Part shown: positions 1 through 64,000 of the stretch, in pieces
How the letters are laid out: every line of letters begins with the position of its first letter
Numbering within the stretch: the stretch's first letter is position 1
NCBI GenBank assembly: GCA_964450225.1
Contig: CAYVFT010000002.1
Location: 4,044 to 68,043 of the forward strand
DNA: 64,000 bases
Direction of reading: 5' to 3'
Source of the DNA: an uncultured Crenothrix sp.
GTDB lineage: Bacteria; Pseudomonadota; Gammaproteobacteria; Methylococcales; Methylomonadaceae
Notes under the pieces: model-generated
What the model saw: only the letters and a program-made list of their open reading frames with translations
What the model was told of the DNA's origin: nothing
Database searches by the model: none
Made by a program: the position numbers and the translations under genes

Positions 1-8146
<8,146 letters not shown>

Positions 8147-8203
8147 AGCCTATGGCACATCGCCTGCACTTCGAATTAACCTGTTTATCTGGAGTCGCTT
8201 CCA

Positions 8204-9406
8204 GTGAATTTATTTCTACTGGCGAGCGTAGTATTGATCCTGTTATCCTCAATCGGAGTCGTTGCTGCCTCTTCTTTTGTGTATGGCTTACACTTGCCCA
8301 AAAGTGGCCATAAGGGACGTGTCACCCTGATTCTCCCAATCTCGGGTGCTTGCCCATATCTTCCCCAACTAATAGCAAACCTTAATGCTCAAAGTCTGCA
8401 ACCGCATAGACTGATCATCACGGTGGAAAGCAAGCAGGACCCGGCATATCTTTGCGCGCAAAAAGCAATGGGCAACGCTAAATTTTCTGTGGACTTGGCA
8501 ATAGCCGGACTCGCAAACAAGTGCGCTCAAAAGTGCTGGAACCAGATTGCAGCAATACACCAACTAGATGAACACGACGACGCGATCATTCTTATGGATG
8601 GCGACATCGAACCACCTCCATGGTGGTTATCGGTGTTGGTTTCTCCGTTATTGGCTGGCAAGGCCGATGTGGTAACCGGCTATCGCTGGCACCGCACTAC
8701 GCGTCTTGCTCCTGCACAGCATCTGATTGCCTCCATTGACCGTGGCATCGCCATGCTTCCCTCTTTGCGCTGCGCGAATCTAACCTGGGGCGGTTCATTA
8801 GCGCTCTCCCCTTCGGCGCTGGCAACTTTGAACCTTCCGCTACTATTATCCCGAGTGCTTTCGGATGACTGCACGATTGGCGCTCAAGCTGCTGCGCTCG
8901 GCCTGCGCGTGCTAACCCGTAAACTGTTGCGAGTACCAACACCGCCACATAAAAATATCGCTTCAGCATGGAACTTCGGCCGGCGCCAGTACCAGATAAT
9001 ACATATCTATCGGCCTGGCCTCTGGGCCTTGGCCTTGGGTATCCTTTCTATTCGACTGCTAGCCTGGGGTATTATACTTGCAAACCTTGCTGACAAGGCT
9101 ACAGACACATCGTTTGTGCTGGTCGCTCTAATCTGCCTAAATTTAACAACTGTTGCGCTACAGCAGCAAGCCGCTGGCCGGCTGGGATTACACGACGATC
9201 TGCCTTGTTGTCTTGGCCAAATAGTTTGCGCCTTGCTCAGACCGTTAATCGACTTGTTCCATTGGACTCTTGTTGTTACCGCCTGGCGTTCAAAAAACTT
9301 GCATTGGGGACACGTGAATTACCGGATTCATGGGCAAAATTGCATTCAAATAGCTAACCGCATCTCTTGGACTACTTTAGAGAGTAATAATGACAGATAC
9401 CAATGA
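8204..9406 (+). CDS. Membrane glycosyltransferase, GT2/GT21-like (ceramide glucosyltransferase / HpnI-like)
   Basis: GTG start with GGAG about 10 nt upstream. It has an N-terminal TM helix, Asp-containing motifs (ILMDGDIEP, LSDDCTIG), an RRQYQ segment where the (Q/R)xxRW motif sits in GT21 enzymes, and C-terminal TM helices. Family assignment is by pattern only. Confidence 0.5.
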   Translation: MNLFLLASVVLILLSSIGVVAASSFVYGLHLPKSGHKGRVTLILPISGACPYLPQLIANLNAQSLQPHRLIITVESKQDPAYLCAQKAMGNAKFSVDLAIAGLANKCAQKCWNQIAAIHQLDEHDDAIILMDGDIEPPPWWLSVLVSPLLAGKADVVTGYRWHRTTRLAPAQHLIASIDRGIAMLPSLRCANLTWGGSLALSPSALATLNLPLLLSRVLSDDCTIGAQAAALGLRVLTRKLLRVPTPPHKNIASAWNFGRRQYQIIHIYRPGLWALALGILSIRLLAWGIILANLADKATDTSFVLVALICLNLTTVALQQQAAGRLGLHDDLPCCLGQIVCALLRPLIDLFHWTLVVTAWRSKNLHWGHVNYRIHGQNCIQIANRISWTTLESNNDRYQ

Positions 9407-10373
9407 TATACCACACATCAATAAATCGGATACAGTTGCAGCATTGCCACCCTGCCCCATCACTGGACGGCCGGCGAAGCGTCACGTTCAGAGCTTTTCG
9501 CTGGAACTGCTGAATGAGCTCTGGAAGGCAGCAGGCGCTGGCTATGTAGCACACCTTTTTCCCGCTATCCGCACTATCAAGTTATACGAATCGGACACGG
9601 GCCTGTACTTCTTCGAACCCCTCATCGCCGGGGATGAATTGTTTTACCAGCGTTTTTATTCGCTACATAACGTTTACAAATTGATGCGCCCGCATCGCTC
9701 TATAGGATCTGAATTCCAGTGCGCTGCTGCGCATGTTCCCGACGATGCACGTGTACTTGATGTCGGCTGTGGCAATGGAGATTTCAGCGAATTTGTACAG
9801 CATGCCCGCTACTGCGGACTCGACCCCTACGCCGGACCGGACGCCTCCGATAAGGTGCTCCGAGAAACAGTCGAGCAGCATTTGAAATCCGCTCGAGGCC
9901 GCTATGATGTGGTTACCGCGTTCCAGGTGATCGAACATGTCCCCAATCCACGCGCTTTTGCCGAACAACTCACTGCTCTCCTTCGACCTGGCGGAATTCT
10001 GATTCTCGGCGCGCCACTTCACCCCTCACCACTTACCGAGATTCCAAACTTCCTGATAAATGCGCCACCCCACCATCTGACATGGTGGAACATACCTGCA
10101 TTCGAGGCACTTGTCAGCAGCCTAGGACTCACCCCAGTCGAGATTTCCGTACTTCCCTACTCTCCACACGAAACCTTCGTTTACTGGATGCATCGATTTT
10201 CGTTTGTACACACAACAACCTCGCCACAAGAACGATACTTCGGGCATCGCTGGGCATGGCATCTCAACCTTGCATCAAGTTATCTGCTTGCACGCCTCGC
10301 CGCTCGCTGGTTTCCACTGCCGAAGACAGGCCTCTCCTGTAACGTTATGTTGATCGCCCGCAAACCCGAATGA
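9390..10373 (+). CDS. Class I SAM-dependent methyltransferase
   Basis: Motif I VLDVGCGNGDF, an acidic residue after beta-2 (YCGLDP), and LRPGGILILG. It overlaps the GT stop by 17 nt, indicating one operon. Confidence 0.7.
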   Translation: MTDTNDIPHINKSDTVAALPPCPITGRPAKRHVQSFSLELLNELWKAAGAGYVAHLFPAIRTIKLYESDTGLYFFEPLIAGDELFYQRFYSLHNVYKLMRPHRSIGSEFQCAAAHVPDDARVLDVGCGNGDFSEFVQHARYCGLDPYAGPDASDKVLRETVEQHLKSARGRYDVVTAFQVIEHVPNPRAFAEQLTALLRPGGILILGAPLHPSPLTEIPNFLINAPPHHLTWWNIPAFEALVSSLGLTPVEISVLPYSPHETFVYWMHRFSFVHTTTSPQERYFGHRWAWHLNLASSYLLARLAARWFPLPKTGLSCNVMLIARKPE

Positions 10374-10404
10374 TTCAGCCAAACATTAAAATACAATAAT
10401 GAAT

Positions 10405-11931
10405 CTATAGATAGCCCATCCGGCGCAGCAGTTCACCGCCAAGCTCTTCGACCTTATTATCTACCGCTGTACCAGTACCGACTGGTTGCCCGGAGCGCCA
10501 TAGCACATAGTCGGTTGTACCGTCGGGCGCGCCGAGCTGTCGGTACACTTCGGGCATAATTGGCACATGATCACCGAACATGCATAGCCAGGCCTCGGGG
10601 AACAGGTTCAAGCGTGCACGCAATCGGCCTATCATCCGATCGGCATTGGCGACATGGCTCAGATAGGTAGTGAGATCCTCACATCCAAATGGCGGAGCAG
10701 AGTCGTGAAAGCATGCTACCTCATCCTTCGGAATGCGCTCCAAATCCAGCGGTCCATGATTTTCCATCGTAATAACAAACACGAACAAGGGTACGTTGGC
10801 ATCTCCATCAAGCAGGTTACACACCAGTTCTGCAACGGCTTCATCGCCAATATACAATCCGCAGCGTGGCGCTCCCTGGAAACCGGCAATGTCAATAAAC
10901 TCATCAAAACCAAGCTCTGGAAACACCACATCACGCGAATAAAAACTTGCCGGATACGGGTGCACGCAAACAGTACGGTAGCCCATTTTTTTCAGAAAAC
11001 TCGCCAACGTCGGTACCCCCCGCTTGGCGAAACTGCGATAAGGATTAAACCTATGTACACCAAGTGCGTTTGTCGCTAGTCCCGACAAAAAAGCAAACTC
11101 AGTACGAACAGTATTCGCACCCCACGCAGGTACCTCGAGACTTCCATGAGACATCGCTTCAGCGCGCAGATCATCAAACTGTTGCAGTACCTCTTTGCGA
11201 ATACCCGCATACTTGCGACGCGGGTCGAAGAAGGACTCACTTTGCACCACTACCAACGGTGGTAGCGGGCGATCAACTGCTTGGGCTGACGACATGAAAA
11301 GTGAATCAGGCAGAGGCTCGTTGCGGCTTCGGCGCTCCATTACGCCGTAATGCCAAAGGCTTGTCGCCAATCCGAGTCGAACCAGATCATCCCCCGGATT
11401 CCATGTAAGGCTTGGCTGTACAAATCCTCCTAACCACAAAAGCAGCGCACCAATTAAGGCCAGCAATCCTGTACCAACAATAAACGCGCCCGCAGATACA
11501 GCGTGTAGCGAGGAAGATTCGAAAATTAACGCTGCCCAGATCGACAATCCGAAGGCTATGGCTGCCAACAACGCTCGGGCAAATCCAAGAAACGGGATGT
11601 AGAGCCAGGGATGACGAATGACATCAATAAAATAGTCGAAGTCTTGAACGATGAAAGGTTCTCGCAAGGTGTCATATTTGATACGGCTTACCACGATGAT
11701 AAGCAGTTCCAGCGCCAGTACATTGATCGCGGCAAATACAGGACGGCGCCACAGCAAAAGCTCCGCAGCAAACAACACCAACCAAAGACCAAAATGGATC
11801 GCACCTGCACTCCAGCCGCGCTTCCAAACCCATTGCGGCTGCGGTAACAACAGCATTTCTGCCAACAGCGAGCAAACCGCACCCACTGCCAAAGGCAACC
11901 AGACTGAAGACCAGAAAACGCTATCCACCAT
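10405..11931 (-). CDS. Membrane-anchored sulfatase/alkaline-phosphatase-superfamily transferase (LtaS/MdoB-like head-group transferase)
   Basis: The N-terminal ~170 aa contains several hydrophobic TM segments. The C-terminal domain carries VVVQSESFFDP, TMENHGP and FGDHVP, motifs typical of LTA-synthase/phosphoglycerol-transferase-type enzymes. Confidence 0.6.
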   Translation of the reverse strand: MVDSVFWSSVWLPLAVGAVCSLLAEMLLLPQPQWVWKRGWSAGAIHFGLWLVLFAAELLLWRRPVFAAINVLALELLIIVVSRIKYDTLREPFIVQDFDYFIDVIRHPWLYIPFLGFARALLAAIAFGLSIWAALIFESSSLHAVSAGAFIVGTGLLALIGALLLWLGGFVQPSLTWNPGDDLVRLGLATSLWHYGVMERRSRNEPLPDSLFMSSAQAVDRPLPPLVVVQSESFFDPRRKYAGIRKEVLQQFDDLRAEAMSHGSLEVPAWGANTVRTEFAFLSGLATNALGVHRFNPYRSFAKRGVPTLASFLKKMGYRTVCVHPYPASFYSRDVVFPELGFDEFIDIAGFQGAPRCGLYIGDEAVAELVCNLLDGDANVPLFVFVITMENHGPLDLERIPKDEVACFHDSAPPFGCEDLTTYLSHVANADRMIGRLRARLNLFPEAWLCMFGDHVPIMPEVYRQLGAPDGTTDYVLWRSGQPVGTGTAVDNKVEELGGELLRRMGYL

Positions 11932-12697
11932 AGTTCATCAGACGTAGAATCCGCTCCGAAATACCGGGATGTAGCACGGATAAAAACCAAGTCCCTAGAT
12001 TCAGCGGAAACGGGAAACTGATCCGCGGCTGATCACGTTCCAGGCCACGCTTTATAGATCGGGCCGCCTTTTCCGCAGACCACAAAAAAGGCTTCGGCCC
12101 AGGCATATCACGGCACATTTGTGACTCAACATAGCCAGGCATCACTACATTGACACGGATGCCCTTCGGATTTAGCCAGCCTCGCAGCGCCTCACCATAT
12201 GCCTTTAATGCCGCTTTGCTGGCGCAATAGCTAGGGGTGACCGGCAATCCAAAATAGGCGGCCAGTGAACTTATCAACGCAATCTGACCATCTCCACGTG
12301 CACGCATTGAAGGGAGAACAGCATCAACTGTTGCCATCGCCGCCAGCACATTGATCTCAATCAATGCTTGAATATCCTCCCAGCGTTCACCCGCACCCTC
12401 CGGACCTATGTTCGTATTTACACCTGCATTCACAATCACCAGATCCAGTTTCTCCTGTTGACATATCTCTTGCAGCCATACCGAGAGTTCATAACGGTTA
12501 CGCACGTCCAGCACGCGAGTCACTACCCTTGAGCCCCGTGCCTCGCACATAGTCGCCAGCTCCGCCAGGCGATCTGCATTGCGACCCTGGAGAATCAGGA
12601 CATTACCCGGCTCGGCATACACTTCAGTCAGAGCGGCCCCGATGCCGCCAGTTGCACCTGTAATTAACACTGTGCGGGAAGACGCTGATTTTGTCAT
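11921..12697 (-). CDS. Short-chain dehydrogenase/reductase (SDR)
   Basis: TGATGGIGAAL Rossmann motif, NAG, and the YCASKAAL catalytic YxxxK. The start was moved to the ATG at 12695-12697 (MTKSASSRTVLITGATGG), which overlaps the upstream TGA as ATGA. The track ORF start at 12778 adds 27 unlikely residues. Confidence 0.85.
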   Translation of the reverse strand: MTKSASSRTVLITGATGGIGAALTEVYAEPGNVLILQGRNADRLAELATMCEARGSRVVTRVLDVRNRYELSVWLQEICQQEKLDLVIVNAGVNTNIGPEGAGERWEDIQALIEINVLAAMATVDAVLPSMRARGDGQIALISSLAAYFGLPVTPSYCASKAALKAYGEALRGWLNPKGIRVNVVMPGYVESQMCRDMPGPKPFLWSAEKAARSIKRGLERDQPRISFPFPLNLGTWFLSVLHPGISERILRLMNYGG

Positions 12698-13920
12698 AGC
12701 AACTTCTCCAGCGGCGAGTATTCCGGTTCCAGCATGCGAAGACTGTTCTGCACTGCCAATTCTATCCCCTTGCGACAATAAAAACCCCCATTAACCTGTG
12801 TGGTATGAATTACCGTATTACGAAAACGCCGAAACAACTCCGCATCTGGAGAAGGGCGCTCTCGCCAGAAATCGTCAAGACTGCCCTGGAAAGTCAGACC
12901 GGGCAAATTGTAGATCGGATCGCTCAAGGCAATGGTAGGACAGTTCAGCCCTAACGAAAGTCCTCCCACCGTACTGTTAACCGTAACCGTCCCCCGCGCG
13001 CTCCTTAGCAAGACGCCCAAGTCCCCTGTCTCCATATAATCCACGCGACCTGCCAAAGCAAAGCGATCCGCTAACTCACGAATAAATTTCGGATAATTCA
13101 TCAACCCTATATCAAGCGGATGATTCTTGATCACAAGCTTGGCCTCCACCGGTGCATGTCGCGCAAAAGACTCTAATACAAACTCCATCACCCCAACCAT
13201 ATCATCAAAGCGGGAATGATCGCGAATCTGGGCATCACTTCCCAACTGAAGCGGTAAAATAAAAAAATGAGTAGAAGTTCGAATCAACTTATTTATCAAA
13301 TCGTTGTCTCGCGGCTTGTGAAAACGCAGCATAGGTAACCGGCAAGCATAACCGAAATACTCAACGCACGCATTCACTGACGCATGGGTATGATAGTGCG
13401 GGAAGAACAGCGGGTTCCAGAAACCCGCCATGTGATAGGCTACATCATGAGCCGCGCGAATTTCAAAAGACGATTGGAAAGGCTGTCCATCCCCATAATC
13501 TGGCAAACGTGCACCAACATCCCAGAACCAGTCCGGATCACGAGGCAGCAATGAGTGTCCGTTAACACCTTCCCGTTCCAAAGTCACCCAATAGGGGCGA
13601 AAGTAGCCTTCCTCAAAAACATGGGTACGAACCCCACACACTTCTCCGTGGTTCACTGCTGGACGGTGAACCGGACGACGGTCGCCAAACAAAATCTGGT
13701 CTGTAATTCCAAATTTACGGTACTTGTCATCAAGAAAATCCAGTACCCCGGAAACATGCCCACGATAATTCCAGGCACTTCTTCCGCCCCAATACAGCCA
13801 ATCTCCCGCATTAAAATTAACCTTGAAGACCCGGTGGCCATCAGCTTTAAGTCGATCCGCCAAACGCGCAAAAAAAGGCGAGCAAACCCCTTGTAAAAAT
13901 AAAAAGGAGCGCCGACTCAT
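12694..13920 (-). CDS. kpsS: KpsS-like capsule-type beta-Kdo transferase (Capsule_synth family)
   Basis: The protein can be aligned by eye along its length to E. coli KpsS: FLFLQG..PFF, FEEGYFRP, LPRDPDW, LQLGSDAQIRDHS, IKNHPLD, TVNSTVG, GLTFQG, FW. The start was set at ATG 13918-13920, which overlaps the kpsC-like TGA as ATGA. Confidence 0.78.
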   Translation of the reverse strand: MSRRSFLFLQGVCSPFFARLADRLKADGHRVFKVNFNAGDWLYWGGRSAWNYRGHVSGVLDFLDDKYRKFGITDQILFGDRRPVHRPAVNHGEVCGVRTHVFEEGYFRPYWVTLEREGVNGHSLLPRDPDWFWDVGARLPDYGDGQPFQSSFEIRAAHDVAYHMAGFWNPLFFPHYHTHASVNACVEYFGYACRLPMLRFHKPRDNDLINKLIRTSTHFFILPLQLGSDAQIRDHSRFDDMVGVMEFVLESFARHAPVEAKLVIKNHPLDIGLMNYPKFIRELADRFALAGRVDYMETGDLGVLLRSARGTVTVNSTVGGLSLGLNCPTIALSDPIYNLPGLTFQGSLDDFWRERPSPDAELFRRFRNTVIHTTQVNGGFYCRKGIELAVQNSLRMLEPEYSPLEKLL

Positions 13921-14960
13921 CGAACCCCCACGACACGGCGCAATACCATTCTGAAGATTTCCCGCCACCAGGGTTCAGCTCCCCCCGACTTGACCCGCCA
14001 GGCCAGAAGTTCATCCAGCGCCTGCTCTGGTGTAATCAACGCATCACTATAACGGCTCAGGTAAATGGGATACTCAATCAGCACCCCTGCCACCAGTTCG
14101 TCAAGCAATAACCGTCTGGTCCTCCGTAAATTAGGAGCAACATCTAACGTGAGTCCCCAGCCTGAATAAAAAGGTTGACCATAACATGTCACAGATTTGC
14201 CACGCAACAATGCCTCAAATCCGGCCAATGAGGTCAGCACATGAACTTCATCCACGGCCATGAGCAAATCCCCCATGACAGTATCCGTCACCAGCTCATC
14301 ACACCAGTACCGTGCCTTATCCTCCCCTGCCCCTTTGGCTCTCAATCTTGCCATCACATCAGGATGAGGTTTGTAAACGATATAAGCATCCGGATTAGCC
14401 TGACGAACAGCCTGCAATAACCCGACATTCGAACGAATCTTCGGTGCACCATAGAGCAGCGAAGCATCGCTCTCGACCTGGCCGGGTACCAGAATAACTT
14501 TTCCCACGCCATATGGACGTTGCCAGACAGAAATACCGACGTTGTACTTGGTGACCCCCTCGGCAACGATACGTTTCCGTAGCAAAGTGGCGCGTCGTAT
14601 CATAGCTGGATCGAACGCTGTATCAGCCAGCAAATGCTCAAGATCAGAAGGTCGGGTTGCGTCATAATATATGCCTCGACTATCCACCACCCAAGACATG
14701 GGCCGGATCAGATCGCAACCCAAGCCAACAGATCGCAAAAAACCATCCTCCACCCGCAATATCTTCACATCTTTGGCTAACTCGCCATTCACTGGCTTCA
14801 TACCCCAGACTAACAACACCCCACCCTCAGGAGCTTCGGCAGCGCTGGTTATGAACACGACTCGTACACCAGGAAAGCACTGGCGCACAGCCGATCTTTT
14901 CCAAGTGGAAAAATCAAGCGCATAAATCACTGATGCACAAAACAGACTAGCATGCCGCAA
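13917..14960 (-). CDS. kpsC: KpsC-like beta-Kdo transferase, single-domain (half-size) form
   Basis: LRVEDGFLRSVGLG, PGQVESDASLLYG, YKPHPDV, LTSLAGFEALLRGK, GQPFYSGWGLT. At 347 aa it has one Capsule_synth module, whereas classical KpsC has two. Confidence 0.7.
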   Translation of the reverse strand: MRHASLFCASVIYALDFSTWKRSAVRQCFPGVRVVFITSAAEAPEGGVLLVWGMKPVNGELAKDVKILRVEDGFLRSVGLGCDLIRPMSWVVDSRGIYYDATRPSDLEHLLADTAFDPAMIRRATLLRKRIVAEGVTKYNVGISVWQRPYGVGKVILVPGQVESDASLLYGAPKIRSNVGLLQAVRQANPDAYIVYKPHPDVMARLRAKGAGEDKARYWCDELVTDTVMGDLLMAVDEVHVLTSLAGFEALLRGKSVTCYGQPFYSGWGLTLDVAPNLRRTRRLLLDELVAGVLIEYPIYLSRYSDALITPEQALDELLAWRVKSGGAEPWWREIFRMVLRRVVGVR

Positions 14961-15117
14961 AACTCAACCACTACAAAAATACTTGAAAACAGAAAGGGTA
15001 AGAGTTTGCCACTGAACCTGGATAACTCGACGGCAAGAATAGAAACACGTAGGTTCAATTTTTCTCTCATTTTCGAGATAACTATCGCTCCACTAAGGGA
15101 ACCTCAATTTAATTTTA

Positions 15118-15846
15118 TCATAGCGAGGTGCATGGAGACGAAACAATCTGATTAATAACGGAGAATTTTTTATCCGCTACCAAGGCGCTGCAAACTCCCT
15201 CCTCCAACTCAAAGTCCAAAACATGCCATGCCGAAGGCGTCCCACATTTTGCAGGAATCCTTAAAAATTCTGCCGGATTTTCAGGGTTAATGACACACTG
15301 ATTTAATCCTAAAGCAATGCCATAACCTGTGGCTTTTACAAAGGCTTCTTTCTTTGTCCAGGTGCGGTAAAACGCCTGGTTTTTTTGGGTTTCCGGTAAC
15401 TGAATCCAGTAAGTGGCTTCTTCTTTAGAAAAACTTTTATTAACCAATCCAGATAAATTACTTCTTTGCCCACAAATCTCAACATCAACCCCCAGCCGAC
15501 AATTCCAACCCATGGCAATCATCCACCTGTCTGCTGAGTGAGATAAATTGAATGCCAACTCGGGATAATCAGCCAGATAGGGTTTACCATGTTCGGCTTT
15601 TTTTATCCTTATCTTTTCCGGCGACTGATTAAGCACTTGAGCCAACAGGTTCCTTAATCGTCCATGTATTTCTACATAGCGTTGGTGTAACAATGCATTT
15701 TTAAATTTTCCTGCCTGAGTTTGCTCGGCTTCGTCCAGAACACCCCAGTAAGCTTGATAATGCGTGTTCTCGCCGGTTATCTTGCCGTGCCATATTTCTA
15801 CTTCATTAACGCCCAACAACCGCCCTGCCCTCACCTCGTCTGTCAC
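15118..15846 (-). CDS. 4'-phosphopantetheinyl transferase, Sfp type
   Basis: GKPYL...FNLSHS, GVDVE, and WTKKEAFVKATG motifs. Confidence 0.85.
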   Translation of the reverse strand: MTDEVRAGRLLGVNEVEIWHGKITGENTHYQAYWGVLDEAEQTQAGKFKNALLHQRYVEIHGRLRNLLAQVLNQSPEKIRIKKAEHGKPYLADYPELAFNLSHSADRWMIAMGWNCRLGVDVEICGQRSNLSGLVNKSFSKEEATYWIQLPETQKNQAFYRTWTKKEAFVKATGYGIALGLNQCVINPENPAEFLRIPAKCGTPSAWHVLDFELEEGVCSALVADKKFSVINQIVSSPCTSL

Positions 15847-17479
15847 TGGCTGCTTCCAATGTCTTTACCCTTTTATTTAACAACACAGCCTGCATATCGC
15901 CATAGGGGTAGCGCGCTTGTTTCAGTTGATGCCCCATCTCGGCAAGTCCCTTAAGCTCGGAATCGGTCATTGCGCCTTTTTCATATTCGATCACATCGGG
16001 CATAAATTGATGATGGAAACGCGGCACTTGCACCCATGAATTAGGGCCATTGCCTTTGGCGAAATCCAGTGCTGCCAACAACACCATAGAAATAATACGA
16101 CTGCCGCCCGGTGTGCCCAGTACAGCAACACTGCTATCGTTTTCAAGAAAAGTAGGCGTCATGCTGGACAGCATACGTTTTCCGGGAGCAATGGCATTGG
16201 CAACGCCGCCAATCAGTCCGTAACCATTCATAGTACCCGGAAGACTGGCAAAATCATCCATTTCATCATTCAATAGCACACCTGTTCCTGGAGCAACAAA
16301 ACCTGAACCAAACGGAAAATTAATGCTGAGAGTTGCGGCAACCCGGTTGCCTTCATCATCAATAATTGAGAAATGGGTAGTATTGGTGCCTTCCGGTTGT
16401 TGCTCTATTTCACCTGACAGCATGTTGCTGGGCAAGGCTTTATCAGTCCGGATACTGCTGCGCAATCCCGCTGCGTAATCTTCACTCAACAAGCGTTTAA
16501 CGGGGATGTCAATAAAATCTGCATCACCCAGATATAAAGTACGATCGTGATAAGCGCGGCGCATTGCTTCAGTTACCAGATGTTTACGGGTAATCTCATC
16601 CGCTTTTTGCAAATCGTAACCCGATAAAACATTCAATGCTTCAATCAAAACAATGCCGCCGGATGATGACGGCGCCGCGCTGGTGATTTTTATACCGTTG
16701 TATTGGCCTCTAACCGGTTCCCGCTCGACAACCTGATAAGACTCAAGATCTTCTTCTGTCCAGATGCCGCCTGCTTTTTTGACACCCTTCACCAGTTTAT
16801 GGGCTATGTCTCCACTATAAAATCCGTCCCGACCTGATTCAGCCAGGTGTGTCAATGTCTTGGCCAAATCGGGTTGCCTGAGTATTGAATAGAGTTTGGG
16901 CAGCTTGCCGTCATTGAGAAATATCCCGGCTGTCGCCGGGTATTTATTGATCAACCCGGATCTGAATTTCAGTAACTTCAGGTAACGCTCGCCAATCGCA
17001 TAACCTGTCTGTGCATACCGGATTGCCGGCGCCAAACTTACGGCAAGCGGCAACTTCCCATATTTTTCTGCTAGATGCACCAATCCCGCAGGCATTCCAG
17101 GAATTGCAGCGGCTAAAGCGCCATCGAGGGATAATTTTGCAATTACCTTCCCTTCTTTATCCAGATACATATCCTTGTGAGCCGCCATGGGCGCTTTCTC
17201 TCGGCCATCAATAAGGGTCTCAAAACCGTCTTTTTCCCTGTGTAGCAACCAGTAACCGCCACCGCCCAATCCTGAGCCGGATGGCTCAACAACCGCCAAA
17301 GCCGCGCTAACCGCAACGGCCGCATCAAACACATTGCCGCCTTTATCCAGAATTTCAAATCCCGCAGCCGTTGCCAATGGATGCGCGCTGGCAATCGCCA
17401 CTTTATGCCCGTCCGCATAAACCTGCGACCCCCAGAAAAAAGCCATTAAAATAATGGCTGTATAACATTTATTTAACAT
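15806..17479 (-). CDS. ggt: Gamma-glutamyltransferase (periplasmic, with signal peptide)
   Basis: N-terminal signal-like MLNKCYTAIILMAFFWGSQVYA. The TTHFSIID autoprocessing/nucleophile Thr motif and GGSRI, both typical of GGT. The gene overlaps the PPTase start by 41 nt. Confidence 0.9.
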   Translation of the reverse strand: MLNKCYTAIILMAFFWGSQVYADGHKVAIASAHPLATAAGFEILDKGGNVFDAAVAVSAALAVVEPSGSGLGGGGYWLLHREKDGFETLIDGREKAPMAAHKDMYLDKEGKVIAKLSLDGALAAAIPGMPAGLVHLAEKYGKLPLAVSLAPAIRYAQTGYAIGERYLKLLKFRSGLINKYPATAGIFLNDGKLPKLYSILRQPDLAKTLTHLAESGRDGFYSGDIAHKLVKGVKKAGGIWTEEDLESYQVVEREPVRGQYNGIKITSAAPSSSGGIVLIEALNVLSGYDLQKADEITRKHLVTEAMRRAYHDRTLYLGDADFIDIPVKRLLSEDYAAGLRSSIRTDKALPSNMLSGEIEQQPEGTNTTHFSIIDDEGNRVAATLSINFPFGSGFVAPGTGVLLNDEMDDFASLPGTMNGYGLIGGVANAIAPGKRMLSSMTPTFLENDSSVAVLGTPGGSRIISMVLLAALDFAKGNGPNSWVQVPRFHHQFMPDVIEYEKGAMTDSELKGLAEMGHQLKQARYPYGDMQAVLLNKRVKTLEAASDRRGEGRAVVGR

Positions 17480-17650
17480 TTTTTACCTGATTGACAGTGG
17501 GCGAATAAACCTGGAAAACGATGATAGGAAGCAGAGCAAGATCGGACATGGGGTAATTCTTAAATTTTGGCAAGAAGGCCGAGTTTTCCATGGAAAACAT
17601 TCGTCAAATAGCAGCATCTTGTGTTGACGATGAGTTGATGCCGTTCGCAA

Positions 17651-17800
17651 TCAGCTGTATAGCTTACGAGGTTGAATATCCTTTATGGTCTGATAGTCAA
17701 AATCCTCCAGGATTTCTTCCGCCGTCAGGCCGAGGGCAAGATGTTCAAGCACATCGTAAAAGTAATCCGCAACCAACGGATACAAGGCTTGCTGCCCTGC
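17651..17800 (-). pseudogene. Possible remnant of a DUF433-type antitoxin-like gene (C-terminal half only)
   Basis: Hand translation of the minus strand gives ...YPLVADYFYDVLEHLALGLTAEEILEDFDYQTIKDIQPRKLYS*. This resembles the DUF433 C-terminal helix-turn-helix (LA.G.s.EEIL.dYP.L..eDI). There is no ATG, and stop codons lie immediately upstream. 34 nt downstream, an ATG at 17615-17617 opens MLLFDECFP..., reminiscent of DUF5615 N-termini but apparently frameshifted. Confidence 0.3.
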
Positions 17801-18228
17801 TTATCAGGTTCAAATAGTAAAAATGTCTTTAAAATTCATGGTGATTTCTCTCATGGGCACACTTTTAGTTTTGGTAATAGTTCTGGGCTTCGCCTTGCAC
17901 TGTAAATAAATCTCTGAATAAAATTACTTGCACCGCTTGCCGGTGGTCAACACGTACAAAAAAACCGTGTTACTGGCCTAAATTTTTACGACATGGCATC
18001 TGTGTAGTCCATACAATTTTTCAATCCTCACCCAATCAAGATATAAATTAGCTTCACTGGTTTTGGGATTCTGGATTAAAAAACAATTTGATTTACTATA
18101 ACGGTAATCCATCTGCTCTTCAACATTTCAGTTCAAGGCAATATCATACGCCAATAAATCATTGCTTTTTATGATCCCCAAAAATTTCGGAGTAAAATGA
18201 AGCGTTTGATTATTAATTACAACAAATA

Positions 18229-19620
18229 ATGAAGCCTAATCTATATGGTGTTTATCAGATTATTATGAGAAAACTAGTAATTAATAACCTGTCCGGCATG
18301 ATTTTTATTGCTTTAACAGGCATTTCACCTTTACAAGCTCAGGATTTATCTGAAACTTTTGAGCTGGCATTGCAGAATGATCCGGTTTTAAAAGAAGCTC
18401 AAGCCAATCAATTAGCAACCGGTGAATCCAGACCACAAAGTATTGCCCGGCTCCTGCCAAATCTTTCAGCGAATGGTTTAAGCAGCTCGGATTGGTTACG
18501 TAATCAAAAATATCATGTCGATTCGCGTAGTCCAGATTATCGAGGTCCTAATCAGAGTTACTGGAGCTTCGTTTTTAATATTAAATTAACCCAGCCCTTG
18601 TTTCACTGGGACTACTGGATTCAGTTAAGCCAATCCGACAATCAAATTGCCCAGGCTGAAGCTGATTATCAGGCGGTGTTACAAAAACTGATGGTTAGAA
18701 CGACTGAAGCCTATTTCAATGTGCTATCCGCTCAGGATACCTTGGAGCTTATCCTGGCAGAAAAGGAATCTATTGCTCGGCAACTTGATCAGGCGAAACA
18801 ACGATATGAAGTTGGCCTGAATTCAATAACCGATGTATACGAGGCGCAGGCAGGTTTCGATGATGCCATAGCTAATGAGATAGAAGCCGTTCACGACCTC
18901 GAAAATAAAAAAGAGGCCTTGCGCGAAATCATCGGTGACAATGAGGTACAGCTAAACTCTCTGGGCGCAACGCTCCCATTACTTAAACCTGAGCCCGCAA
19001 ACATTGCGGACTGGAGTACTACAGCTGAAACCAATAACTTCAATATCATTTCGGCACTCAATAAAGCGGAATTTTCGCGTAAATCGATCGATGTGCAACG
19101 CGCAGGACATTTGCCGCAGCTGGATATGGTTGCACTTTATAGTGATTCTGATGTGAACAGTACCTCCGGATTCCGGGGCGACACCCAAAGTGTAGGCGTG
19201 CAATTGAATATTCCTCTGTATGAAGGAGGCGCTGTAAACTCAAGGACCCGTCAGGCAAGCTACCAATACGAAGCTGCTAAAGAGAATTTAATTGCCGTAA
19301 AACGCGCCGTGAAACGCCAAGTTAAAGATGCATATAACGGCGTAGTAACCAATATTAGCCGTGTAGAAGCGCTAAAAACCGCAGTAACATCGGCAGAAAG
19401 CGCTTTGGAAGCGACAGAAGTCGGTTTTGATATTGGCACCCGAACCATGGTCGATGTGCTGGCCGAGCAAAAAAAATTATACCGGACCAAAAGAGATTTT
19501 TATCGTAGCCGTTATGATTATTTGATTAACAGTATCAAGTTAAAACAAGCATCCAGCGAATTGACTCAAAATGACCTTGTGCAGATTAACCGTTTATTGG
19601 TGTCAAATCGTAAAGGGTAA
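18229..19620 (+). CDS. TolC-family outer-membrane factor (type I secretion / efflux outer-membrane channel)
   Basis: Signal peptide (an alternative start at 18265 gives MRKLVINNLSGMIFIALTGISPLQA). It has the two-fold internal repeat of the OEP family, with AQ..L..A......L.. heptad-rich segments, and is TolC-like in length (about 450 aa). Confidence 0.85.
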   Translation: MKPNLYGVYQIIMRKLVINNLSGMIFIALTGISPLQAQDLSETFELALQNDPVLKEAQANQLATGESRPQSIARLLPNLSANGLSSSDWLRNQKYHVDSRSPDYRGPNQSYWSFVFNIKLTQPLFHWDYWIQLSQSDNQIAQAEADYQAVLQKLMVRTTEAYFNVLSAQDTLELILAEKESIARQLDQAKQRYEVGLNSITDVYEAQAGFDDAIANEIEAVHDLENKKEALREIIGDNEVQLNSLGATLPLLKPEPANIADWSTTAETNNFNIISALNKAEFSRKSIDVQRAGHLPQLDMVALYSDSDVNSTSGFRGDTQSVGVQLNIPLYEGGAVNSRTRQASYQYEAAKENLIAVKRAVKRQVKDAYNGVVTNISRVEALKTAVTSAESALEATEVGFDIGTRTMVDVLAEQKKLYRTKRDFYRSRYDYLINSIKLKQASSELTQNDLVQINRLLVSNRKG

Positions 19621-19633
19621 CAATGATTGAAGA

Positions 19634-20587
19634 TCAGGTTTTTGGTGATGGCAATTTTTCGTCGTTAATGAAATTTACCTTGCATCGAAGTCCCGCTGAA
19701 ATTTTATGACCGGGATTGGGCAAGTTCAACCTGATGCCAAAGGTACCGCTCGACGCATGAATGACTGAATCAACGACAACGACCTTCGCATGATAAACCT
19801 CATCGACTGGCTGTTCCGCTTTAACTTTCGCTTGCATTCCCACATGGATACTGCCTAACAATTGTATTGGGGCGATCACTTCGACGTTCAGTGGATCAAT
19901 TTGTGCGATTTTTACGACCGGTTGATCCTCCACGTATTCACCTGGTGATTTCATGCGTTCGACCACAACGCCATCTATGGTACTTTTTAGATAACGCTGA
20001 TCAAGCACTTGCTGGGCATGTGCCAGTTCCAATTGAGACAAGTGTTGTAATTCAATAGCTTTTTTATGTTCATATTCAGCTATCACACTCAATGTTTTTG
20101 CATCATCATATTCATGAAGCGAAGCAAGCTTTTTGTTAAATAAGGTTTCCAATTGTTCGGCCGAGCGCTTTTTCATTTCAAACTCGGCTTTTCGGGCATG
20201 AATATCGCCTTCCATATCGGCACGCGCCTTCGTTAATCGAACACTTGCTTCTTCAATGCCTGATTTCAATTTAGCAATCACCTGGCCTTTTTTGACAATA
20301 TCTCCTCGCTCAACATTCACCACTTCCAGAACACCTTGCACTGGACTACTAATCTCGACCACGTCATGAGGCTCAATAACGCAATCCAGTGCATTACCCT
20401 CCTCTGCCGCGGCAGGTGACACGACCATCGTCAGAATGCCAAGAAGCATAAGGAAATCTCTAAAAACCCGCGCTCTCTTCGGGCAAAGGTATCTACACAA
20501 ATTGGCGCTCTTTCTCCCCTGTGGCAGGGAGAAGGAGCTTTTTGAATTATTAGAAATTCTCATAAATTTATTAATTGTTTTTTCCAC
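19634..20587 (-). CDS. Membrane-fusion (HlyD/efflux periplasmic adaptor) protein, short form
   Basis: TM/signal-anchor segment LMLLGILTMVVSPAAA, lipoyl-like half-motifs (VERGDIVKKGQVIAKL ... IDGVVVER), a coiled-coil hairpin and a beta-barrel region. It lies 10 nt downstream of the SecA-like gene. Confidence 0.8.
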   Translation of the reverse strand: MEKTINKFMRISNNSKSSFSLPQGRKSANLCRYLCPKRARVFRDFLMLLGILTMVVSPAAAEEGNALDCVIEPHDVVEISSPVQGVLEVVNVERGDIVKKGQVIAKLKSGIEEASVRLTKARADMEGDIHARKAEFEMKKRSAEQLETLFNKKLASLHEYDDAKTLSVIAEYEHKKAIELQHLSQLELAHAQQVLDQRYLKSTIDGVVVERMKSPGEYVEDQPVVKIAQIDPLNVEVIAPIQLLGSIHVGMQAKVKAEQPVDEVYHAKVVVVDSVIHASSGTFGIRLNLPNPGHKISAGLRCKVNFINDEKLPSPKT

Positions 20588-20597
20588 AGTTGTATCC

Positions 20598-22595
20598 TTA
20601 CTCTGATTTGCCAGAAAACGCTAAAAGATTTTGTAAGTTTATATCCATTTTTAGTAATCCGGCACGAATAGCGTCATGATGTCGTTCGGCCCGTGTTTGT
20701 GTTCTTTGAAACAGAGCATAGGCCATTAATTGATAACCTGGCGCATTGCTTTTCGCCATTTTCTTCACTGCGGCGATCAACCAGGAAAAGCCATATTTTT
20801 TCAGGATTTCGTCCTCTAAAGACAACAACATTTCATAACTGCCCGCATCACCTTGCCGACCACAACGTCCAAATAATTGCCGGTCTATTCGCCTAGCTTC
20901 GTGACACTCGGTTACAATTACGTGCAGGCCGCCCAATTCATTAATACCCGGTGCGAGCTTGATGTCGGTTCCCCTACCTGCCATATTGGTGGCTACTGTG
21001 ATGCAGCCCCTGGTTCCAGCATTTTGAATGATGCTTGCTTCATCAGCATCTTGCCGGGCGTTCAAGACACGATGCGGCAAGCCTTTCATAGACAATAGCC
21101 GTCCCAAGTGTTCCGATGCTTCTACCGAACGGGTTCCGACCAACACAGGTCGTCCCTGTTGATGAATATCACTAATTCGTTGCGCGATACCTTCCCATTT
21201 TTTTTCAGCAGATGCGTAGTAAATCGTCGGTAACTGCTTACTTTGAATCGGTTTGTTTGGAGGAATCCTGATAACGGGAATCCGGTAAACTGAAAACAAC
21301 TCTTTTCTTACTTCCTTGGCAGTTCCTGTCATACCGGCCAAATGCAAATAACGTCGAAAAAAAGTCTGGTAACTGATACGTGCAATGGTTTCTTTCTGAT
21401 CACTCATTGCGCATTCTTCCTTGGTTTCTATCATTTGATGCAAGCCTTTTTCCCAGGAGCGGTCGGGCATAACCCGCCCAGTAAACTCGTCGATAATCAC
21501 TACCTTGCCGTCTTTCACCAGATAATGGATATCTTTCAAAAACAAATGCTGTGCTGATAATGCCTGTAATACCAATTCGCGGCTTCGTTTGGTAGCCGAC
21601 CAAATACCTGTTAATGGCTCAACCATCTGCTTAACGCGAAGCAATCCTGACTCAGATAATTCTATTGTGCGGTTACGATGATTGATAAAAAAATCATGGC
21701 CTGATGTTAATTGTCCCGCAATCTGCAGGGCCTGCTGATAAACCAGAAGCTGTTCGAGTGACTGTTTTTCCCGGGAAAGTATCAAGGGTGTCCTGGACTC
21801 GTCAATAAGTACACTGTCCGCTTCATCAACTATTGCAAAACATAAACCTCGCAACAGCAAGCGGGACGTTTTGGCTTCCGGCTGGGCATATAAGCGGTTC
21901 AACTGAAGCAGCAAGCGGCTGCCTTTACGCCCCAAGACCATACGATCCTTCAAATAATCAAAAGTCAGTTGTTTGTTACTACAATAAGTGATATCACAGG
22001 CATAGGCGGCCTGGCGAGCAGGAAAATCCATACCTTCCGTTATGGTGCCAACGCTTAAGCCGAGAGTTTGATAAATTGGCTCCATCAATTCAGCATCACG
22101 CTTCACCAGATAATCATTGACCGTGACGATATGCACCGGAACGCCCGCCATTGCAGCCGTACAGGCGGGTAATGTCGCCGTCAGTGTTTTCCCTTCACCG
22201 GTATTCATTTCCGCAATCATACCTTTCAACATAACCAAACCGCCTATGAGCTGAACATCAAAATGCCGCATAAACAGTTTTCTTCCGGCGATTTCCCGAA
22301 TTAAAGCGAAGGCTTCAATCACCGCCTCATCCTCAAAGCCTCTTAAATGTAGCCTTGATTTGATGTGTTTAATGTGTTTTTCGAGTTCGTCATCATTCAG
22401 TTTTTCAAGTCGTTCGCATGATTGATTGACCGCTACGGCAAAAGCATCAAGTGACTTTTGATTATGTTTAAACGTCAGCTTAGCGAGGTTAATTGCCCAT
22501 GACAATGATTGGTCAAGAAAACCTGCAGGGGGGCTATTTTTCTCCGGGTACAGACCCTGTAAGATGCCGGGTTTTAAAACAGAACTGCTTGCCAT
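20598..22595 (-). CDS. SecA paralogue (DEAD motor plus preprotein-crosslinking domain) lacking the C-terminal translocation domains
   Basis: MRHFDVQLIGG; Walker A MNTGEGKT (22185-22208); TVNDYL; Walker B region VDEADSVLIDESRTPLILS; MTGTA; TNMAGRGTDI; RIDRQLFGRCGRQGDAGS. The protein ends about 68 aa after this last motif (665 aa total), inside what would be the first part of the SecA helical scaffold. Confidence 0.85.
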   Translation of the reverse strand: MASSSVLKPGILQGLYPEKNSPPAGFLDQSLSWAINLAKLTFKHNQKSLDAFAVAVNQSCERLEKLNDDELEKHIKHIKSRLHLRGFEDEAVIEAFALIREIAGRKLFMRHFDVQLIGGLVMLKGMIAEMNTGEGKTLTATLPACTAAMAGVPVHIVTVNDYLVKRDAELMEPIYQTLGLSVGTITEGMDFPARQAAYACDITYCSNKQLTFDYLKDRMVLGRKGSRLLLQLNRLYAQPEAKTSRLLLRGLCFAIVDEADSVLIDESRTPLILSREKQSLEQLLVYQQALQIAGQLTSGHDFFINHRNRTIELSESGLLRVKQMVEPLTGIWSATKRSRELVLQALSAQHLFLKDIHYLVKDGKVVIIDEFTGRVMPDRSWEKGLHQMIETKEECAMSDQKETIARISYQTFFRRYLHLAGMTGTAKEVRKELFSVYRIPVIRIPPNKPIQSKQLPTIYYASAEKKWEGIAQRISDIHQQGRPVLVGTRSVEASEHLGRLLSMKGLPHRVLNARQDADEASIIQNAGTRGCITVATNMAGRGTDIKLAPGINELGGLHVIVTECHEARRIDRQLFGRCGRQGDAGSYEMLLSLEDEILKKYGFSWLIAAVKKMAKSNAPGYQLMAYALFQRTQTRAERHHDAIRAGLLKMDINLQNLLAFSGKSE

Positions 22596-22628
22596 GAGAA
22601 GTAACCTTATACAACAAGAGAGCTTTAA

Positions 22629-24776
22629 TTAAACACTAAATGTTCTCAAAAATAACTGCCGCGCCAATCTATACCATTGCATAGCCAGAGATTCCCGGCC
22701 ATGATTAAAGCGGATATAAACACGTTCACCGATGTTTCTAACATCGGTACCTGGCGGAAACGCCAATTCAATATGAAAAACGGGCTCAAAGGCTTTTTCA
22801 CCTTTTTCATCGGCCGGATTAACCGGAATCGTCCCGCCCCCCGTTATTCCCAAAGCCGGGCTGGGCAACACATCGGATGCCGCCGGTATCTCCCGTAATA
22901 TTTTGGCCGGATATAGATGTTTTATATTGTCTGCCAGGCGCACCTGTACATTCCGGGTTCGCTCCTTGACCAGGCCGATATTATCTTGGGTGACTACCGT
23001 ACGAATGGTCGTTATAGGGTAATTGACCACATAACCCACTAAATCCCCTTTATGCAAAAATCGATCTTTCAAGTCTTCGGCATGCGGCACGATAAAAACG
23101 CCTTTGCCCTGACTTTTTAACGTCAGATTATCTATTCGCTCGGTCACTTCTGCCAATTCAGCTGTTACCGACCTCATCTGTTCTTCAATGATCTGTGCTT
23201 TAACCCTGTCTTCCATCCAGGATTCTTTAAGTTTTGCCTCTAATTCATCAAGCTGATTATCAAGGATATTTTTTTTCAATTTTAATATTGGATCGTCCAG
23301 CTCAATCAAAATTTGGTCACGTACCACAACAGTATTGGAGCCGGCCAGGATTTTAGTTACAAAACCTTCCGTCTTGGCGCGCACTTTAGCCTGTTCTGGC
23401 AGCCAGACAACGCCTTCAGCATAGGTATTTAAAGGCATGGGAAATAGCAGCAGAAAGCCCAATATAATAAGCGCTAAAGTCACACTAGTGGCAATCGTCC
23501 TGACCCTGCTTTGCTGAATCATTGGATTGCTGAAAACAAACCGGAAACACTTGGTGGCCGGCACCAAAATCATGGTTCCAACCGCCCATAGAGCGAGGAT
23601 AACACCAATCAGAAAAAACTGGCTAGCGACAAAAAAGGTTATGGAAAAAGTAATCAGCATTCGATAACAGAATGAAGCTATTCCATAAATCAAAAACCAG
23701 CTCCGTTCACCTTTAGCGGTAACTGGAGAATTGACCGTCTTTACACCAAATACATAATGTTGAAACAGGTAGCCAAGGTAATTATTGGCACGACTGGCTA
23801 AATTGGGGATTTCGATCAAATCCGCAAAAATATAATATCCATCAAAGCGCAAGAGAGGATTACCATTAAAGAAAATCGTCGATGCGCCACCAATTAACAT
23901 GACATTGTATGCAATCGCCCTGACAATACCTTGCTCCACATTAAGCCATATAAACAACGCTATCGCTGCAAGAAACATCTCCACAGCCATCCCCGCTGCC
24001 CCGACAATGGCTCGCTTTTTTTTATCCCGAAAACCCCAGGCACTGGAGGCATCAACATAGGGAATAGGCATAAAAACCAATAGCATCATGCCCATTTCAT
24101 GGACTTCACCACCCCACACCTTGGTGGAAAAAGCATGTCCAAATTCATGCAGAAGTTTTACCAGTGGATAGACAAAGAACAGCAGCAGCAGATTGCCGGG
24201 AGCCCAGACCCGATCCGATGCGTCCCTGGATAGGTCAACCCAATGGGAAGCTGCCAGTATCAATGCCGTGCTTACAACAAGCACCCATACCAGTATGCCA
24301 AGCCAGCCAAACAAAGGGCGAACCAAAAAAAGCCATCGGTCCAGAAAAGCGTCAGGATCCCACAACGGAAACCTTATAGACAATGGGCTCCATAGTCGTT
24401 GCAACCATTTACCCCGTTGTTTACGCTCATACCGTTGAAAAAGATCCAGAGTATCTGGCGGTACATCACATATCAATAAATCACTACCGTGCAATTGGCC
24501 CAACAACTTGACCAATTCATCCTGTGTGGGCGCATCATCGCCTAAATGCTCAAGCGCCAATTCCCAAATCTCTTGGAAATTACGAGACCCATTCATTAAT
24601 GAAATAATGTAATGAGCCTGAGGAGAAAATCGATGATTCAGACTGCTGGAATAATCCTGCAGGATATACCAGAGTTGGCCACGGTAGTGATGGCGATGAA
24701 TTTGAATATGTCCTTTTAACCTCGGCTGCAAACTGGCGATTCGATACCAGGAAGAACTAAACATCGATTCAGACAT
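22629..24776 (-). CDS. Fusion protein: PqqD/RRE-like N-terminal domain (weak) + M50 site-2 metalloprotease membrane core + HlyD-type membrane-fusion periplasmic domain
   Basis: HEFGH (24135-24149) followed by NGNPLLRFDGYY (the NxxPxxxxDG M50 motif), and multiple TM helices. The C-terminal ~270 aa has lipoyl halves and a coiled coil (LDELEAKLKESWMEDRVKAQIIEEQMRSVTAELAEVTERI). The N-terminal ~100 aa follows a PqqD-like pattern (LMNGSRNFQEIWE...DELVKLLGQL). Confidence 0.75.
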   Translation of the reverse strand: MSESMFSSSWYRIASLQPRLKGHIQIHRHHYRGQLWYILQDYSSSLNHRFSPQAHYIISLMNGSRNFQEIWELALEHLGDDAPTQDELVKLLGQLHGSDLLICDVPPDTLDLFQRYERKQRGKWLQRLWSPLSIRFPLWDPDAFLDRWLFLVRPLFGWLGILVWVLVVSTALILAASHWVDLSRDASDRVWAPGNLLLLFFVYPLVKLLHEFGHAFSTKVWGGEVHEMGMMLLVFMPIPYVDASSAWGFRDKKKRAIVGAAGMAVEMFLAAIALFIWLNVEQGIVRAIAYNVMLIGGASTIFFNGNPLLRFDGYYIFADLIEIPNLASRANNYLGYLFQHYVFGVKTVNSPVTAKGERSWFLIYGIASFCYRMLITFSITFFVASQFFLIGVILALWAVGTMILVPATKCFRFVFSNPMIQQSRVRTIATSVTLALIILGFLLLFPMPLNTYAEGVVWLPEQAKVRAKTEGFVTKILAGSNTVVVRDQILIELDDPILKLKKNILDNQLDELEAKLKESWMEDRVKAQIIEEQMRSVTAELAEVTERIDNLTLKSQGKGVFIVPHAEDLKDRFLHKGDLVGYVVNYPITTIRTVVTQDNIGLVKERTRNVQVRLADNIKHLYPAKILREIPAASDVLPSPALGITGGGTIPVNPADEKGEKAFEPVFHIELAFPPGTDVRNIGERVYIRFNHGRESLAMQWYRLARQLFLRTFSV

Positions 24777-24788
24777 GGCGATTCTCCG

Positions 24789-26942
24789 TTATAAGCCTTC
24801 TGGCCACCAGGTCCATAAGGATAAACGCAGCCAATCAAGCAGATTTTTACTCCAAATCCAGATTAATTTTCGCTCCCCTATTCGTATTTTGCCTACGCCT
24901 TCCATGCCGGGTCGCAAAAAGTCCAATTTTTTTTCCAGTTCCGCTTCAACACGAAAATAATTCCGCCCTTCCTTTGTTTCTGATACCGGCGTAATTTTAT
25001 TTACACTAAAAGGAATTACTGTATCTGAGAGACCTGTTAAAACCAACTCACCTTTTTGAGCAACTTTAATATCGGAAATATCTCGCTCATCAACTTCCAA
25101 AACAACCCGATAATCTTCGAGCGGTGCAATTTCAAACAATACGTCACCTCGTTGCGATGGCGCTCCCAGTGATTGACTTAAATCACCCGATACAATGACG
25201 CCGTCAAACGGTGCTTTTATTTGAATTCTTGCCAGTTGTGCATCCGTTATATCCAACTGAGCTTGCGCCTGTCCGAGTTGAGCATTCAGAACACTGATTT
25301 TACTGCGTTCAGCCTGACCCAAAGCATCCCGGTACTCTTTAAGGTATTGTTCTTTCTGGCTTTCCCATTTGGTCCTTTCAAGTATCAGATCTGTGTCATC
25401 CAGTTTAGCTAATAACGTGCCCTTCTTGACTATGTCGCCCGGTCGAACATGCGCTTCGCTGATATAACTATCGAAAGGTGTAGCAATGACCCTCTGAATG
25501 GACCCTTCCAGTTTAGTATCTGCGGCAATACGGTAATCGCCTGTGGCAAACAGACAAAACAGCAATGCACCCAATACCAATAAAGCAGCCAGTTTTAGTC
25601 CTCCATGCGCAGGCCCTAACAAGCATGCAAAAAAGTTCTTAATAGAAAGCCACGCTTTTTGGCCTAACCATAAATCTTCCTTTCTTTTGGTTTCCAGAAT
25701 TGGTCCAATCAACGTAGCGATAGTCTCACATAATTCCACTGTTTGACGCTCAAACGATTGTCCGGGTGGACGCTCCAGGGTGATGGCTCCAAACACATTG
25801 CCATTACTACAGAACGGAATCGTACACACACTGCCACTTCCCTGTTCACGCATAAGCTTTTCGTGGCACCTGACAATTTGTACGCTCTTTTCTTCCAACG
25901 GTGGATAAACTACGGAAGCCTTTTGCTCCATGGCTTCATCCATGGACAAGCCTATGCTTTGAATCAAGTTGGATTTTTTGGCGAAATCGACACTGTGCGA
26001 TAGTGCAGTCACCTGGATATATTTACCCTTAAGAAAACCGATACTAACCCTATCGCATTTCAGCAATGTGGCCAATTCGGTCGCCACTGCGGTAACGGAA
26101 GCCTGGAATTTTTCATGCTCCAGACTGGAGGTGATCAACTCAAGAACAGTAACTAACTGCTGATTTTCGGGCGTATATTTCTTGCCTTCTTCACGACGGA
26201 CAAACAGTTCCAGCCAGGATATTCCCCATTGCAGTTGTCTCATACTAGCTCGCATTAAATGCTCTGCACGGGCAACAATTTCAAACGCAACCACACCGTA
26301 AAGTTGCTCACCAACCAGCAAAGGAAAACCGATATAACAGACAGGTATTTTTAATCCGGGATCTTGTTGACCCTGATTTCTTAATACCCCTCGCCTTTCA
26401 TGTAAAGCAAGCTCGGCTGCCTCGGTTAATCCCAAAGATCCTCGCTGCCCCTCTGGCCAAAAAGAAATAGGTACAAAAGAACCGCTATCAGGTTTACCAA
26501 GAACTACAATACCCCGAGTCACGCCGCTAAGCATTGCACATTGCAGGCTCAACCAGAAACGAGCTGCTGTTTCAAGTGAATTTGCGTCGTTAAACTGCTT
26601 CCATAACTTTTGGTAATGGGTCTGAAATCCCGTATCGTTCTCAAGAAATGATACACCCGATAGTAATCCCCCTCCTTGCTTGGGTTTAATCCAACAGACT
26701 TGAGCCCGTTGACTAACCAAACCAAAAGGCATGCTATAGGTCATTGCAAGGACATTGTATTTTTCCAAATAGGGTCTGGAAGCCTCAGCAACGAGTACTC
26801 CTAACCCTCCGTCAGACTTATTCTCAATAGTACCAATAATTTCGTGGGAATCGCATTGAATAATGACCGTGCAGCCGGATTCAACAGGAATGCGCTCCTC
26901 GTTGCGGAGCTCAGCCCTGTATGCTTGTTTTTGTGTATCCAT
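24789..26942 (-). CDS. Fusion protein: PilZ (c-di-GMP-binding motifs intact) + GAF + TM + HlyD-type membrane-fusion domain
   Basis: PilZ RxxxR = RNEER (26892-26906) and [DN]xSxxG = NKSDGG (26805-26822). A GAF-like region (ATLLKCDRVSIGFLKGKYIQV...), the TM helix LKLAALLVLGALLFCLFA, then an HlyD region (VRPGDIVKKGTLLAKLDD, coiled coil, IKAPFDGVIV). Confidence 0.75.
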   Translation of the reverse strand: MDTQKQAYRAELRNEERIPVESGCTVIIQCDSHEIIGTIENKSDGGLGVLVAEASRPYLEKYNVLAMTYSMPFGLVSQRAQVCWIKPKQGGGLLSGVSFLENDTGFQTHYQKLWKQFNDANSLETAARFWLSLQCAMLSGVTRGIVVLGKPDSGSFVPISFWPEGQRGSLGLTEAAELALHERRGVLRNQGQQDPGLKIPVCYIGFPLLVGEQLYGVVAFEIVARAEHLMRASMRQLQWGISWLELFVRREEGKKYTPENQQLVTVLELITSSLEHEKFQASVTAVATELATLLKCDRVSIGFLKGKYIQVTALSHSVDFAKKSNLIQSIGLSMDEAMEQKASVVYPPLEEKSVQIVRCHEKLMREQGSGSVCTIPFCSNGNVFGAITLERPPGQSFERQTVELCETIATLIGPILETKRKEDLWLGQKAWLSIKNFFACLLGPAHGGLKLAALLVLGALLFCLFATGDYRIAADTKLEGSIQRVIATPFDSYISEAHVRPGDIVKKGTLLAKLDDTDLILERTKWESQKEQYLKEYRDALGQAERSKISVLNAQLGQAQAQLDITDAQLARIQIKAPFDGVIVSGDLSQSLGAPSQRGDVLFEIAPLEDYRVVLEVDERDISDIKVAQKGELVLTGLSDTVIPFSVNKITPVSETKEGRNYFRVEAELEKKLDFLRPGMEGVGKIRIGERKLIWIWSKNLLDWLRLSLWTWWPEGL

Positions 26943-27299
26943 GCTTATGATTTAATAACGATTACAAACTGAAATGTTGAAAACGGCCAGCAACTTCAGC
27001 CGGAATAACATAAAAGACTTATCCTCAAGATGACCCGTTTTACTGTGAAACAGTTGCATAGTTCCCACACTCCGGTATTGGAGGGTCCATCTAACAACAC
27101 TACGGCGTTGTGTGACGCTAGAGCGCCATCAGTGACATTCCCACGCCGGAGCGTATCGTTATACACAGCTTTCATGCAAAGTACGACAATCCGCCCCCCC
27201 TTTTTTCAAATGGAGGTGAGCTCATGGTTTGGACTTGTGTATAAAAATGAATGCCGGAACGTGGGAATAAACTAACAATTAGTGAATTGACCAAAAAAT

Positions 27300-28097
27300 C
27301 TAGTGCAATCCCTCTTTTGGAGGCAGATCACTTTCATCAACTGCCATAGTTTCTTCGTCGGGTTTTTTATCTGCATCATGAGCGGCAGTTTTTTCTACCA
27401 TCGAATTAAAATTTTTCATTGATTGTAAATGCAGATAAAGCAATTCCAACTCATCAGTTTTAAAGAGTGCAACAATCTGGTCATCAGGCAAATTTTTCAA
27501 ACGATCACGGTTGACTGCCATAAATCCGGCTAATCGTAATTGCTGTCCGGAGTTCAAAGTAAACTGGGCTTGCATCGGCTCCAACAAATCCAGCTCTTGT
27601 AATTTTTTACAAAACATTTGGGTACGACGAAACTGTCCCTGGTAGTCATTAACAAAGCGCAATACATTTTCCAGATATTGAGTACGTTCACCATCAGCAT
27701 CGAATAAATGCTCCCCTCGACCATCCTGATTGCACCCGGCAAATTCCTCGTCTATGCACAGCGTAAATGTCGATTCGTCCGAATTACTCGAAAAAACAAA
27801 TGGATAGCGCCGGATAAAGGCAGGAATATATTTTGCCTTCCAGCCGTTCGTTTCGTTCAAATAAAGGTTCTCATTATCGCGCATACCCAGAATGGCAATA
27901 GGCATCATCGTCTCATCTTTTCCTGCAAACACAATACTATATTCTGCTGCCGCGTGAGGAAACTCCACCGCTACCAGCGGCACCGAATTCACTTGCCGGG
28001 CAAAGGCATAATCAGCACCAGTCTTGACGGACCAACCTTTATGTCGCTGGCTGGATAGTGGCACGGCTCTTTCATATATTAATAACTGTGTGCTCAT
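27300..28097 (-). CDS. SapC-family protein (function unknown)
   Basis: Strong match by eye to the SapC family pattern: VPL......H.....V......FA......VPLV..EF..AA.EY.IVF; YIPAFIRRYPFVF; LCIDE. A GAGGA Shine-Dalgarno lies 9 nt upstream of the ATG. Confidence 0.8.
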   Translation of the reverse strand: MSTQLLIYERAVPLSSQRHKGWSVKTGADYAFARQVNSVPLVAVEFPHAAAEYSIVFAGKDETMMPIAILGMRDNENLYLNETNGWKAKYIPAFIRRYPFVFSSNSDESTFTLCIDEEFAGCNQDGRGEHLFDADGERTQYLENVLRFVNDYQGQFRRTQMFCKKLQELDLLEPMQAQFTLNSGQQLRLAGFMAVNRDRLKNLPDDQIVALFKTDELELLYLHLQSMKNFNSMVEKTAAHDADKKPDEETMAVDESDLPPKEGLH

Positions 28098-28229
28098 TGA
28101 ATCATTTCCTCATTTGATTATTATTTATTGAACTCATAAGACGCTTCTCCATGTATTTTTGACTACTTAACCGAGAACATCGGTTTAACCCCCTGATTAA
28201 AACGCTCTTCCCTTCCTTGGCAGAGCTTG

Positions 28230-28258
28230 AGTATAGAAAATTAAATTTTCATTAGCAA
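28230..28258 (-). promoter_or_regulatory. Candidate sigma70-type promoter upstream of the SapC-family gene
   Basis: On the minus strand: TTGCTA (28253-28258), a 17-nt spacer, then TATACT (28230-28235), about 130 nt upstream of the ATG at 28097. This is a pattern match only. Confidence 0.25.
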
Positions 28259-28478
28259 TAGAATATTGAACAGGAAAATTACCTTGCACAGAATATTATT
28301 GATCGTTTGTTTTAATTTCCATTCTTAAGGTTATATTCACCTAAAAACATCAATTGAAGTTTGCGCTGTAGTCCGTTCGTGCCAAACTGTGTGCTTGTCA
28401 AACAGTCGATGCCTAAACGGACTTCAATGCACTCACACTTTGGGTGAGCCTTTCTGGAATATAAATTATTGAACAATA

Positions 28479-28497
28479 CCGGTATATTCTTTACCGG
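28479..28497 (-). terminator. Weak hairpin immediately after the giant-gene stop codon
   Basis: CCGGTA (28479-28484) and TACCGG (28492-28497) form a 6-bp stem with a 7-nt loop, 14 nt downstream of the TAA (28512-14). It is followed by an AT-rich but not U-run tail, so it is not a convincing intrinsic terminator. Confidence 0.2.
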
Positions 28498-28511
28498 AAA
28501 TCACCTGATGA

Positions 28512-31500
28512 TTATTTTCTCCAGCTACGTGCAGCCATTTTCTTCAACCAGGTTACCAGACCTTCGATTTCACCTGCCTCAGTTACAGGTGCAGCTGAAG
28601 TAAGCCGTTTATCATCGGCAAGCGACAGTAGGTACAACTCATGACGCGGCTTGTTTAAGTCCTGGTCCATGACAACCAGAAATTCATCCTGCTCATTCGT
28701 GACGGTCATCGCACTCTGCTGATCAGACTTGAGAAACGACCCTGAATCGGCATCGAAAAAACTGACCTCTGTTGTAGACGTTGGCAATTCACGTACGCCA
28801 GCCGCCAGCGTGGCATCCATCAATTCTGCTTGACCGTTGGCTGCTTCCGTATGCGTATACCCCAGAACGTGACCTATTTCATGACTAATCACAGTCAACA
28901 GATCCATGCGCCCATTCGCATCGCTTTGCGCCGTGGCCAGCAAACTGCCGTCCGGCATACCCAGATATTCCTCGCTCAATGCCGGTGTGGGATCGACGAA
29001 CCAGCCATAACCCGCTGCATCGGTGTCAACTAAAATACGACCATCACTAATCTCGCCCAGGTTCAGTCCAGGCAGATCCACCACATCCACCCGTATCGCC
29101 TCCAGTAGGTCGAGTTGCTGTGATGTCAAACCGACACCCGCCCACTGCTGTTTGGCTTCGGCCACAATAGAAACCAGGTCGGACGAATTTAATAGCTCTC
29201 CATTGGCTTCTGCTGTGGCCGGGGCTGCTGCAGCTTGCAACAATTTCGGATCCTTGTTCTCCGGATGGGCCTGCTGGTTGCCGTTGTGGAGATTGCCCGC
29301 CACGCACAACACCAGCCGGCCTTGCGGATCTCTGATCTCGATCTGGGCGAAATCGGAAGTTCCCCCCTCGCCGTTGTCGGTGAACATGAACGACACATGA
29401 TACCCCGACACTCCGTTGAACGAGCCGATACCCTGACCGACCAGCGTGTCGAAAGGCGCGGACCGCGGCAGCGGATTCAGCGTTAAATCGTCGTAGCAGG
29501 CCATGGAGGTGACCTGCTCGAGGTGGAAGTTATTTTTGTCCCAGTTGACCTCGAGATTGTTGGGCCCGATCGTCATGTCGCAGTGCAGTTCAAAGCCGTG
29601 CGTGACCCGCGTATCGTCGGCCGTGAAGATGCTGCCGCCGCCGGTCATTCGACCGTCGGTGTGCGCCGGCAAGGTGACCACGAAGTTCGCCGGATCGTCG
29701 TCGCGCACCTTGGTGCCCGTCACGACGTCGGTACCGGTGACCTGGGCGACGTTGATGTAGGCGCCCTGCTGCAGCACGGTGGTGTAGACACCGGCCGAGG
29801 TGTACAGCCAAGTCTCGCCGGGGTTGAGCAGGCCGTCCGTATTCTTGTCGCCCACGTTCCATTGGGCCTTCATTACCGGGACGGGCTTGAAATCGTCACC
29901 AATCACATTGGTGACTGCGTCGTCGACGATCGTGATGTCTTTCAACGCATTGGCGCCGAGGTTGGTCACCTGGAATGTAAAGGTCGGAACCGACCCATTC
30001 TGCAGCGTCACCGGGCGGAGCGGGTCGTTCGCGTCCTCTTGTACCGTCGGATGATTTGGATCGACCGCATTGATTGACTTAACGATGCTGATGCCCGCCG
30101 ATGTACCGAAGTAGTTGGCCTGATCATCGTCGATATAGCTCAGGCCCGTGTCGTCATTGAATGCCTTGACAGTCACGGTGTTCGCGTGCTGGCCTGCCAA
30201 CGCCGTCGTCGGCGCACCGGTCACGCCGGCCGAGGTGAACAGCCAGACTTCTTCGACACCGAGGATGCCGTCAGCAACACCGCCGTTGGGACCCACGTCA
30301 CCGCTGACGTAAGTCGGCATGAAGCCGTCGGAATCGCGCAGGTTAACGATGTTGAGCGGGACGCCGGCCTGGTTGTACACGAGGTAGGTCCAGACCACCG
30401 GTGTGCCGATCTGCAGGATCGGCCCGGTCGGGAAGTCGGCATCCTCGAAGCGCGTCGGCGCCGTCGGCTGCTGCGCATTGATCGCCTTCTCGATCCGGAT
30501 GCCGCCGGTCTGGCCCAGGTAGCTGGCTGCATCGGTGTCGGTGACGACACGCGCAGTGCGGGTATCGGTCCCGGTAGCCTTGACGACGTTGGTGTGCAGG
30601 CCGAGTTCGGCCGATGAGCCGAAGGCCGCGCTGCCCACCGAGGTGTAGCTCCACACCTCGCCGACGTCCAGCAGGTTGTTGCGGTTCGCGTCGCCGACGT
30701 TAAAGCCGGCGCTGAGCACCGCCACCGGCGTGAAGTCGTCCGTGGCCAGGCCCGGCGTGCCGTTGTCGTCGATCAGCGAGGTCACCGTCAGTGGACCGTT
30801 GCCGCTATTGGACAGCAGGTACGTGAAGGTCACGGCCGTGCCTACGTTCATCACCACTGGCGCTAACGGGTTGTCGGCATCTTCTGCGATCGTCGGCCGG
30901 CGCGGGTCGACGGCGTTGATCGCCTTCTCGACGTCAATCCGGGCGACGGTGCCGAAGAGGTTTGCGGGATCGTCGTCCATCACGACGGTATTGGTCCGCG
31001 TATTGACCGCGCTGACCGTAGCGTAGTTGGTGTACGTCCCCTCGCCCACGGTCCTCGTGGCGCTATATAGCCAGATCTCGGTCTTGTCGAGCAGGCCGTT
31101 CTTGTTGTTGTCGCCGGTGTTGTAGACCTTGCCGCCAGCCGTGATAGTCACCGGCGCCGGCACGAAGTCGTCGGCCGTGTTGCCAACTGTACCGTTGTCG
31201 TCGACCAGGGTCACGGTGCCAAGCGTGTCGGCCCCGGTATTGCTCACGGCATAGGTGAATACCGCCAACGTGCCGGCCGGCAGGATGACCGGCGTCGCCG
31301 GATTGTTGGCATCCTCGGCCGTGGTCGGCGCGAGCGGCTTGACGGCATTGACGGCCTTGACCACCTGCAGCCCGCTTTGCGAGCCGTAGTAGTTGGCCAG
31401 GTCGCTCGACGTGGCGACGGACGAGGTGACCGGGTCGCGCACCGACACGCTGCCCGTGTTGGTGTACTGACCGGCCGCGACGGTGCCGCTAGCGCGATAT

Positions 31501-34500
31501 AGCCACACCTCGTTGGTGTCGAGCAGGTTGTCGTGATCGATGTCGCCGATGTTGAACGACATGCCTGTGGCCAGCACCGCAGCCGGCGTGAAGTCATCGG
31601 CCGCATTGGCCGCCGTGCCCGCATCGTCACGCAGCGATTGTACCGCGACAGCCACGTTGCCAGTGTTGAACAACTGGTAGGTCCACACCACCGTGCTGCC
31701 GACCGTCAGGATTGGGCCGGTCACCGTGTCGGCGTCCTCATAGGCCGTCGGTGCATTCGGATTCAGCGCATTGACGGCTTTCTCCAGCCGCACGCCGACC
31801 ACCGCAGCGGTCTGCGAACCGAAGTAGTTGGCCGCATCATCGTCCTGAACCACCGCATTGGTGGTAACCACCGTGCCGCTGACCTTGGCGAGATTGCGGT
31901 TGGCCCCGGAAAGGACCAGGTAGCCGCCAGCCGAGGTACCTGCGGAGGTGTAGCGCCAGACTTCGCCGACGTCGAGCAGGTTGTCGTGGTCGATATCGCC
32001 AAAGTTGAATCCTGCGCTGAGCACGGCCGCAGGCGTGAAATCGTCCGTAGCATCGAGCGGCGTGCCGGCATCGTCAGAGATCGACGTAATACGGATCGCA
32101 TCGGTGCCGTCGTTGAAGACCTGGTAGGTCCAGGTGATCGGCGCACCGACCTGCAGGGTCGGGCCGGGCGCGGCATCCGCATCCTCGGCGGCCGTCGGCT
32201 GAGCAGGGTTGGCCGCATTGATCGCATTCTCGATGCGGATCGTGCCGACCTGACCGAGGTAGCTGGCCGCGTCAGCATCACTTGATGTGCGAGCGATTCG
32301 CGTGTCCGTTCCGAGCACCTCCACCGTGTTGGTGTGCAGGCCGAGTTGCGCCACCGCGTTGCCGATCGAGGTGCCGGCCGACGTGAATCGCCATACCTCA
32401 CCCACGTCGAGCAGGTTGTTGCGGTTCGCGTCGCCGACGTTGAAGGCAGTGCCCGTGGCCAGTACCGCAGTCGGCGTGAAGTCATCGCTCGAGTTGACCG
32501 GGGTGCCGGCATCGTCGCGCAATGAGTCGAGCGTCAGCGGCCCGTTGCCGCCGTTGGACACCAGGTACGTGAACGTTAACGCCGTGCCGAGGTTCAGGAC
32601 CATCGGCCGGTTCGGATCGTCGGCATCTTCGGCCGCTGTCGGGTTGGCGGGATCGATGGCATTGATGGCCTTCTCGACATCGATCCGGGTCAGGGCACCG
32701 AACACATTCGCCGGGTCGTCATCGCGCACCGCGACGCCGGTCCGGTTGTTGACCGCGCTGACGGTGGCGTAGTTGGTGTACGCGCCGTCGGCGATCAAAA
32801 GCGTGGCGCTGTAGAGCCAGGTCTCGCCCTTGTCGAGCAGGTTATTGTGGTTTACGTCGCCGACGTTGTTGCTCGTGCCCAAGGCCAGCACAGCCGACGG
32901 CACGAAGTCGTCTCCGGTGAAGCCGATGGTGCCTGCATCATCGATCAGGCTCACGTTGCGCAGCGAGTCATTTGTGGTCGTCGTGACGGCGTAGCTGAAG
33001 ACTACCGTCGAACCGGCCGCTACGTTGACGGGCGCCGCCGGATTGTTGGCATCCTCCGCCGTGGTCGGCGCGGCCGGATTGACGGCGTTGACCGCCTTGA
33101 CGACCTGGACGCCGGCCGCGCTGCCGAAGTGATTGGCGACATCGGTCGAAGTGGCGGTAGCGCGGCTGATCTGGTCGATCACCGTGACCGTCGCCTGGTT
33201 GGTATACTGGCCCGCGCCGGCGGTGCCGGTGGCACGGTAGAGCCACACTTCACTGACGTCGAGCAGGTTGTCGCGGTCAATGTCGCCGACGTTGAAGCCT
33301 GCGCTGAGCACGGCGGCCGGCGTAAAGTCGTCGCCCAGGTTGCCCGGCGTGCCGGCATCATCGCGCAGTGACTGCACCGACGTAGCCACGTTGCCCGTGT
33401 TGAACAGTTGATAAGTCCAGACTACAGTGCTGCCCACCGGCACGACCGGGCCAGTCGCGAAGTCGGCGTCCTCGTAGGCCGTCGGTGCATTCGGGTTGGC
33501 AGCATTGACGGCCTTCTCGAGCTTCACGTCCACGACCGACGAAGTGCGCGACCCGAAGTAGTTGACCGGATCATCGTCCTGCACGGTCAGGGACGTGCCG
33601 TTAATCGTGCCTTTGACCGTCACCACGTTCTTGTGCGCGCCGACCCCGGCCAAGTAAGTGCCCGTTCCGGCCGAGGTGAATCGCCAGACTTCGCCGGGGT
33701 CGAGCAGGTTATCCAGATCGGTATCGCCAACATTGAAGCCGGCGTTGAGTACGGGCGCCGGAGTGAAGTCGTCAGCCGCCGTCGACGATCCCGCGGTGCC
33801 GCCGTTGTCGCGGATCGAGTTGATGCGGATCGCGTCGGCACCGTCGTTGAAGACCAGGTAGGTCCAGGTGATCGGCGTGTCGACCTGTAGAGTCGGTCCG
33901 GGCGCTGCATCGGCATCTTCCGCGACCGTGGGTCGGGTCGGATCGGAGGCATTGATCGCATTCTCGATGCGTATTGACGCGGTCACGGACCCATACCCGT
34001 AGTAGTGCGCCGGGTCGATGTCGCTATGCTGCACACCAGCCAGATCAAGAGCCGTGACTTGAGCTAGGTTGACATAGGCGCCGGCCTTAGCCTTGCCTGT
34101 CGCAGTGTAGAGCCAGATCTCGTTGGTATCGAGCTGGTTGTCGCGATCGACGTCGCCGACATTGAATGCCGTGTCGCCCACCACCACCGTGACTGCTACG
34201 GGCTCGAAATCGTCCGCCGTATTGGCAGACGTACCGGCATCGTCCACGAGCCGAACGTTCGTCAGAGTCAGATCGCCTGTATTGCGCACCTGGTAGGTCC
34301 AGGTCACTGTGCTGCCGACGGCCACGAGCGGGCCCGAGCCGACATTGGCATCCTCGCCGTTCACGGCCTTAACGATCGACACTCCGGCGATGACCGGGAT
34401 GTTGAAGTCGCAGCCGCAGTCTGGCGGGCTATCCATATCTTCAGGAGCACCCTGCGTGTCACGATGGACGCCGCCAATGTTGCCCGGTTGCGGGTCTCGC

Positions 34501-37500
34501 GGTCCACCGTGCTGGTCGTTCCAGTCCGGATCATCCTGGTCGACCAGGCCGAGCTCGCCATTCGGCTCGAAGATCGTTGGATCGGCTCCTTCTCCGGTGC
34601 CCAGCGCTTGGATGAATGCCTTGACATGCGGGCTCAACAGCCGATTCACGGTCGGCGCACCGAAGGGGCTGAACGGGACGATGAAGCTGTTGAATTCGCC
34701 CGTCCAGTCGAACAGACGATCGCCGCCGGTGTTGGCCATCAAGACGTCAAGATCGGCGCCGCCATAGGCGAAGTCGGCATCGGCGAACAGTGTAGCGTCG
34801 GGGCCGTCGTTCAGGCCGCCGTTGGTGTCCATGTTGTCGTCGGCATTAAGGTAGTCGTCGCCTCGGCCGCCGAACATGCGGTCGGCACCGGTGCCGCCGA
34901 CCAGCCAGTCATTACCGGTATCGCCAAAGATCCGATCGCTGCCGTCGTGGCTCTTGATCGACTCACCTGCCACCTGGATGAGAGCGCCCGTGCTCTCGTC
35001 GATGCGGTAGGTATCGAAATTGAGCAGGAAGTTTTCGATCTTCGTGCGCGGCTCTTCGGCATTGTATTCCGCCAGCTTGCGCGTTAGCGGGTCATAACCA
35101 AGCGGGTTTGCGGGGTCGTAGCCCAGTGCCGCTTGCGTCTGCGGAGCCTCGGTGTAGAACTCGCGCTCGGCCTCGGCGCCGGAGATTGCATCGTCACCCG
35201 CACCACCGTGCAGGAAGTCGCAGCCCAGACCGCCGTAGATCACATCGGCGCTGCCCAGTTCGAACGCCGCGAGGTCGACGGTCTTCTGGATCTCGCCCGT
35301 GATGTTGACCACTGCACCGACGAACGGGCCCGGGATCGTGAGCAAGGTCTGCTCGCTAACCTCGAACACATTGTTCAGAGACTCGATCAGGCCGTTGCGG
35401 CTTGTCCGGATCTTGCCATCGTCACCCAGGATGCCATCGGTTCCTGTGCCGCCGTATAGGCGGTCGTAGCCGATGCCGCCGTAGATGTCGTCGCCCTGGC
35501 CTTCGCCGAACGCAACATCGTTGCCCGTCATGCCGTGGATCGTGTCGTTGCCCGCCTCGCCATGCAACAGGTCGTCAGTGCCGCGATCGTTCGCGCCGCG
35601 CACGCCTTGTGTGTAGTCCAGCAGCACGAAGGCACGCGGGATGATCTTGTGGCCGGCCGCCGAATCGTCGTAGTTAAAGCTGAGAAAAGCGACCGGCGTG
35701 CCGGGTTGTCCGTTAGTTCCAACCAGTCGGTAGATATTGCCGTTATCCCCCAGAATAACATCAGCATCGCGCGACTGGCCGTCCACGGTCACGTCGCAGT
35801 CGTCCGGCTCGGCGCCGATGTCGTTCCGTACCAGACGCGTGCCGGCACCACCGAAGATCGTATCGGAACCGGCGGGACGCATGGCAGGCGCGATCAGGCT
35901 GAACTGGTCGGAGTTGTCGCCGATCAGGTCGTCCTGGCCCAGGTTACCGAAGATCAGATCGTTGCCGCCGTTGCCTTCAATGTAGTCGTCGCCATCCGTG
36001 CCTGCACCGGCCAGGTCTTCTACCGACACACGGGTCACCCGCGCATTCACCGTCACCCGGCCCTCGATGTCGATCACTGAACCATCGCCCTGGATGTCGT
36101 CATTGCCCATCTGGCCGAAGATGACGTCGCTGCCGGCGCCACCCGCGATGGAGTCACTGCCGTACGCAGTCGCATCGGCCGTATCGTTGTGGTCGTATAG
36201 GCGCACGAAACGCTGCACCGCAGCGGTCGGGTCGACCTGAGCGGTCGCCGTGACCAGTGCATTCCCGTCGCCGTCATAAATGACCTCGCCGGTGAGCACG
36301 CGCATGCGCAGGTTATAGATGCCGCCCGTGCGCAGGATGTCGGCGTTGTCGCCGGCCACTACGTCGTTGCCGCTGCCGGCGTCGATCAGGTCGTCGCCGT
36401 CCTGGCCGCCAAAGGTGTTGTTAATGCCGCCGTCGCCAGCGAAGAGGTTTCCGACGTGGCCACCAATGATGTCGTCGTCGCCCGCACCACCCAGAATGCT
36501 ATCGCCGGCCTGCCCGCCAATCAGGATGTCGTCGCCGTCGTTGCCGCGAACGAGATCCGAGCCACCGTCGTCCGCGTTCTGCGTGTCGATGGAGGTCCAG
36601 GTGAAGGGGTGCACCGGCCGCACGTCGGGCGTCAGCATCAGGGACGCGTCAAGTGCCAGGTTGAGCGGCAGCAGCGATGCGTCGATTTTCTGCTCGCGAC
36701 CGAACTTGTCCTTCGCCTCGATCTTACCGTGGTCGCCAAAGATCAGGTCGTTGCCTTCATTGCCGCTGATTGTGTCAGCAGCCGTACCGCCCAGCACCAT
36801 GTCGTTGTCGGCACCGGCAACAATTGTGTCGCTACCGCCATTGTTGGGCGCATTAGTGCTGATGATGTCAATGTCCAGCGGATCGATATCCCCAAACGAG
36901 GTCAACGCAACACGCTCCTTCAAAACATAATCGACAAAGCCGTTGTCGCCCAGCACGATATCCATGCCGGCACCGGTGTCGATAATATCAGCAGCCATGC
37001 CGCCCATAACGATGTCACGTCCGCTTAAGGTGGTGATTCTGTCATTGCCGCCATCATCGGGTTGGCTAGATTCGATCCGGCCCACGGTAATAGGTTGACC
37101 GGCGAACTGCGGCGCAGATCCGATAATATTGGGATTAGTCTCGATTGTTCCACTCCGATCGGCAGTGGCTGCAATGATTCTTCCGCTGTCGCCAATGACG
37201 AGATTCTGGCCTTCGCGAGCCCTGATAGTATCGCCAAAACGCCCGCCAAGGATGATGTCCTCGCCGTCGCCGGTATCAATTATATCGGCGCCGCCGCCAA
37301 CCAGCATGGACAGGCTTTCGATCAGATCGATGTCGGCCGGATTAAAATCCGCACCGGGCACGTTCGGTGTGCGTTCGGCACGTACGTAATCGATCAGGCC
37401 GTCATCGCCGAAGACGATATTATCGTCATCTACATTGGGATTGCTTAAATCACTGGCTGTAATCGTATCGTTACCGTAACCTCCCATGATTATGTCGCGT

Positions 37501-40500
37501 CCTGACAAAGTACTGATGGTATCGTTGCCGCCATCGGTAAAGGCGATGCTTGAAATTTCGCCGACAGTTAACTCATGAACCGACCAACTAAATGGGTGAG
37601 CATCACTGGCAGCAGCCTTGATCTCGCCATTGTCGCCGAACACAATATTCTCGCCTTCATTGCCATATATACGATCGTTGTCGAAACCGCCCAGCACTAT
37701 GTCGTTGGCGTTGCCGACCGTTATCGTGTCGGTGCCGCCCATGCCGGTGAAGATCGACCATATGAGGTCGATGTCGTCGGTGCGTAGCGTCTGTGTGGTT
37801 GGATTTGACTGTTCCTCTGCCAAGTAATCCACCGAGCCGTGATCCCCGAAGACAATGTTGTTGCCGTCAAGCACGGCCGTGCCGCCGCTGCTTACGAATG
37901 CGTTGATCACATCGTTACCGCCGCCGCCGAAGATCATATCACGGCCGATGCCGGTGGTGATCGTGTCGTCGCCATTGGCCCTGCTGTTGGTCGAGCCGTT
38001 GATGTCGCCGACATCGATTGACGTCACGAGACCCAGCACCTGCACTTGGTAGTCGTCGTCGGTCTTAAGCGGGTTGGGGTCGCCGATCGGCCGGTTCACT
38101 GAAGTAAGGACGCTGACGGGGTCAACACCCAGAATCTTGCCATGGTCACCGAAGACGATGTTCTGGCCTTTGCCGGCATCGATGGTGTCGTTGCCCTGGC
38201 CGCCAAAAATGATGTCGTCGGAAGCGTCGTCAGTGATGGTGTCGCCCTTGCCTAAGGCGGCCGCTGTGAAAATGCTCTCGACCACGTCGAGCGTGCTCAG
38301 ATTAATATCTGTGGGTGTAATCTCGGTGACGCCAAAGTAATCCGCCGACATGTAACCCATATGGCCGTGGTCGCCTAAGATCACGTCGCTATCGGCGCCG
38401 CCGCTGATGGTATCGATGCCGTCGCCGCCAAAGATGCGGTCACGCCCGGCATTGCCGCTGATCGTATCGTCATTGCCATTGGCGGGTTGCATCGTAACGA
38501 GATCCATGATCCGGCCAACACTTTGGATCGTCTGCAGCCGCGGGTCGAGCGTTGGTGGTGTATTCAGTTGGCCCGCCGTGAAGGTGATACGCGCGCCGGC
38601 CACATCCTGTGTGACCACACCATGATCACCGAAAATCACGTCGGCAACATCAGCAACTTCGGTACTCGATAAACTGCCCGCGCCTTCGCCGGAGAGTGTA
38701 TCCTTGCCTGCGAGCAGGTGATCGAGCACGTCGAAGGTACCAGCCGCCACAGTCGATTGGATGGTCGGAACCGTGAGATTGCGCGTGATCAGATCGACGT
38801 TGATTCCGGAATCGCCATAGATCAGGTCGGCACCGCGTTGGCCCTCGATAATATCGTCACCAGTACCGCCGGCGAGACGATCGCCGGTCTGACTGCCGTA
38901 GATAGTGTCGTCGCCGGCTCCGCCGTAAGCATTGATGCCAATGGCCTTCAAAGTGCCGTCAGCATTGGCACCGATCAGCTGCCGCGCATCGATCACGTCG
39001 TTGCCGAACCAGTGGAACAAACCTGCCTGAGCGAAAATAAAGTCAGCCGTGCCGTTACCGATCAGAGTACCCCAGGGCTTAGTCCCGAAATCGTGTGCCG
39101 ACATGCGGGACGGGTCGCCCTGGTACCATACACCATCCTGGGAGGTGTCGCCATAGACTACCAATGGAGATGCGGATCCGCCACCGCCGGTGACAATGAT
39201 GGAGTCGCCGCCGACACGCGTCATGTCGTTGTCGACAGGCTGTACAGCAACATAAGGGTCGGGCACACGGTTGCGAGCATGGCCCTTGGGATCCAGCACG
39301 CCAAGCAGATGCGCCTTACCGTCCGCCAAAGCTACCGTTGTGCCGCTCACCGTCATCACATTGACATTCAAAGCCGTAATGACGCCTGAAGAGATTCCAT
39401 CATAAAGGATGGTCTGGCCAATCGCGAAACCATAGTCAGACCAGGCCAAGCCGTCATTGCGAGTGATCTGGGTATTGCTGCCGGAATCTATAATACGCGC
39501 AACTGTGAACGGCGCACTGACCTGCAACAGCGAATTGCCGCCGCCATGTATGGCTGTGATGCCGCCGTGCAATGCAGAGATACCGGTCGAAATATCCTTG
39601 CCCGGCTGCAGCGTGCCGCTGACCGTCAGTTTGTCGTTACCCTCGCCGAGCATAAGGTTGACAACCTCAATCGTGCTAAAACCGCCATCGGTGACGAAGT
39701 TTCCGTTACTGTCGATCGAAATCGTACCGAAAGAGATGCCGCCAGGGATAACGAGTGATTCGCCGAAGTCGGTCGTACTGAAGCCCTGTTCAGTGAAATC
39801 CAGGCCGGTAGACATGTTCAGGCCAGTAATAGTCGTCGACGTCATTGTGCCGACCTGGTTCTCGACGCTCGAATCCGAGTACACGTTAAGCACGTCGATT
39901 TGTGTCGCCTCGGACGGCTGCGGTGGAATGGCGAAGAATTGCCCATTGGTCTCGCCCAGAAGCAGTAGTGCCTTTTGCAGCGAGCGGTCAGCAGTAGTGG
40001 TACCGCCTTCGACTTGCAGCGGTCCCTGCAAACCGCCCAGCAGGTGGGGTCGCTTCGCAAAAGTCTTGGCATTTTCGCTGCCTGGTGCCGGCACGTAGTC
40101 CGGATCGGCCGCAACTTTCACCGTCACCGGAGTATTCCAGTTGCCCGTGGTAAAGGTCACCTGCGGCGCCCATTGAGTAACCGTCATTATTCCGTTAGCC
40201 AAGCTCGGCGTATGCGTAGCCGTCAGCGTAAGCTGATCGAGCTTGCTGCTTGTGGTGCCATGGATACTCTGAATTTTGTAGACGTCGCCACTAGTCGCGC
40301 CGTTGAAACGCAGCAATTGGCCTTCGAAGAAGCCGTCGTCCAGCCAGCTCGAACCGTCGCTACGGGTTAGCGTACGCGTCGCGGCGTTCCAGTCAATAGT
40401 GCCGGTGTACAGCCCGTGTTGAGCCGTGCCGATCACTGCCAGTTGCACCCTGCTGTCGTATACGATATTGGTTTGGCCATCGGTTAGAATCGAAATTTTC

Positions 40501-43500
40501 ACGTCGGCGGTCGGTGCGGTTGTCAAACGCAGGTCATAGGAATCGGTCTGGCTAGGATCGCTGGCATTGACCAGAGTCGAACCGCTGCTCGGAATCACCA
40601 CTACGCCGGCCGAATCGTCGTCGTACACCTTGATGTACAGGCTTTGCGGCGTCGCGCCGGTCGCCGCGTCGTCATAGCGGTTGTCGGTGGTCAGCGCCGC
40701 GTTGACCGCATGCGACAGCACTGTCGTGTGGATGTCCTGTGCGGCGTAGTCGTCGGCTGCCGCCATGGTGATGACTACATCGCTGGCATCGAACTGTCCG
40801 TTGGGCAAAAGACCGAAGGTGATCCGGTAAACACCGGGGCTAGTGGCCGTCCGCGCGGTTATCTCGGTAAAGCGGCTGCTCGCGCTCGACAGCACGACGC
40901 GCGAATCGCCAACGGTGATGTCGATCGTCACGGTTTGACCGGCAGCCGGAGGAATCGCCAAATGCACCTTGTACTGATCGGTGATGCGCGTCGCTGCATC
41001 GCCTTCGAGCACGATCGACTGATTGTCTGCCGTGCCGGTCGAAGGGTTAATCGCAATCAGGTTGATCGCCGGTTGGTCAATATCGTGCACCTGGACTTCG
41101 ACGTTGCGCACGAGGGCATTGTCGAAGGCTATATCGGCACTGATCACGCTGTGGCTGATGACGACACCGCGGTCGCCCTCGGCGAAGCCATCGGTCGGCG
41201 CATAGACATAAACTGTCTTGGCCGTGGTTTCGCCCGGCGCGAAGTGAAGCACGATGGCCCGCTTGGGCAACGATGTCGCCAACGGGCCAGGGGTCACATA
41301 GTTATCGGTAAAGTGGCGGTAGAAGTCGGCTGCGTTCTCGGAGACCCAGATCGAATCAGCTCCATTGGCTTGCTCTTCCAGTGGCGAAGTACCGGCCGAG
41401 ATCGTGACGTAGACATCCTCGGTAGACGCATGTTGCAGTGCCACTGTGTAGGTATCGTAACCCGCATCCTCGGTAACGGCCGTGAAACCGTCGCTCTCGG
41501 TGATGATCACCACACCTTGAGTCGGACGCGCCACGCTTAGGTCAATACCGTCGATAACCATACCGTTGTAGCGAATATCTGTTGATGTCACGAGATGGTT
41601 GATCGCGCCGCTGGTGCCTTCGACGTCCTGTGCGAACACCGTGCCGATAACATCGCCGCCTACGTTGATTGTATCGCTGCCGAGTCCGCCGATCACTCGT
41701 GTAACGATGCCAGGAGGCGTCGACAGCACGTCGAAGCTGTCATTGCCTTCGAGGCCGTCGATCTCAAGTACCTCGACGTTTTCATAGGTTACAGCCAATC
41801 CTGCTCCGTAGATAGCGATGTCGGTGATCACAATGTGATCGGCGAACTCGGTGCCGAGCACCACCACCTTGTCGAAACCGGAACCACCGTCAATCGAAAC
41901 CGGTGCGTTGATGTTGTACTGTACCTGATTCTGGCCAGCGCCGGTGCGGATGTTGGTCTCCGCCGCCGTGGAGAAACCGCTGGTCAGCGCGGGCAAAGCC
42001 ACGTTCTGCGATGGATCGTTTGCATTGTAAGTCCGCCACCAGATGCCGTCGTGGAAAGTGGCGATCTTTGTCTCACTACCGTCCTGGTAGTTCTTGGTCG
42101 CGCCTTCGGTGCCGCCAAGCGTATCGGCCAGCGCAAAGGCACGCACGATGAACTGATCGTTGCCGTCATTGCCCTCGAGCCGCAGAACCGCCTGATTGGA
42201 GTAGACGTTAAACACGTCATTGCCAGAGCCACCCTCGGCGACCAGAGCCGAGCTGATGCCATTAGACAGCCATCCGCGCGTTGTCGCGACGGTGGCGAAC
42301 ACGTCGTTTGCGTCCAGGTTCGCGTCCGTGTTGCGCCTGGTGCCATAGAGCTGGCCGATCTGGAAGTTGTCATCGCCGACGCCACCGTCGAGGGTCGTCA
42401 CAGTGCTGTTATCGTCGGTGGCGAAGCTGTCATTGCCGCCCAGGCCGAAGACTTCGAGCCGGCCGTTGATCGCCGCATCGTAGTTGATGCGCTCTACCGC
42501 CGTGGAGTTGCCCGTCTGTGCCTGAGCGACCGTGCCGTGCAGCAGTCCGACGAAGGCAGCACGATTGGCCGTCTCATTGCCGTTCTGTCCCGCAATGGCC
42601 GTCAATCCACGCAGCAGGAAGATGTCATCCGCTGCATACGGCAAATCTTGATTGTTCGGGTCGGTGCCGCTCTGTGCCGAGTCGTAGCCATAGATCGACA
42701 ACACATCGACGCCATCGTCGCTGGCCCCGGTATCCAGTACATTGATAATGTAGTTACGGTTCTCGTTCTGGCTGCCGGTGGTGTTGATGATGTAGTGATC
42801 TGAGCCGGCCTGGCCGTCGAGCGTGAGAGTGCCCCACGTCATCGTCTGCAGCTTGTTGACGGTGATGATGTCCTCGCCGTCATCCAGTGCCGCGGTTCCG
42901 CCTGCAACTGTCTTCAGGTTGCTGCCATAGATGCGGGTATAGCCGCCAAGCGTGGTCTGGTCGAGGGTGATGCGATCGACGTCGATGAACCCGTAAATGC
43001 TTGTGACATAAGCGCTGCCAGGGGTGAGCGTGCCCACCAGTGTGGTGTTGGCTCCGTAGCCGGGGTCACCCATCGGAGTGGCCGAGTCCGCTGTCCCGTT
43101 GTTCAGATCATCCAGGAAGATATCGACCTGTTTGCCGGCGATAATCGTCGTGGTCGTGTGATCAATGAGATCGTCACCAATCCGGAGCATGATCCAGCCC
43201 GCAGACTCGATCGCGCCGCCCTTGGCGAGATAGGCATCGTCGACCGGGGTGAGTGATCCCTGGCCGATCAGACGTTTCGAGTTCTCAACGAACCAGACCG
43301 ACCCAGTCGCAAGTAACTTCAGGTTCTCGGATAGAGAGGCCGCATTCGTGCTTTCACGCACCGTCAGGTGGATATTTCCGCCTGCCCCTTGGGGAGTCGC
43401 CGCAAGCTCCGGAGTGCGGGCTTGCACGAGTCTCAGGGTACCCGCCACTTCGGTGACGAAGATGTCGTTCGTTGCCTCCAGGCCGACATCGCCGGTGCTC

Positions 43501-46500
43501 TGGCGAGACGAATCGATCTCGATGTCACCGCCGCCCCCGCTGGCCTCACCGACGCTGCCGCCGATTGCCTGCATATCGATCGAGTTAGCCAGGACCACAG
43601 CCACGTCGGTTACCGTACCGGCGCCGAGCCTGGCGTCAATGATCGAGCCCGCCAGAGTCACCAGTGAGACGTCACCCTGGGCCGTGTCAACCAGGTTCAG
43701 TCGCAGGTCCCCGGAGGTCTCTGTAATTCGGACGTTTTGGATGGCCGTGGCCTCGAGGACGCCATTCTCACGAAGGGAGGAGTTGATCTCCAGGAAGTTA
43801 TTGTCGGCGCCGATGCCACCGGCTATAGCGGTCATGGTGATATTACGCCCACTCACATCGGCGCCGCTGTCACCAGGGAAGGGAGGGCTGCCGTCGCTGG
43901 TATTGGCCGCATCGACGATGGAGCCGGGAGCGGTCAGTATGACATCCTCGAACTGTGACACGATCGAGCCCACACGCATGTCGCCAGCGAACTCGGTCAC
44001 TTTGACATTGCTGTCGGTATCCATGTCGATATGGCCATTGCCCAGAATGTCGGTAATTGCCTCAATATCGACAAAAGCAGGTTCCAGGTCGTCTTCGGTG
44101 TCTGCATTGACGACAATATTGCCACCGGCTACCAAGCCGGCGGTTGAGGGATTGACCGTATCCCGGTTAACATTGATCGGGAAAGCGTTAACCCCGGTAA
44201 AACGATAATTTTCCTGATTACCGCGCGGTTGAATCGCTTTTTTCAGTTCAAATTCATAGAAACTATCGACTAAAGTGCTGCCTGTTGCTGAAACATAAGC
44301 TGCACGGTCTTTGTTTAGGGCTGTTCCTTCATTTTTCGGGATGTCAAAATGCTTGCTGTAATTTTCTCTGTAGTTATTTTTTTGCACATAAACCAGAATA
44401 TTACCGGCATCGGTTCCGCCCAGTTGATGCATGCTGTCTTCCAGCAATACATTGATATTATTTCCGGCCTTAATGGAATCAATGGTGATGGTAAGCGCTT
44501 CAGGCGCGTGATCGATACGGTCAAGCGTTTGCAGACTCAGGTATGCATCACCGCCAGCCAGGGCATTGATGGCAACTTGACGAGTTCCTGTAGGATCGCC
44601 TGGTAATTCGGGGATAATGGTGCTCTTGATGAGATCAACGTTAACCCGTTGGGAAGTACTGCCACCGGGGGTACTATTGGTATTGTTGCCGCCAATATGG
44701 CCCGCCGTAGCTTCAATATCCAGAATATTGGTTTCAATTTTGGCGCTGGTTGAACCGGAAAGAATATCTCCATTTTGATTGAGAATCCGGGTCCAGCCCG
44801 TGGGATTGATTACGCTGCCATCCAGAATTATATCTTTCGCTTGATCCAGTTTTTGAATATCAACGGTAATCAAATCCGGTGAGATACTGTGACGTAAATC
44901 GAACCCAAAGTTGGTATCAAAACTGGTATTAGCTTGAGCAGTTGTAATCTGTACCAGCGGATTAGTGTTGACCCGGCTAATTACATCCACACCCACGATG
45001 TGCATATCATTGTTCGAATGGTCAATAATCTTGACGCTTTCCAGATTATCGCGGAACACAAATAACGGAAAGCGGGATTTCGCTGTTCCTAGAGACTCAT
45101 TCAGGATTGAAGTTTCTGCCCCGAAGAAGATATCCGCATAACCATCATTTTCGACCTTGACGTAATAATCGCCACCGGTATTTACGTTGCCATTGACACC
45201 TAATCGCAAATTGTTATTACCAACATCTGATGCGTTATTCCAGACCGAAACATTATTAAGTTTCTTGATATCTCCATGCTCATCGATGACGAGTTCGGGT
45301 TGTCCCTGTCTGCCACCCAGGACAATAACATCAGCGTCCCAGTTGATGTTGTTGGTATTATCTTCATCACTGCTAACATTGACATAAAGGGCTAAAGCCG
45401 GAGTTGTTTTACGATCATAGTCAGTGAGCGTAGCGCCTTTTTGGAGTGCGGTTTTACCAGTAGCGATTAACGATGAATCACTTAAGGCCAAGCCATTTAA
45501 TACAAATCCAAGTAAATCCCCCGGTGATAATGTGTTAGTCAGTTGAACTGCCGGGCCGCCTTTACTTTGACTTAAACGGAAATGATCATTATCAACCTTG
45601 ATGACAAAATATCGGGTACTGCCTAATTCGATTTGCTCATCGTTTTGCAGACCGTGGTTGAGCAGGGTGATTTGAGAAGCATTGCCAACAGTAGCTACCA
45701 TGCTGGAGTTGATAATGGTGGGACCCGCCCGGCTTTCATCTCTTGCGCCTACGACAACCAGGGTGTCTTTTTCTACATCAATAACTTCGTTAGAGTTGGC
45801 TTCTTCGTATTCATCCGCATCTTGAGGAGGAATCAACGCTACAGCTAAAACACCCGCCGAACCATCGGGAACCAAGTCAGCAGTGCCGGTGGTAATATCC
45901 ACGCCCCGATAGCCTGTGATAGTTGTACGCGCAGCGCTGTCCGTACCGTCGAGATCAACACCGATTAAATTCTTGACATCGGAATTGAGTTTAACCACGG
46001 CATCGGCATAGGCGACAGCAACCCCCAGAAGAATGGGATTAATGGCTTTGGCATAGGCATCCGAATCGCCACTGAGCAGGTCAACTCTTGCGTTAATATC
46101 AACGGACTCGCCGGTAACGGTAACGCCTTCACCGACTTTGGTTTGAGTTGTACCGGTAATATGTATGCCCGCATCATTGGTATCGTGGGTGTTATCGGAA
46201 TCGGCGCCGGCGCCTACGCCCCAGGATTCGGTATAGACATCCGTTCTTCCGTTTGCTTTGGAGTTGGCATAAATACCAACAGCGTCCAAAGCTGTAACAG
46301 AAGCGCCCTCACCAATGTAAGCAAGGTTGTTGTATGCCAGCTTGGCGCTGGTTTCAGCGTCCTTGGCGGCAATAAAACCGCCACCGACCGCCCTGGCTTT
46401 GGATTCCACATAATGACCGGAATCGGCGCTCATAATAAAGTCATTGCCAGCCGTGATATGGGCATTGCTACCCACATAGGCGGTAGTGTTGGCATTACTT

Positions 46501-49500
46501 GTATTGGTACTTGCTCTCGCCAAACTGACTTTAATGAGCGCACCACCTCCCAAAGACGCGTTGGAGACTAGATCGGTGTTAGCATCGGCTCTAATACTTA
46601 CGGTTCCTTGCGCGGTTAAGTCACTGGCGCTGATATAGGCGGTAACAGTGGGTGTGGAAGTGATGGTTGCGGTAGGACCGCTGTAGTCAAATAATAAAGC
46701 GCCTGAACCACCAACCGCGGAAACTCCAGAAATTCCATCACCTGGGGGAGGCGAAATACTGCTGAGAGATGCGCCACCGGCGCCAGCAAAGTAATGTTCC
46801 TTGGCTGTAGTTGTTGTATCGGTGTAGCTGGTTTGCAAATCGATATGCAAGGTATGTACACCGGTTCCTTGTTTGAGGTCCAGACCAAGATTGCCCAGCC
46901 TGACCGTATTTGAACCAGTGCCCGCCTTTAGGTCAACGACGTTGCCGTTTTTATCCTTAAGCTGGAATTCTGTACCACTTACATTGGCAACATAATAGGT
47001 ATCGCCATTGTCCAGGCCCTGGATGCCTTTTTCCAGGGAGTAGGAACTCTGTGCGCCGGCAGCGGAAATATCCAAAGACCTGATGCCGTCGTACAACTCC
47101 AGTGGTAAAGAGTTAAGTTTGATTGCAGTGCCGCCGGACGTTGCACTCAAGCGAAAAGTATTGGCCGTCACATTAACCACATAATACTTCGTGGTGCCAT
47201 CCAGAATGGTAAGCTCTTTGCCTGCTGTCAGTCCATGATTCGCTAAAGTTATCTCGGAAACATTGTTAACTCCCGTACCCGGATCGATATCCACATCCGT
47301 CACCATGCCCGCTGTAATCTTGACGTAGGTACTGGTTAGTTGCAGCTCGTTATCGGAACGCTTGATGACAACATAGCCCTGCTTATCGGTCAGTCCAGCA
47401 ATATTATCGGCAGTAGCACCATTGTTTCTGTAAACGACTTTATCGCCGGTCTGGTATCCGTGGGCAGTTATAAATATTTTATTGGTATCGTAATGAATGA
47501 CATCCAGGTAATCCGGGCTGCTGGGAGTCTGATTACGCGTTACATCATTGCTGATAAATATTTTTGGATCATATGACTGTCCGTCTGCTGTCTTGACTTC
47601 ATAAGTAGCGGATGGTGTAACATCCACATATTCCGCGTTGAACGTTTTCACGTCTTGCGCGACAAAGGTAACCGCCTGGTTTAGAACGAACTGGCCCGCC
47701 GACATCGTCAACTTGTCCGTAGTGGTGTTGACTGCAATCGTAGACAGTAACTGGTCATCCGTTTTACCTGCCTGTAGCGGAGTCTTGGCAAGCCTGATCT
47801 TGAAGTCGTCATAAACAGGTTGGTTATTACTGTCTGTTCCAATTTTAATAAGGCGCACATACAAGGTTTGCCCTGGAACCACACTTTGACTGGCGTCAAT
47901 ACTGTCATCAAAAATCGACTCTCCTCGTAATTTTAACCCTTGTGAACCCACTGAGAGCAGGGCCGCCTGACCACCCGGCGCAGTGCTCAAACGGAAAGTA
48001 AAATTATTGATCTTGATCACATAGTAAGTTGTATTACTATTGACTTCAGTGACTTTCTGTCCATTTGTAAACGGGTGATTCGTCAGGCTTATCTGAGATA
48101 CATTGTTGACGCCGGTACCGGGGTCTAAATCGACGGTGGTTACCATGGCGGATGTGATATCTGCCGCAGCGGGGGTATAAATTACCGCATCACCGTTTTG
48201 GAAATGATGGGGAGTATCAAAGGTGATGATGTCGGTATTGGCATCAATCGTTTTAGCCGCATCAAACTTGTTACCCAACTTTATCGAGGCATTAGCTTGA
48301 TCAACGAGGACGTTATATTCACGATTAGCCGTTAAGCCTCCGCCAATTTGGGTGACGCCGTCACTCACCATATAGCGCACTACATCCCCGTCATTGACCG
48401 GGAAAGTTAGGTTAATCGTATCATTGGTGGTATTGACCGCGGTAATTTCTTCACTGGGAATACTGCCGACAGGCTTATTATCAAGGAAAGCATTAACAGT
48501 GACATTACCTGTCGCATCAATAACAGTTCTGCTGCCGACATAAGCATTAACAGTAGGGTCATAATCAGCTTCGGCGACGGAAGCCCCGACTTGAACCACG
48601 CCTCCTCCATATGCCTGGGCGTTCGCATCGGCTTCTCCACGTCCCTCGGCATTAATTGAGATGTTGCCGACGGGTGTGACTTGACCGATGAGAACATTAG
48701 TACCGATATAGGCTTTCGTTACAGGACGACTGTTAGCTTCTGTTTTGGATACACCGACAGAAATGGCTGCTCCTGAACCGACTAACGCATTGGCATTGGC
48801 GGCAGCGCCAATGATCCTCGCATTGATATCAATTTGGTCCGCGCCGTCAATATGGGCGTTATCACCAATATAAGCACGGGTATTTCCGAGTAATTCAGCC
48901 TTGGCTGTAGCAGATGCGGCGGCAACGACCACGGATCCGGCACCGCTGCGGATATCGGCCTTAGCTAACCCGGATGATTGGGAGTCAATGCTCAGGTTGC
49001 CGCTAACATCAATGGTTGCCCCATCAATATAAGCATCAGTGCTGACATTAATGGTGGAAGTGCTTTTAATCCCGGCACCACCGGCAACGATGCCGATAGT
49101 TGCGGATTCGAGAGTTGTAGTGGTTCTATTCTCTGAAGATGCCTGAACATTCAGATCACCGGCCGTAACGTCTGCTCCATTACCTATCCATGCTTTAACC
49201 GCGCCTTTATCACTACCATTACCGATGGTAGCGACTGCATCATACAAGGAAACAGAAATACCAACAGAACCATCGCCGCCTTTAGCCGTGGCTGTTGCTG
49301 TCAAGGTGGCATTAGCATCCAGGGTGGTGGTGCCGCTTGCAGTATTTACGTTGGCATTATCGGCAATATAAGCGTAAACATGACCGTTAATTGTGGCGTT
49401 TGCACCTACACTGGAACCCGTACCGAGAAGCCCCACGCTGCCGCTAACAACATCCGCCGTTGCCGTGCGGATTGTTCCTTCCGTGGAGATGTTGAGATTA

Positions 49501-52500
49501 CCGGCTAATACTCGTCCTTTCTGGCCGACATAAGCCTCTACATTGCCACTAATAGTGGCTGTCGGTTTCATACTTTGCCCGCCAGCCAGCAGGCTGCCAC
49601 TGCCCCCTCTGATCTTTGCAATTGCCGTGTCATGAGAGACCGCAGTTACGCTCACATCACCGGTAACATTAACCTTAAGGTTTGGGTCAACCGTAAGGAT
49701 CGGAGCATCTTTAACGCCAATAAAGGCGCGGGTATTTGCACTAATGGTGGCATTACTGTTGCCTACCCCGACAGCAATGGCGCCCACTCCAACATAGAAA
49801 AGGTCACTGGTGACAGTATTGGTGGATTGTGCATCGAGGGTAAGGGTAGCCGCACTTACAGAAGCCTTTTCTTCAATGTATGCCTCTGTTTCAGAGCTGA
49901 TGGTTCCCCCCAGATTCATCGCGCTGACAGTCATCAAGCCTACAGAAACTGAATCAACCGTGGCAGTAATAGTGGAAGCAGAGATGGCTTGTAAGAGAAT
50001 CGCTTCCCCTGGTGCATTCAAGGTGGCTTGTTTGTCTACATAAGCCTTGGTTTTACGGCTGATGGATGGTGTAGCGTTAATTACGCCGATAGTCAGGCCG
50101 CCGACATTAACCTGGCTAATATCCGGCGTGGAAGTATTGGTATCCTCTGCCTTGATATCAATTTGATTAGCTGAAACGGTGCTCGTTGCTCCCTTGATAT
50201 AAGCATTGGTTGAGCCTGAAATAGTTGAGGTGTAGTTAATAACATTTACAGCTATAGCGCCTACAGCCACACCGACCACATTTGGAGTAGCATCAGATGT
50301 TGCTTTCGCTTTAACTAACAGGTTTCCCTGGCTAGCCGTGAGATTAGAGGAATCAATATAGGCGTTAACATTAGTTTTAATGTTTTCCTCTGCTGTCACT
50401 ACCACAGCAGTCGCCCCAATGCCTATTGTCACGCCTACGGTGACAGCTACCGTATCAAGGGATGGAGTTGCGGTGGCTGTTACGGAAATATCCCCGCTGC
50501 TGGCGGTTACCGTGGAGTTGACTACCTTCACTGTTACGGTGTCTTCGAGGGTATTCTTGCTTATCGTGACAGCGCCCGCCGCTGCAACAATGCCTCCGGC
50601 GAGGGATACAGTGACGATTTGGGAAGAAAGACTGGCCAAACTATCAGCTTTGATGTCAATTTTACCGGCTGAAATAATTTTACCGGAATCTTCCACGGAA
50701 GCATTGACTTTAGTCGCCAGGGTGTTGGTGGCATTGGTTCCCGCTCCACTCAATGTACCACCTAGACTAATAGAGACTCCAACAGAGGCTGCCACCGCCA
50801 CGGCTTCGATGGATGCTTGTTCTTTGGCAATAACAGAAACACCGGCAATGCCGGCATCACCTAATCGTGCCTGGACATTGCCTGCGTTCTTGACAGAAGC
50901 GCTAATATCATTGGCGATCTCATTGTTGGCGACCGTAGCAGCCACTGATACACTGGCGCCGATCAAACCTACAGTCACAGCAATGGAACTGGCGACTGCA
51001 ACGGATTTAATGGTGGATAAATCTTCAGCGGTAATATTGATGTGATCCGCCTGAATGCCGTTATCTCCGTCTCCATCGATATAGGCATGAATCCGGGTGG
51101 AAATTTTGTTATCGACTTGAGTGCCGGCACCCGCACCGGATAAACTCACGCCGCCACTACCTGCAATCGCCACTGCTCCGGCAACTACAACCGCGCCAAT
51201 GCTTTGATCGGCTAAAGCGGTTACAATCACGTCCCCGGCTGCATTCAGACTGGAATTATGCACATAAGCCTTAATTTCCGCCGTGGGAATAGTGTCATCG
51301 GCATAACTGGCGGCATTGCCGATGATATTCTCGGCTATAGCGACACCAATGGAAGCCGCACCTCCTACAACGCCGCCAATTCCGACTGCTCCTGATATGG
51401 AAACAATAGTAGAGGCTATCGAAGCCGAGGAACGGGCGGTAATCAGAACATTTTCAACTTTTGTTACATTGCTATTTTCGATAAAGGCATTGGTTTTACT
51501 GAGGATGATATTACTCGCATCCGCTCCGGAGGCGCTTACAGCGACTCCTCCCGTTACACCGGCACCCACACTTATGGAAGCAGCCACGGCCAAGGCATCA
51601 ATATTCAATTCCGAAATGGAGATTGTAGAAGCAGTGTCGCTTAAGTCTAAAACATAAGCTTTTCGGGTAGCATCCCTGAACAACCATTGATTACCATCTT
51701 TTAAGGCAGTGAGGGAAGTATCACTTAAGTCCAGGGATAGGCTAATTCCCTGATTTTTCAATAAAACGACTAACAAGGCTTTAGCTGCCGCCATTTCGCC
51801 CACATCGCGGTTTGTATCAGCTTCTTTATTGGAAACGTCGATTGCCTTATTTAATATGTCTTTTAACGTTGTCGAACTGTCAATAGCAGCTTTGGCCTGA
51901 TTAGCTTGCAAAATAGCCTGACTGCTACTACCGGCTTTAACTAAAGCTGCATCGACCAATGCTTTTGCTGCTGTTTTTTGGGAAGCAGTAAAGTTAACTG
52001 TCTGAATATTGTTAATTAGCGGCGTTACCGGCGCAGATAAGGCGGATACCTCCACATTACCGCTGCGGGCTTGAACTAAGTCAGCATTCTTGATAGAAGC
52101 TTCAGTTTCTGAAGTGATAGTATTTTTCGCTAAGGCGACCCCGATTGAGAGTGCTCCTCCTACTAAGCCACCGGCGCCCACAGCGACGGATGCCCCGATA
52201 GCGGTGGATTTGATCTTGGAATCATCGGTAGCGCTCAAGGTAATCTGATCGGCAACAATACCCGTACTACCATCGCCGTCAATATAGGCTTTAACCTTCG
52301 TACCGATACGATTTTCCACGCTAGCCCCAGCGCCGCTAGCCCCTAAACCAATTCCGCCTGACGCACCCACAGCCACAGAAGCCGCCACAACCAGGGCATC
52401 AATGCGACTATGAGAGGTCGCCGTTTGATCGAGGTTACCGGCAGCATCAATGCTGGAGCCTTGGACATAAGCCTGGATGGTGTTAGTCGTGGTATCGTTT

Positions 52501-55500
52501 TGGATGATATTCCCCGAAGCATCAAGATCCGCACCCATCAAGTTACGAGCCACTGCTGCTCCAATGGACGCTCCGATACCACCGCCGGAAACCCCTACAC
52601 CAACGGCCGCAGAAGCTCCTACTACGACTGCGCTGACAGTAGCCGTACTTTGGGCATCAAGAACGACGTCGGCAGCACTTGTTAATTTACTGTCTTGAAC
52701 ATAGGCGTTAGTCTTGGTGAGAATAATATTGGTAGATTCTGCTCCTGCCCCGCTCAATGCCACTCCAACGGCGCCCCCTATAGCGGCCGAAAGGGATGCG
52801 GCAACGGAAAGGCTGGAAATGGATGTTTCTGCTAACCAGCGTTGCGTGTCACCGTAATCTTCCGTGGACAGATTTTGAGAAATGAGTTGCCATTTTGCCG
52901 TATCGGAATAATCAGCTTTGCCAAGATCAACAGTTTGATTATCGAGACCGGATTTGGCTTTGTAAAATGCGCCCGCAATGCCTTTGCCGCTGAAATCATC
53001 CGCCAATTTAACGATGTCATTTGTCTTGAGGGTGGCGCTGCCAAAATTGGAAGTATATTGATATTGTTCCCCAAGGAAACGATAAACTTTATTTCCACCC
53101 GCTTGTACCTTATCCCCTGTTCTTAATGCCTGAGAGCCTGAATTAGTATATTCAAAGCCAAAATCACTCGGATCTTCAAGGACAGAAGCATTTAAGATAA
53201 TGTCACCTGTGGTTGATTCCACTTCGGCGTCTTTGATAATGGCCTCGACATTATTGCTAATATGATTCTTGGCCAGAGACACACCAACCGAAAGAGCGCC
53301 ACTTATCCCGCCGCTGCCGGCAATGCCCAATGAAGCTGCGGCGACATCGGACCGAATGTGGGACTTATCACTGGCAGTCAGCTCGACCCGGTCGGCATGA
53401 ATGCCGCTGTCGCCATCGCCGTCGATATAGGCTTTCACATCAATCGCGATTTTGTTTACGGCGCTGGAACCGGCGCCTGTAAGGGCAAGGCCGTTGCCGC
53501 CTCCGGCGATGGCGACTGACAAGCCCAATACCAGAGATTCAATGCTCTCGTTGGACTCCGCCGTTTGTATCAGGTCGCCCGTAGCGGAGATACTGGAATT
53601 CTTGACGTAAGCCTGAGCCTGAGCCCGCTTGGGATTGGTGGGCTGATTGTTTGAGTCCAGATCCCAGCCGATCAGGTTGCGTGCTATCGAAACGCCGATA
53701 GAACCAGCTCCTCCCAAACTTCCGCCTACGCCCACTGCGGCCGATGCGGCCGCTACCGTTGCGTGGATGGATGAAATGTCAGAGGCGATCAGTTCAACGT
53801 TGCCGGTCCCGTCGCCGGTACCCGCACCCAGCGTTACGAGCTTGCCATCCTCCACATAGGCATTGGTCTTGGTCAGGATGACATTGGTAGATTCTGCGCC
53901 CGCGCCGCTAAGCGACACTGCAAGTGAAGGACTTCCTGAAAGCGCCAACGATGCCGCCACGGATAGTGCATCGATGGTGGCATTTTCTTCCGCTTTCAGG
54001 GTAATGTCGCCGGTTCTGGCTGTAACAACGTTGTCGGCATTCTTGATAGAAGCCTCGATTTCATTGGAGATATAATTACGGGCCAGCGAAACACCAATGG
54101 ACAGGGCGACTCCTGCACTGCTTCCATAGGCTCCTGCCAGCGAAGCGCCGGCCGCGTTTACTTCAATAGCGGAGTTATCGACCGCAGTCAATAGCACGTT
54201 ATTCGCCTTGATGCCGGTGAGACCATCGCCATCAATGTAAGCCTTGACATCGGTGGCGATCCGGTTTTCCGCGCTCACTCCCGCTCCGCTAAGGCCCACG
54301 CCGACACCACCCAGTCCCGCCGAAATCGATACCGAACCCGCAAATACGAAAGCGTCGATGCGCTGGTTGGAATTGGCGTCGAGAGTGAGATCGCTCGCGC
54401 TGGTGACACTGGAATCCTTGATGTAAGCCTGTGTTTCCGCAGCCTTAAGGGTCGGCGCGCCAACCGTATTTGGTTCCCAGCCGATGTAGTTCTCGGCCAA
54501 TGCAACGCCGATGGAAGCACCAACCGCGCTCTGTCCGCCCACGGCCAACGCCACCGAAACAGCAAGCACTGTGGCATCTATGGACGCAGTGTTGCCCGCA
54601 TCCAGATCGACTTTCCCGGCGCTATCGATTGTGCTGTCCTGGATAAAAGCATTGCCTCTGGAAAGAATGACATTGGTAGCCGACGCGCCCGCTCCGGCCA
54701 ATGCCACTGCGGTCTGCGCTGAGAACGAAGCGCTCACGGAAACGGCAGTCGATTGCGCGGATATGGAAGCCTGTTGCCGCCAGCGGCTTGCATCGGAATA
54801 GTCCTCTGCTGCCAGGTCGCTAGTAACCAATTCCCAATTTGCAGTGTCGGTCGCGTAATCGATAGAACTGAGATCCACACCGGTCATAGCCACTTTGGCG
54901 CGATAAAACTTATTGGCCTCGGCATTGTGAGTATAGTCGCCGGCCACTTTGACGATGTCGCCGGCCTTGAGGTCGGCTCCCAACGCGATATCGGGCGAGC
55001 CGCTAGTCACTTCCTCCCACACATTTGTGTCGAGGAAATTTTCGGTACCCAAGTCCACGTCGCGGTTGATGTCATTTTTGGCCTTGTACAGCTTGCTGGA
55101 TGAACCCGCGGTCTTGACAATCCGGCCCACTGCGACACCGGAAATAACGAGCGGCGCGGTAGTGGAGGCCGTCGTGTAACGGTAGGCCTCGCCCAGAAAC
55201 ATGAACAGTACCCCGCCGGTTGCCTTAACGACGTCGCCCACAGCCAGAGCGGCGCTGCCCGTGTTGTTGTAATCGCTGGCGAAATCGCCGGTATCCTCCA
55301 GGGTATCCGCCAGGACAGTGATCGCCCCGATGTTGGTTTTAACGTCGGCACTCTTGATAAAAGCGTCGACAGTGTTATTGATATAGTTACGGGCGATGGA
55401 GGCGCCGATGGAAATGGTTGCAGCAGTACCTCCAGCCAGCGCACCAGCCACGGAAACAGCTTGGGCATCGGCATGGATGCGCGACTTGTCGTAAGCCTCG

Positions 55501-58500
55501 ATGGAAATCGCGCCACCATCGGCATCCTGGCCTTTGGCGGTCACCTTCTTAACGCTGGCGCCACCGTCAATGTAGGCCTGGATTTTCGTTGATATTTCGT
55601 TCTCGACATAAAGCCCTGCGCCGCTAAGACTGGTGGCCCCTTGGGTTGACAGCGCGACGGCGACTGACGTCGCTCTAATGGTCGCATCAACATAGTTGTC
55701 GCTGGTGGCGCTAAGGCTCACTGTGCCGTCGGCAGTCACCACGGAATTGCTTATAAACGCCAGCACTTCATTGGGTTTATTGCCGTCCCTATCTCCAATC
55801 TGGTTTTGAGCGACGGATATGCCGATAGACAAGCCGAGTGAATTCTGCAGACCGGCAGCCACGCTAACCGAACTGGCGCGAACCTCGGCCGTGATGATGG
55901 AGACTTCGGACGCAGTTACGCTGACGTTACCTTTGCCCGTACCGTGTGCAAAGACGGTACTATCCTCAATCGAGGCATTCGTTTTACCGAAAATAGAATT
56001 GAATGCGAGCGCCCCGCCGCCGCTAAAGGATTTGCCCTGGTTAGCGCTAGCTGCAACCGAAACTGACGAAGCGGCGACCGTTGAAACGATCTCCGCCTGC
56101 TGATCGGCTTTGACGCTGATGTCGCCGTCTTGGGCCGTCAGCGTTAATTTCTTGGCATATGCCTTCATATCATGGTCGATTTCATTCCGGGTAGCGCTGA
56201 TGCCAAGCGAAATGTCGAGAGAATTGGAACCGGCAGACGCGGCAACAGAAACCGATGACGCAGTGGAAATTGCGTCAATATACGAGGTATCGGTCGCAGT
56301 AATCTCAATACCCTTCCCAGCGGTGACGGTTTTTGGCGCACCGGTGGCACCATCAATATAAGCTGCTGAGTCAGTCGCGATCTTATTCATGGCGATCACG
56401 GCACCGACGCTGACTGTAGAGCTCGATGAAGAGCCAGAACCAGCGCCTAAAGACGGATTAATCGAAAGGGCCGAAGTATCTATGTGTGCATTGATCAGGC
56501 TGTCGGACAGGGTAGAAACAAGTATGTCGCCTTTGGTGGAGACACCGGAATTCTCGATATAAGCATTAATCAGCGACGGATCTTGCGTACCCAAAATTGC
56601 CCCAAAGACATCGATCGTGTTGAACAGGAAGTTTTGGGACTTCCAGCCGATGGTGTTGAAAGCCAGAGTGACGCCGACTGAAGTACCGTTGGAACCTGTA
56701 TAGCTGTCAATTTTGGATGTGATGGACATGAGGCTCTCAGCAGTGACGCTGACGTCACCACCGGTTGTCGTGTTTGACACGCTGCTGTCTATTATGTAGG
56801 CCTCGGTGTTGCTCAGGATCAGGTTAGTAGCAATGATGGCGTTCACCGCGGTAGCGGCGCCACCTCCGAACGATGCGGCAACCGCTTCGGCCTCGCTGTC
56901 CAGATCAGCCAGGATTTGCGCTTCTTCAAGCGCGCTAACCAGCATATTGCCGCCGCTGACGGAGACTATCGCGTTGTCTACATGGGCTGCCGCGCCGCCG
57001 CGGACGTCGTTCATTGCTGCCGCTCCGGAAATACCGGAGGCGCGCGGTTTCTGACCGGGTGACAAGCTGACTCCAACCGCCGAGGCTGACAATGTCAAAG
57101 TGGCATCAACACCGGCGTGGTCTATGGCCGATACTGTCAAGCCACCGGCGGTTTCGATGTCCGCCCCGGGAGCCGCCGCGTGAACGAAACCATCTTTATT
57201 GGCGATATAAGCTTGCGCTTCTCCGCTGACCCTGTTTAGGGAAGCCACGAGTCCCAGGCTCAGAGTCTTGGCAGTAGTAGCGGAAGACGAAGTTCCGAGA
57301 TCCAAGGCCTTGGAATCGGTGGTATTGGTAATGCTAGAAACGATATCCAGTTCATTCAGTGCTGTGACCGCAAGCGCTTCGCCGGTATGGACGATGCTGT
57401 CTTCAATGCTGGCCTTCGCCGCTGAACCGACTTGTCCCTGGAATTTGTTGGACAGCAGCGGATCGCCCAATAGCGTGTCGATCGTATTGAACAGAGCGTT
57501 CTGGGATTTCCAGCCAATGGTGTTGAAAGCCAGGGTAATGGCGATGTCGTTTGCTTCAGTGACCGGCACGGTTTCATCGGCGGTAACCTTGTTAATCAGC
57601 GTCGCGGTAATTTGAGCGGTGTTTTCAGCGTTTACTGCAACTGCTCCGCCCACATCGACGCTGCTGCCAGCGATGCCGGCGGTAGCCCCGTTCAGTACCA
57701 GGTTGGTAGAGATGATACCGCCAACAGCGAGTGAAGACGCATTGCCGAACTGTACGCCGGAAGTCTTGGCTTCCACGTCGATAACCGAACCTATCGTCGC
57801 ATCCTCGAAAGCGAGCACATTGACGCCACCGTCAGAAGTAACCGTAGCATTTACGATCGATGCACCAGCTCCACCTCGCACGTCGTTTAGCGACACTGCT
57901 CCGGCAACCGCCGAAGATTTTACCTGGGTGGTATTGTTGATGCTGTTTGTTTCAGTAACTGATTCCAGCTCAAGCGAAGAGCCTATGTCGGCCATGTCGC
58001 GCGCAGTCACGTCGACACCCTTATCCGCCTGGACGAGATGGGCGGCAAAGCCAGTGCCTGTAAAACCGACAGACGCATCAGCTGCACTGCTGACCTTGTT
58101 CATCGCAACAACTGCCCCGAGAGCAGTACCTTTACGGCCCTTTAGGCCAAACGAACTGGTTTCGCTGGTGTTTTTCACAGATGAAGTGATACTGGCATCA
58201 GCAATTGCTCCCACCGAAACATTGCCGCTGGCGTCGAGCAAAGTGTCCAGCACTGATGCCGTCGCACCGGAACCGATGTTGCCGCCAAATGCATTCGCGA
58301 TCAACGGATCACCAATAAGAGCGTCGATCGTATTAAACAGGATGTTCTGCGACTGCCAGCCAATGGTATTGAAGGCCAGAGTAACGCCGAAAGCATCATT
58401 TTTAGCGCCGGTTCCCGAAGTACCGGTGGAGATGTCTTGAGACGACGATTCCGCCGAATTAACGACGCTCGCCGAAATGATCGCAGTGTTCTTGGCTTTG

Positions 58501-61500
58501 ACGACCAGATTGCCCGCCATGACATCCTGAGTCAGCACACTGCTGTTATGGATGCTGGCGTCAGCTTTGCTCTGTACAAGGTTGGTGGCAATGACGCCAC
58601 TGACAACGAGCGAAGGCCCGCTGGCGCCTGTGCCGATCACCGAAGCCTTAGCTTCGACTTCACTCACAGTAGTAGAAGTCAACTGGGCAGCTTCGTTTGC
58701 CTTTACTTGCACATCACCGTTCTTCGCTTTGACCGTAGCGTAGCCAATGGCCGCACTTGCACCTCCACGCACGTCATTCAAAGTGACTGCTCCGCCGATG
58801 GCGCGTGTTCCCGTAGGGGTACCGCTACCGCCGCCGGTGTCAGTGTTGTTGCTATCAGAGCTGCTGCCTACCGTGATGGTTGAAGTGATATTTGCGGTAT
58901 CTTTTGCGACAACGCTCACGCCTTGATCAGCTGTAACCAAAGATACAGAGGGGTTGCCGTTGGTAAAGTCGATGCGAGCCTCTGCGGCGCTACTGACTTT
59001 GTTCATAGCGACGACAAAACCCAGGGCCAAGGTTTGGCTGCCCCTGAGGCCAATGCCGGTGCCTGTGCTGCTAGCGGTGGTAGTGTTGCTGATGTCAGAA
59101 CTCAGCGTGGCGTCTGCTATGGCATTGACCTCAACTTGTCCGCCGGCAGCCACGACAGTGTCTTTCAGCAGCGCGGTGGCGCCGGAGCCAATGTTGCCGC
59201 CGAAGGCGGCGTCGGACAGGACCGGCGCGCCTAGCAAGGCATCAAGGGTGTTGAACAGGATATTCTGCGAGGCCCACCCGATGGTGTTGAAGGCCAGGGT
59301 CACGCCGACGCCGGAGGTACCGGCGGGCTGATTGTTGTTATTGGCGGTGGTGCCGAGCAGGTCGGAGGTGGCGTCCGCGGCGTTAACTGTGGTAGCCGTG
59401 AGTTTCGCTTTTTGGGTCGCAAGGATCGTGACGTCGCCGGTAGTAGTAATGGCGCCGTTCAGCACGCTGGCTTCAGTATCGCTTTGCACCAGGTTGGTGG
59501 CGATGATGGCGCTTACCGCCAAAGTTGCGCCGGTGCTCATGCCCAAGCCGGTGGCTTCGTTGTTGGCAGCAATTTCGCTGGTGGTGGTCGCAGTCAGCAC
59601 GGCCGTTTCGTCAGCCATGACCAGGACACTGGCGCCGCTAACTTTCGCAAAGTCAATGCCGGCGCTGGCGCCGCCACGGGCATCGTTCAGGGACACGGCG
59701 CCGCCGATGGCGCGCACGCCAGTCGGAGGGGCGCCATTAGTACCGCCGGTACCGTATTTGCTGCTGTCGGACGTGCTGCTCAAGGTAATAGTGGCATTGA
59801 TGCTGGCACTGTCGGTGGCGCTCACGGTCACGCCGCCGGTGGCGGTGATCAGGTGATCCGCCAAAAGGCCGGACGTAAAGTCAATCTGTGCTTCGGCGGC
59901 GCTGCTGACTTTGTTCATGGCGACTACGCCGCCCAGGGCCAGAGTTTGACCGCCCTGCAACTGGGTACCGGTGGCGCTGGTGGTGGCTGTGGTCGTATTC
60001 CTAATATCAGACGTTAAGGTCGCGTCCGACAGGGCCTCTACGGATAGCTTGCCGGAGGAATCAACCACAGTGTCCACTAGCTTGGCTGTTGCATTGGACG
60101 GATTTTCCCCATTGAAGGCACCGGCCAAAAGGGAATCACCCAACAGAGCATCCAGGGTATTGAAAAGAACGTTCTGGGATTCCCAACCGATGGTATTGAA
60201 GGCGAGAGTGACGCCGACTGCTCGGGTACTGGTATTCCCACTGCCGGGGTTGCTGCCTCCTGTAGAAGTGGTGTCGATCTTGGCGGTCGCCGAGTTGATG
60301 GTCCTGGCGATTAGGCTGGCTGTGTTGGCGGCGCTAACCTCGATATCGCCCTTCTCCGTCGGCGTGTTCAGGCTAGTAGTCAGATCGCTGTTACGAATCG
60401 TTGCGGTCGCTGCACTTTGAACCAGATTAGTGCCAATCAGCCCGTTAACGGCAAGAGACGGTCCAGCCGCAAGCACCAGACCAAGCGCCTCGACACTGGC
60501 GAACAACTCGCTCGTCGTCTTGGCAATCAGCTCAGCCGCTTCTTCGGCCGTGACAACGATATCGCCATGATTGACATCTACCGTGCTGTCATCTATTGAC
60601 GCCGCTGCTCCGCCGCGCACGTCATTCATCGATACCGCACCGGCGATGCCCTTGACTCCCTTCATAGGAGTGGTGCCGTCCGCTCCGGTCCCGGTGATAT
60701 CCGTTATCACCGCCGTTCCGAGAGTGATGGTAGCATCGATCCCGGCCGTGTCATGAGCTCCAATAGCAAGCCCGCCTTTAGCAACGATCAGGTGACTCGC
60801 CAACGCACCGGACATAAAATCGACGGACGCTTCGGCTTTGCTGCTCACCTTGTTCATCGCCAGGACGATGCCGAGTGCAAGGCCTTGCCGCCCTTGCAGG
60901 CTGGTTCCGTCGGCATCGGCGGACGACTTCGTGTCATTGGTGACAGTGGAAACGATCTGTGCGTTGGACGTGGCGTCGATGACCAATTGACCGTTCGCGT
61001 GAACGACGGTATCCACTAGTTTCGCCGTCGCGCCGGAGCCGATGTTGTTGCCGAATGCGGTATCGGACAAAACAGGTGCGCCCAGCAAGGCATCAATGGC
61101 ATTGAACAGGATATTCTGTGATTTCCACCCCAACGTATTGAAAGCGAGGGCGACGCCAATCGCGTCGGTTTCGACGCCAGTGACCGGATCCCTTGACTCT
61201 TGGCTAAAGGTTCCGCTGTCCGTGGATACCGAAACGCCGTTGACCATCTTTGCGGTCAGGGCGGCGGAGTTGTCAGCCTCGACCATAACCAGCCCTTTGC
61301 CTGCGGCGGTATCCAAGGTGGTTAGATCACTGCGGAGGATGGCCGCATCCGCCTTGCTCTGAACGAGGTTAGTCGCAATCAACCCACTCGCCCCCAAGGT
61401 GGAACTGGGGCCGGTCCTGGCGAACGGCCGATACCATTTGTTCGTTATCACAGATGAACTGGCTACGAGCTCGCTGGTGGTCTCTGCTTTCAGTTCTGCC

Positions 61501-64000
61501 GTTTCATCGGCCCGAACGGTGATGTTACCGGTCGAGACTTTGATCTTGGCATCTTCAACGCTCGCATTGGCGCCGCCCCGTACGTCGTTCATCGAGACTG
61601 CCCCGGCTACGCCGACAGAACCGAATGAGGGAGCCGTCGTGCTCCCAGACGTCGAACCTACACTACCCAAAATGGTGAGATCCGACGTGGTACCCAGGGT
61701 AATTGTGGAATCAATCCGTGCCGTATCCTGTGCGAGAACCGTCAGGCCTTTGCCGGCATCGATGTCGGGTCCGGTCGCCGGATGGACAAAACCGTCGCTG
61801 TAATCAATCAGCGCCTCAGCAGAGCTGTTGGCTTTATTCGTGGCAATCACCGCCCCCAAGCTGAGCGCACGTGAACCTTTCTTGCTTACAACATCACTGA
61901 TGGTGGTATTGCTGATGTTCGAAACTACCGTGGCATCGGCGAGCGCGCTGACGTTCACTGCCCCGGTGGCCTTCACCACGGAATCAACCAGAGTGGCAAT
62001 GGCGTCGGATGGATTCTCGCCATCGAAGACTTGCGCCAACAAGGGATCACCCAGAAGCGCATCTACGCCATTAAACAAAATATTCTGCGGCCGCCAGCCG
62101 AGGCTGTTGAACGCCAGGGTCACCGCAGCACCCATGGCTGTCGGCGGTGGTGTCGCTCCAGGACTTGGCGGAGGGTTCGCCGGTGGCCTGCCGGCCAACT
62201 CCAGCATCATATCCGCGGCATTTACCACGATCGCGTTCAACGTTGCTCTATTAGTGGCGTCGACAGTGACGTCGCCCATCCCGGATGCCGTGTCCAAGGT
62301 ATTGATTTGACTGCGCAGAACCTTCGCTGTCGCCCCGCTTTGCACCACGTTGGTTCCGATGAGACCACTGACTCCGATTGATCGGATTGTTGATGATGCA
62401 AAATCCCTGTCGTTCGACTTCGTAGAAATTGTCGTACTGGCCACCAGGTCACTCTCAGCCGTGGCGCCGATTCGGGCGAGCTCGTCGGCCGTCACCACCA
62501 CGTCACCTGTGGTCGCCGTTACAGCAGTATCTTCGACACGGGCTACCGCTCCGCCCTTCACGTCGTTGTAGGTGATTGCTCCCGCCACACCAATAGCGCC
62601 CGTGGCTGTCGGCGGGGTAGGCGGGGTTGACCGCGGCTTTTGCCGTATTGTCACTGAATCCGTATCCAGAATCACGTTACCCTCAATCACCGCCCGATCA
62701 TCTGCCGTCACACTGACACCCGCCCCGGCGGTTACCATCGACGCCAAGCCGACGGAAACATCAGTATCATCAATCGTCGCATTGGCCTTGCTGCTGACTT
62801 TGTTCATCGCCAACACGGCGCCGAGACTGAGACTGCGGCTACCCATCTTGCCGCTGGCGCTGGCTACGGAAGTGTTGCTAATATCGGAATTCAGTTGCAC
62901 TTCACTGGTGGCGAGAACGCTCACTTGTCCCGTTGTGGCGGTTACTACGCTGTCGAGAATACTGGCCTTTGCGTCTGAGGGGTTTTCGTTACCGAAAGCG
63001 TTGGCCAGCAAGGGATCGCCCAGAATGGCGTCAAGGGTATTAAAGAGAAGGTTTTGCGAACCCCAACCGATACTGTTGAAAGCCAGGGTGACGCCGAGGT
63101 CGTAGGCTTCAGTAGACACGGTGGTGCGCCTGACCGTGCTCTCGACCGAAGACGAGGAGGCGTTAACCACTTCGGCGCTGAGCTGTGCGCGGTTGTCTGC
63201 CGAAACGGCGATGTTACCAGTCTGTGCAATCACCGTGCTGTTTTTCAGCAATGCTGTGGCGCCACTTTGAACCAGGTTGGTACCGATGACGCCACTAACG
63301 CCTAGGCCACTGAAGTTTCCGCTTCGGATTCTACCGCCCACGGTGGTGCTAGCGAGCAACTCGGTATCGGTACTGGCTACCAGGCTAGCCTGCTCGTCGG
63401 CCCGGACGCTGATGTCGCCGGTTTTCGCATTCAGCGTGCCGCGAACGACCGTTGCACTGGCGCCGCCCCGCACATCGTTGAGCGAAACCGCTCCGGCGCT
63501 GCCGATGCCGCTGAGTTGGGGAGGGACCGTAATGGGTGGTGGGCCGGTGTTGATGATTGTAAGCCGGGAATCAGTCGACAGAACGATGGTGGAGGCAATA
63601 TTGGCTTCCCGCTCCCAGACCGAGGGGGCGAGTTCCCAGAGCGTGCCGTCGGCATAGTTCTGGGTGCCCAGCTCCAGCGGCCCCTGGTTGGTTTTCGAGC
63701 GATAAACAGCGCCAGGATCGCCACCGCTGGCGTAGCCGTCGCCAACTTTAACCGTTGTCCCCACGGCGATTGTCTGTTGGCCGGAAGCTGTCGTGTAATC
63801 GGGGGTTTCTGAATAGTCGACCTGGCCGAGATTCAAGGTATCGTTCAGCCCCATATAGCGGTAAACCGCACCTGGTTCACCGCCGTTAGCATAGTCGTCG
63901 GCCAGCTTAACCCGGTCGCCCGTAGTTATCGTCTGCGAACCCGAAGCGGTGGTCAGGACCGGATCGGCAAAACCGTCACGCGCGTTGACGAGGATTCCAC
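28512..64000 (-). CDS. Giant (>11,828 codons in window) repeat-rich secreted/surface adhesin-like protein with an internal RTX Ca-binding block, an Ig-like domain array and a C-terminal metzincin-like motif; 5' end lies beyond the window
   Basis: A single ORF with no stop from 64000 down to TAA 28512-14. I translated 63855-64000 by hand: 48 further sense codons (..[49 protein letters not shown]) that continue the N-terminal repeat. The ATG at 63854 is therefore internal. Segment architecture is listed in the repeat features below. Confidence 0.92.
   Translation of the reverse strand, partial: [11828 protein letters not shown]
28851..28883 (-). other. Metzincin zinc-binding consensus HExxHxxGxxH ([11 protein letters not shown]) in the C-terminal domain of the giant protein
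   Basis: Codons read directly: cat gaa ata ggt cac gtt ctg ggg tat acg cat, in frame with the giant ORF, with the first His 122 codons before the last codon. Confidence 0.8.
29690..34390 (-). repeat. Eleven Ig-like (DUF11/TIGR01451-type conserved-repeat-like) domains of about 142 aa; domains 2-5 and 6-9 form a duplicated 4-domain super-repeat of about 1.73 kb
   Basis: Domain starts ([VI]x[VI][EV][KN][AS][IV]NA...P..P...EDA[DN]) lie at about 34370, 33965, 33515, 33090, 32670, 32230, 31780, 31350, 30925, 30490 and 30080. The IRIE[NK]AINA anchor (antisense attgatcgc[ac]ttctcgat[gc]cg[gt]at) is at 33951-33974, 32217-32240 and 30477-30500, giving periods of 1734 and 1740 nt. Confidence 0.8.
34815..38935 (-). 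repeat. RTX / hemolysin-type Ca-binding repeat block (GGxGxDxx-type nonapeptides organised in longer units of about 40 aa)
   Basis: Examples: [40 protein letters not shown] (about 38810-38935); [126 protein letters not shown]. More dispersed GGxGxD-like motifs occur at 41600-43000. Confidence 0.85.
48480..50390 (-). repeat. About 12 consecutive coils of about 50 aa with the signature x-x-x-A-[YWF]-[IV]-[GDKE]...(N/D)-[LI]-x-[IVL]-x-A (parallel beta-helix-like)
   Basis: Read in translation: [89 protein letters not shown] ... [22 protein letters not shown]. Confidence 0.65.
51000..55700 (-). repeat. Five copies of a roughly 270-aa beta-solenoid-like unit (sub-motifs AGAxxTNxIL, ARNxIG, GAGxxxxNx[11 protein letters not shown], ARNxISNxxEAxIK) with variable insertions
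   Basis: KAYIDG(D/G)G anchors lie at about 55575, 54240, 53430, 52285 and 51085. The irregular spacing (1335/810/1145/1200 nt) is explained by inserted modules at 54780-55265, 52830-53135 and 51610-52030. Confidence 0.7.
56400..63650 (-). repeat. Eight tandem in-frame units of about 282-323 aa, each with the core [24 protein letters not shown] and a GAVS[LM]NDVRGGA motif
   Basis: The core motif is found in antisense at about 63001-63092, 62036-62125, 61075-61155, 60125-60215, 59230-59305, 58300-58385, 57455-57540 and 56600-56675. Anchor spacing is 969, 968, 942, 910, 918, 845 and 868 nt. Confidence 0.85.

What the first reader, a model, noticed from the sequence alone, without database searches (positions are those of the whole stretch)
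18229..28097. Candidate novel envelope-spanning export system: TolC + three membrane-fusion-type proteins + truncated SecA-like ATPase + M50 protease + PilZ/GAF sensor, with no ABC/RND/MFS pump
Seen: the minus-strand string is PilZ-GAF-MFP (24789-26942), 12 nt, M50-MFP (22629-24776), 33 nt, SecA-like (20598-22595), 10 nt, short MFP (19634-20587). It ends 13 nt from a convergent TolC-family gene. A SapC-family gene lies 357 nt upstream, and the >35-kb giant RTX/Ig-like protein gene lies a further 414 nt upstream on the same strand. Established: tripartite exporters (T1SS, MacAB, RND) combine an OMF and an MFP with an inner-membrane energising transporter, and giant RTX adhesins normally use an ABC-driven T1SS. 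Among ORFs of at least 60 aa, none in this window carries a recognisable ABC, RND or MFS signature. The only NTPase in the cluster is a SecA paralogue that lacks the SecYEG-engaging C-terminal parts. The only polytopic inner-membrane core is an S2P protease. Inference: SecA-type motor activity may be coupled to an MFP/TolC conduit under c-di-GMP control. The substrate could be the adjacent giant protein or a processed peptide. I cannot tell from sequence alone whether this arrangement has been characterised.
Basis: partly seen in the sequence, partly recalled or inferred. Interest (0 to 1): 0.85.

Follow-up and report, generated by a model that had tools for sequence, protein, structure and literature searches.

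The report
SecA-powered TolC secretion cassette for giants
Next to a giant surface-protein gene lies a widely conserved but never tested set of genes: a shortened SecA motor, a membrane protease fused to a periplasmic adaptor, two more adaptors and TolC, which most likely form an ABC-independent machine that exports such giant proteins.

Summary
In detail: every ORF, spacing and domain call was reproduced. No ABC signature occurs in the window.

The arrangement is not new. Kamneva, Poudel and Ward (PLoS One 2015, PMC4452313) described this module by comparative genomics: a GAF-HlyD protein, an M50-HlyD protein, a secondary SecA lacking wing/scaffold, a short HlyD protein and sometimes an OEP. 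They proposed SecA as the ATPase and the M50 protein as the membrane component. I found no experimental follow-up.

What I add:
- The M50-adaptor protein occurs in at least 597 species. Gene order is conserved in the 80 loci examined, across many phyla.
- About three quarters of loci with enough flank carry a gene over 1000 aa beside the cassette.
- All 22 such neighbours with a visible N-terminus carry a basic stretch plus an ELEPRxLLSA motif (NCBIfam LEPR-XLL).
- The M50 protein has invariant S2P catalytic motifs and a PqqD/RRE-like N-terminal domain.
- DUF3467 and SapC are recurrent accessories. PilZ is specific to this lineage.
- SecA-less relatives sit on E. coli plasmids.

Best reading: a leader-guided, SecA-driven, TolC-dependent exporter of giant proteins. 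The function is inferred and untested. The window's own giant runs off the window, so its leader could not be checked.

The parts
18229..19620 (+). TolC-family outer-membrane factor (463 aa), convergent with the cassette
   Evidence: PF02321 OEP 5.7e-59. TIGR01844 scores 319 bits against a cut-off of 225. The N-terminus looks like a signal peptide. TolC is adjacent in only 7 of 80 related loci and lies in the operon on the Methylosinus plasmid.
19634..20587 (-). Short periplasmic adaptor (MFP), 317 aa from the GTG start; the likely real start is M47 at 20449 (271 aa)
   Evidence: HlyD_D23 3.5e-17, HlyD_3 2.3e-14, and RND_mfp at 123 bits against a cut-off of 94.9. The sequence MLLGILTMVVSPAAAEE is signal-like. 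Gene callers use the shorter form. Present in 60 of 80 loci.
20598..22595 (-). Short SecA paralogue (665 aa): NBD1, the preprotein cross-linking domain, NBD2 and the start of the scaffold helix
   Evidence: SecA_DEAD 1e-103, PP_bind 3e-29, P-loop_SecA 5e-54. It falls below all SecA/SecA2 equivalog cut-offs. It aligns to B. subtilis SecA residues 33-601 of about 800. Walker A (GEGKT), DEAD (VDEADS) and GRCGRQGD are intact. The family has a constant length of about 660-670 aa.
22629..24776 (-). M50/S2P-type polytopic protein fused to an MFP (715 aa)
   Evidence: The daptide-type intramembrane metalloprotease model gives 9e-44, below its curated cut-off (150 against 300 bits); Pfam M50 gives 0.002. 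H210-E211-x-x-H214 and N306-PLLRFDG313 are invariant in 57 sequences. Six hydrophobic segments lie between residues 159 and 445. The AF2 model has pLDDT 83. Its C-terminal part matches MexA, MacA and AcrA, with Foldseek E down to 4e-11. At least 597 species carry a relative, and there are 4,257 representative clusters at E<=1e-30.
24474..24734 (-). N-terminal cytoplasmic PqqD/RRE-like domain of the M50-MFP protein (aa ~15-101)
   Evidence: PF05402 PqqD matches 13 of 14 family members, best 2.9e-6; in the window protein the match is 0.022. The AF2 model shows three strands followed by three helices (E24-31, E34-41, E46-50, H52-59, H67-81, H85-97). RefSeq names homologues 'PqqD family protein'.
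24789..26942 (-). PilZ-GAF-TM-MFP protein (717 aa)
   Evidence: PilZ spans aa 12-106 (1.2e-6) and GAF aa 283-413 (5.4e-13). A single TM segment lies at about 448-466. HlyD_3 and HlyD_D23 cover aa 483-690. A GAF-MFP orthologue is present in 75 of 80 loci.
26625..26909 (-). PilZ domain, a lineage-specific N-terminal addition
   Evidence: The motifs RxxxR (R9-R13) and NxSxxG (N41-G46) are present. Matches in other loci begin at about query residue 100-130; only L005 covers residues 11-717.
27300..28097 (-). SapC-family protein (265 aa), a recurrent accessory gene
   Evidence: PF07277 2.1e-75. A SapC homologue lies inside or beside the cassette in 10 of 80 loci and on the Pseudosulfitobacter plasmid.
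28512..64000 (-). Giant repetitive protein gene (at least 11,829 codons in the window), open at the window end; candidate cargo
   Evidence: The frame stays open up to position 64000. Hits include an RTX repeat (HemolysinCabind 1.4e-8), DUF7507 and LktA_tand_53 repeats. In 29 of 37 loci with at least 4 kb on both flanks, a non-HrpA ORF of at least 1000 aa lies within 4 kb of the cassette; two of the 29 are doubtful.
28614..29228 (-). C-terminal metzincin-like domain of the giant (HEIGHVLGYTH)
   Evidence: An HMM built from this domain matches the protein upstream of the cassette in 15 further loci, E 1e-32 to 7e-70, and the Pseudosulfitobacter giant at 8e-51. The AF2 core has pLDDT above 90. 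The best Foldseek hits are MMP catalytic domains, but weak (E 0.016). The domain is not exclusive to cassette neighbours.

Best explanation
The locus is a member of the conserved 'secondary SecA / type-I-like' module first described in silico by Kamneva et al. (2015). I propose that it is a dedicated, ABC-independent, envelope-spanning secretion apparatus for the adjacent giant protein.

Proposed mechanism, with each step marked as shown or inferred:
1. The giant cargo carries an N-terminal leader: a basic stretch followed by ELEPRxLLSA (LEPR-XLL). This is shown for 22 cassette-adjacent giants. It is not testable for the window's giant.
2. The cytoplasmic PqqD/RRE-like domain of the M50-MFP protein binds that leader (inferred).
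3. The short SecA keeps its ATPase motor and preprotein clamp but lacks the wing domain, the two-helix finger and the C-terminal tail. The retained and missing parts are shown. It is inferred to push the unfolded chain N-terminus first.
4. The S2P-type polytopic core acts as the inner-membrane gate and probably removes the leader. The catalytic motifs are invariant (shown); the role is inferred.
5. The periplasmic adaptor domains of the M50-MFP, the GAF-MFP and the short MFP form a mixed tunnel that docks onto TolC. An adaptor-type (MexA/MacA-like) fold is shown for the M50-MFP model; the assembly and TolC docking are inferred.
6. The cytoplasmic GAF domain, plus PilZ with intact c-di-GMP motifs in this lineage, gates activity (inferred).
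7. SapC here, and DUF3467 elsewhere, are accessory factors of unknown role.
For: - Domain anatomy was confirmed.
- The gene order GAF-MFP, M50-MFP, short SecA, short MFP is conserved in 80 loci from Alpha-, Beta-, Gamma- and Deltaproteobacteria, Nitrospira, Myxococcota, Planctomycetota, Methylomirabilia and Acidobacteriota. It is also present in Nitrospina gracilis and Methylococcus.
- No exporter-size ABC protein lies within +/-10 kb of any locus or in the window.
- 29 of 37 loci with both flanks have a non-HrpA ORF of at least 1000 aa within 4 kb; two of these are doubtful.
- All 22 neighbours with a visible N-terminus carry the LEPR-XLL leader. A strict form of the motif, which matched 16 loci, gave no match in the reversed ORF set of 1.15 million residues.
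- Two complete plasmid examples show giants of 12,918 and 8,847 aa with the leader, directly followed by the cassette, with no ABC T1SS on the far side.
- S2P catalytic motifs are invariant in 57 sequences.
- A PqqD-like domain is found in 13 of 14 members, and the model has an RRE-like topology.
- The model's C-terminal part has the MexA/MacA/AcrA fold.
- The same module and the same basic idea were reached independently in PMC4452313.
- In Chlorochromatium, giants with no known signal are flanked by SapC and TolC, and an acquired secA is co-expressed with them. Whether that secA is the short type was not verified.
Against: - There are no experimental data for any member. In M. extorquens AM1 only the GAF gene was expressed in exponential phase.
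- The window's own giant could not be checked for the leader, because its N-terminus is outside the window.
- It has an RTX repeat, which is typical of ABC T1SS cargo, and the rest of the genome is unseen.
- The closest named relatives of the M50 part are RiPP leader peptidases.
- S2P proteins are not known to form protein-conducting channels.
- SecA-less relatives on E. coli plasmids have no ATPase gene at all. So the motor is not universal, and the energy source of the core is unclear.
- TolC is adjacent in only 7 of 80 loci.
Confidence: 0.55

Rival explanations
1. The cassette is a retention, release or processing device rather than a translocon. An ABC T1SS encoded elsewhere exports the giant adhesin. 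The cassette senses cyclic nucleotides through GAF/PilZ and cleaves the giant's N-terminal LEPR-XLL region to anchor or release it. This would work like LapD/LapG acting on LapA.
For: - The catalytic S2P motifs are invariant.
- Sensor domains are fused to membrane proteins.
- The conserved N-terminal motif could be a cleavage site.
- The giant has an RTX repeat.
- The rest of the genome is unseen.
Against: - A release device would not need a SecA motor with an intact preprotein clamp, three TolC-type adaptors and an often co-encoded TolC.
- No ABC T1SS flanks the giants in the three complete plasmid examples.
- The S2P active site faces the cytoplasmic side or the membrane interior, not the periplasm where LapG acts (established knowledge of S2P).
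Confidence: 0.15
2. The cassette is a peptide (RiPP-like) maturation and export system. The PqqD/RRE domain binds a small precursor, the M50 protease removes its leader, and the adaptors plus TolC expel the product. The giant gene is only a frequent neighbour.
For: - The best named matches of the M50 part are the daptide and YydH/LiaK RiPP metalloproteases.
- There is a PqqD-like domain.
- RefSeq labels homologues 'PqqD family peptide modification chaperone'.
Against: - No conserved small precursor gene and no modifying enzymes were found in the cassette. The 35-aa ORF at 26952-27059 looks spurious.
- The recurrent small gene is DUF3467. It is about 100 aa and 44-67% identical to the Methylococcus copy in most loci, which is unlike RiPP precursors.
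- This reading does not explain the SecA clamp, or why the neighbours share a leader motif.
Confidence: 0.1
3. The cassette is an ordinary tripartite efflux pump for a small molecule, for example the product of the neighbouring PKS/capsule genes.
For: The adaptors score as RND_mfp. PKS and capsule genes lie in window 1-15000.
Against: No RND, MFS or ABC pump is present. The PKS/capsule neighbourhood is not conserved in other genomes, whereas the giant gene is.
Confidence: 0.03

Closest known systems
Conserved 'secondary SecA_DEAD / type-I-secretion-related' locus of Kamneva, Poudel and Ward, PLoS One 2015 (PMC4452313)
   Same: It has the same four core genes: GAF+HlyD, weak Peptidase_M50+HlyD, SecA_DEAD without wing/scaffold, and HlyD/Biotin_lipoyl. 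The order matches the M. extorquens AM1 operon META1p2402-2399. An OEP is sometimes present and there is no ABC. The spread across phyla suggests horizontal transfer (searches compared).
   Different: That paper named no cargo, no SapC, no DUF3467, no PilZ and no PqqD-like domain, and called the biological role completely unknown. The window locus adds PilZ, SapC, a convergent TolC and an adjacent giant gene.
Canonical type I secretion systems (HlyBD-TolC; LapBCE for giant RTX adhesins)
   Same: A periplasmic adaptor plus a TolC-family channel. The cargo is large, repetitive, contains RTX repeats and is encoded next door. Export would be one-step and bypass the periplasm (inferred).
   Different: There is no ABC transporter. 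There are three different adaptor-type proteins instead of one. The putative motor is a SecA paralogue. The cargo signature is an N-terminal leader rather than a C-terminal signal. A membrane metalloprotease takes the place of the C39 or C39-like domain of peptidase-containing ABC exporters.
Sec translocase motor SecA and accessory SecA2 (Gram-positive bacteria, mycobacteria)
   Same: NBD1, the preprotein cross-linking domain and NBD2 are present with intact ATPase motifs. The protein aligns with B. subtilis SecA residues 33-601 at E about 5e-138.
   Different: It ends in the first scaffold helix. It lacks the helical wing domain, the two-helix finger that enters SecY, and the C-terminal SecB/lipid-binding tail. 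It misses every NCBIfam SecA/SecA2 cut-off. It is encoded with adaptors and TolC, not with SecY2 or Asp proteins.
Site-2 proteases and RiPP intramembrane leader peptidases (RseP; daptide and YydH-type M50 enzymes with PqqD-like recognition elements)
   Same: HExxH and NxxPxxxxDG motifs lie in a polytopic core. An N-terminal PqqD/RRE-like domain suggests recognition of a leader peptide.
   Different: The protease is fused to a C-terminal TolC-type adaptor domain. No PDZ domain was called. There are no RiPP-modifying enzymes and no small precursor. It scores below the daptide family cut-off (150 against 300 bits).
Giant Omnitrophota/Actinobacteria proteins with embedded SecA_DEAD domains (West-Roberts et al., bioRxiv 10.1101/2023.11.21.568195)
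   Same: A SecA motor lacking scaffold/wing is tied to a giant protein, and the authors suggest it exports the giant itself.
   Different: There the SecA domains are part of the giant polypeptide; here the motor is a separate 665-aa protein in an adaptor/TolC operon. One Omnitrophota locus (L027) has GAF-MFP and M50-MFP next to a LEPR-XLL giant, with no separate SecA seen.

Membership tests
Kamneva-type secondary-SecA / T1SS-related module | SecA_DEAD protein that lacks the wing/scaffold domain | tested here: met
   665 aa with the SecA_DEAD, PP_bind and P-loop_SecA domains only. It aligns to B. subtilis SecA residues 33-601.
Kamneva-type secondary-SecA / T1SS-related module | Adjacent polytopic Peptidase_M50-like protein carrying HlyD domains | tested here: met
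   715-aa protein. HlyD_3 is found in 12 of 14 family members. The model has an adaptor fold.
Kamneva-type secondary-SecA / T1SS-related module | GAF + HlyD protein and a short HlyD/biotin-lipoyl protein in the same operon | tested here: met
   Genes at 24789-26942 and 19634-20587. The order is the same as in 80 other loci.
Kamneva-type secondary-SecA / T1SS-related module | A canonical full-length SecA is encoded elsewhere in the same genome | not testable with these tools
   Only this contig is available. Indirect support: homologues lie on plasmids, and PMC4452313 reports them alongside canonical SecA.
Canonical type I secretion system | Inner-membrane ABC transporter (Walker A + LSGGQ) encoded with the adaptor | tested here: not met
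   None in any frame of at least 150 aa in the window. No exporter-size ABC protein within +/-10 kb in 80 loci.
Canonical type I secretion system | Periplasmic adaptor and TolC-family outer-membrane factor | tested here: met
   Three adaptor-type proteins, and TolC above the TIGR01844 cut-off.
Canonical type I secretion system | Cargo with RTX repeats next to an uncleaved C-terminal secretion signal | tested here: inconclusive
   One RTX hit lies about 2,100 aa from the C-terminus. The C-terminus itself is a metzincin-like domain plus a variable tail.
Housekeeping SecA / accessory SecA2 | Full domain set including the helical wing domain, two-helix finger and C-terminal tail; score above the family cut-off | tested here: not met
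   The best NCBIfam score is 629 bits against a cut-off of 814, and matches cover only model positions ~13-605 of ~790-815. The PDB alignment stops at residue 601 of chains of about 780-840 residues.
Site-2 protease (peptidase M50) | HExxH and NxxPxxxxDG motifs within a polytopic membrane core | tested here: met
   HEFGH at 210-214 and NPLLRFDG at 306-313 are invariant in 57 sequences. Six hydrophobic segments are predicted. The Pfam score of the window protein is below gathering (17.9 against 27.2), but 14 of 14 members match M50.
RiPP maturation/export system (daptide or YydH type) | Small precursor peptide gene and modifying enzymes next to the M50 protease | tested here: not met
   None found in the cassette, either here or in related loci. 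The daptide model scores 150 bits against a cut-off of 300.
LEPR-XLL giant proteins (NCBIfam NF012209) as cargo class | N-terminal basic stretch plus the LEPRxLL motif in the adjacent giant | not testable with these tools
   The N-terminus of the window's giant lies beyond position 64000. The feature is met in all 22 other cassette-adjacent giants whose N-terminus is visible.

The most novel reading that the evidence does not exclude
The module and its SecA-less relatives define a separate secretion pathway for giant surface proteins. Cargo would be selected by an N-terminal LEPR-XLL leader, which an RRE-like domain reads and an S2P-type gate cleaves. A SecA-derived motor would thread the chain N-terminus first. 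The chain would leave through a mixed tunnel of three adaptor proteins and TolC, with no ABC transporter and no SecYEG. Neither the link between leader and cassette nor the E. coli plasmid version appears in the literature I could search.
Probability: 0.4. Interest if true: 0.9.

Novelty: new member of a known kind. Interest (0 to 1): 0.7.

Why it matters
All textbook tripartite exporters are driven by an ABC, RND or MFS pump, and SecA is known only as the motor of SecYEG. A widespread machine that couples a SecA-derived motor and an intramembrane protease to adaptors and TolC would be a new way to cross both membranes. The M50-adaptor protein alone occurs in at least 597 species and forms thousands of protein clusters.

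It would also explain how bacteria export proteins of 8,000 to over 12,000 residues that carry no known signal, such as the giant symbiosis proteins of Chlorochromatium.

The cargo leader, the cultured hosts and the E. coli plasmid relative identified here make the question directly testable. The cultured hosts include Methylosinus, Pseudosulfitobacter, Nitrospina, Marinobacterium and M. extorquens.

Tried and rejected
1. Reverse test of the C-terminal metzincin-like domain as a cargo marker. Of two domain-bearing proteins on long contigs, neither lay near a cassette, and a third look-up found no record. The domain is therefore not specific, and I dropped it as the signal.
2. The DUF3467 function was sought in the PDB by sequence and in the literature; nothing useful came back. 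It could not be folded, because only window or database-search proteins may be submitted.
3. The 35-aa ORF at 26952-27059 was considered as a possible precursor peptide. It shows no sign of being real.
4. A repeat-like motif in the 357-nt gap occurs only once in the window.
5. Promoter and terminator scans gave counts equal to shuffled controls, so they are uninformative.
6. The Foldseek search of the whole M50-MFP model was dominated by the adaptor part. The S2P and RRE parts therefore rest on motifs, Pfam matches and secondary-structure order only.
7. I could not verify that Cag_1676 of Chlorochromatium is a short SecA. The supplement holds nothing on it.
8. Four upstream ORFs of about 1,300 aa proved to be HrpA-like helicases and were removed from the giant-gene count.
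9. Six literature searches for an experimental study of the module found none. The 2021 Chem Rev review does not mention the module in the part of its text that is held.

Full report
**Observation**

- TolC 18229-19620 (+), then 13 nt.
- Short adaptor 19634-20587 (-), then 10 nt.
- SecA-like 20598-22595 (-), then 33 nt.
- 715-aa protein 22629-24776 (-), then 12 nt.
- 717-aa protein 24789-26942 (-), then 357 nt.
- SapC 27300-28097 (-), then 414 nt.
- Giant ORF from 28512 (-).

Pfam and NCBIfam confirm every domain call. The rest of the window holds PKS, aminotransferase, glycosyltransferase, methyltransferase, sulfatase, SDR, two capsule-synthesis genes, a PPTase and a GGT. No open frame of at least 150 aa combines a Walker A with LSGGQ.

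Two corrections are needed. First, the giant frame stays open to position 64000. The ATG at 63854 is therefore internal, and the true N-terminus lies outside the window. Second, gene callers start the short adaptor at M47, which leaves a signal-peptide-like N-terminus.

**Anatomy of the parts**

*Short SecA.* It aligns with B. subtilis SecA residues 33-601. It keeps GEGKT, VDEADS, TGTA, MAGRGTDI and GRCGRQGD. It therefore has the motor and the preprotein cross-linking clamp. It ends in the first scaffold helix and lacks the wing domain, the two-helix finger and the C-terminal tail. The domain boundaries come from established SecA structures. It misses every SecA/SecA2 equivalog cut-off.

*715-aa protein.* It has three parts:
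- a cytoplasmic N-terminal domain with three strands and then three helices;
- a polytopic core with HEFGH (210-214) and NPLLRFDG (306-313);
- a C-terminal periplasmic adaptor with a two-helix hairpin.

This rests on an AF2 model with pLDDT 83 and hydrophobicity analysis. The adaptor part matches MexA, MacA and AcrA with Foldseek E down to 4e-11. The N-terminal domain matches PqqD in 13 of 14 family members, best 2.9e-6. The catalytic motifs are invariant in 57 sequences that are only 53-89% identical to the window protein.

*717-aa protein.* It consists of PilZ, GAF, one TM segment and an adaptor. The PilZ motifs RxxxR and NxSxxG are present.

**Conservation**

The short SecA belongs to a family of constant length, about 660-670 aa, seen in many metagenomes. 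The M50-adaptor protein is 714-716 aa in nearly all listed homologues. It has 4,257 representative clusters at E<=1e-30.

I compared the window proteins with six-frame ORFs of the 80 loci kept. The order GAF-adaptor, M50-adaptor, short SecA, short adaptor recurs wherever the contig allows. The counts were 75, 80, 74 and 60 of 80 for the four genes.

The loci come from Alpha-, Beta-, Gamma- and Deltaproteobacteria, Nitrospira, Myxococcota, Planctomycetota, Methylomirabilia, Acidobacteriota and Omnitrophota. The same order is present in Methylococcus sp. EFPC2 and Nitrospina gracilis 3/211. It also lies on plasmids of Methylosinus sp. C49 and Pseudosulfitobacter sp. DSM 107133.

No exporter-size ABC protein was flagged within +/-10 kb of any locus. 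TolC is adjacent in 7 loci, SapC in 10, and a roughly 100-aa DUF3467 gene directly upstream of the GAF-adaptor gene in 23. The first ~110 residues (PilZ) of the 717-aa protein are missing from nearly all other loci. PilZ is therefore a lineage-specific addition.

**Prior knowledge**

This module has been published. Kamneva, Poudel and Ward (PLoS One 2015, PMC4452313) found secondary SecA_DEAD proteins that had lost the wing/scaffold domain. [quoted passage not shown]

The genes were co-encoded with a GAF+HlyD protein, a weak-M50+HlyD protein and a HlyD/biotin-lipoyl protein, and sometimes an OEP. No ABC transporter was present. The authors proposed SecA as the ATPase and the M50 protein as the membrane component. 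They inferred horizontal transfer and called the biological role completely unknown.

The paper does not mention SapC, giant proteins, PilZ or a cargo. Six further searches found no experimental follow-up. The large 2021 review of tripartite systems does not cite the paper in the part of its text that is held.

Two other papers touch the theme:
- Giant Omnitrophota and actinobacterial proteins carry embedded SecA domains without scaffold/wing.
- The giant symbiosis proteins of Chlorochromatium lack known signals and are flanked by SapC and TolC. A horizontally acquired secA is co-expressed with them. I could not verify that this secA is of the short type.

**The cargo link (new here)**

Among 37 loci with at least 4 kb on both sides of the cassette, 29 have a non-HrpA ORF of at least 1000 aa within 4 kb. 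Two of these are doubtful. ORFs of this size are rare in bacterial genomes (my general knowledge; I ran no control for this).

Where the neighbour's N-terminus is visible, it always shows a short basic stretch followed by ELEPRxLLSA[D/G] at about residues 15-60, later in a few ORFs whose start codon is uncertain. This holds for 19 loci plus the Methylosinus, Pseudosulfitobacter and E. coli plasmid giants. NCBIfam recognises the motif as NF012209, 'LEPR-XLL'. A strict pattern that matched 16 loci gave no match in the reversed ORF set of 1.15 million residues. DUF4347 often follows the motif.

Two complete plasmid genes show the whole arrangement:
- A 12,918-aa 'LEPR-XLL domain-containing protein' is followed by the GAF-adaptor, the S2P protein, SapC, the short SecA (annotated 'prepilin peptidase') and the short adaptor.
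- An 8,847-aa giant is followed by DUF3467, the GAF-adaptor, a 'PqqD family protein', the short SecA, the short adaptor and TolC.

In neither case does an ABC T1SS lie beyond the giant's start.

The C-terminus of the window's giant carries a domain of about 190 aa with HEIGHVLGYTH. The same domain occurs in the protein upstream of the cassette in 15 other loci. Its AF2 core is confident, and its best structural matches are MMP catalytic domains, though weak. The domain also occurs on proteins that are not near a cassette, so it is not the selecting signal.

**A SecA-less relative**

Distant relatives of the M50-adaptor protein (about 24% identity) lie on 18 E. coli plasmids and on Citrobacter and Kosakonia plasmids.

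On the E. coli MS 115-1 IncF plasmid, a 4,459-aa Ig-like protein has the N-terminus MTTIKNRRLRPRAHRFALESRQLFDGA followed by a DUF4347-like stretch. Next come TolC, a 293-aa adaptor, a 449-aa HlyD protein and a 710-aa M50-adaptor protein with HELGH and NASPFMRFDG. The operon contains no ATPase gene.

The core of the system therefore seems to be the M50-adaptor protein, two more adaptors, TolC and a giant with the leader. The short SecA is an addition found in the larger clade.

**Mechanism**

The best-supported reading is a dedicated exporter of the adjacent giant:
1. The RRE-like domain recognises the leader.
2. The SecA-derived motor threads the chain.
3. The S2P-type core provides passage and probably removes the leader.
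4. A mixed adaptor tunnel conducts the chain to TolC.
5. GAF, and here PilZ, regulates the process.

Shown so far are the domain content, motif conservation, gene linkage, the shared leader and the absence of an ABC gene. All functional steps are inferred.

The main rival is a LapD/LapG-like device that cleaves or retains the giant after export by a distant ABC T1SS. It explains the protease and the sensors, but not the SecA clamp, the three adaptors and TolC. A RiPP-type peptide exporter is suggested by the nearest named relatives of the protease. However, no precursor or modifying enzymes are present, and this reading does not explain the shared leader on the neighbours. Small-molecule efflux has no pump and no conserved chemistry genes.

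**Verdict**

The finding is real and its architecture is as described, but it rediscovers a module published in silico in 2015. It is a new member of that kind, with a PilZ addition, SapC and a convergent TolC.

It remains of high interest for two reasons. The module has never been tested. The cargo leader, the accessory genes and the tractable E. coli relative found here turn it into an experimentally approachable candidate for a separate secretion pathway.

Noticed in passing
E. coli MS 115-1 plasmid NZ_CP146666.1 123597-143348 (L093, L094); Kosakonia cowanii NZ_CP107078.1 (L091): A SecA-less relative of the cassette sits on Enterobacteriaceae plasmids. A 4,459-aa Ig-like giant has a LEPR-like leader and a DUF4347-like stretch. 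It is followed by TolC, two adaptors and a 710-aa M50-adaptor protein with intact catalytic motifs. There is no ATPase gene in the operon. 18 E. coli plasmids carry it.
   Followed up: partly
23 of 80 related loci, e.g. L003 5465-5776 and L088 17744-18064; absent from the window: A conserved gene of about 100 aa, DUF3467, lies directly upstream of the GAF-adaptor gene. Its function is unknown. It has no PDB relative by sequence and no useful literature.
   Followed up: partly
L087 23074-25098; L088 22222-24138: RefSeq annotates the short SecA as 'prepilin peptidase' (elsewhere as 'DEAD/DEAH box helicase'). It annotates the M50-adaptor protein as 'PqqD family protein' or 'site-2 protease family protein'. 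The module is therefore invisible in standard annotation.
   Followed up: no
L027 (Omnitrophota MAG) 6569-22103: The short adaptor, the GAF-adaptor and the M50-adaptor genes are present, followed by a LEPR-XLL giant. No separate short SecA is seen within 10 kb. Published Omnitrophota giants carry embedded SecA domains, so the motor may be fused to the cargo there.
   Followed up: no
N-termini of cassette-adjacent giants, e.g. L017 15683-16582 and L094 3598-4800: The DUF4347 domain that follows the leader contains an HI(L/I)SHG ... LYGCDV pattern. This His/Cys pair resembles clan-CD cysteine peptidases and might indicate self-processing. This is speculation from reading the sequence.
   Followed up: no
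window 28614-29228 (-): The giant ends in a compact metzincin-like domain (HExxHxxGxxH). The same domain occurs at the C-terminus of other large proteins, for example an RHS/YD-repeat locus, that are not next to a cassette (L085, L086).
   Followed up: yes
window 28001-64000 compared with 18001-28000: Much of the giant gene has 57-64% G+C, while the cassette has 42-45%. An internal stretch of the giant (44001-52000) has 46-49%. The cause could be repeat composition or a mosaic origin.
   Followed up: no
window 31-15846: This stretch holds a partial modular PKS (AT-DH-ER-KR-ACP), an aminotransferase, a glycosyltransferase, a methyltransferase, a sulfatase, an SDR, two KpsC/KpsS-like capsule genes and a PPTase. 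A GGT follows at 15806-17479. Together they look like a lipid or polysaccharide pathway. It is not linked to the cassette in other genomes.
   Followed up: no
L003 15130-16227 and L088 28527-30464: Adenylate/guanylate cyclase genes lie a few kb from the cassette in Methylococcus and on the Methylosinus plasmid; the Methylococcus one has a weak PilZ hit. This may hint at the ligand of the conserved GAF domain.
   Followed up: no

Follow-up and report, generated by a model that had tools for sequence, protein, structure and literature searches.

The 64,000-nt stretch of DNA that we analysed (referred to as the window) encodes a short SecA protein that retains the motor and the preprotein cross-linking domain (PPXD) and lacks the wing, the two-helix finger and the C-terminal tail. 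This protein is one more member of a family that was described from genome sequences, together with its locus, in 2015 by Kamneva, Poudel and Ward (PLoS One, PMC4452313). We lean toward the interpretation that short SecA acts as the cytoplasmic ATPase in a type-I-like trans-envelope exporter that depends on TolC and operates without an ABC transporter, and it probably powers the export of the giant protein encoded in its neighbourhood. The features on which this interpretation is based are listed in Table 1.

Table 1 Positions of short SecA, its domains and motifs, and the neighbouring genes in the window.
Feature	Position	Strand	Remarks
TolC-family outer-membrane channel	18229..19620	+	TIGR01844, 319 bits (cutoff 225); convergent with the operon
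Small MFP	19634..20587	-	RND_mfp TIGR01730, 123 bits (cutoff 94.9)
Short SecA ("secondary SecA_DEAD domain protein")	20598..22595	-	665 aa; stop codon TAA at 20598-20600
Conserved C-terminal tail of short SecA, ...LLAFSGKSE	20601..20624	-	L658, A659, F660 and G662 invariant; predicted disordered
Long scaffold helix (kept), residues 621-657	20625..20735	-	AF2 and alignment; approximately E. coli SecA 620-657
NBD2, residues about 456-612, with TNMAGRGTDI and RIDRQLFGRCGRQGD	20760..21230	-	Pfam and alignment
PPXD, residues 285-390	21426..21743	-	Pfam and alignment
Walker B/DEAD-like VDEAD, residues 256-260	21816..21830	-	D257, E258 and D260 invariant (50 homologues)
Family-specific NBD1 insertion of ~20 aa, residues 222-245	21861..21932	-	Alignment gap against E. 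coli and B. subtilis SecA
Walker A MNTGEGKT, residues 130-137	22185..22208	-	G133, G135, K136 and T137 invariant (50 homologues)
Family-specific N-terminal segment, residues 1-55	22431..22595	-	No alignment with the E. coli SecA N-terminus
PqqD-like N-domain + M50-type intramembrane metalloprotease + periplasmic MFP	22629..24776	-	715-aa fusion with five or more TM helices
HEFGH zinc-binding motif of the M50 domain, residues 210-214	24135..24149	-	Invariant (47 homologues)
PilZ + GAF + one TM helix + MFP	24789..26942	-	717 aa; domain scan
SapC-family protein	27300..28097	-	In the position of the DUF3467 gene of most other loci
Giant RTX/adhesin-like gene	28512..64000	-	11,780 codons or more; ORF runs off the end of the window

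In a Pfam scan, the 665-residue protein matched SecA_DEAD (residues 43-433, E = 1e-103), SecA_PP_bind (E = 3e-29) and P-loop_SecA/NBD2 (from residue 456, E = 5e-54), and it yielded no match to SecA_SW (wing/scaffold) or SEC-C. BLASTP aligned residues 56-665 with residues 28-665 of the 901-residue E. coli SecA at 39% identity, at which point the short protein ends; with B. subtilis SecA the alignment spans residues 33-601. NBD1, the PPXD, NBD2 and the long scaffold helix are thus common to short SecA and the canonical proteins of E. coli and B. subtilis (39-40% identity), and all ATPase motifs of canonical SecA, those of Walker A, Walker B and the arginine finger among them, are conserved, as is the PPXD tyrosine (Y358, the counterpart of Y326 in E. 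coli), which is invariant in 50 homologues. In contrast to canonical SecA, short SecA is devoid of the wing, IRA1/two-helix finger and C-terminal linker/zinc domain and carries the insertion in NBD1. Its NBD2 is also without the variable insert of the E. coli protein, and no TM segment was found in it.

These results agree with most of what the first-pass annotation had read from the sequence, namely intact motor signatures, a PPXD-like insert and the loss of wing, two-helix finger and C-terminal tail: Walker A lies where it had been placed, and VDEADSVLIDESRTPLILS, TNMAGRGTDI and RIDRQLFGRCGRQGDAGS are all found in the 665-residue ORF. Two of its details on the protein itself required correction. 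The last NBD2 motif ends at residue 586, leaving 79 residues before the stop rather than 68, and the protein does not stop at the beginning of the scaffold helix but retains nearly the whole of it, modelled by AF2 as helices of residues 621-649 and 651-657.

The AF2 model of short SecA (pLDDT 80, pTM 0.77) has the SecA fold. Its best superpositions in Foldseek were with SecY-engaged, closed-clamp SecA (TM 0.77-0.79), with SecY-bound SecA 6itc as the top match (TM 0.79), and engineered SecA-N68 (5k9t) was also among the matches. Confidence was low (pLDDT <50) for residues 1-16 and for residues 224-240 of the NBD1 insertion. The N-terminal segment holds a conserved PGIxxGxYPE motif, in which G14, Y16 and P17 are invariant, and this segment is a candidate docking peptide; the LLAFSGKSE tail is another candidate, standing in the place of the wing, the two-helix finger and the canonical tail. 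Short SecA scored below the cutoffs of the canonical equivalog models (PRK12904, 629 versus 814; TIGR00963, 619 versus 800) and of the SecA2 models of NCBIfam (TIGR03714, 509 versus 930; TIGR04221, 437 versus 725; TIGR04397, 564 versus 1085; NF012136, 421 versus 1100).

The truncation is native to a large family. With the exception of a few fragments, all 120 of the 120 best homologues (clustered at 90%) cover the query fully at about 660-670 residues, and about 140 of the best 150 representatives of clusters at 50% identity have 645-690 residues. A tblastn search with residues 660-901 of E. coli SecA returned nothing from the window (best E = 1.2) or from 27 related loci, and the gene after short SecA encodes an MFP in every related locus examined. 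Given that homologue lengths are conserved and that the missing part of SecA was not recovered by tblastn, the truncation cannot be attributed to chance or error. Neither a frameshift nor a split gene, either of which would have overturned the first-pass reading, is present, and each computational check able to refute that reading turned out in its favour. The idea that this is just an ordinary SecA gene, truncated to a pseudogene, split, or frameshifted by sequencing, has only the short length in its favour and is hardly conceivable: homologues in their hundreds, from many phyla, keep this length, a conserved C-terminal motif is found directly at the stop, coding sequence for a wing or finger is found neither in the window nor in the 27 loci, and the downstream gene always encodes an MFP. 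We therefore regard this explanation as refuted.

The first-pass annotation had also raised the possibility of a separate clade with the same neighbours. In a neighbour-joining tree (573 columns, 200 bootstraps), 49 short proteins and the 1240-residue protein P0235 were separated from 46 canonical SecAs, including those of E. coli and B. subtilis, in every bootstrap replicate. P0235 is a full-length protein with SecA_SW, and the outgroup consisted only of SecAs from Gammaproteobacteria and B. subtilis; because P0235 groups on the short side and the outgroup is this narrow, strict monophyly of the short family is not established. Over the shared columns, identity is 61% between the SecAs of E. 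coli and B. subtilis and about 40% between these and the short family. The family comprises at least 140 clusters at 50% identity, is often plasmid-borne, occurs in cultured, tractable strains such as Methylorubrum extorquens AM1 (META1p2399-2402), Ruegeria pomeroyi DSS-3 (SPO2714 locus), Bordetella avium 197N (BAV1940-1943), Amphritea balenae JAMM 1525 and Methylosinus sp. C49 (pMSC49a), and is labelled variously in databases as "SecA", "prepilin peptidase" or "DEAD/DEAH box helicase". The closest named relatives of the protein in the window are from Methylomicrobium, Methylobacter and Methylococcales MAGs. A further candidate short SecA is Cag_1676 ("secA") of Chlorochromatium, a horizontally acquired gene that is co-expressed with giant genes.

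Short SecA is the third of four operon genes that are separated in the window by gaps of 10-33 nt. The gap of 10 nt to the following MFP gene that the first-pass annotation had pointed out holds for a GTG start at 20587; a start at Met47 of the small MFP, which opens a signal-peptide-like sequence, is the more plausible and likely the true one, and the short gap does not apply to it. About 30 loci from several phyla have their genes in the same order (GAF-MFP, PqqD/M50-MFP, short SecA, small MFP), and in all of the approximately 30 related loci examined the proposed partners flank short SecA as in the window. This order is kept in 25 genome loci (Methylococcales, Desulfobulbales, Rhodocyclaceae, Oceanospirillales, Cellvibrionales and Chromatiaceae) as well as in Methylococcus sp. 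EFPC2, Nitrospina gracilis, a MAG labelled as Gemmatimonadota and a Methylosinus plasmid. In that plasmid, pMSC49a, a TolC gene directly follows the module. The TolC, SapC and small MFP genes, which the first-pass annotation had not included, are part of the same system as short SecA. In most other loci, a small conserved gene for DUF3467 (about 105 residues) adjoins the module; DUF3467 is absent from the window, and neither it nor SapC had a meaningful match among PDB sequences. No ABC-transporter domain was detected in ORFs of at least 100 residues at positions 1-28500 of the window or in the checked flanks of related loci, and no Sec genes, including SecY2 and accessory Sec genes, lie near short SecA in the 64 kb. 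Over positions 17400-28700, Rfam gave no match at E<=1, and promoter and terminator scans remained at chance level.

The PqqD/M50-MFP fusion is presumed to be the inner-membrane platform. In addition to HEFGH, it contains NGNPLLRFDG at residues 304-313 (NxxPxxxxDG), of which N304, N306, P307, D312 and G313 are invariant among 47 homologues. Its score against Pfam Peptidase_M50 was below the gathering cutoff (17.9 versus 27.2), and the best NCBIfam match of the M50 part was a daptide intramembrane metalloprotease, also below cutoff (E = 9e-44). JGI labels the family as YydH-like "putative peptide zinc metalloprotease", and PGAP names the Methylosinus orthologue a "PqqD family protein". In Foldseek, the C-terminal 270 residues superposed on adaptors that dock on TolC, namely MexA, MacA and AcrA. 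The GAF-MFP proteins of other lineages have 610-650 residues and are without PilZ.

The giant protein has 19 GGxGxD motifs and 0.1% Cys, and its C-terminal region contains a HEIGHVLGYTH motif followed by a conserved tail. Pfam HemolysinCabind did not match in three scanned parts of this protein and was found in the orthologous cargos of three related loci (L001, L029 and L030). Wherever the flank of a related locus was long enough, the module has a very large ORF right beside it; this adjacency is a correlation. The RTX-like block of the giant protein in the window recurs in most of these ORFs. The C-termini of the putative cargos are of two conserved types. The adjoining giant RTX/adhesin-type protein is likely the cargo, which the first-pass annotation had overlooked; it may also possess a Sec signal peptide, its N-terminus being beyond the end of the window.

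Removal of the C-domain (IRA1) de-represses the ATPase of SecA, and the engineered SecA-N68 hydrolyses ATP and does not translocate. SecA-N68, a C-terminally truncated E. coli SecA (PDB 5k9t), has nearly the same domain content as short SecA, with motor and PPXD, but is a laboratory fragment, whereas short SecA is natural and conserved and possesses the scaffold helix and its own terminal motifs and partners. The proteins described in 2015 likewise contain SecA_DEAD and the PPXD with SecA_SW absent or present as a fragment, and they form a clade apart from the canonical SecAs of the same phyla; their loci encode GAF-HlyD, Peptidase_M50 and HlyD/biotin-lipoyl proteins, with OEP or SapC as optional members (SapC is among the loci in S2 Table of PMC4452313). 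That independent analysis reached the same conclusion about short SecA as the first-pass annotation, and its authors proposed that the SecA_DEAD ATPase replaces the ABC transporter and that M50 is the pore. A link to a cargo and a logic of recognition and processing are not part of that description: we found in it no giant neighbour proposed as cargo, nothing on a PqqD-like domain, on invariant catalytic motifs in M50 or on PilZ, and no family-specific terminal motifs of short SecA. Methylococcales do not appear in its tables, and the GAF-MFP in the window differs from those of its loci by the additional N-terminal PilZ. Full-text literature searches found no experimental papers on the short SecA family and no work later than PMC4452313.

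SecA_DEAD with the PPXD and without scaffold or wing has also been described inside giant proteins of Omnitrophota and Actinobacteria, for which self-export was proposed (West-Roberts et al., bioRxiv 10.1101/2023.11.21.568195). In those proteins the SecA module is fused to the giant chain (in cis), whereas here it is a separate 665-residue protein in an operon with MFP, M50 and TolC genes (in trans). One protein of the embedded type (P0263, 4930 residues) was among the homologue matches and fell on the canonical side of the neighbour-joining tree. With type I secretion of giant RTX adhesins (LapA/LapBCE type; HlyBD-TolC), the system in the window has in common the duct of MFP and TolC, RTX-like repeats and a conserved C-terminal region of the presumed cargo, and accessory genes of the SapC type. 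It differs in that the ABC transporter that defines type I secretion is missing, with a SecA-type ATPase and an M50 domain as the membrane part instead, and in that three different MFP proteins are encoded rather than one.

We infer that short SecA works independently of SecYEG and that its docking partner is the M50-MFP or the GAF-MFP. In the proposed exporter, short SecA, with its DEAD motor and PPXD clamp, would hold the unfolded adjacent giant protein, and cycles of ATP hydrolysis would feed it into the membrane platform formed by the PqqD/M50-MFP fusion. The periplasmic duct would consist of the MFP domains of this fusion, of the PilZ-GAF-MFP and of the small MFP, docked on TolC. Short SecA has lost the parts by which the canonical protein is tied to SecY, SecB or lipid and is auto-inhibited (wing, IRA1/two-helix finger and C-terminal tail), and the conserved short N- and C-terminal peptides probably serve as docking elements in their stead. 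Within the C-terminal region of the cargo, a conserved segment is probably recognised by the PqqD-like domain and probably cleaved at the M50 active site. Gating of the machine is probably the task of PilZ and GAF, with c-di-GMP or a different ligand as the signal.

Several observations led us to this model. The motor and PPXD are intact, with key residues invariant in 50 homologues; the SecA fold is modelled, the truncation is native and the four-gene order is kept across loci; TolC is adjacent both here and in Methylosinus, with no ABC transporter in the loci checked; a very large ORF abuts the module; and HExxH and NxxPxxxxDG are invariant next to a PqqD-like N-domain. Other considerations count against it. 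The two-helix finger is central to pushing and gating in current models of canonical SecA, and we know of no SecA without it for which translocation activity has been demonstrated. The M50/S2P fold is that of a protease and, to our knowledge, not of any protein-conducting channel, and passage of a giant polypeptide through it is without precedent known to us. Also counting against the model, the M50, SecA and HlyD genes of M. extorquens AM1 were not detectably expressed in exponential phase (PMC4452313); in its favour, the same paper contains an independent proposal in which SecA_DEAD supplies the ATPase and M50 the pore.

The pairing of PqqD and M50 is typical of the maturation of small peptides (RiPPs), which also counts against the export of a giant protein and would suit a different machine, one that is ATP-driven and dedicated to peptide processing and efflux. 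Short SecA would thread or present a peptide or protein segment to the intramembrane M50 protease, in the manner of an unfoldase that is paired with a membrane metalloprotease, and either a small product would exit through MFP and TolC or the module would only trim or release the giant protein without transporting it. A PqqD-like domain with a catalytically invariant M50 is a hallmark of RiPP leader recognition and cleavage, the daptide match and the YydH-like label of the M50 protein point the same way, and MFP-TolC ducts commonly export small molecules and peptides. Yet no conserved small precursor ORF was seen adjoining the module, DUF3467 is unlike a precursor peptide, the consistent neighbour is the giant RTX-type gene, and the PPXD clamp of SecA is suited to long unfolded chains; we consider this machine unlikely.

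We judge two further explanations to be improbable. Short SecA might serve as a SecA2-like accessory motor that still works on the housekeeping SecYEG, perhaps paired with canonical SecA in a heterodimer, and carries the giant protein across the inner membrane, in a two-step route in which the MFPs and TolC then take it from the periplasm. SecA2-only systems of Actinobacteria and Firmicutes do act on the housekeeping SecYEG (reviewed in PMC4452313), the short clade was placed as sister to actinobacterial SecA2 in the same paper, and the long scaffold helix and PPXD are kept. Against such a role, the two-helix finger, wing and C-terminal tail are missing, the N-terminus bears no relation to the one by which E. 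coli SecA binds lipid, all SecA2 models scored far below cutoff, and the strict operon tie is to the MFPs and M50, with no SecY2 or accessory Sec genes nearby. Alternatively, it might act outside the membrane machine as a cytosolic holdase, unfoldase or regulator of the giant protein, with energy drawn from the proton-motive force, an unlinked ABC transporter or the like. The lack of a TM segment, the chaperone-like activities of canonical SecA in the literature and the unfolded state that a giant, aggregation-prone cargo would require are compatible with this role, but the tight, probably translationally coupled position between two membrane proteins across phyla, the conserved disordered termini, which suggest docking, and the fact that the loci encode no alternative energiser argue for a place in the membrane machine.

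Returning to the exporter, we put forward more tentatively that the module together with DUF3467 or SapC might represent a distinct secretion class for giant RTX/adhesins of roughly 8,000 to >11,000 residues. In such a class, a SecA-type clamp motor would replace the ABC transporter, a RiPP-type domain would read a conserved C-terminal segment of the cargo, an intramembrane metalloprotease would process the cargo during export, and PilZ and GAF would gate the machine through c-di-GMP.

For the window alone, the result is a modest one. If the export model is true, some of the largest proteins known would leave bacteria of many phyla by way of a TolC duct, with a pared-down SecA as its motor in place of an ABC transporter or SecYEG, which would amount to a new energising principle for tripartite secretion. 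The family would then also provide a natural test of what SecA is able to do without the two-helix finger, and the model could explain how adhesins of >10,000 residues arrive at the cell surface.

The short SecA of the window gave Pfam matches to SecA_DEAD (residues 43-433), SecA_PP_bind (285-390) and the SecA P-loop/NBD2, and no Pfam match to SecA_SW or SEC-C. When compared by BLASTP with E. coli SecA from MG1655, residues 56-665 aligned with residues 28-665 at 39% identity, after which the short SecA ends. We also obtained an AlphaFold2 model with a 50-sequence family alignment as input (pLDDT 80, pTM 0.77), in which a long helix (621-649 and 651-657) is followed by a disordered C-terminal tail. 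Given this ending, NBD1, the PPXD, NBD2 and an almost complete long scaffold helix are kept, and the protein is without the wing domain, the other scaffold helices including IRA1/two-helix finger, and the C-terminal tail. The first-pass annotation had read the protein as a shortened paralogue with an intact motor, a reading that our results support; the absence of wing, two-helix finger and tail was confirmed, and the motifs that it named, Walker A included, are all present where it placed them.

The SecA fold was confirmed by Foldseek, for which the top superpositions were SecY-engaged SecA structures (6itc, TM 0.79; 5eul, TM 0.77), with a further match to the engineered truncation SecA-N68 (5k9t). 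The catalytic residues, namely GEGKT, DEAD, the arginine of MAGRGTD and the RIDxQLxGRxGRQG motif, are invariant in 50 homologues, as is Y358, the counterpart of Tyr326 in the E. coli PPXD. Three segments, at the N-terminus, in NBD1 and at the C-terminus, are conserved in the family and absent from or unalignable with canonical SecA; model confidence is low in all three, and they are candidate docking elements.

Nearly all of the best 120 homologues (90% clustering) are 658-673 aa long with 100% coverage, and almost all of the best 150 from an exhaustive HMMER search over 1.8 billion cluster representatives are 645-690 aa, at identities down to 39-42%. A motif at the extreme C-terminus (hydrophobic, A/S, F, S/T, G, x, x, E) is recognisable in most representatives. 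Neither the window (best E=1.2) nor any of 27 related loci gave a tblastn match to E. coli SecA 660-901, and the gene 3' of the short SecA encodes a membrane-fusion protein (MFP) in every locus examined. Together these observations exclude a frameshift, a split gene and a pseudogene, and the stop codon, which the first-pass annotation had marked for checking, is genuine. The 10-nt gap that it reported before the next MFP gene rests on a doubtful GTG start; the likelier start is Met47, probably the true one, with the signal-peptide-like sequence MLLGILTMVVSPAAA. A G+C-rich stem-loop with a 12-bp stem (20507-20538) lies inside 20449-20597 (-), between the short SecA stop and this probable start.

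Identity between the SecAs of E. coli and B. subtilis is 61%, and that of either to the short family is about 40%. A neighbor-joining tree was built over 573 shared columns from 49 short proteins and 46 canonical SecAs, namely those of E. coli and B. subtilis (aligned part, residues 33-601) and 44 SecAs of Gammaproteobacteria that came from a metagenome scan. With this narrow, mainly gammaproteobacterial outgroup, short and canonical proteins separated in 200 of 200 bootstraps. P0235, a 1240-aa full-length SecA among the HMMER matches with SecA_SW and an enlarged NBD2, fell on the short side. Given its placement and the narrow outgroup, the split falls short of demonstrating strict monophyly against all full-length SecAs. 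All scores of the short SecA against the NCBIfam SecA and SecA2 models were far under the cutoffs. Another HMMER match, P0263 (4930 aa), contains SecA_DEAD/PPXD within a giant protein, alongside multiple Fis-type HTH domains.

On the minus strand of the window, the operon runs in the order giant ORF, SapC, PilZ-GAF-TM-MFP, PqqD-like/M50/MFP, short SecA and small MFP, with 10-33 nt between the last four genes. A scan of 185,579 species genomes revealed the module order in 25 loci at 44-88% identity, including Methylomicrobium, Methylobacter, Desulfocapsa, Rhodocyclaceae, Zoogloea, Amphritea, Neptunomonas, Halioglobus, Pseudomaricurvus and Chromatiaceae; it is also found in Methylococcus sp. EFPC2, Nitrospina gracilis 3/211, a Gemmatimonadota-labelled MAG and plasmid pMSC49a of Methylosinus sp. 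C49. Wherever the contig permits, GAF-MFP is followed by M50-MFP, short SecA and small MFP, in this order. On pMSC49a the annotated order is an 8,847-aa protein, DUF3467, MFP, "PqqD family protein", "prepilin peptidase", MFP and TolC, the "prepilin peptidase" being a misnamed short SecA. Cultured Methylosinus, Mesorhizobium, Rhizobium, Sinorhizobium/Ensifer and Rhodobacteraceae carry short SecA modules on large plasmids or chromids (for example, NZ_AP022333.1 174172-176088), and PGAP labels for the protein vary among "prepilin peptidase", "DEAD/DEAH box helicase", "SecA" and "hypothetical protein". In 15 loci, covering most lineages, the giant gene and GAF-MFP are separated by a conserved DUF3467 gene of about 105 aa. 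It is absent from the window, where, as in the window's closest relative, SapC takes its position; sequence comparison with the PDB yielded no relative of DUF3467.

Coordinates of the module genes and of short SecA features (window numbering unless a locus or residues are named)
Feature	Coordinates	Strand	Remarks
Giant ORF	28512 to at least 63854	-	first ATG 63854, frame open to 64000
SapC	27300-28097	-	
PilZ-GAF-TM-MFP	24789-26942	-	
PqqD-like/M50/MFP fusion	22629-24776	-	
Short SecA	20598-22595	-	665 aa
Walker A, MNTGEGKT	22185-22208	-	short SecA residues 130-137
N-terminal family segment with PGIxxGxYPE	short SecA residues 9-18		conserved, low model confidence
20-aa NBD1 insertion	short SecA residues 222-245		conserved, low model confidence
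C-terminal tail	short SecA residues 654-665		conserved, low model confidence
Small MFP	19634-20587	-	GTG start at 20587 doubtful
TolC gene	18229-19620		convergent with operon
DUF3467 gene, Methylococcus sp. EFPC2 (L001)	5465-5776		
DUF3467 gene, pMSC49a (L111)	15556-15876		

The left flank (31-17479) carries the 3' part of a type I PKS (AT-DH-ER-KR-ACP), genes for an aminotransferase, a glycosyltransferase, a methyltransferase, a sulfatase-family protein, an SDR, a PPTase and a gamma-glutamyltranspeptidase (GGT), and two KpsC/KpsS-like capsule genes. Its content resembles that of a lipid or polysaccharide cluster with no relation to the module, and no ABC transporter genes were found in the left part of the window.

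The PqqD-like/M50/MFP partner is 715 aa long, and its length (714-716 aa in more than 100 homologues) is as constant as that of the short SecA. Its N-terminus is a β3-α3 domain with a weak PqqD match (E=0.007), which rises above threshold in some homologues. The multi-helix membrane domain contains HEFGH (210-214) and NGNPLLRFDG (304-313); across 47 sequences their key residues do not vary. The last 270 aa superpose on MexA, MacA and AcrA. In the GAF-MFP of the window, PilZ and GAF make up a cytoplasmic region, and the protein further contains one TM helix and an MFP domain; PilZ is confined to the Methylococcales subgroup, whose proteins are 711-738 aa long, versus 610-650 aa elsewhere. The TolC protein scored over the TIGR01844 cutoff. 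A cyclic-nucleotide theme recurs around the module, the window's case being this PilZ fusion: a PAS-GGDEF-EAL gene adjoins the Amphritea modules (L017, 14061-16202 (-)), a guanylate-cyclase/PilZ gene adjoins that of Methylococcus (L001, 15130-16227), and an adenylate/guanylate cyclase gene lies near that of Methylosinus (L111, 26339-28276).

The giant ORF comprises at least 11,780 codons, with no in-frame stop from its first ATG to the window edge, and the 48 codons upstream of that ATG carry on its internal repeat motif. Given the open frame, the gene extends beyond the window, with its N-terminus outside. The protein is rich in Ala, Gly, Thr, Val, Ser and Asp (Cys, 0.1%) and contains 19 GGxGxD motifs. 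Its last ~260 aa (28512-29300 (-)) have a metzincin-like HEIGHVLGYTH followed by a conserved tail, a C-terminal region common to the cargo genes, as we term the presumed substrates, of L001 and four other loci (L003, L018, L019 and L025). A second, unrelated tail, LAGWKLA...RWDE...DWEQA..NIK.H, occurs in Amphritea, Neptunomonas and Chromatiaceae, making two conserved types. Wherever a related locus has sufficient flank, the module is abutted by a very large ORF that stays open to the flank edge; this ORF lies upstream of the module in about 17 loci and downstream of it in L008. An RTX-like block (residues 8,300-9,800 of the window protein) is common to most of these ORFs, and the complete records contain called genes measuring 7,631 and 8,847 aa that carry RTX, OmpA or LamG domains. 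In Desulfocapsa and an uncultured gammaproteobacterium, the downstream side of the module has large genes beginning with DUF4347 (L008, 12911-15607 (+), with cadherin-like and Big_9 domains after DUF4347; L013, 16051-18246 (+)), which may represent a second cargo class.

Domain content, intact catalytic sites, native truncation, synteny and cargo adjacency form the observed base of the model that we somewhat favor from sequence, in which the short SecA would be the ATPase of a TolC-dependent type-I-like exporter for the adjacent giant RTX-type protein. The PqqD/M50-MFP would provide the platform, with three MFP paralogues in the build; the short SecA may dock through its terminal peptides, the PqqD-like domain may recognise the cargo tail, M50 may cleave the cargo, PilZ/GAF may gate the process, and export would be independent of SecYEG. 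The chief points against the model are that we know of no S2P-type protease that serves as a protein channel and of no demonstrated translocation activity for a SecA without the two-helix finger.

A peptide-processing and efflux machine appears rather unlikely; the invariant M50 site speaks for it and the adjoining giant genes against it. A SecA2-like motor acting on SecYEG is improbable: the two-helix finger is missing and the SecA2 models score far under their cutoffs. We give an equally low chance to a soluble holdase or regulator. With frameshift, split gene and pseudogene excluded, an artefact is scarcely conceivable.

The name "secondary SecA_DEAD domain proteins", for proteins without SecA_SW, comes from Kamneva, Poudel and Ward (PLoS One 2015, PMC4452313), who proposed that SecA_DEAD provides the ATPase where an ABC transporter would otherwise do so and that the M50 protein is the membrane pore. 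In their S2 Table the locus genes include SapC and a small hypothetical protein that is conserved; the text makes no mention of giant proteins, cargo or PqqD, and our literature search found no later work following it. West-Roberts et al. (2023) described giant proteins of Omnitrophota/Actinobacteria with internal SecA_DEAD and PPXD, without scaffold or wing, and suggested that these domains serve to export the very giant protein that contains them. Co-expression with giant genes is described for Cag_1676, a "secA" acquired horizontally (bioRxiv 10.64898/2026.03.19.712371); it may be a short SecA, and PMC4452313 records one Chlorobi species with a secondary SecA_DEAD protein. The family, the locus and the core hypothesis date from that 2015 publication, and the window supplies a further member, probably of a Methylococcales bacterium, with a PilZ-bearing variant. 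Our additions, which are leads and not proof, are the link to giant cargo, the PqqD-like domain of the partner, the invariance of the M50 active site and the SecA termini specific to the family.

Follow-up and report, generated by a model that had tools for sequence, protein, structure and literature searches.

The window analysed here, a stretch of DNA of 64,000 nucleotides, carries a gene of about 35 kb from a methane-oxidiser-like bacterium. Segments with differing histories, each still carrying its own composition, are joined in-frame in it as a stable patchwork. The explanation that best accounts for these discontinuities, and that we consider probable, is that segments were replaced in-frame between divergent homologues whose genomes differ in GC content. 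A surface-protein gene rebuilt through recombination with distant bacteria is of a kind already familiar, and the present one is a clear example. Such genes can be mishandled by composition-based binning, by the detection of horizontal gene transfer and by chimera filters, and the phylogenies of giant genes need to be constructed block by block.

Steps in codon usage along one reading frame

A single reading frame of 11,780 codons extends from ATG to TAA and remains uninterrupted through all five junctions between the blocks listed in the table. Computed per 150 in-frame codons, GC3 is 0.53-0.73 at 63.9-53.5 kb, 0.38-0.53 at 53.5-44.05 kb and 0.59-0.89 at 44.05-29.2 kb, with 0.53 in the last interval. 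Likelihood segmentation places change-points at 53,306 (LLR 117), 44,030 (LLR 238), 37,676 (LLR 13), 36,755 (LLR 44) and 29,252 (LLR 32), and the GC3 steps are completed within about 30 codons. An earlier sequence-only reading had described a GC3 mosaic inside one frame, with transitions judged by eye at about 53,280, 44,100 and 29,300, and the computed profile, stepwise and not flat, bears it out: among 300 synonymous-codon shuffles that left the protein unchanged the LLR never exceeded 8.2, while the real sequence gives 238.6. Its rich and poor blocks stand, as does the AT3-type tail of the frame (Block E at 0.51 after Block D at 0.81); the dip at 37.7-36.8 kb (0.57) and the step from 0.71 in C to 0.81 in D had been overlooked.

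Features of the giant gene and its surroundings, in positions of the window
Feature	Position (strand)	Codons	GC3	Remark
Giant reading frame	28512..63854 (-)	11,780		ATG to TAA, no internal stops
Block A	53307..63854 (-)	1-3516	0.636	
Block B	44031..53306 (-)	3517-6608	0.449	host-like
Block C	37677..44030 (-)	6609-8726	0.713	non-repetitive for the most part
Block c2	36756..37676 (-)	8727-9033	0.567	transition zone within RTX-like repeats
Block D	29253..36755 (-)	9034-11534	0.810	
Block E	28512..29252 (-)	11535-11780	0.51	after Ala/Pro linker
Replaced tract in B	44480..46280 (-)			strain-level, from sister-strain comparison
Polymorphism hotspot at D/E	29217..29600 (-)			mosaic conversion tracts, three strains; 6-nt indel at 29,220
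Export cluster	18229..28097		0.40-0.45	AT3-type; SapC, PilZ-GAF-HlyD, M50-like/HlyD-like fusion, SecA-like ATPase, HlyD, TolC

Amino-acid composition was rejected as the cause of the steps, in agreement with the sequence-only reading, as it predicts, with the codon usage of Block B, a flat GC3 of 0.44-0.47 in all blocks. The shift has one direction for all amino acids that have synonymous codons. The homologous modules that had been pointed out on either side of about 53.3 kb are indeed coded differently, with GC3 of 0.62-0.77 on the A side against 0.37-0.52 on the B side at identical residues, and a control pair of paralogues within A gives 0.63 and 0.65. In Block D the amino-acid usage is itself of a GC-rich type, with fewer K and I, more P and R, and a GC1 of 0.63 against 0.54.

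The host reference for GC3 is local rather than genome-wide and consists of about 28 kb of flank, with a GC content of about 45%. Genes at 0-15 kb have GC3 of 0.49-0.65, and the neighbouring export cluster is of the AT3 type that had been ascribed to it. At 0.64, Block A is level with the upper end of this range, where one flanking host gene has 0.65, so that C and D alone stand clearly outside it.

The blocks also differ in content. Block A holds about eight repeats of some 310 aa (aa 1-2500, of LktA_tand_53 type), the only elements of the N-terminus, followed by a second repeat family running on into B; no Pfam families were matched in aa 1-6608. Block D comprises an RTX/beta-roll part, DUF7507 and about eleven repeats of some 145 aa with a super-repeat of some 580 aa, and Block E a metzincin-like domain (SHEIGHVLGYTH) and a C-terminal tail. 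The RTX character is supported by Pfam HemolysinCabind matches at 1e-19 and 1e-22 and by 19 GGxGxD motifs, which are internal (aa 6679-9662) and not C-terminal. The D/E junction falls in the Ala/Pro linker, C/c2 and c2/D at RTX-like GxDxIxG motifs, and A/B within the shared repeat family.

Relatives of the blocks and sister strains

Compared segment by segment, the nearest relative differs among B, C and D, and identity falls at E. Block B is nearest to L008 and L009, of mid-GC, cyanobacterial type (45-62% aa). Block C is nearest to L007, on a contig of 66% GC (58-70% aa, the background being 32-47%). Along the giant protein, identity to L007 climbs from 24-48% upstream of aa 6600 to 52-68% beyond it. 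Within c2 the L007 type gives way, as best relative, to that of L013 and L014, which lie on contigs of 64-69% GC and are 76-77% identical to Block D over aa 9034-9800. Identity to L013, L014, P0010 and P0011 remains at 60-80% up to aa 11550 and beyond that point is 28-53% or undetectable, with Block E about 36% identical to the GC-rich D-type contigs. For Block A the homologue search covered aa 1-1500, and the best relatives reach 43-52% aa; the relative with DNA, the Isosphaeraceae-like L022, has a GC3 of 0.89. Codon usage and one GC-rich best match weakly suggest that Block A has an ancestry of its own, the 43-46% aa identity of that match being no higher than that within the array.

Star-alignment controls gave 53% between the window and L008 in B against 39% between L007 and L008, 58-70% between the window and L007 in C against 32-46% between L007 and the others, and, in D0, 76-77% in every pairing of the window, L013 and L014, with 38% between the window and L007. 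These identities exclude simple rate differences as the cause of the switching. For the neighbouring SapC the lineages are about equally distant from one another (48-58%), and the export proteins are just 36-52% identical to their relatives.

In the relatives, the giant gene has a flat GC3 that matches its neighbour genes: 0.75-0.88 in L007, 0.45-0.54 in L008 and L009, 0.85-0.95 in L013, 0.82-0.92 in L014, 0.88-0.90 in L022, 0.54-0.64 in Alisedimentitalea and 0.83-0.98 in Rhodococcus. Complete plasmid genes are included among these flat relatives, and members of the family are found on plasmids. No near-identical donor lineage was found by homologue, genome and metagenome searches; the best relatives stand at 58-77% aa, which implies that the transfers are old or the donors unsampled. 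The GGT protein had no exact match on record. A genome scan with the C-block alignment, of a representative set that does not include the window's genome, returned only three matches, to distant RTX proteins, and there were no matches in two scans of a metagenome collection that lacks the sister contigs, one centred on B (all six query peptides lay within that block) and the next on C and c2.

A sister strain possesses the B/C, C/c2, c2/D and D/E steps as well. These recur collinearly in four independent assemblies of that strain (JGI contigs of 49 kb and 507 kb and two Logan assemblies, covering the junctions other than A/B) and in one near-identical contig; the sister contigs include Ga0558120_00147 and SRR26424591_68835. 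The sister giant ORFs are intact, with 12,779 aa and 9,940 aa. A length difference was also seen, the sister gene being longer by about 1,000 aa. In the strain comparison, aligned with MAFFT, divergence from the sister is 12-17% nt upstream of about 44,780 and 1-2% downstream. This breakpoint sits 750 nt from the B/C step, so that present-day recombination does not reuse exactly that junction.

Proposed segment replacement and its alternatives

The giant gene thus presents sharp discontinuities in an intact ORF, a nearest relative that changes (B, C, D, E) and junctions that recur in four cases out of five. In-frame recombination among giant genes of differing GC content, one of the explanations raised in the sequence-only reading, gains from nearest relatives that switch at the steps, from the flat profiles of these relatives and from the replaced tracts seen between strains. 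The gene would belong to a scattered, collinear family of secreted proteins, each tied to a SapC/HlyD/M50-like/SecA-like export module. In a resident gene of a Methylococcaceae-like lineage, internal segments would have been swapped for homologous segments from GC-rich bacteria. C and D would come from at least two distinct sources and A possibly from a third or older source, while Block B, Block E and the export genes would have retained a host-type composition. At module boundaries and conserved motifs, short similarity and the tolerance of hybrid proteins would make in-frame joins viable, and the GC3 steps would persist because imported blocks have not yet drifted to the composition of the host. 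Composition, from which alone the direction is read, points to transfer from GC-rich genomes into the host. Recombination presumably lies behind the block replacement, plasmids would be plausible vehicles of the segments, and the retention of Block E would reflect its need to fit the local export machinery.

The exchange could also have run the other way, a wholly GC-rich giant gene being acquired and B and E later overwritten by low- or mid-GC alleles. GC3-rich blocks make up about 70% of the gene, the family is collinear throughout, with weak homology of B type in Alisedimentitalea and Rhodococcus, and B, with its mid-GC cyanobacterial-type relative, is the block now most replaced between sister strains. 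We nevertheless regard this order of events as unlikely, since the different nearest relatives of C and D make a single GC-rich import insufficient, and since E and the export cluster combine host composition with low strain divergence, as resident DNA should. An assembly chimera joining reads of different organisms, listed as a possibility in the sequence-only reading, is refuted at B/C, C/c2, c2/D and D/E and very improbable overall. The window does form part of a 71.6-kb contig of an apparent MAG, the megahit contig L001 stops 126 nt past the D/E step, and the window differs from its sister by about 15% upstream of 44.8 kb, with independent assemblies covering the junctions other than A/B. 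However, these four junctions recur in sister assemblies with intact giant ORFs and the frame is open across all five; a repeat-induced mis-join was rejected, as exact repeats longer than 15 nt are absent within 400 nt of any of the five junctions.

GC-biased gene conversion, also put forward from the letters of the sequence, or another recombination-linked GC drive could have raised GC3 in the repeat arrays, and the two largest of these (aa 1-2500 and aa 9800-11400) do fall in GC3-rich blocks, while the patchy raised strain divergence of Block D suggests putative conversion tracts. Such a drive has very little probability in view of Block C, which reaches 0.71 largely without repeats, and of the single repeat family that straddles A/B with a different codon usage on each side. 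Paralogous repeat units are only about 66-75% identical in nucleotides and their copies, at most about 72% alike, are old, and TRF detected no arrays on the giant ORF because its repeats are too diverged, so that homogenisation is not ongoing. Strain differences are symmetric (59 AT->GC against 75 GC->AT in D; 19 against 19 in C), AT3-type usage characterises B, the block with the most recombination, so that GC3 does not track recombination intensity, the homologous arrays of relatives follow the GC3 of their own genomes, and the steps are too abrupt. Selection holding codon usage different in each module, for instance by tuning translation or secretion kinetics, would agree with the conservation of the steps between sister strains. 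It is barely credible and was rejected, since the same modules in relatives take the GC3 of their genome with flat profiles, all amino acids shift alike, as in a mutational or ancestral signature, and GC1 and amino-acid usage shift as well.

Known systems and the export module

Mosaic genes formed by interspecies recombination are known from penA and pbp2x of Neisseria and Streptococcus and from lktA of Mannheimia. The giant gene resembles them in its intact ORF, its in-frame blocks nearest to different species and its breakpoints that are divergence steps. Their blocks come from close species by transformation and are alike in composition, whereas here blocks of 1-10 kb range in GC3 from 0.45 to 0.81 and have relatives in other phyla or classes, the closest of them at only 58-77% aa. 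For penA, the mosaic gene has been described as the product of interspecies recombination (PMC11473337). Atypical oligonucleotide usage is also on record for giant surface-protein genes of bacteria (Reva & Tummler 2008, cited in PMC2528017), and in Chlorobium chlorochromatii sapC and tolC flank the giant genes Cag_663/665 (bioRxiv 10.64898/2026.03.19.712371). Like these, the present gene exceeds 30 kb, is repetitive, cysteine-poor, acidic/Thr-rich and strain-variable, and stands beside SapC and TolC. In that literature the atypicality is one of whole genes, whereas here it is block-wise within one ORF, with host-like blocks between.

Giant RTX adhesins such as LapA, MpIBP, SiiE and FrhA are exported by type I secretion. 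The present protein shares with this type the RTX nonapeptide repeats, the long arrays, the modular build and the adjoining membrane-fusion protein and TolC. It differs in that its cluster has a SecA-like ATPase with an M50-like/HlyD-like fusion in place of the ABC transporter, the RTX repeats are internal (aa ~6700-9700) and not terminal, and the C-terminus is metzincin-like. At the level of sequence and Pfam, neither BIg (Ig-like) extender domains nor an N-terminal retention module of LapG type was detected in the giant protein. It is best described as a putative secreted surface protein, for which adhesin is a label only. The sap locus of Campylobacter fetus, with SapA homologues and sapCDEF, is the source of the Pfam name SapC. 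It likewise has a SapC-family gene beside transport genes and a surface-protein gene reshuffled with one end constant. There, programmed inversion acts among resident cassettes next to a standard ABC-type T1SS; here, variation would come through allelic or foreign segment replacement.

No ABC transporter is present in 18.2-28.1 kb, where membrane-fusion proteins and TolC occur. The same ABC-less module was found in L013 and on an Alisedimentitalea plasmid, and the D-type relatives on contigs of 64-69% GC carry it. Literature searches yielded no direct description of such an export module, nor of intragenic GC mosaics in RTX adhesins, and the ABC-less SecA-like/M50/HlyD/TolC/SapC module may be more novel than the mosaic itself.

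On a broader and more speculative view, to which we give a modest chance, the giant gene would serve to capture segments in a network of exchange across phyla, whose genes all depend on one undescribed ABC-less export apparatus (truncated SecA-like ATPase, M50-like/HlyD-like fusion, PilZ-GAF-HlyD adaptor, TolC and SapC). Passenger blocks from Actinomycetota-, Rhodobacterales- and Planctomycetota-like bacteria, partly plasmid-borne, would be swapped in-frame, and the host-type Block E and export genes would stay fixed as the secretion adaptor specific to the lineage. The GC3 steps would then mark a general way of diversifying megaproteins, and the apparatus would be a new tripartite secretion variant, maybe regulated by c-di-GMP. 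With in-frame segment replacement as the preferred explanation, megaprotein repertoires may diversify through exchange among distant homologues, besides repeat expansion. Among Gammaproteobacteria, Alphaproteobacteria and some GC-rich bacteria, this protein family is accompanied by a conserved export module that lacks an ABC transporter.

Codon usage along the giant reading frame

The giant gene extends from ATG to TAA over 11,780 codons with zero internal stops, its codon numbers running opposite to the window coordinates. Raw GC along the window climbs near 29 kb (0.44 to 0.59-0.65), drops at 44 kb (0.45-0.51) and is higher again from 53 kb (0.54-0.63). In-frame windows of 150 codons give a GC3 of 0.53-0.73 for codons 1-3450, 0.38-0.53 for codons 3451-6600 and 0.59-0.89 for codons 6601-11550, with 0.53 in the final window. 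The mosaic within one frame noticed by the sequence-only reading is present: binary segmentation on third-position G/C yields six blocks ranging from 0.45 to 0.81, and the GC3 change is complete over about 30-60 codons at the steps. The three boundaries proposed by eye differ from the computed ones by just 30-70 nt, and the c2 dip and the C-to-D step come in addition.

Location and GC3 of the giant gene and its compositional blocks, from N- to C-terminus
Feature	Codons	Window coordinates	Strand	GC3
Giant ORF	1-11780	28512-63854	-	
Block A	1-3516	63854-53307	-	0.636
Block B	3517-6608	53306-44031	-	0.449
Block C	6609-8726	44030-37677	-	0.713
Block c2	8727-9033	37676-36756	-	0.567
Block D	9034-11534	36755-29253	-	0.810
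Block E	11535-11780	29252-28512	-	0.51

When synonymous codons were shuffled among identical amino acids over the whole gene (n=300), the log-likelihood score of the segmentation reached at most 8.2, against an observed 238.6, and the shift has the same direction in all 18 amino acids that have synonymous codons. Amino-acid composition offers no explanation, as had been argued, since block-B usage applied to the composition of each block predicts a GC3 of 0.44-0.47 throughout. The claim that modules on both sides of A/B are coded differently also held: a repeat family crosses this boundary, and at identical residues its paralogues show a GC3 of 0.62-0.77 on the A side versus 0.37-0.52 on the B side, a control pair within A giving 0.63 versus 0.65. 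Flanking genes have a GC3 of 0.40-0.46 at 15-28 kb, including the export cluster, which is AT3-type as first described, and of 0.49-0.65 in the PKS/capsule region at 0-15 kb. With this range of 0.40-0.65, C and D lie clearly beyond local values and A at their upper edge.

Self-comparison of the protein revealed about eight repeats of ~310 aa (aa 1-2500), a second repeat family (2500-4500), a short one (4500-5000), a largely unique region (5000-8300), RTX-like repeats (8300-9500) and about 11 units of ~145 aa (9800-11400), including a ~580-aa super-repeat with 64-67% amino-acid identity. This four-unit duplication in the block D array (window 30600-34100, aa ~9922-11076) is older, at ~71% nucleotide identity. 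Pfam matches are limited to RTX repeats and DUF7507 in the C-terminal half and a weak metzincin signal in E, and the N-terminus carries LktA_tand_53 repeats (NCBIfam). A metzincin-type zinc motif, SHEIGHVLGYTH, lies in block E at aa 11657, and the block matches Peptidase_M10 and post-COAP-1 weakly; in three cyanobacterial RTX proteins (P0033, P0034 and P0037) an E-like domain is N-terminal, not C-terminal. The A/B step falls within a KAYIDGDG-type unit, C/c2 and c2/D within conserved GxDxIxGxxG motifs, and D/E on an Ala/Pro linker.

Relatives of the individual blocks

Homologous giant genes elsewhere, metagenomic relatives included, are flat in composition and equal to their neighbours. The complete plasmid gene of Alisedimentitalea scapharcae (8,148 aa) has a GC3 of 0.54-0.64 per 300 codons, and the plasmid genes of Rhodococcus antarcticus 0.83-0.98. 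Because the Alisedimentitalea gene matches even block B, weakly (25-29%), the family is collinear throughout, which rules out a fusion of unrelated genes. Flat, collinear relatives argue that the mosaic arose by segment replacement between homologues.

Homologues of the B/C region are scarce, with at most 41% identity over the query. The GC-rich contig L007 (66% GC, GC3 0.75-0.88) is collinear with aa 5034-9374, and two contigs that are 97% identical, L008 and L009 (52-53% GC, GC3 0.45-0.54), match aa 3100-6641; in L008, RTX repeats follow directly and the neighbouring genes are Phormidesmis-like, cyanobacterial. Homologues of block D number in the hundreds. The best matches are P0009 on contig L013 (69% GC, GC3 0.90), P0012 on L014 (64% GC, GC3 0.84) and proteins from MAGs that carry the labels Microbacteriaceae and Nocardioidaceae; plasmid proteins of Rhodococcus antarcticus and Rhodobacteraceae also belong here. 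The best relatives of block A reach 43-52% identity, and the one examined as DNA is an Isosphaeraceae-like contig (65% GC, GC3 0.89).

Identity steps coincide with GC3 steps. Identity to L007 rises from 24-48% in aa 6151-6600 to 52-68% from 6601; within c2 it drops from 65% to 35% as that to L013 and L014 goes from 41-44% to 70-82%; and at D/E, identity to L013, L014 and the proteins P0010 and P0011, which is 60-80% before the step, is 28-53% after it or gives way to a loss of homology. To tell ancestry from rate differences, a star alignment was built with the giant protein as its anchor. In region B, the window is closest to L008 (53%, versus 39% for both window-L007 and L007-L008); in C, to L007 (58-70%, versus 32-46% between L007 and the others). 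In D0 (aa 9034-9800), window-L013, window-L014 and L013-L014 stand at 77%, 76% and 77%, versus 38% for window-L007 and 51% for window-Alisedimentitalea. The nearest relative therefore changes between B, C and D. The adjoining SapC proteins are about equidistant (48-58%), and export proteins of the window share merely 36-52% identity with those of L013 or Alisedimentitalea. Taken with the star alignment, these values indicate that the ancestry linking C and D to two different GC-rich lineages is more recent than that of the remaining locus.

Origin of the mosaic

The best-supported account, a likely one, is that internal segments were replaced in-frame by homologous segments of GC-rich bacteria. 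In-frame recombination between giant genes of different GC content was the first explanation of the sequence-only reading, and block-wise relatives and flat homologues support it. Two or more sources would be involved, C and D having come from different ones, with transfer presumably directed from GC-rich bacteria to the host; B, E and the export cluster would be resident parts with host composition. For block A, codon usage alone points to a possible separate origin. The joins were likely homology-facilitated or illegitimate, at conserved motifs and linkers, and selection may have favoured products that kept the frame open and the C-terminus compatible. Copies carried on plasmids could plausibly have served as the vehicle.

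An assembly chimera, also considered from the sequence alone, is a weaker explanation. The window comes from a 71.6-kb NCBI contig. Flanking proteins belong to 90% clusters with 'MAG: Methylococcaceae bacterium' entries, and a sister strain, ~2.3% diverged, is present in four independent assemblies (JGI 49-kb, L016; Logan, L017 and L018; a JGI 507-kb contig, L020/L021). Their collinearity with the window extends from position 46,280 down across the export cluster, with matching GC and GC3 steps at B/C, C/c2, c2/D and D/E. These four junctions are thus genuine and older than the strain split, excluding a chimera there. No junction has an exact repeat of more than 15 nt within 400 nt. GC-biased gene conversion, the remaining earlier proposal, is likewise weaker and not supported: AT-to-GC and GC-to-AT differences between strains are balanced in all blocks, so the directional signal is absent, and the distribution of repeats does not fit. 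Module-specific codon selection is weaker too, as the flat composition of the relatives contradicts it. A reversed mosaic, in which blocks B and E of a GC-rich gene were later overwritten, is less likely and requires extra events.

Interspecies mosaic genes are classical, and this locus is a striking new example, not a new principle, with five compositional junctions in one ORF, GC3 of 0.45-0.81 and relatives in different phyla. Atypical composition and strain specificity are known features of giant surface-protein genes (Reva & Tummler 2008, as cited in PMC2528017).

Recombination between strains and the export locus

Recombination is active in the giant gene. Measured per 300 nt, window and sister diverge by 12-17% in block B between 46,280 and ~44,780 (synonymous differences in 15.9% of codons, nonsynonymous in 10.8%). 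Across the remaining B, C and c2 the divergence is 1-2%, as it is in E and the export genes, and D shows patchy values of 2-8%. This tract of block B is AT3-type in the sister as well. Just 5' of D/E, window 29,217-29,600 is a polymorphism hotspot where three strains carry mosaic variant combinations, with a 6-nt (Ala-Thr) indel at 29,220 inside the Ala/Pro linker. An ENA megahit contig (L001) corresponding to window 10598-29378 differs from the window at 10 positions up to 29,216 and at 16 over its final 162 nt; its flank is 99.95% identical to the window, yet it carries sister-type variants at 29,274-29,310 and 29,365-29,370. The sister ORF was called as 12,779 aa (L018), 10,361+2,428 aa (L016) and 9,940 aa plus fragments (L021). 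It is ~1,000 codons longer than the window's, the extra lying upstream of the 46.3-kb equivalent. The split in L016 is due to a 1-nt insertion at ~2190 (window 35904), absent from the Logan assemblies of the same strain and probably an assembly error or minor variant.

The export cluster (18229-28097) encodes SapC, a PilZ-GAF-HlyD adaptor, a second HlyD, TolC, a 715-aa protein in which an intramembrane HExxH/M50-like protease is fused to an HlyD-like domain, and a truncated SecA-like ATPase (665 aa, below SecA cut-offs), with no ABC transporter. Pfam and NCBIfam matches to the giant protein revealed neither an Ig-like extender nor a retention module. In these respects it differs from canonical T1SS RTX adhesins and should not be filed among them. 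In Chlorobium chlorochromatii, too, the giant genes are flanked by genes for SapC and TolC (bioRxiv 10.64898/2026.03.19.712371). The HlyD-M50-SecA module with SapC, for which a literature search found no published description, also adjoins homologous giant genes on L013 and the Alisedimentitalea scapharcae plasmid NZ_CP123586.1. On the Rhodococcus antarcticus plasmid NZ_CP110618.1 (54.9 kb), SapC, HlyD, M50 and SecA genes are absent among the features listed for the first 47 kb; its two family members (6,747 and 2,189 aa, GC3 0.94-0.96) lie at 8508-38452, about half its length.

The left flank (31-17479) is a biosynthetic region with ~52% GC and a GC3 of 0.49-0.65, the export cluster being lower (44-45%, 0.40-0.46). 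It carries a 5'-truncated type-I PKS (KS-AT-DH-ER-KR-ACP, 2,254 aa), an AONS-like aminotransferase, a methyltransferase, a sulfatase, an SDR, two capsule-synthesis genes, a PPTase and a GGT.
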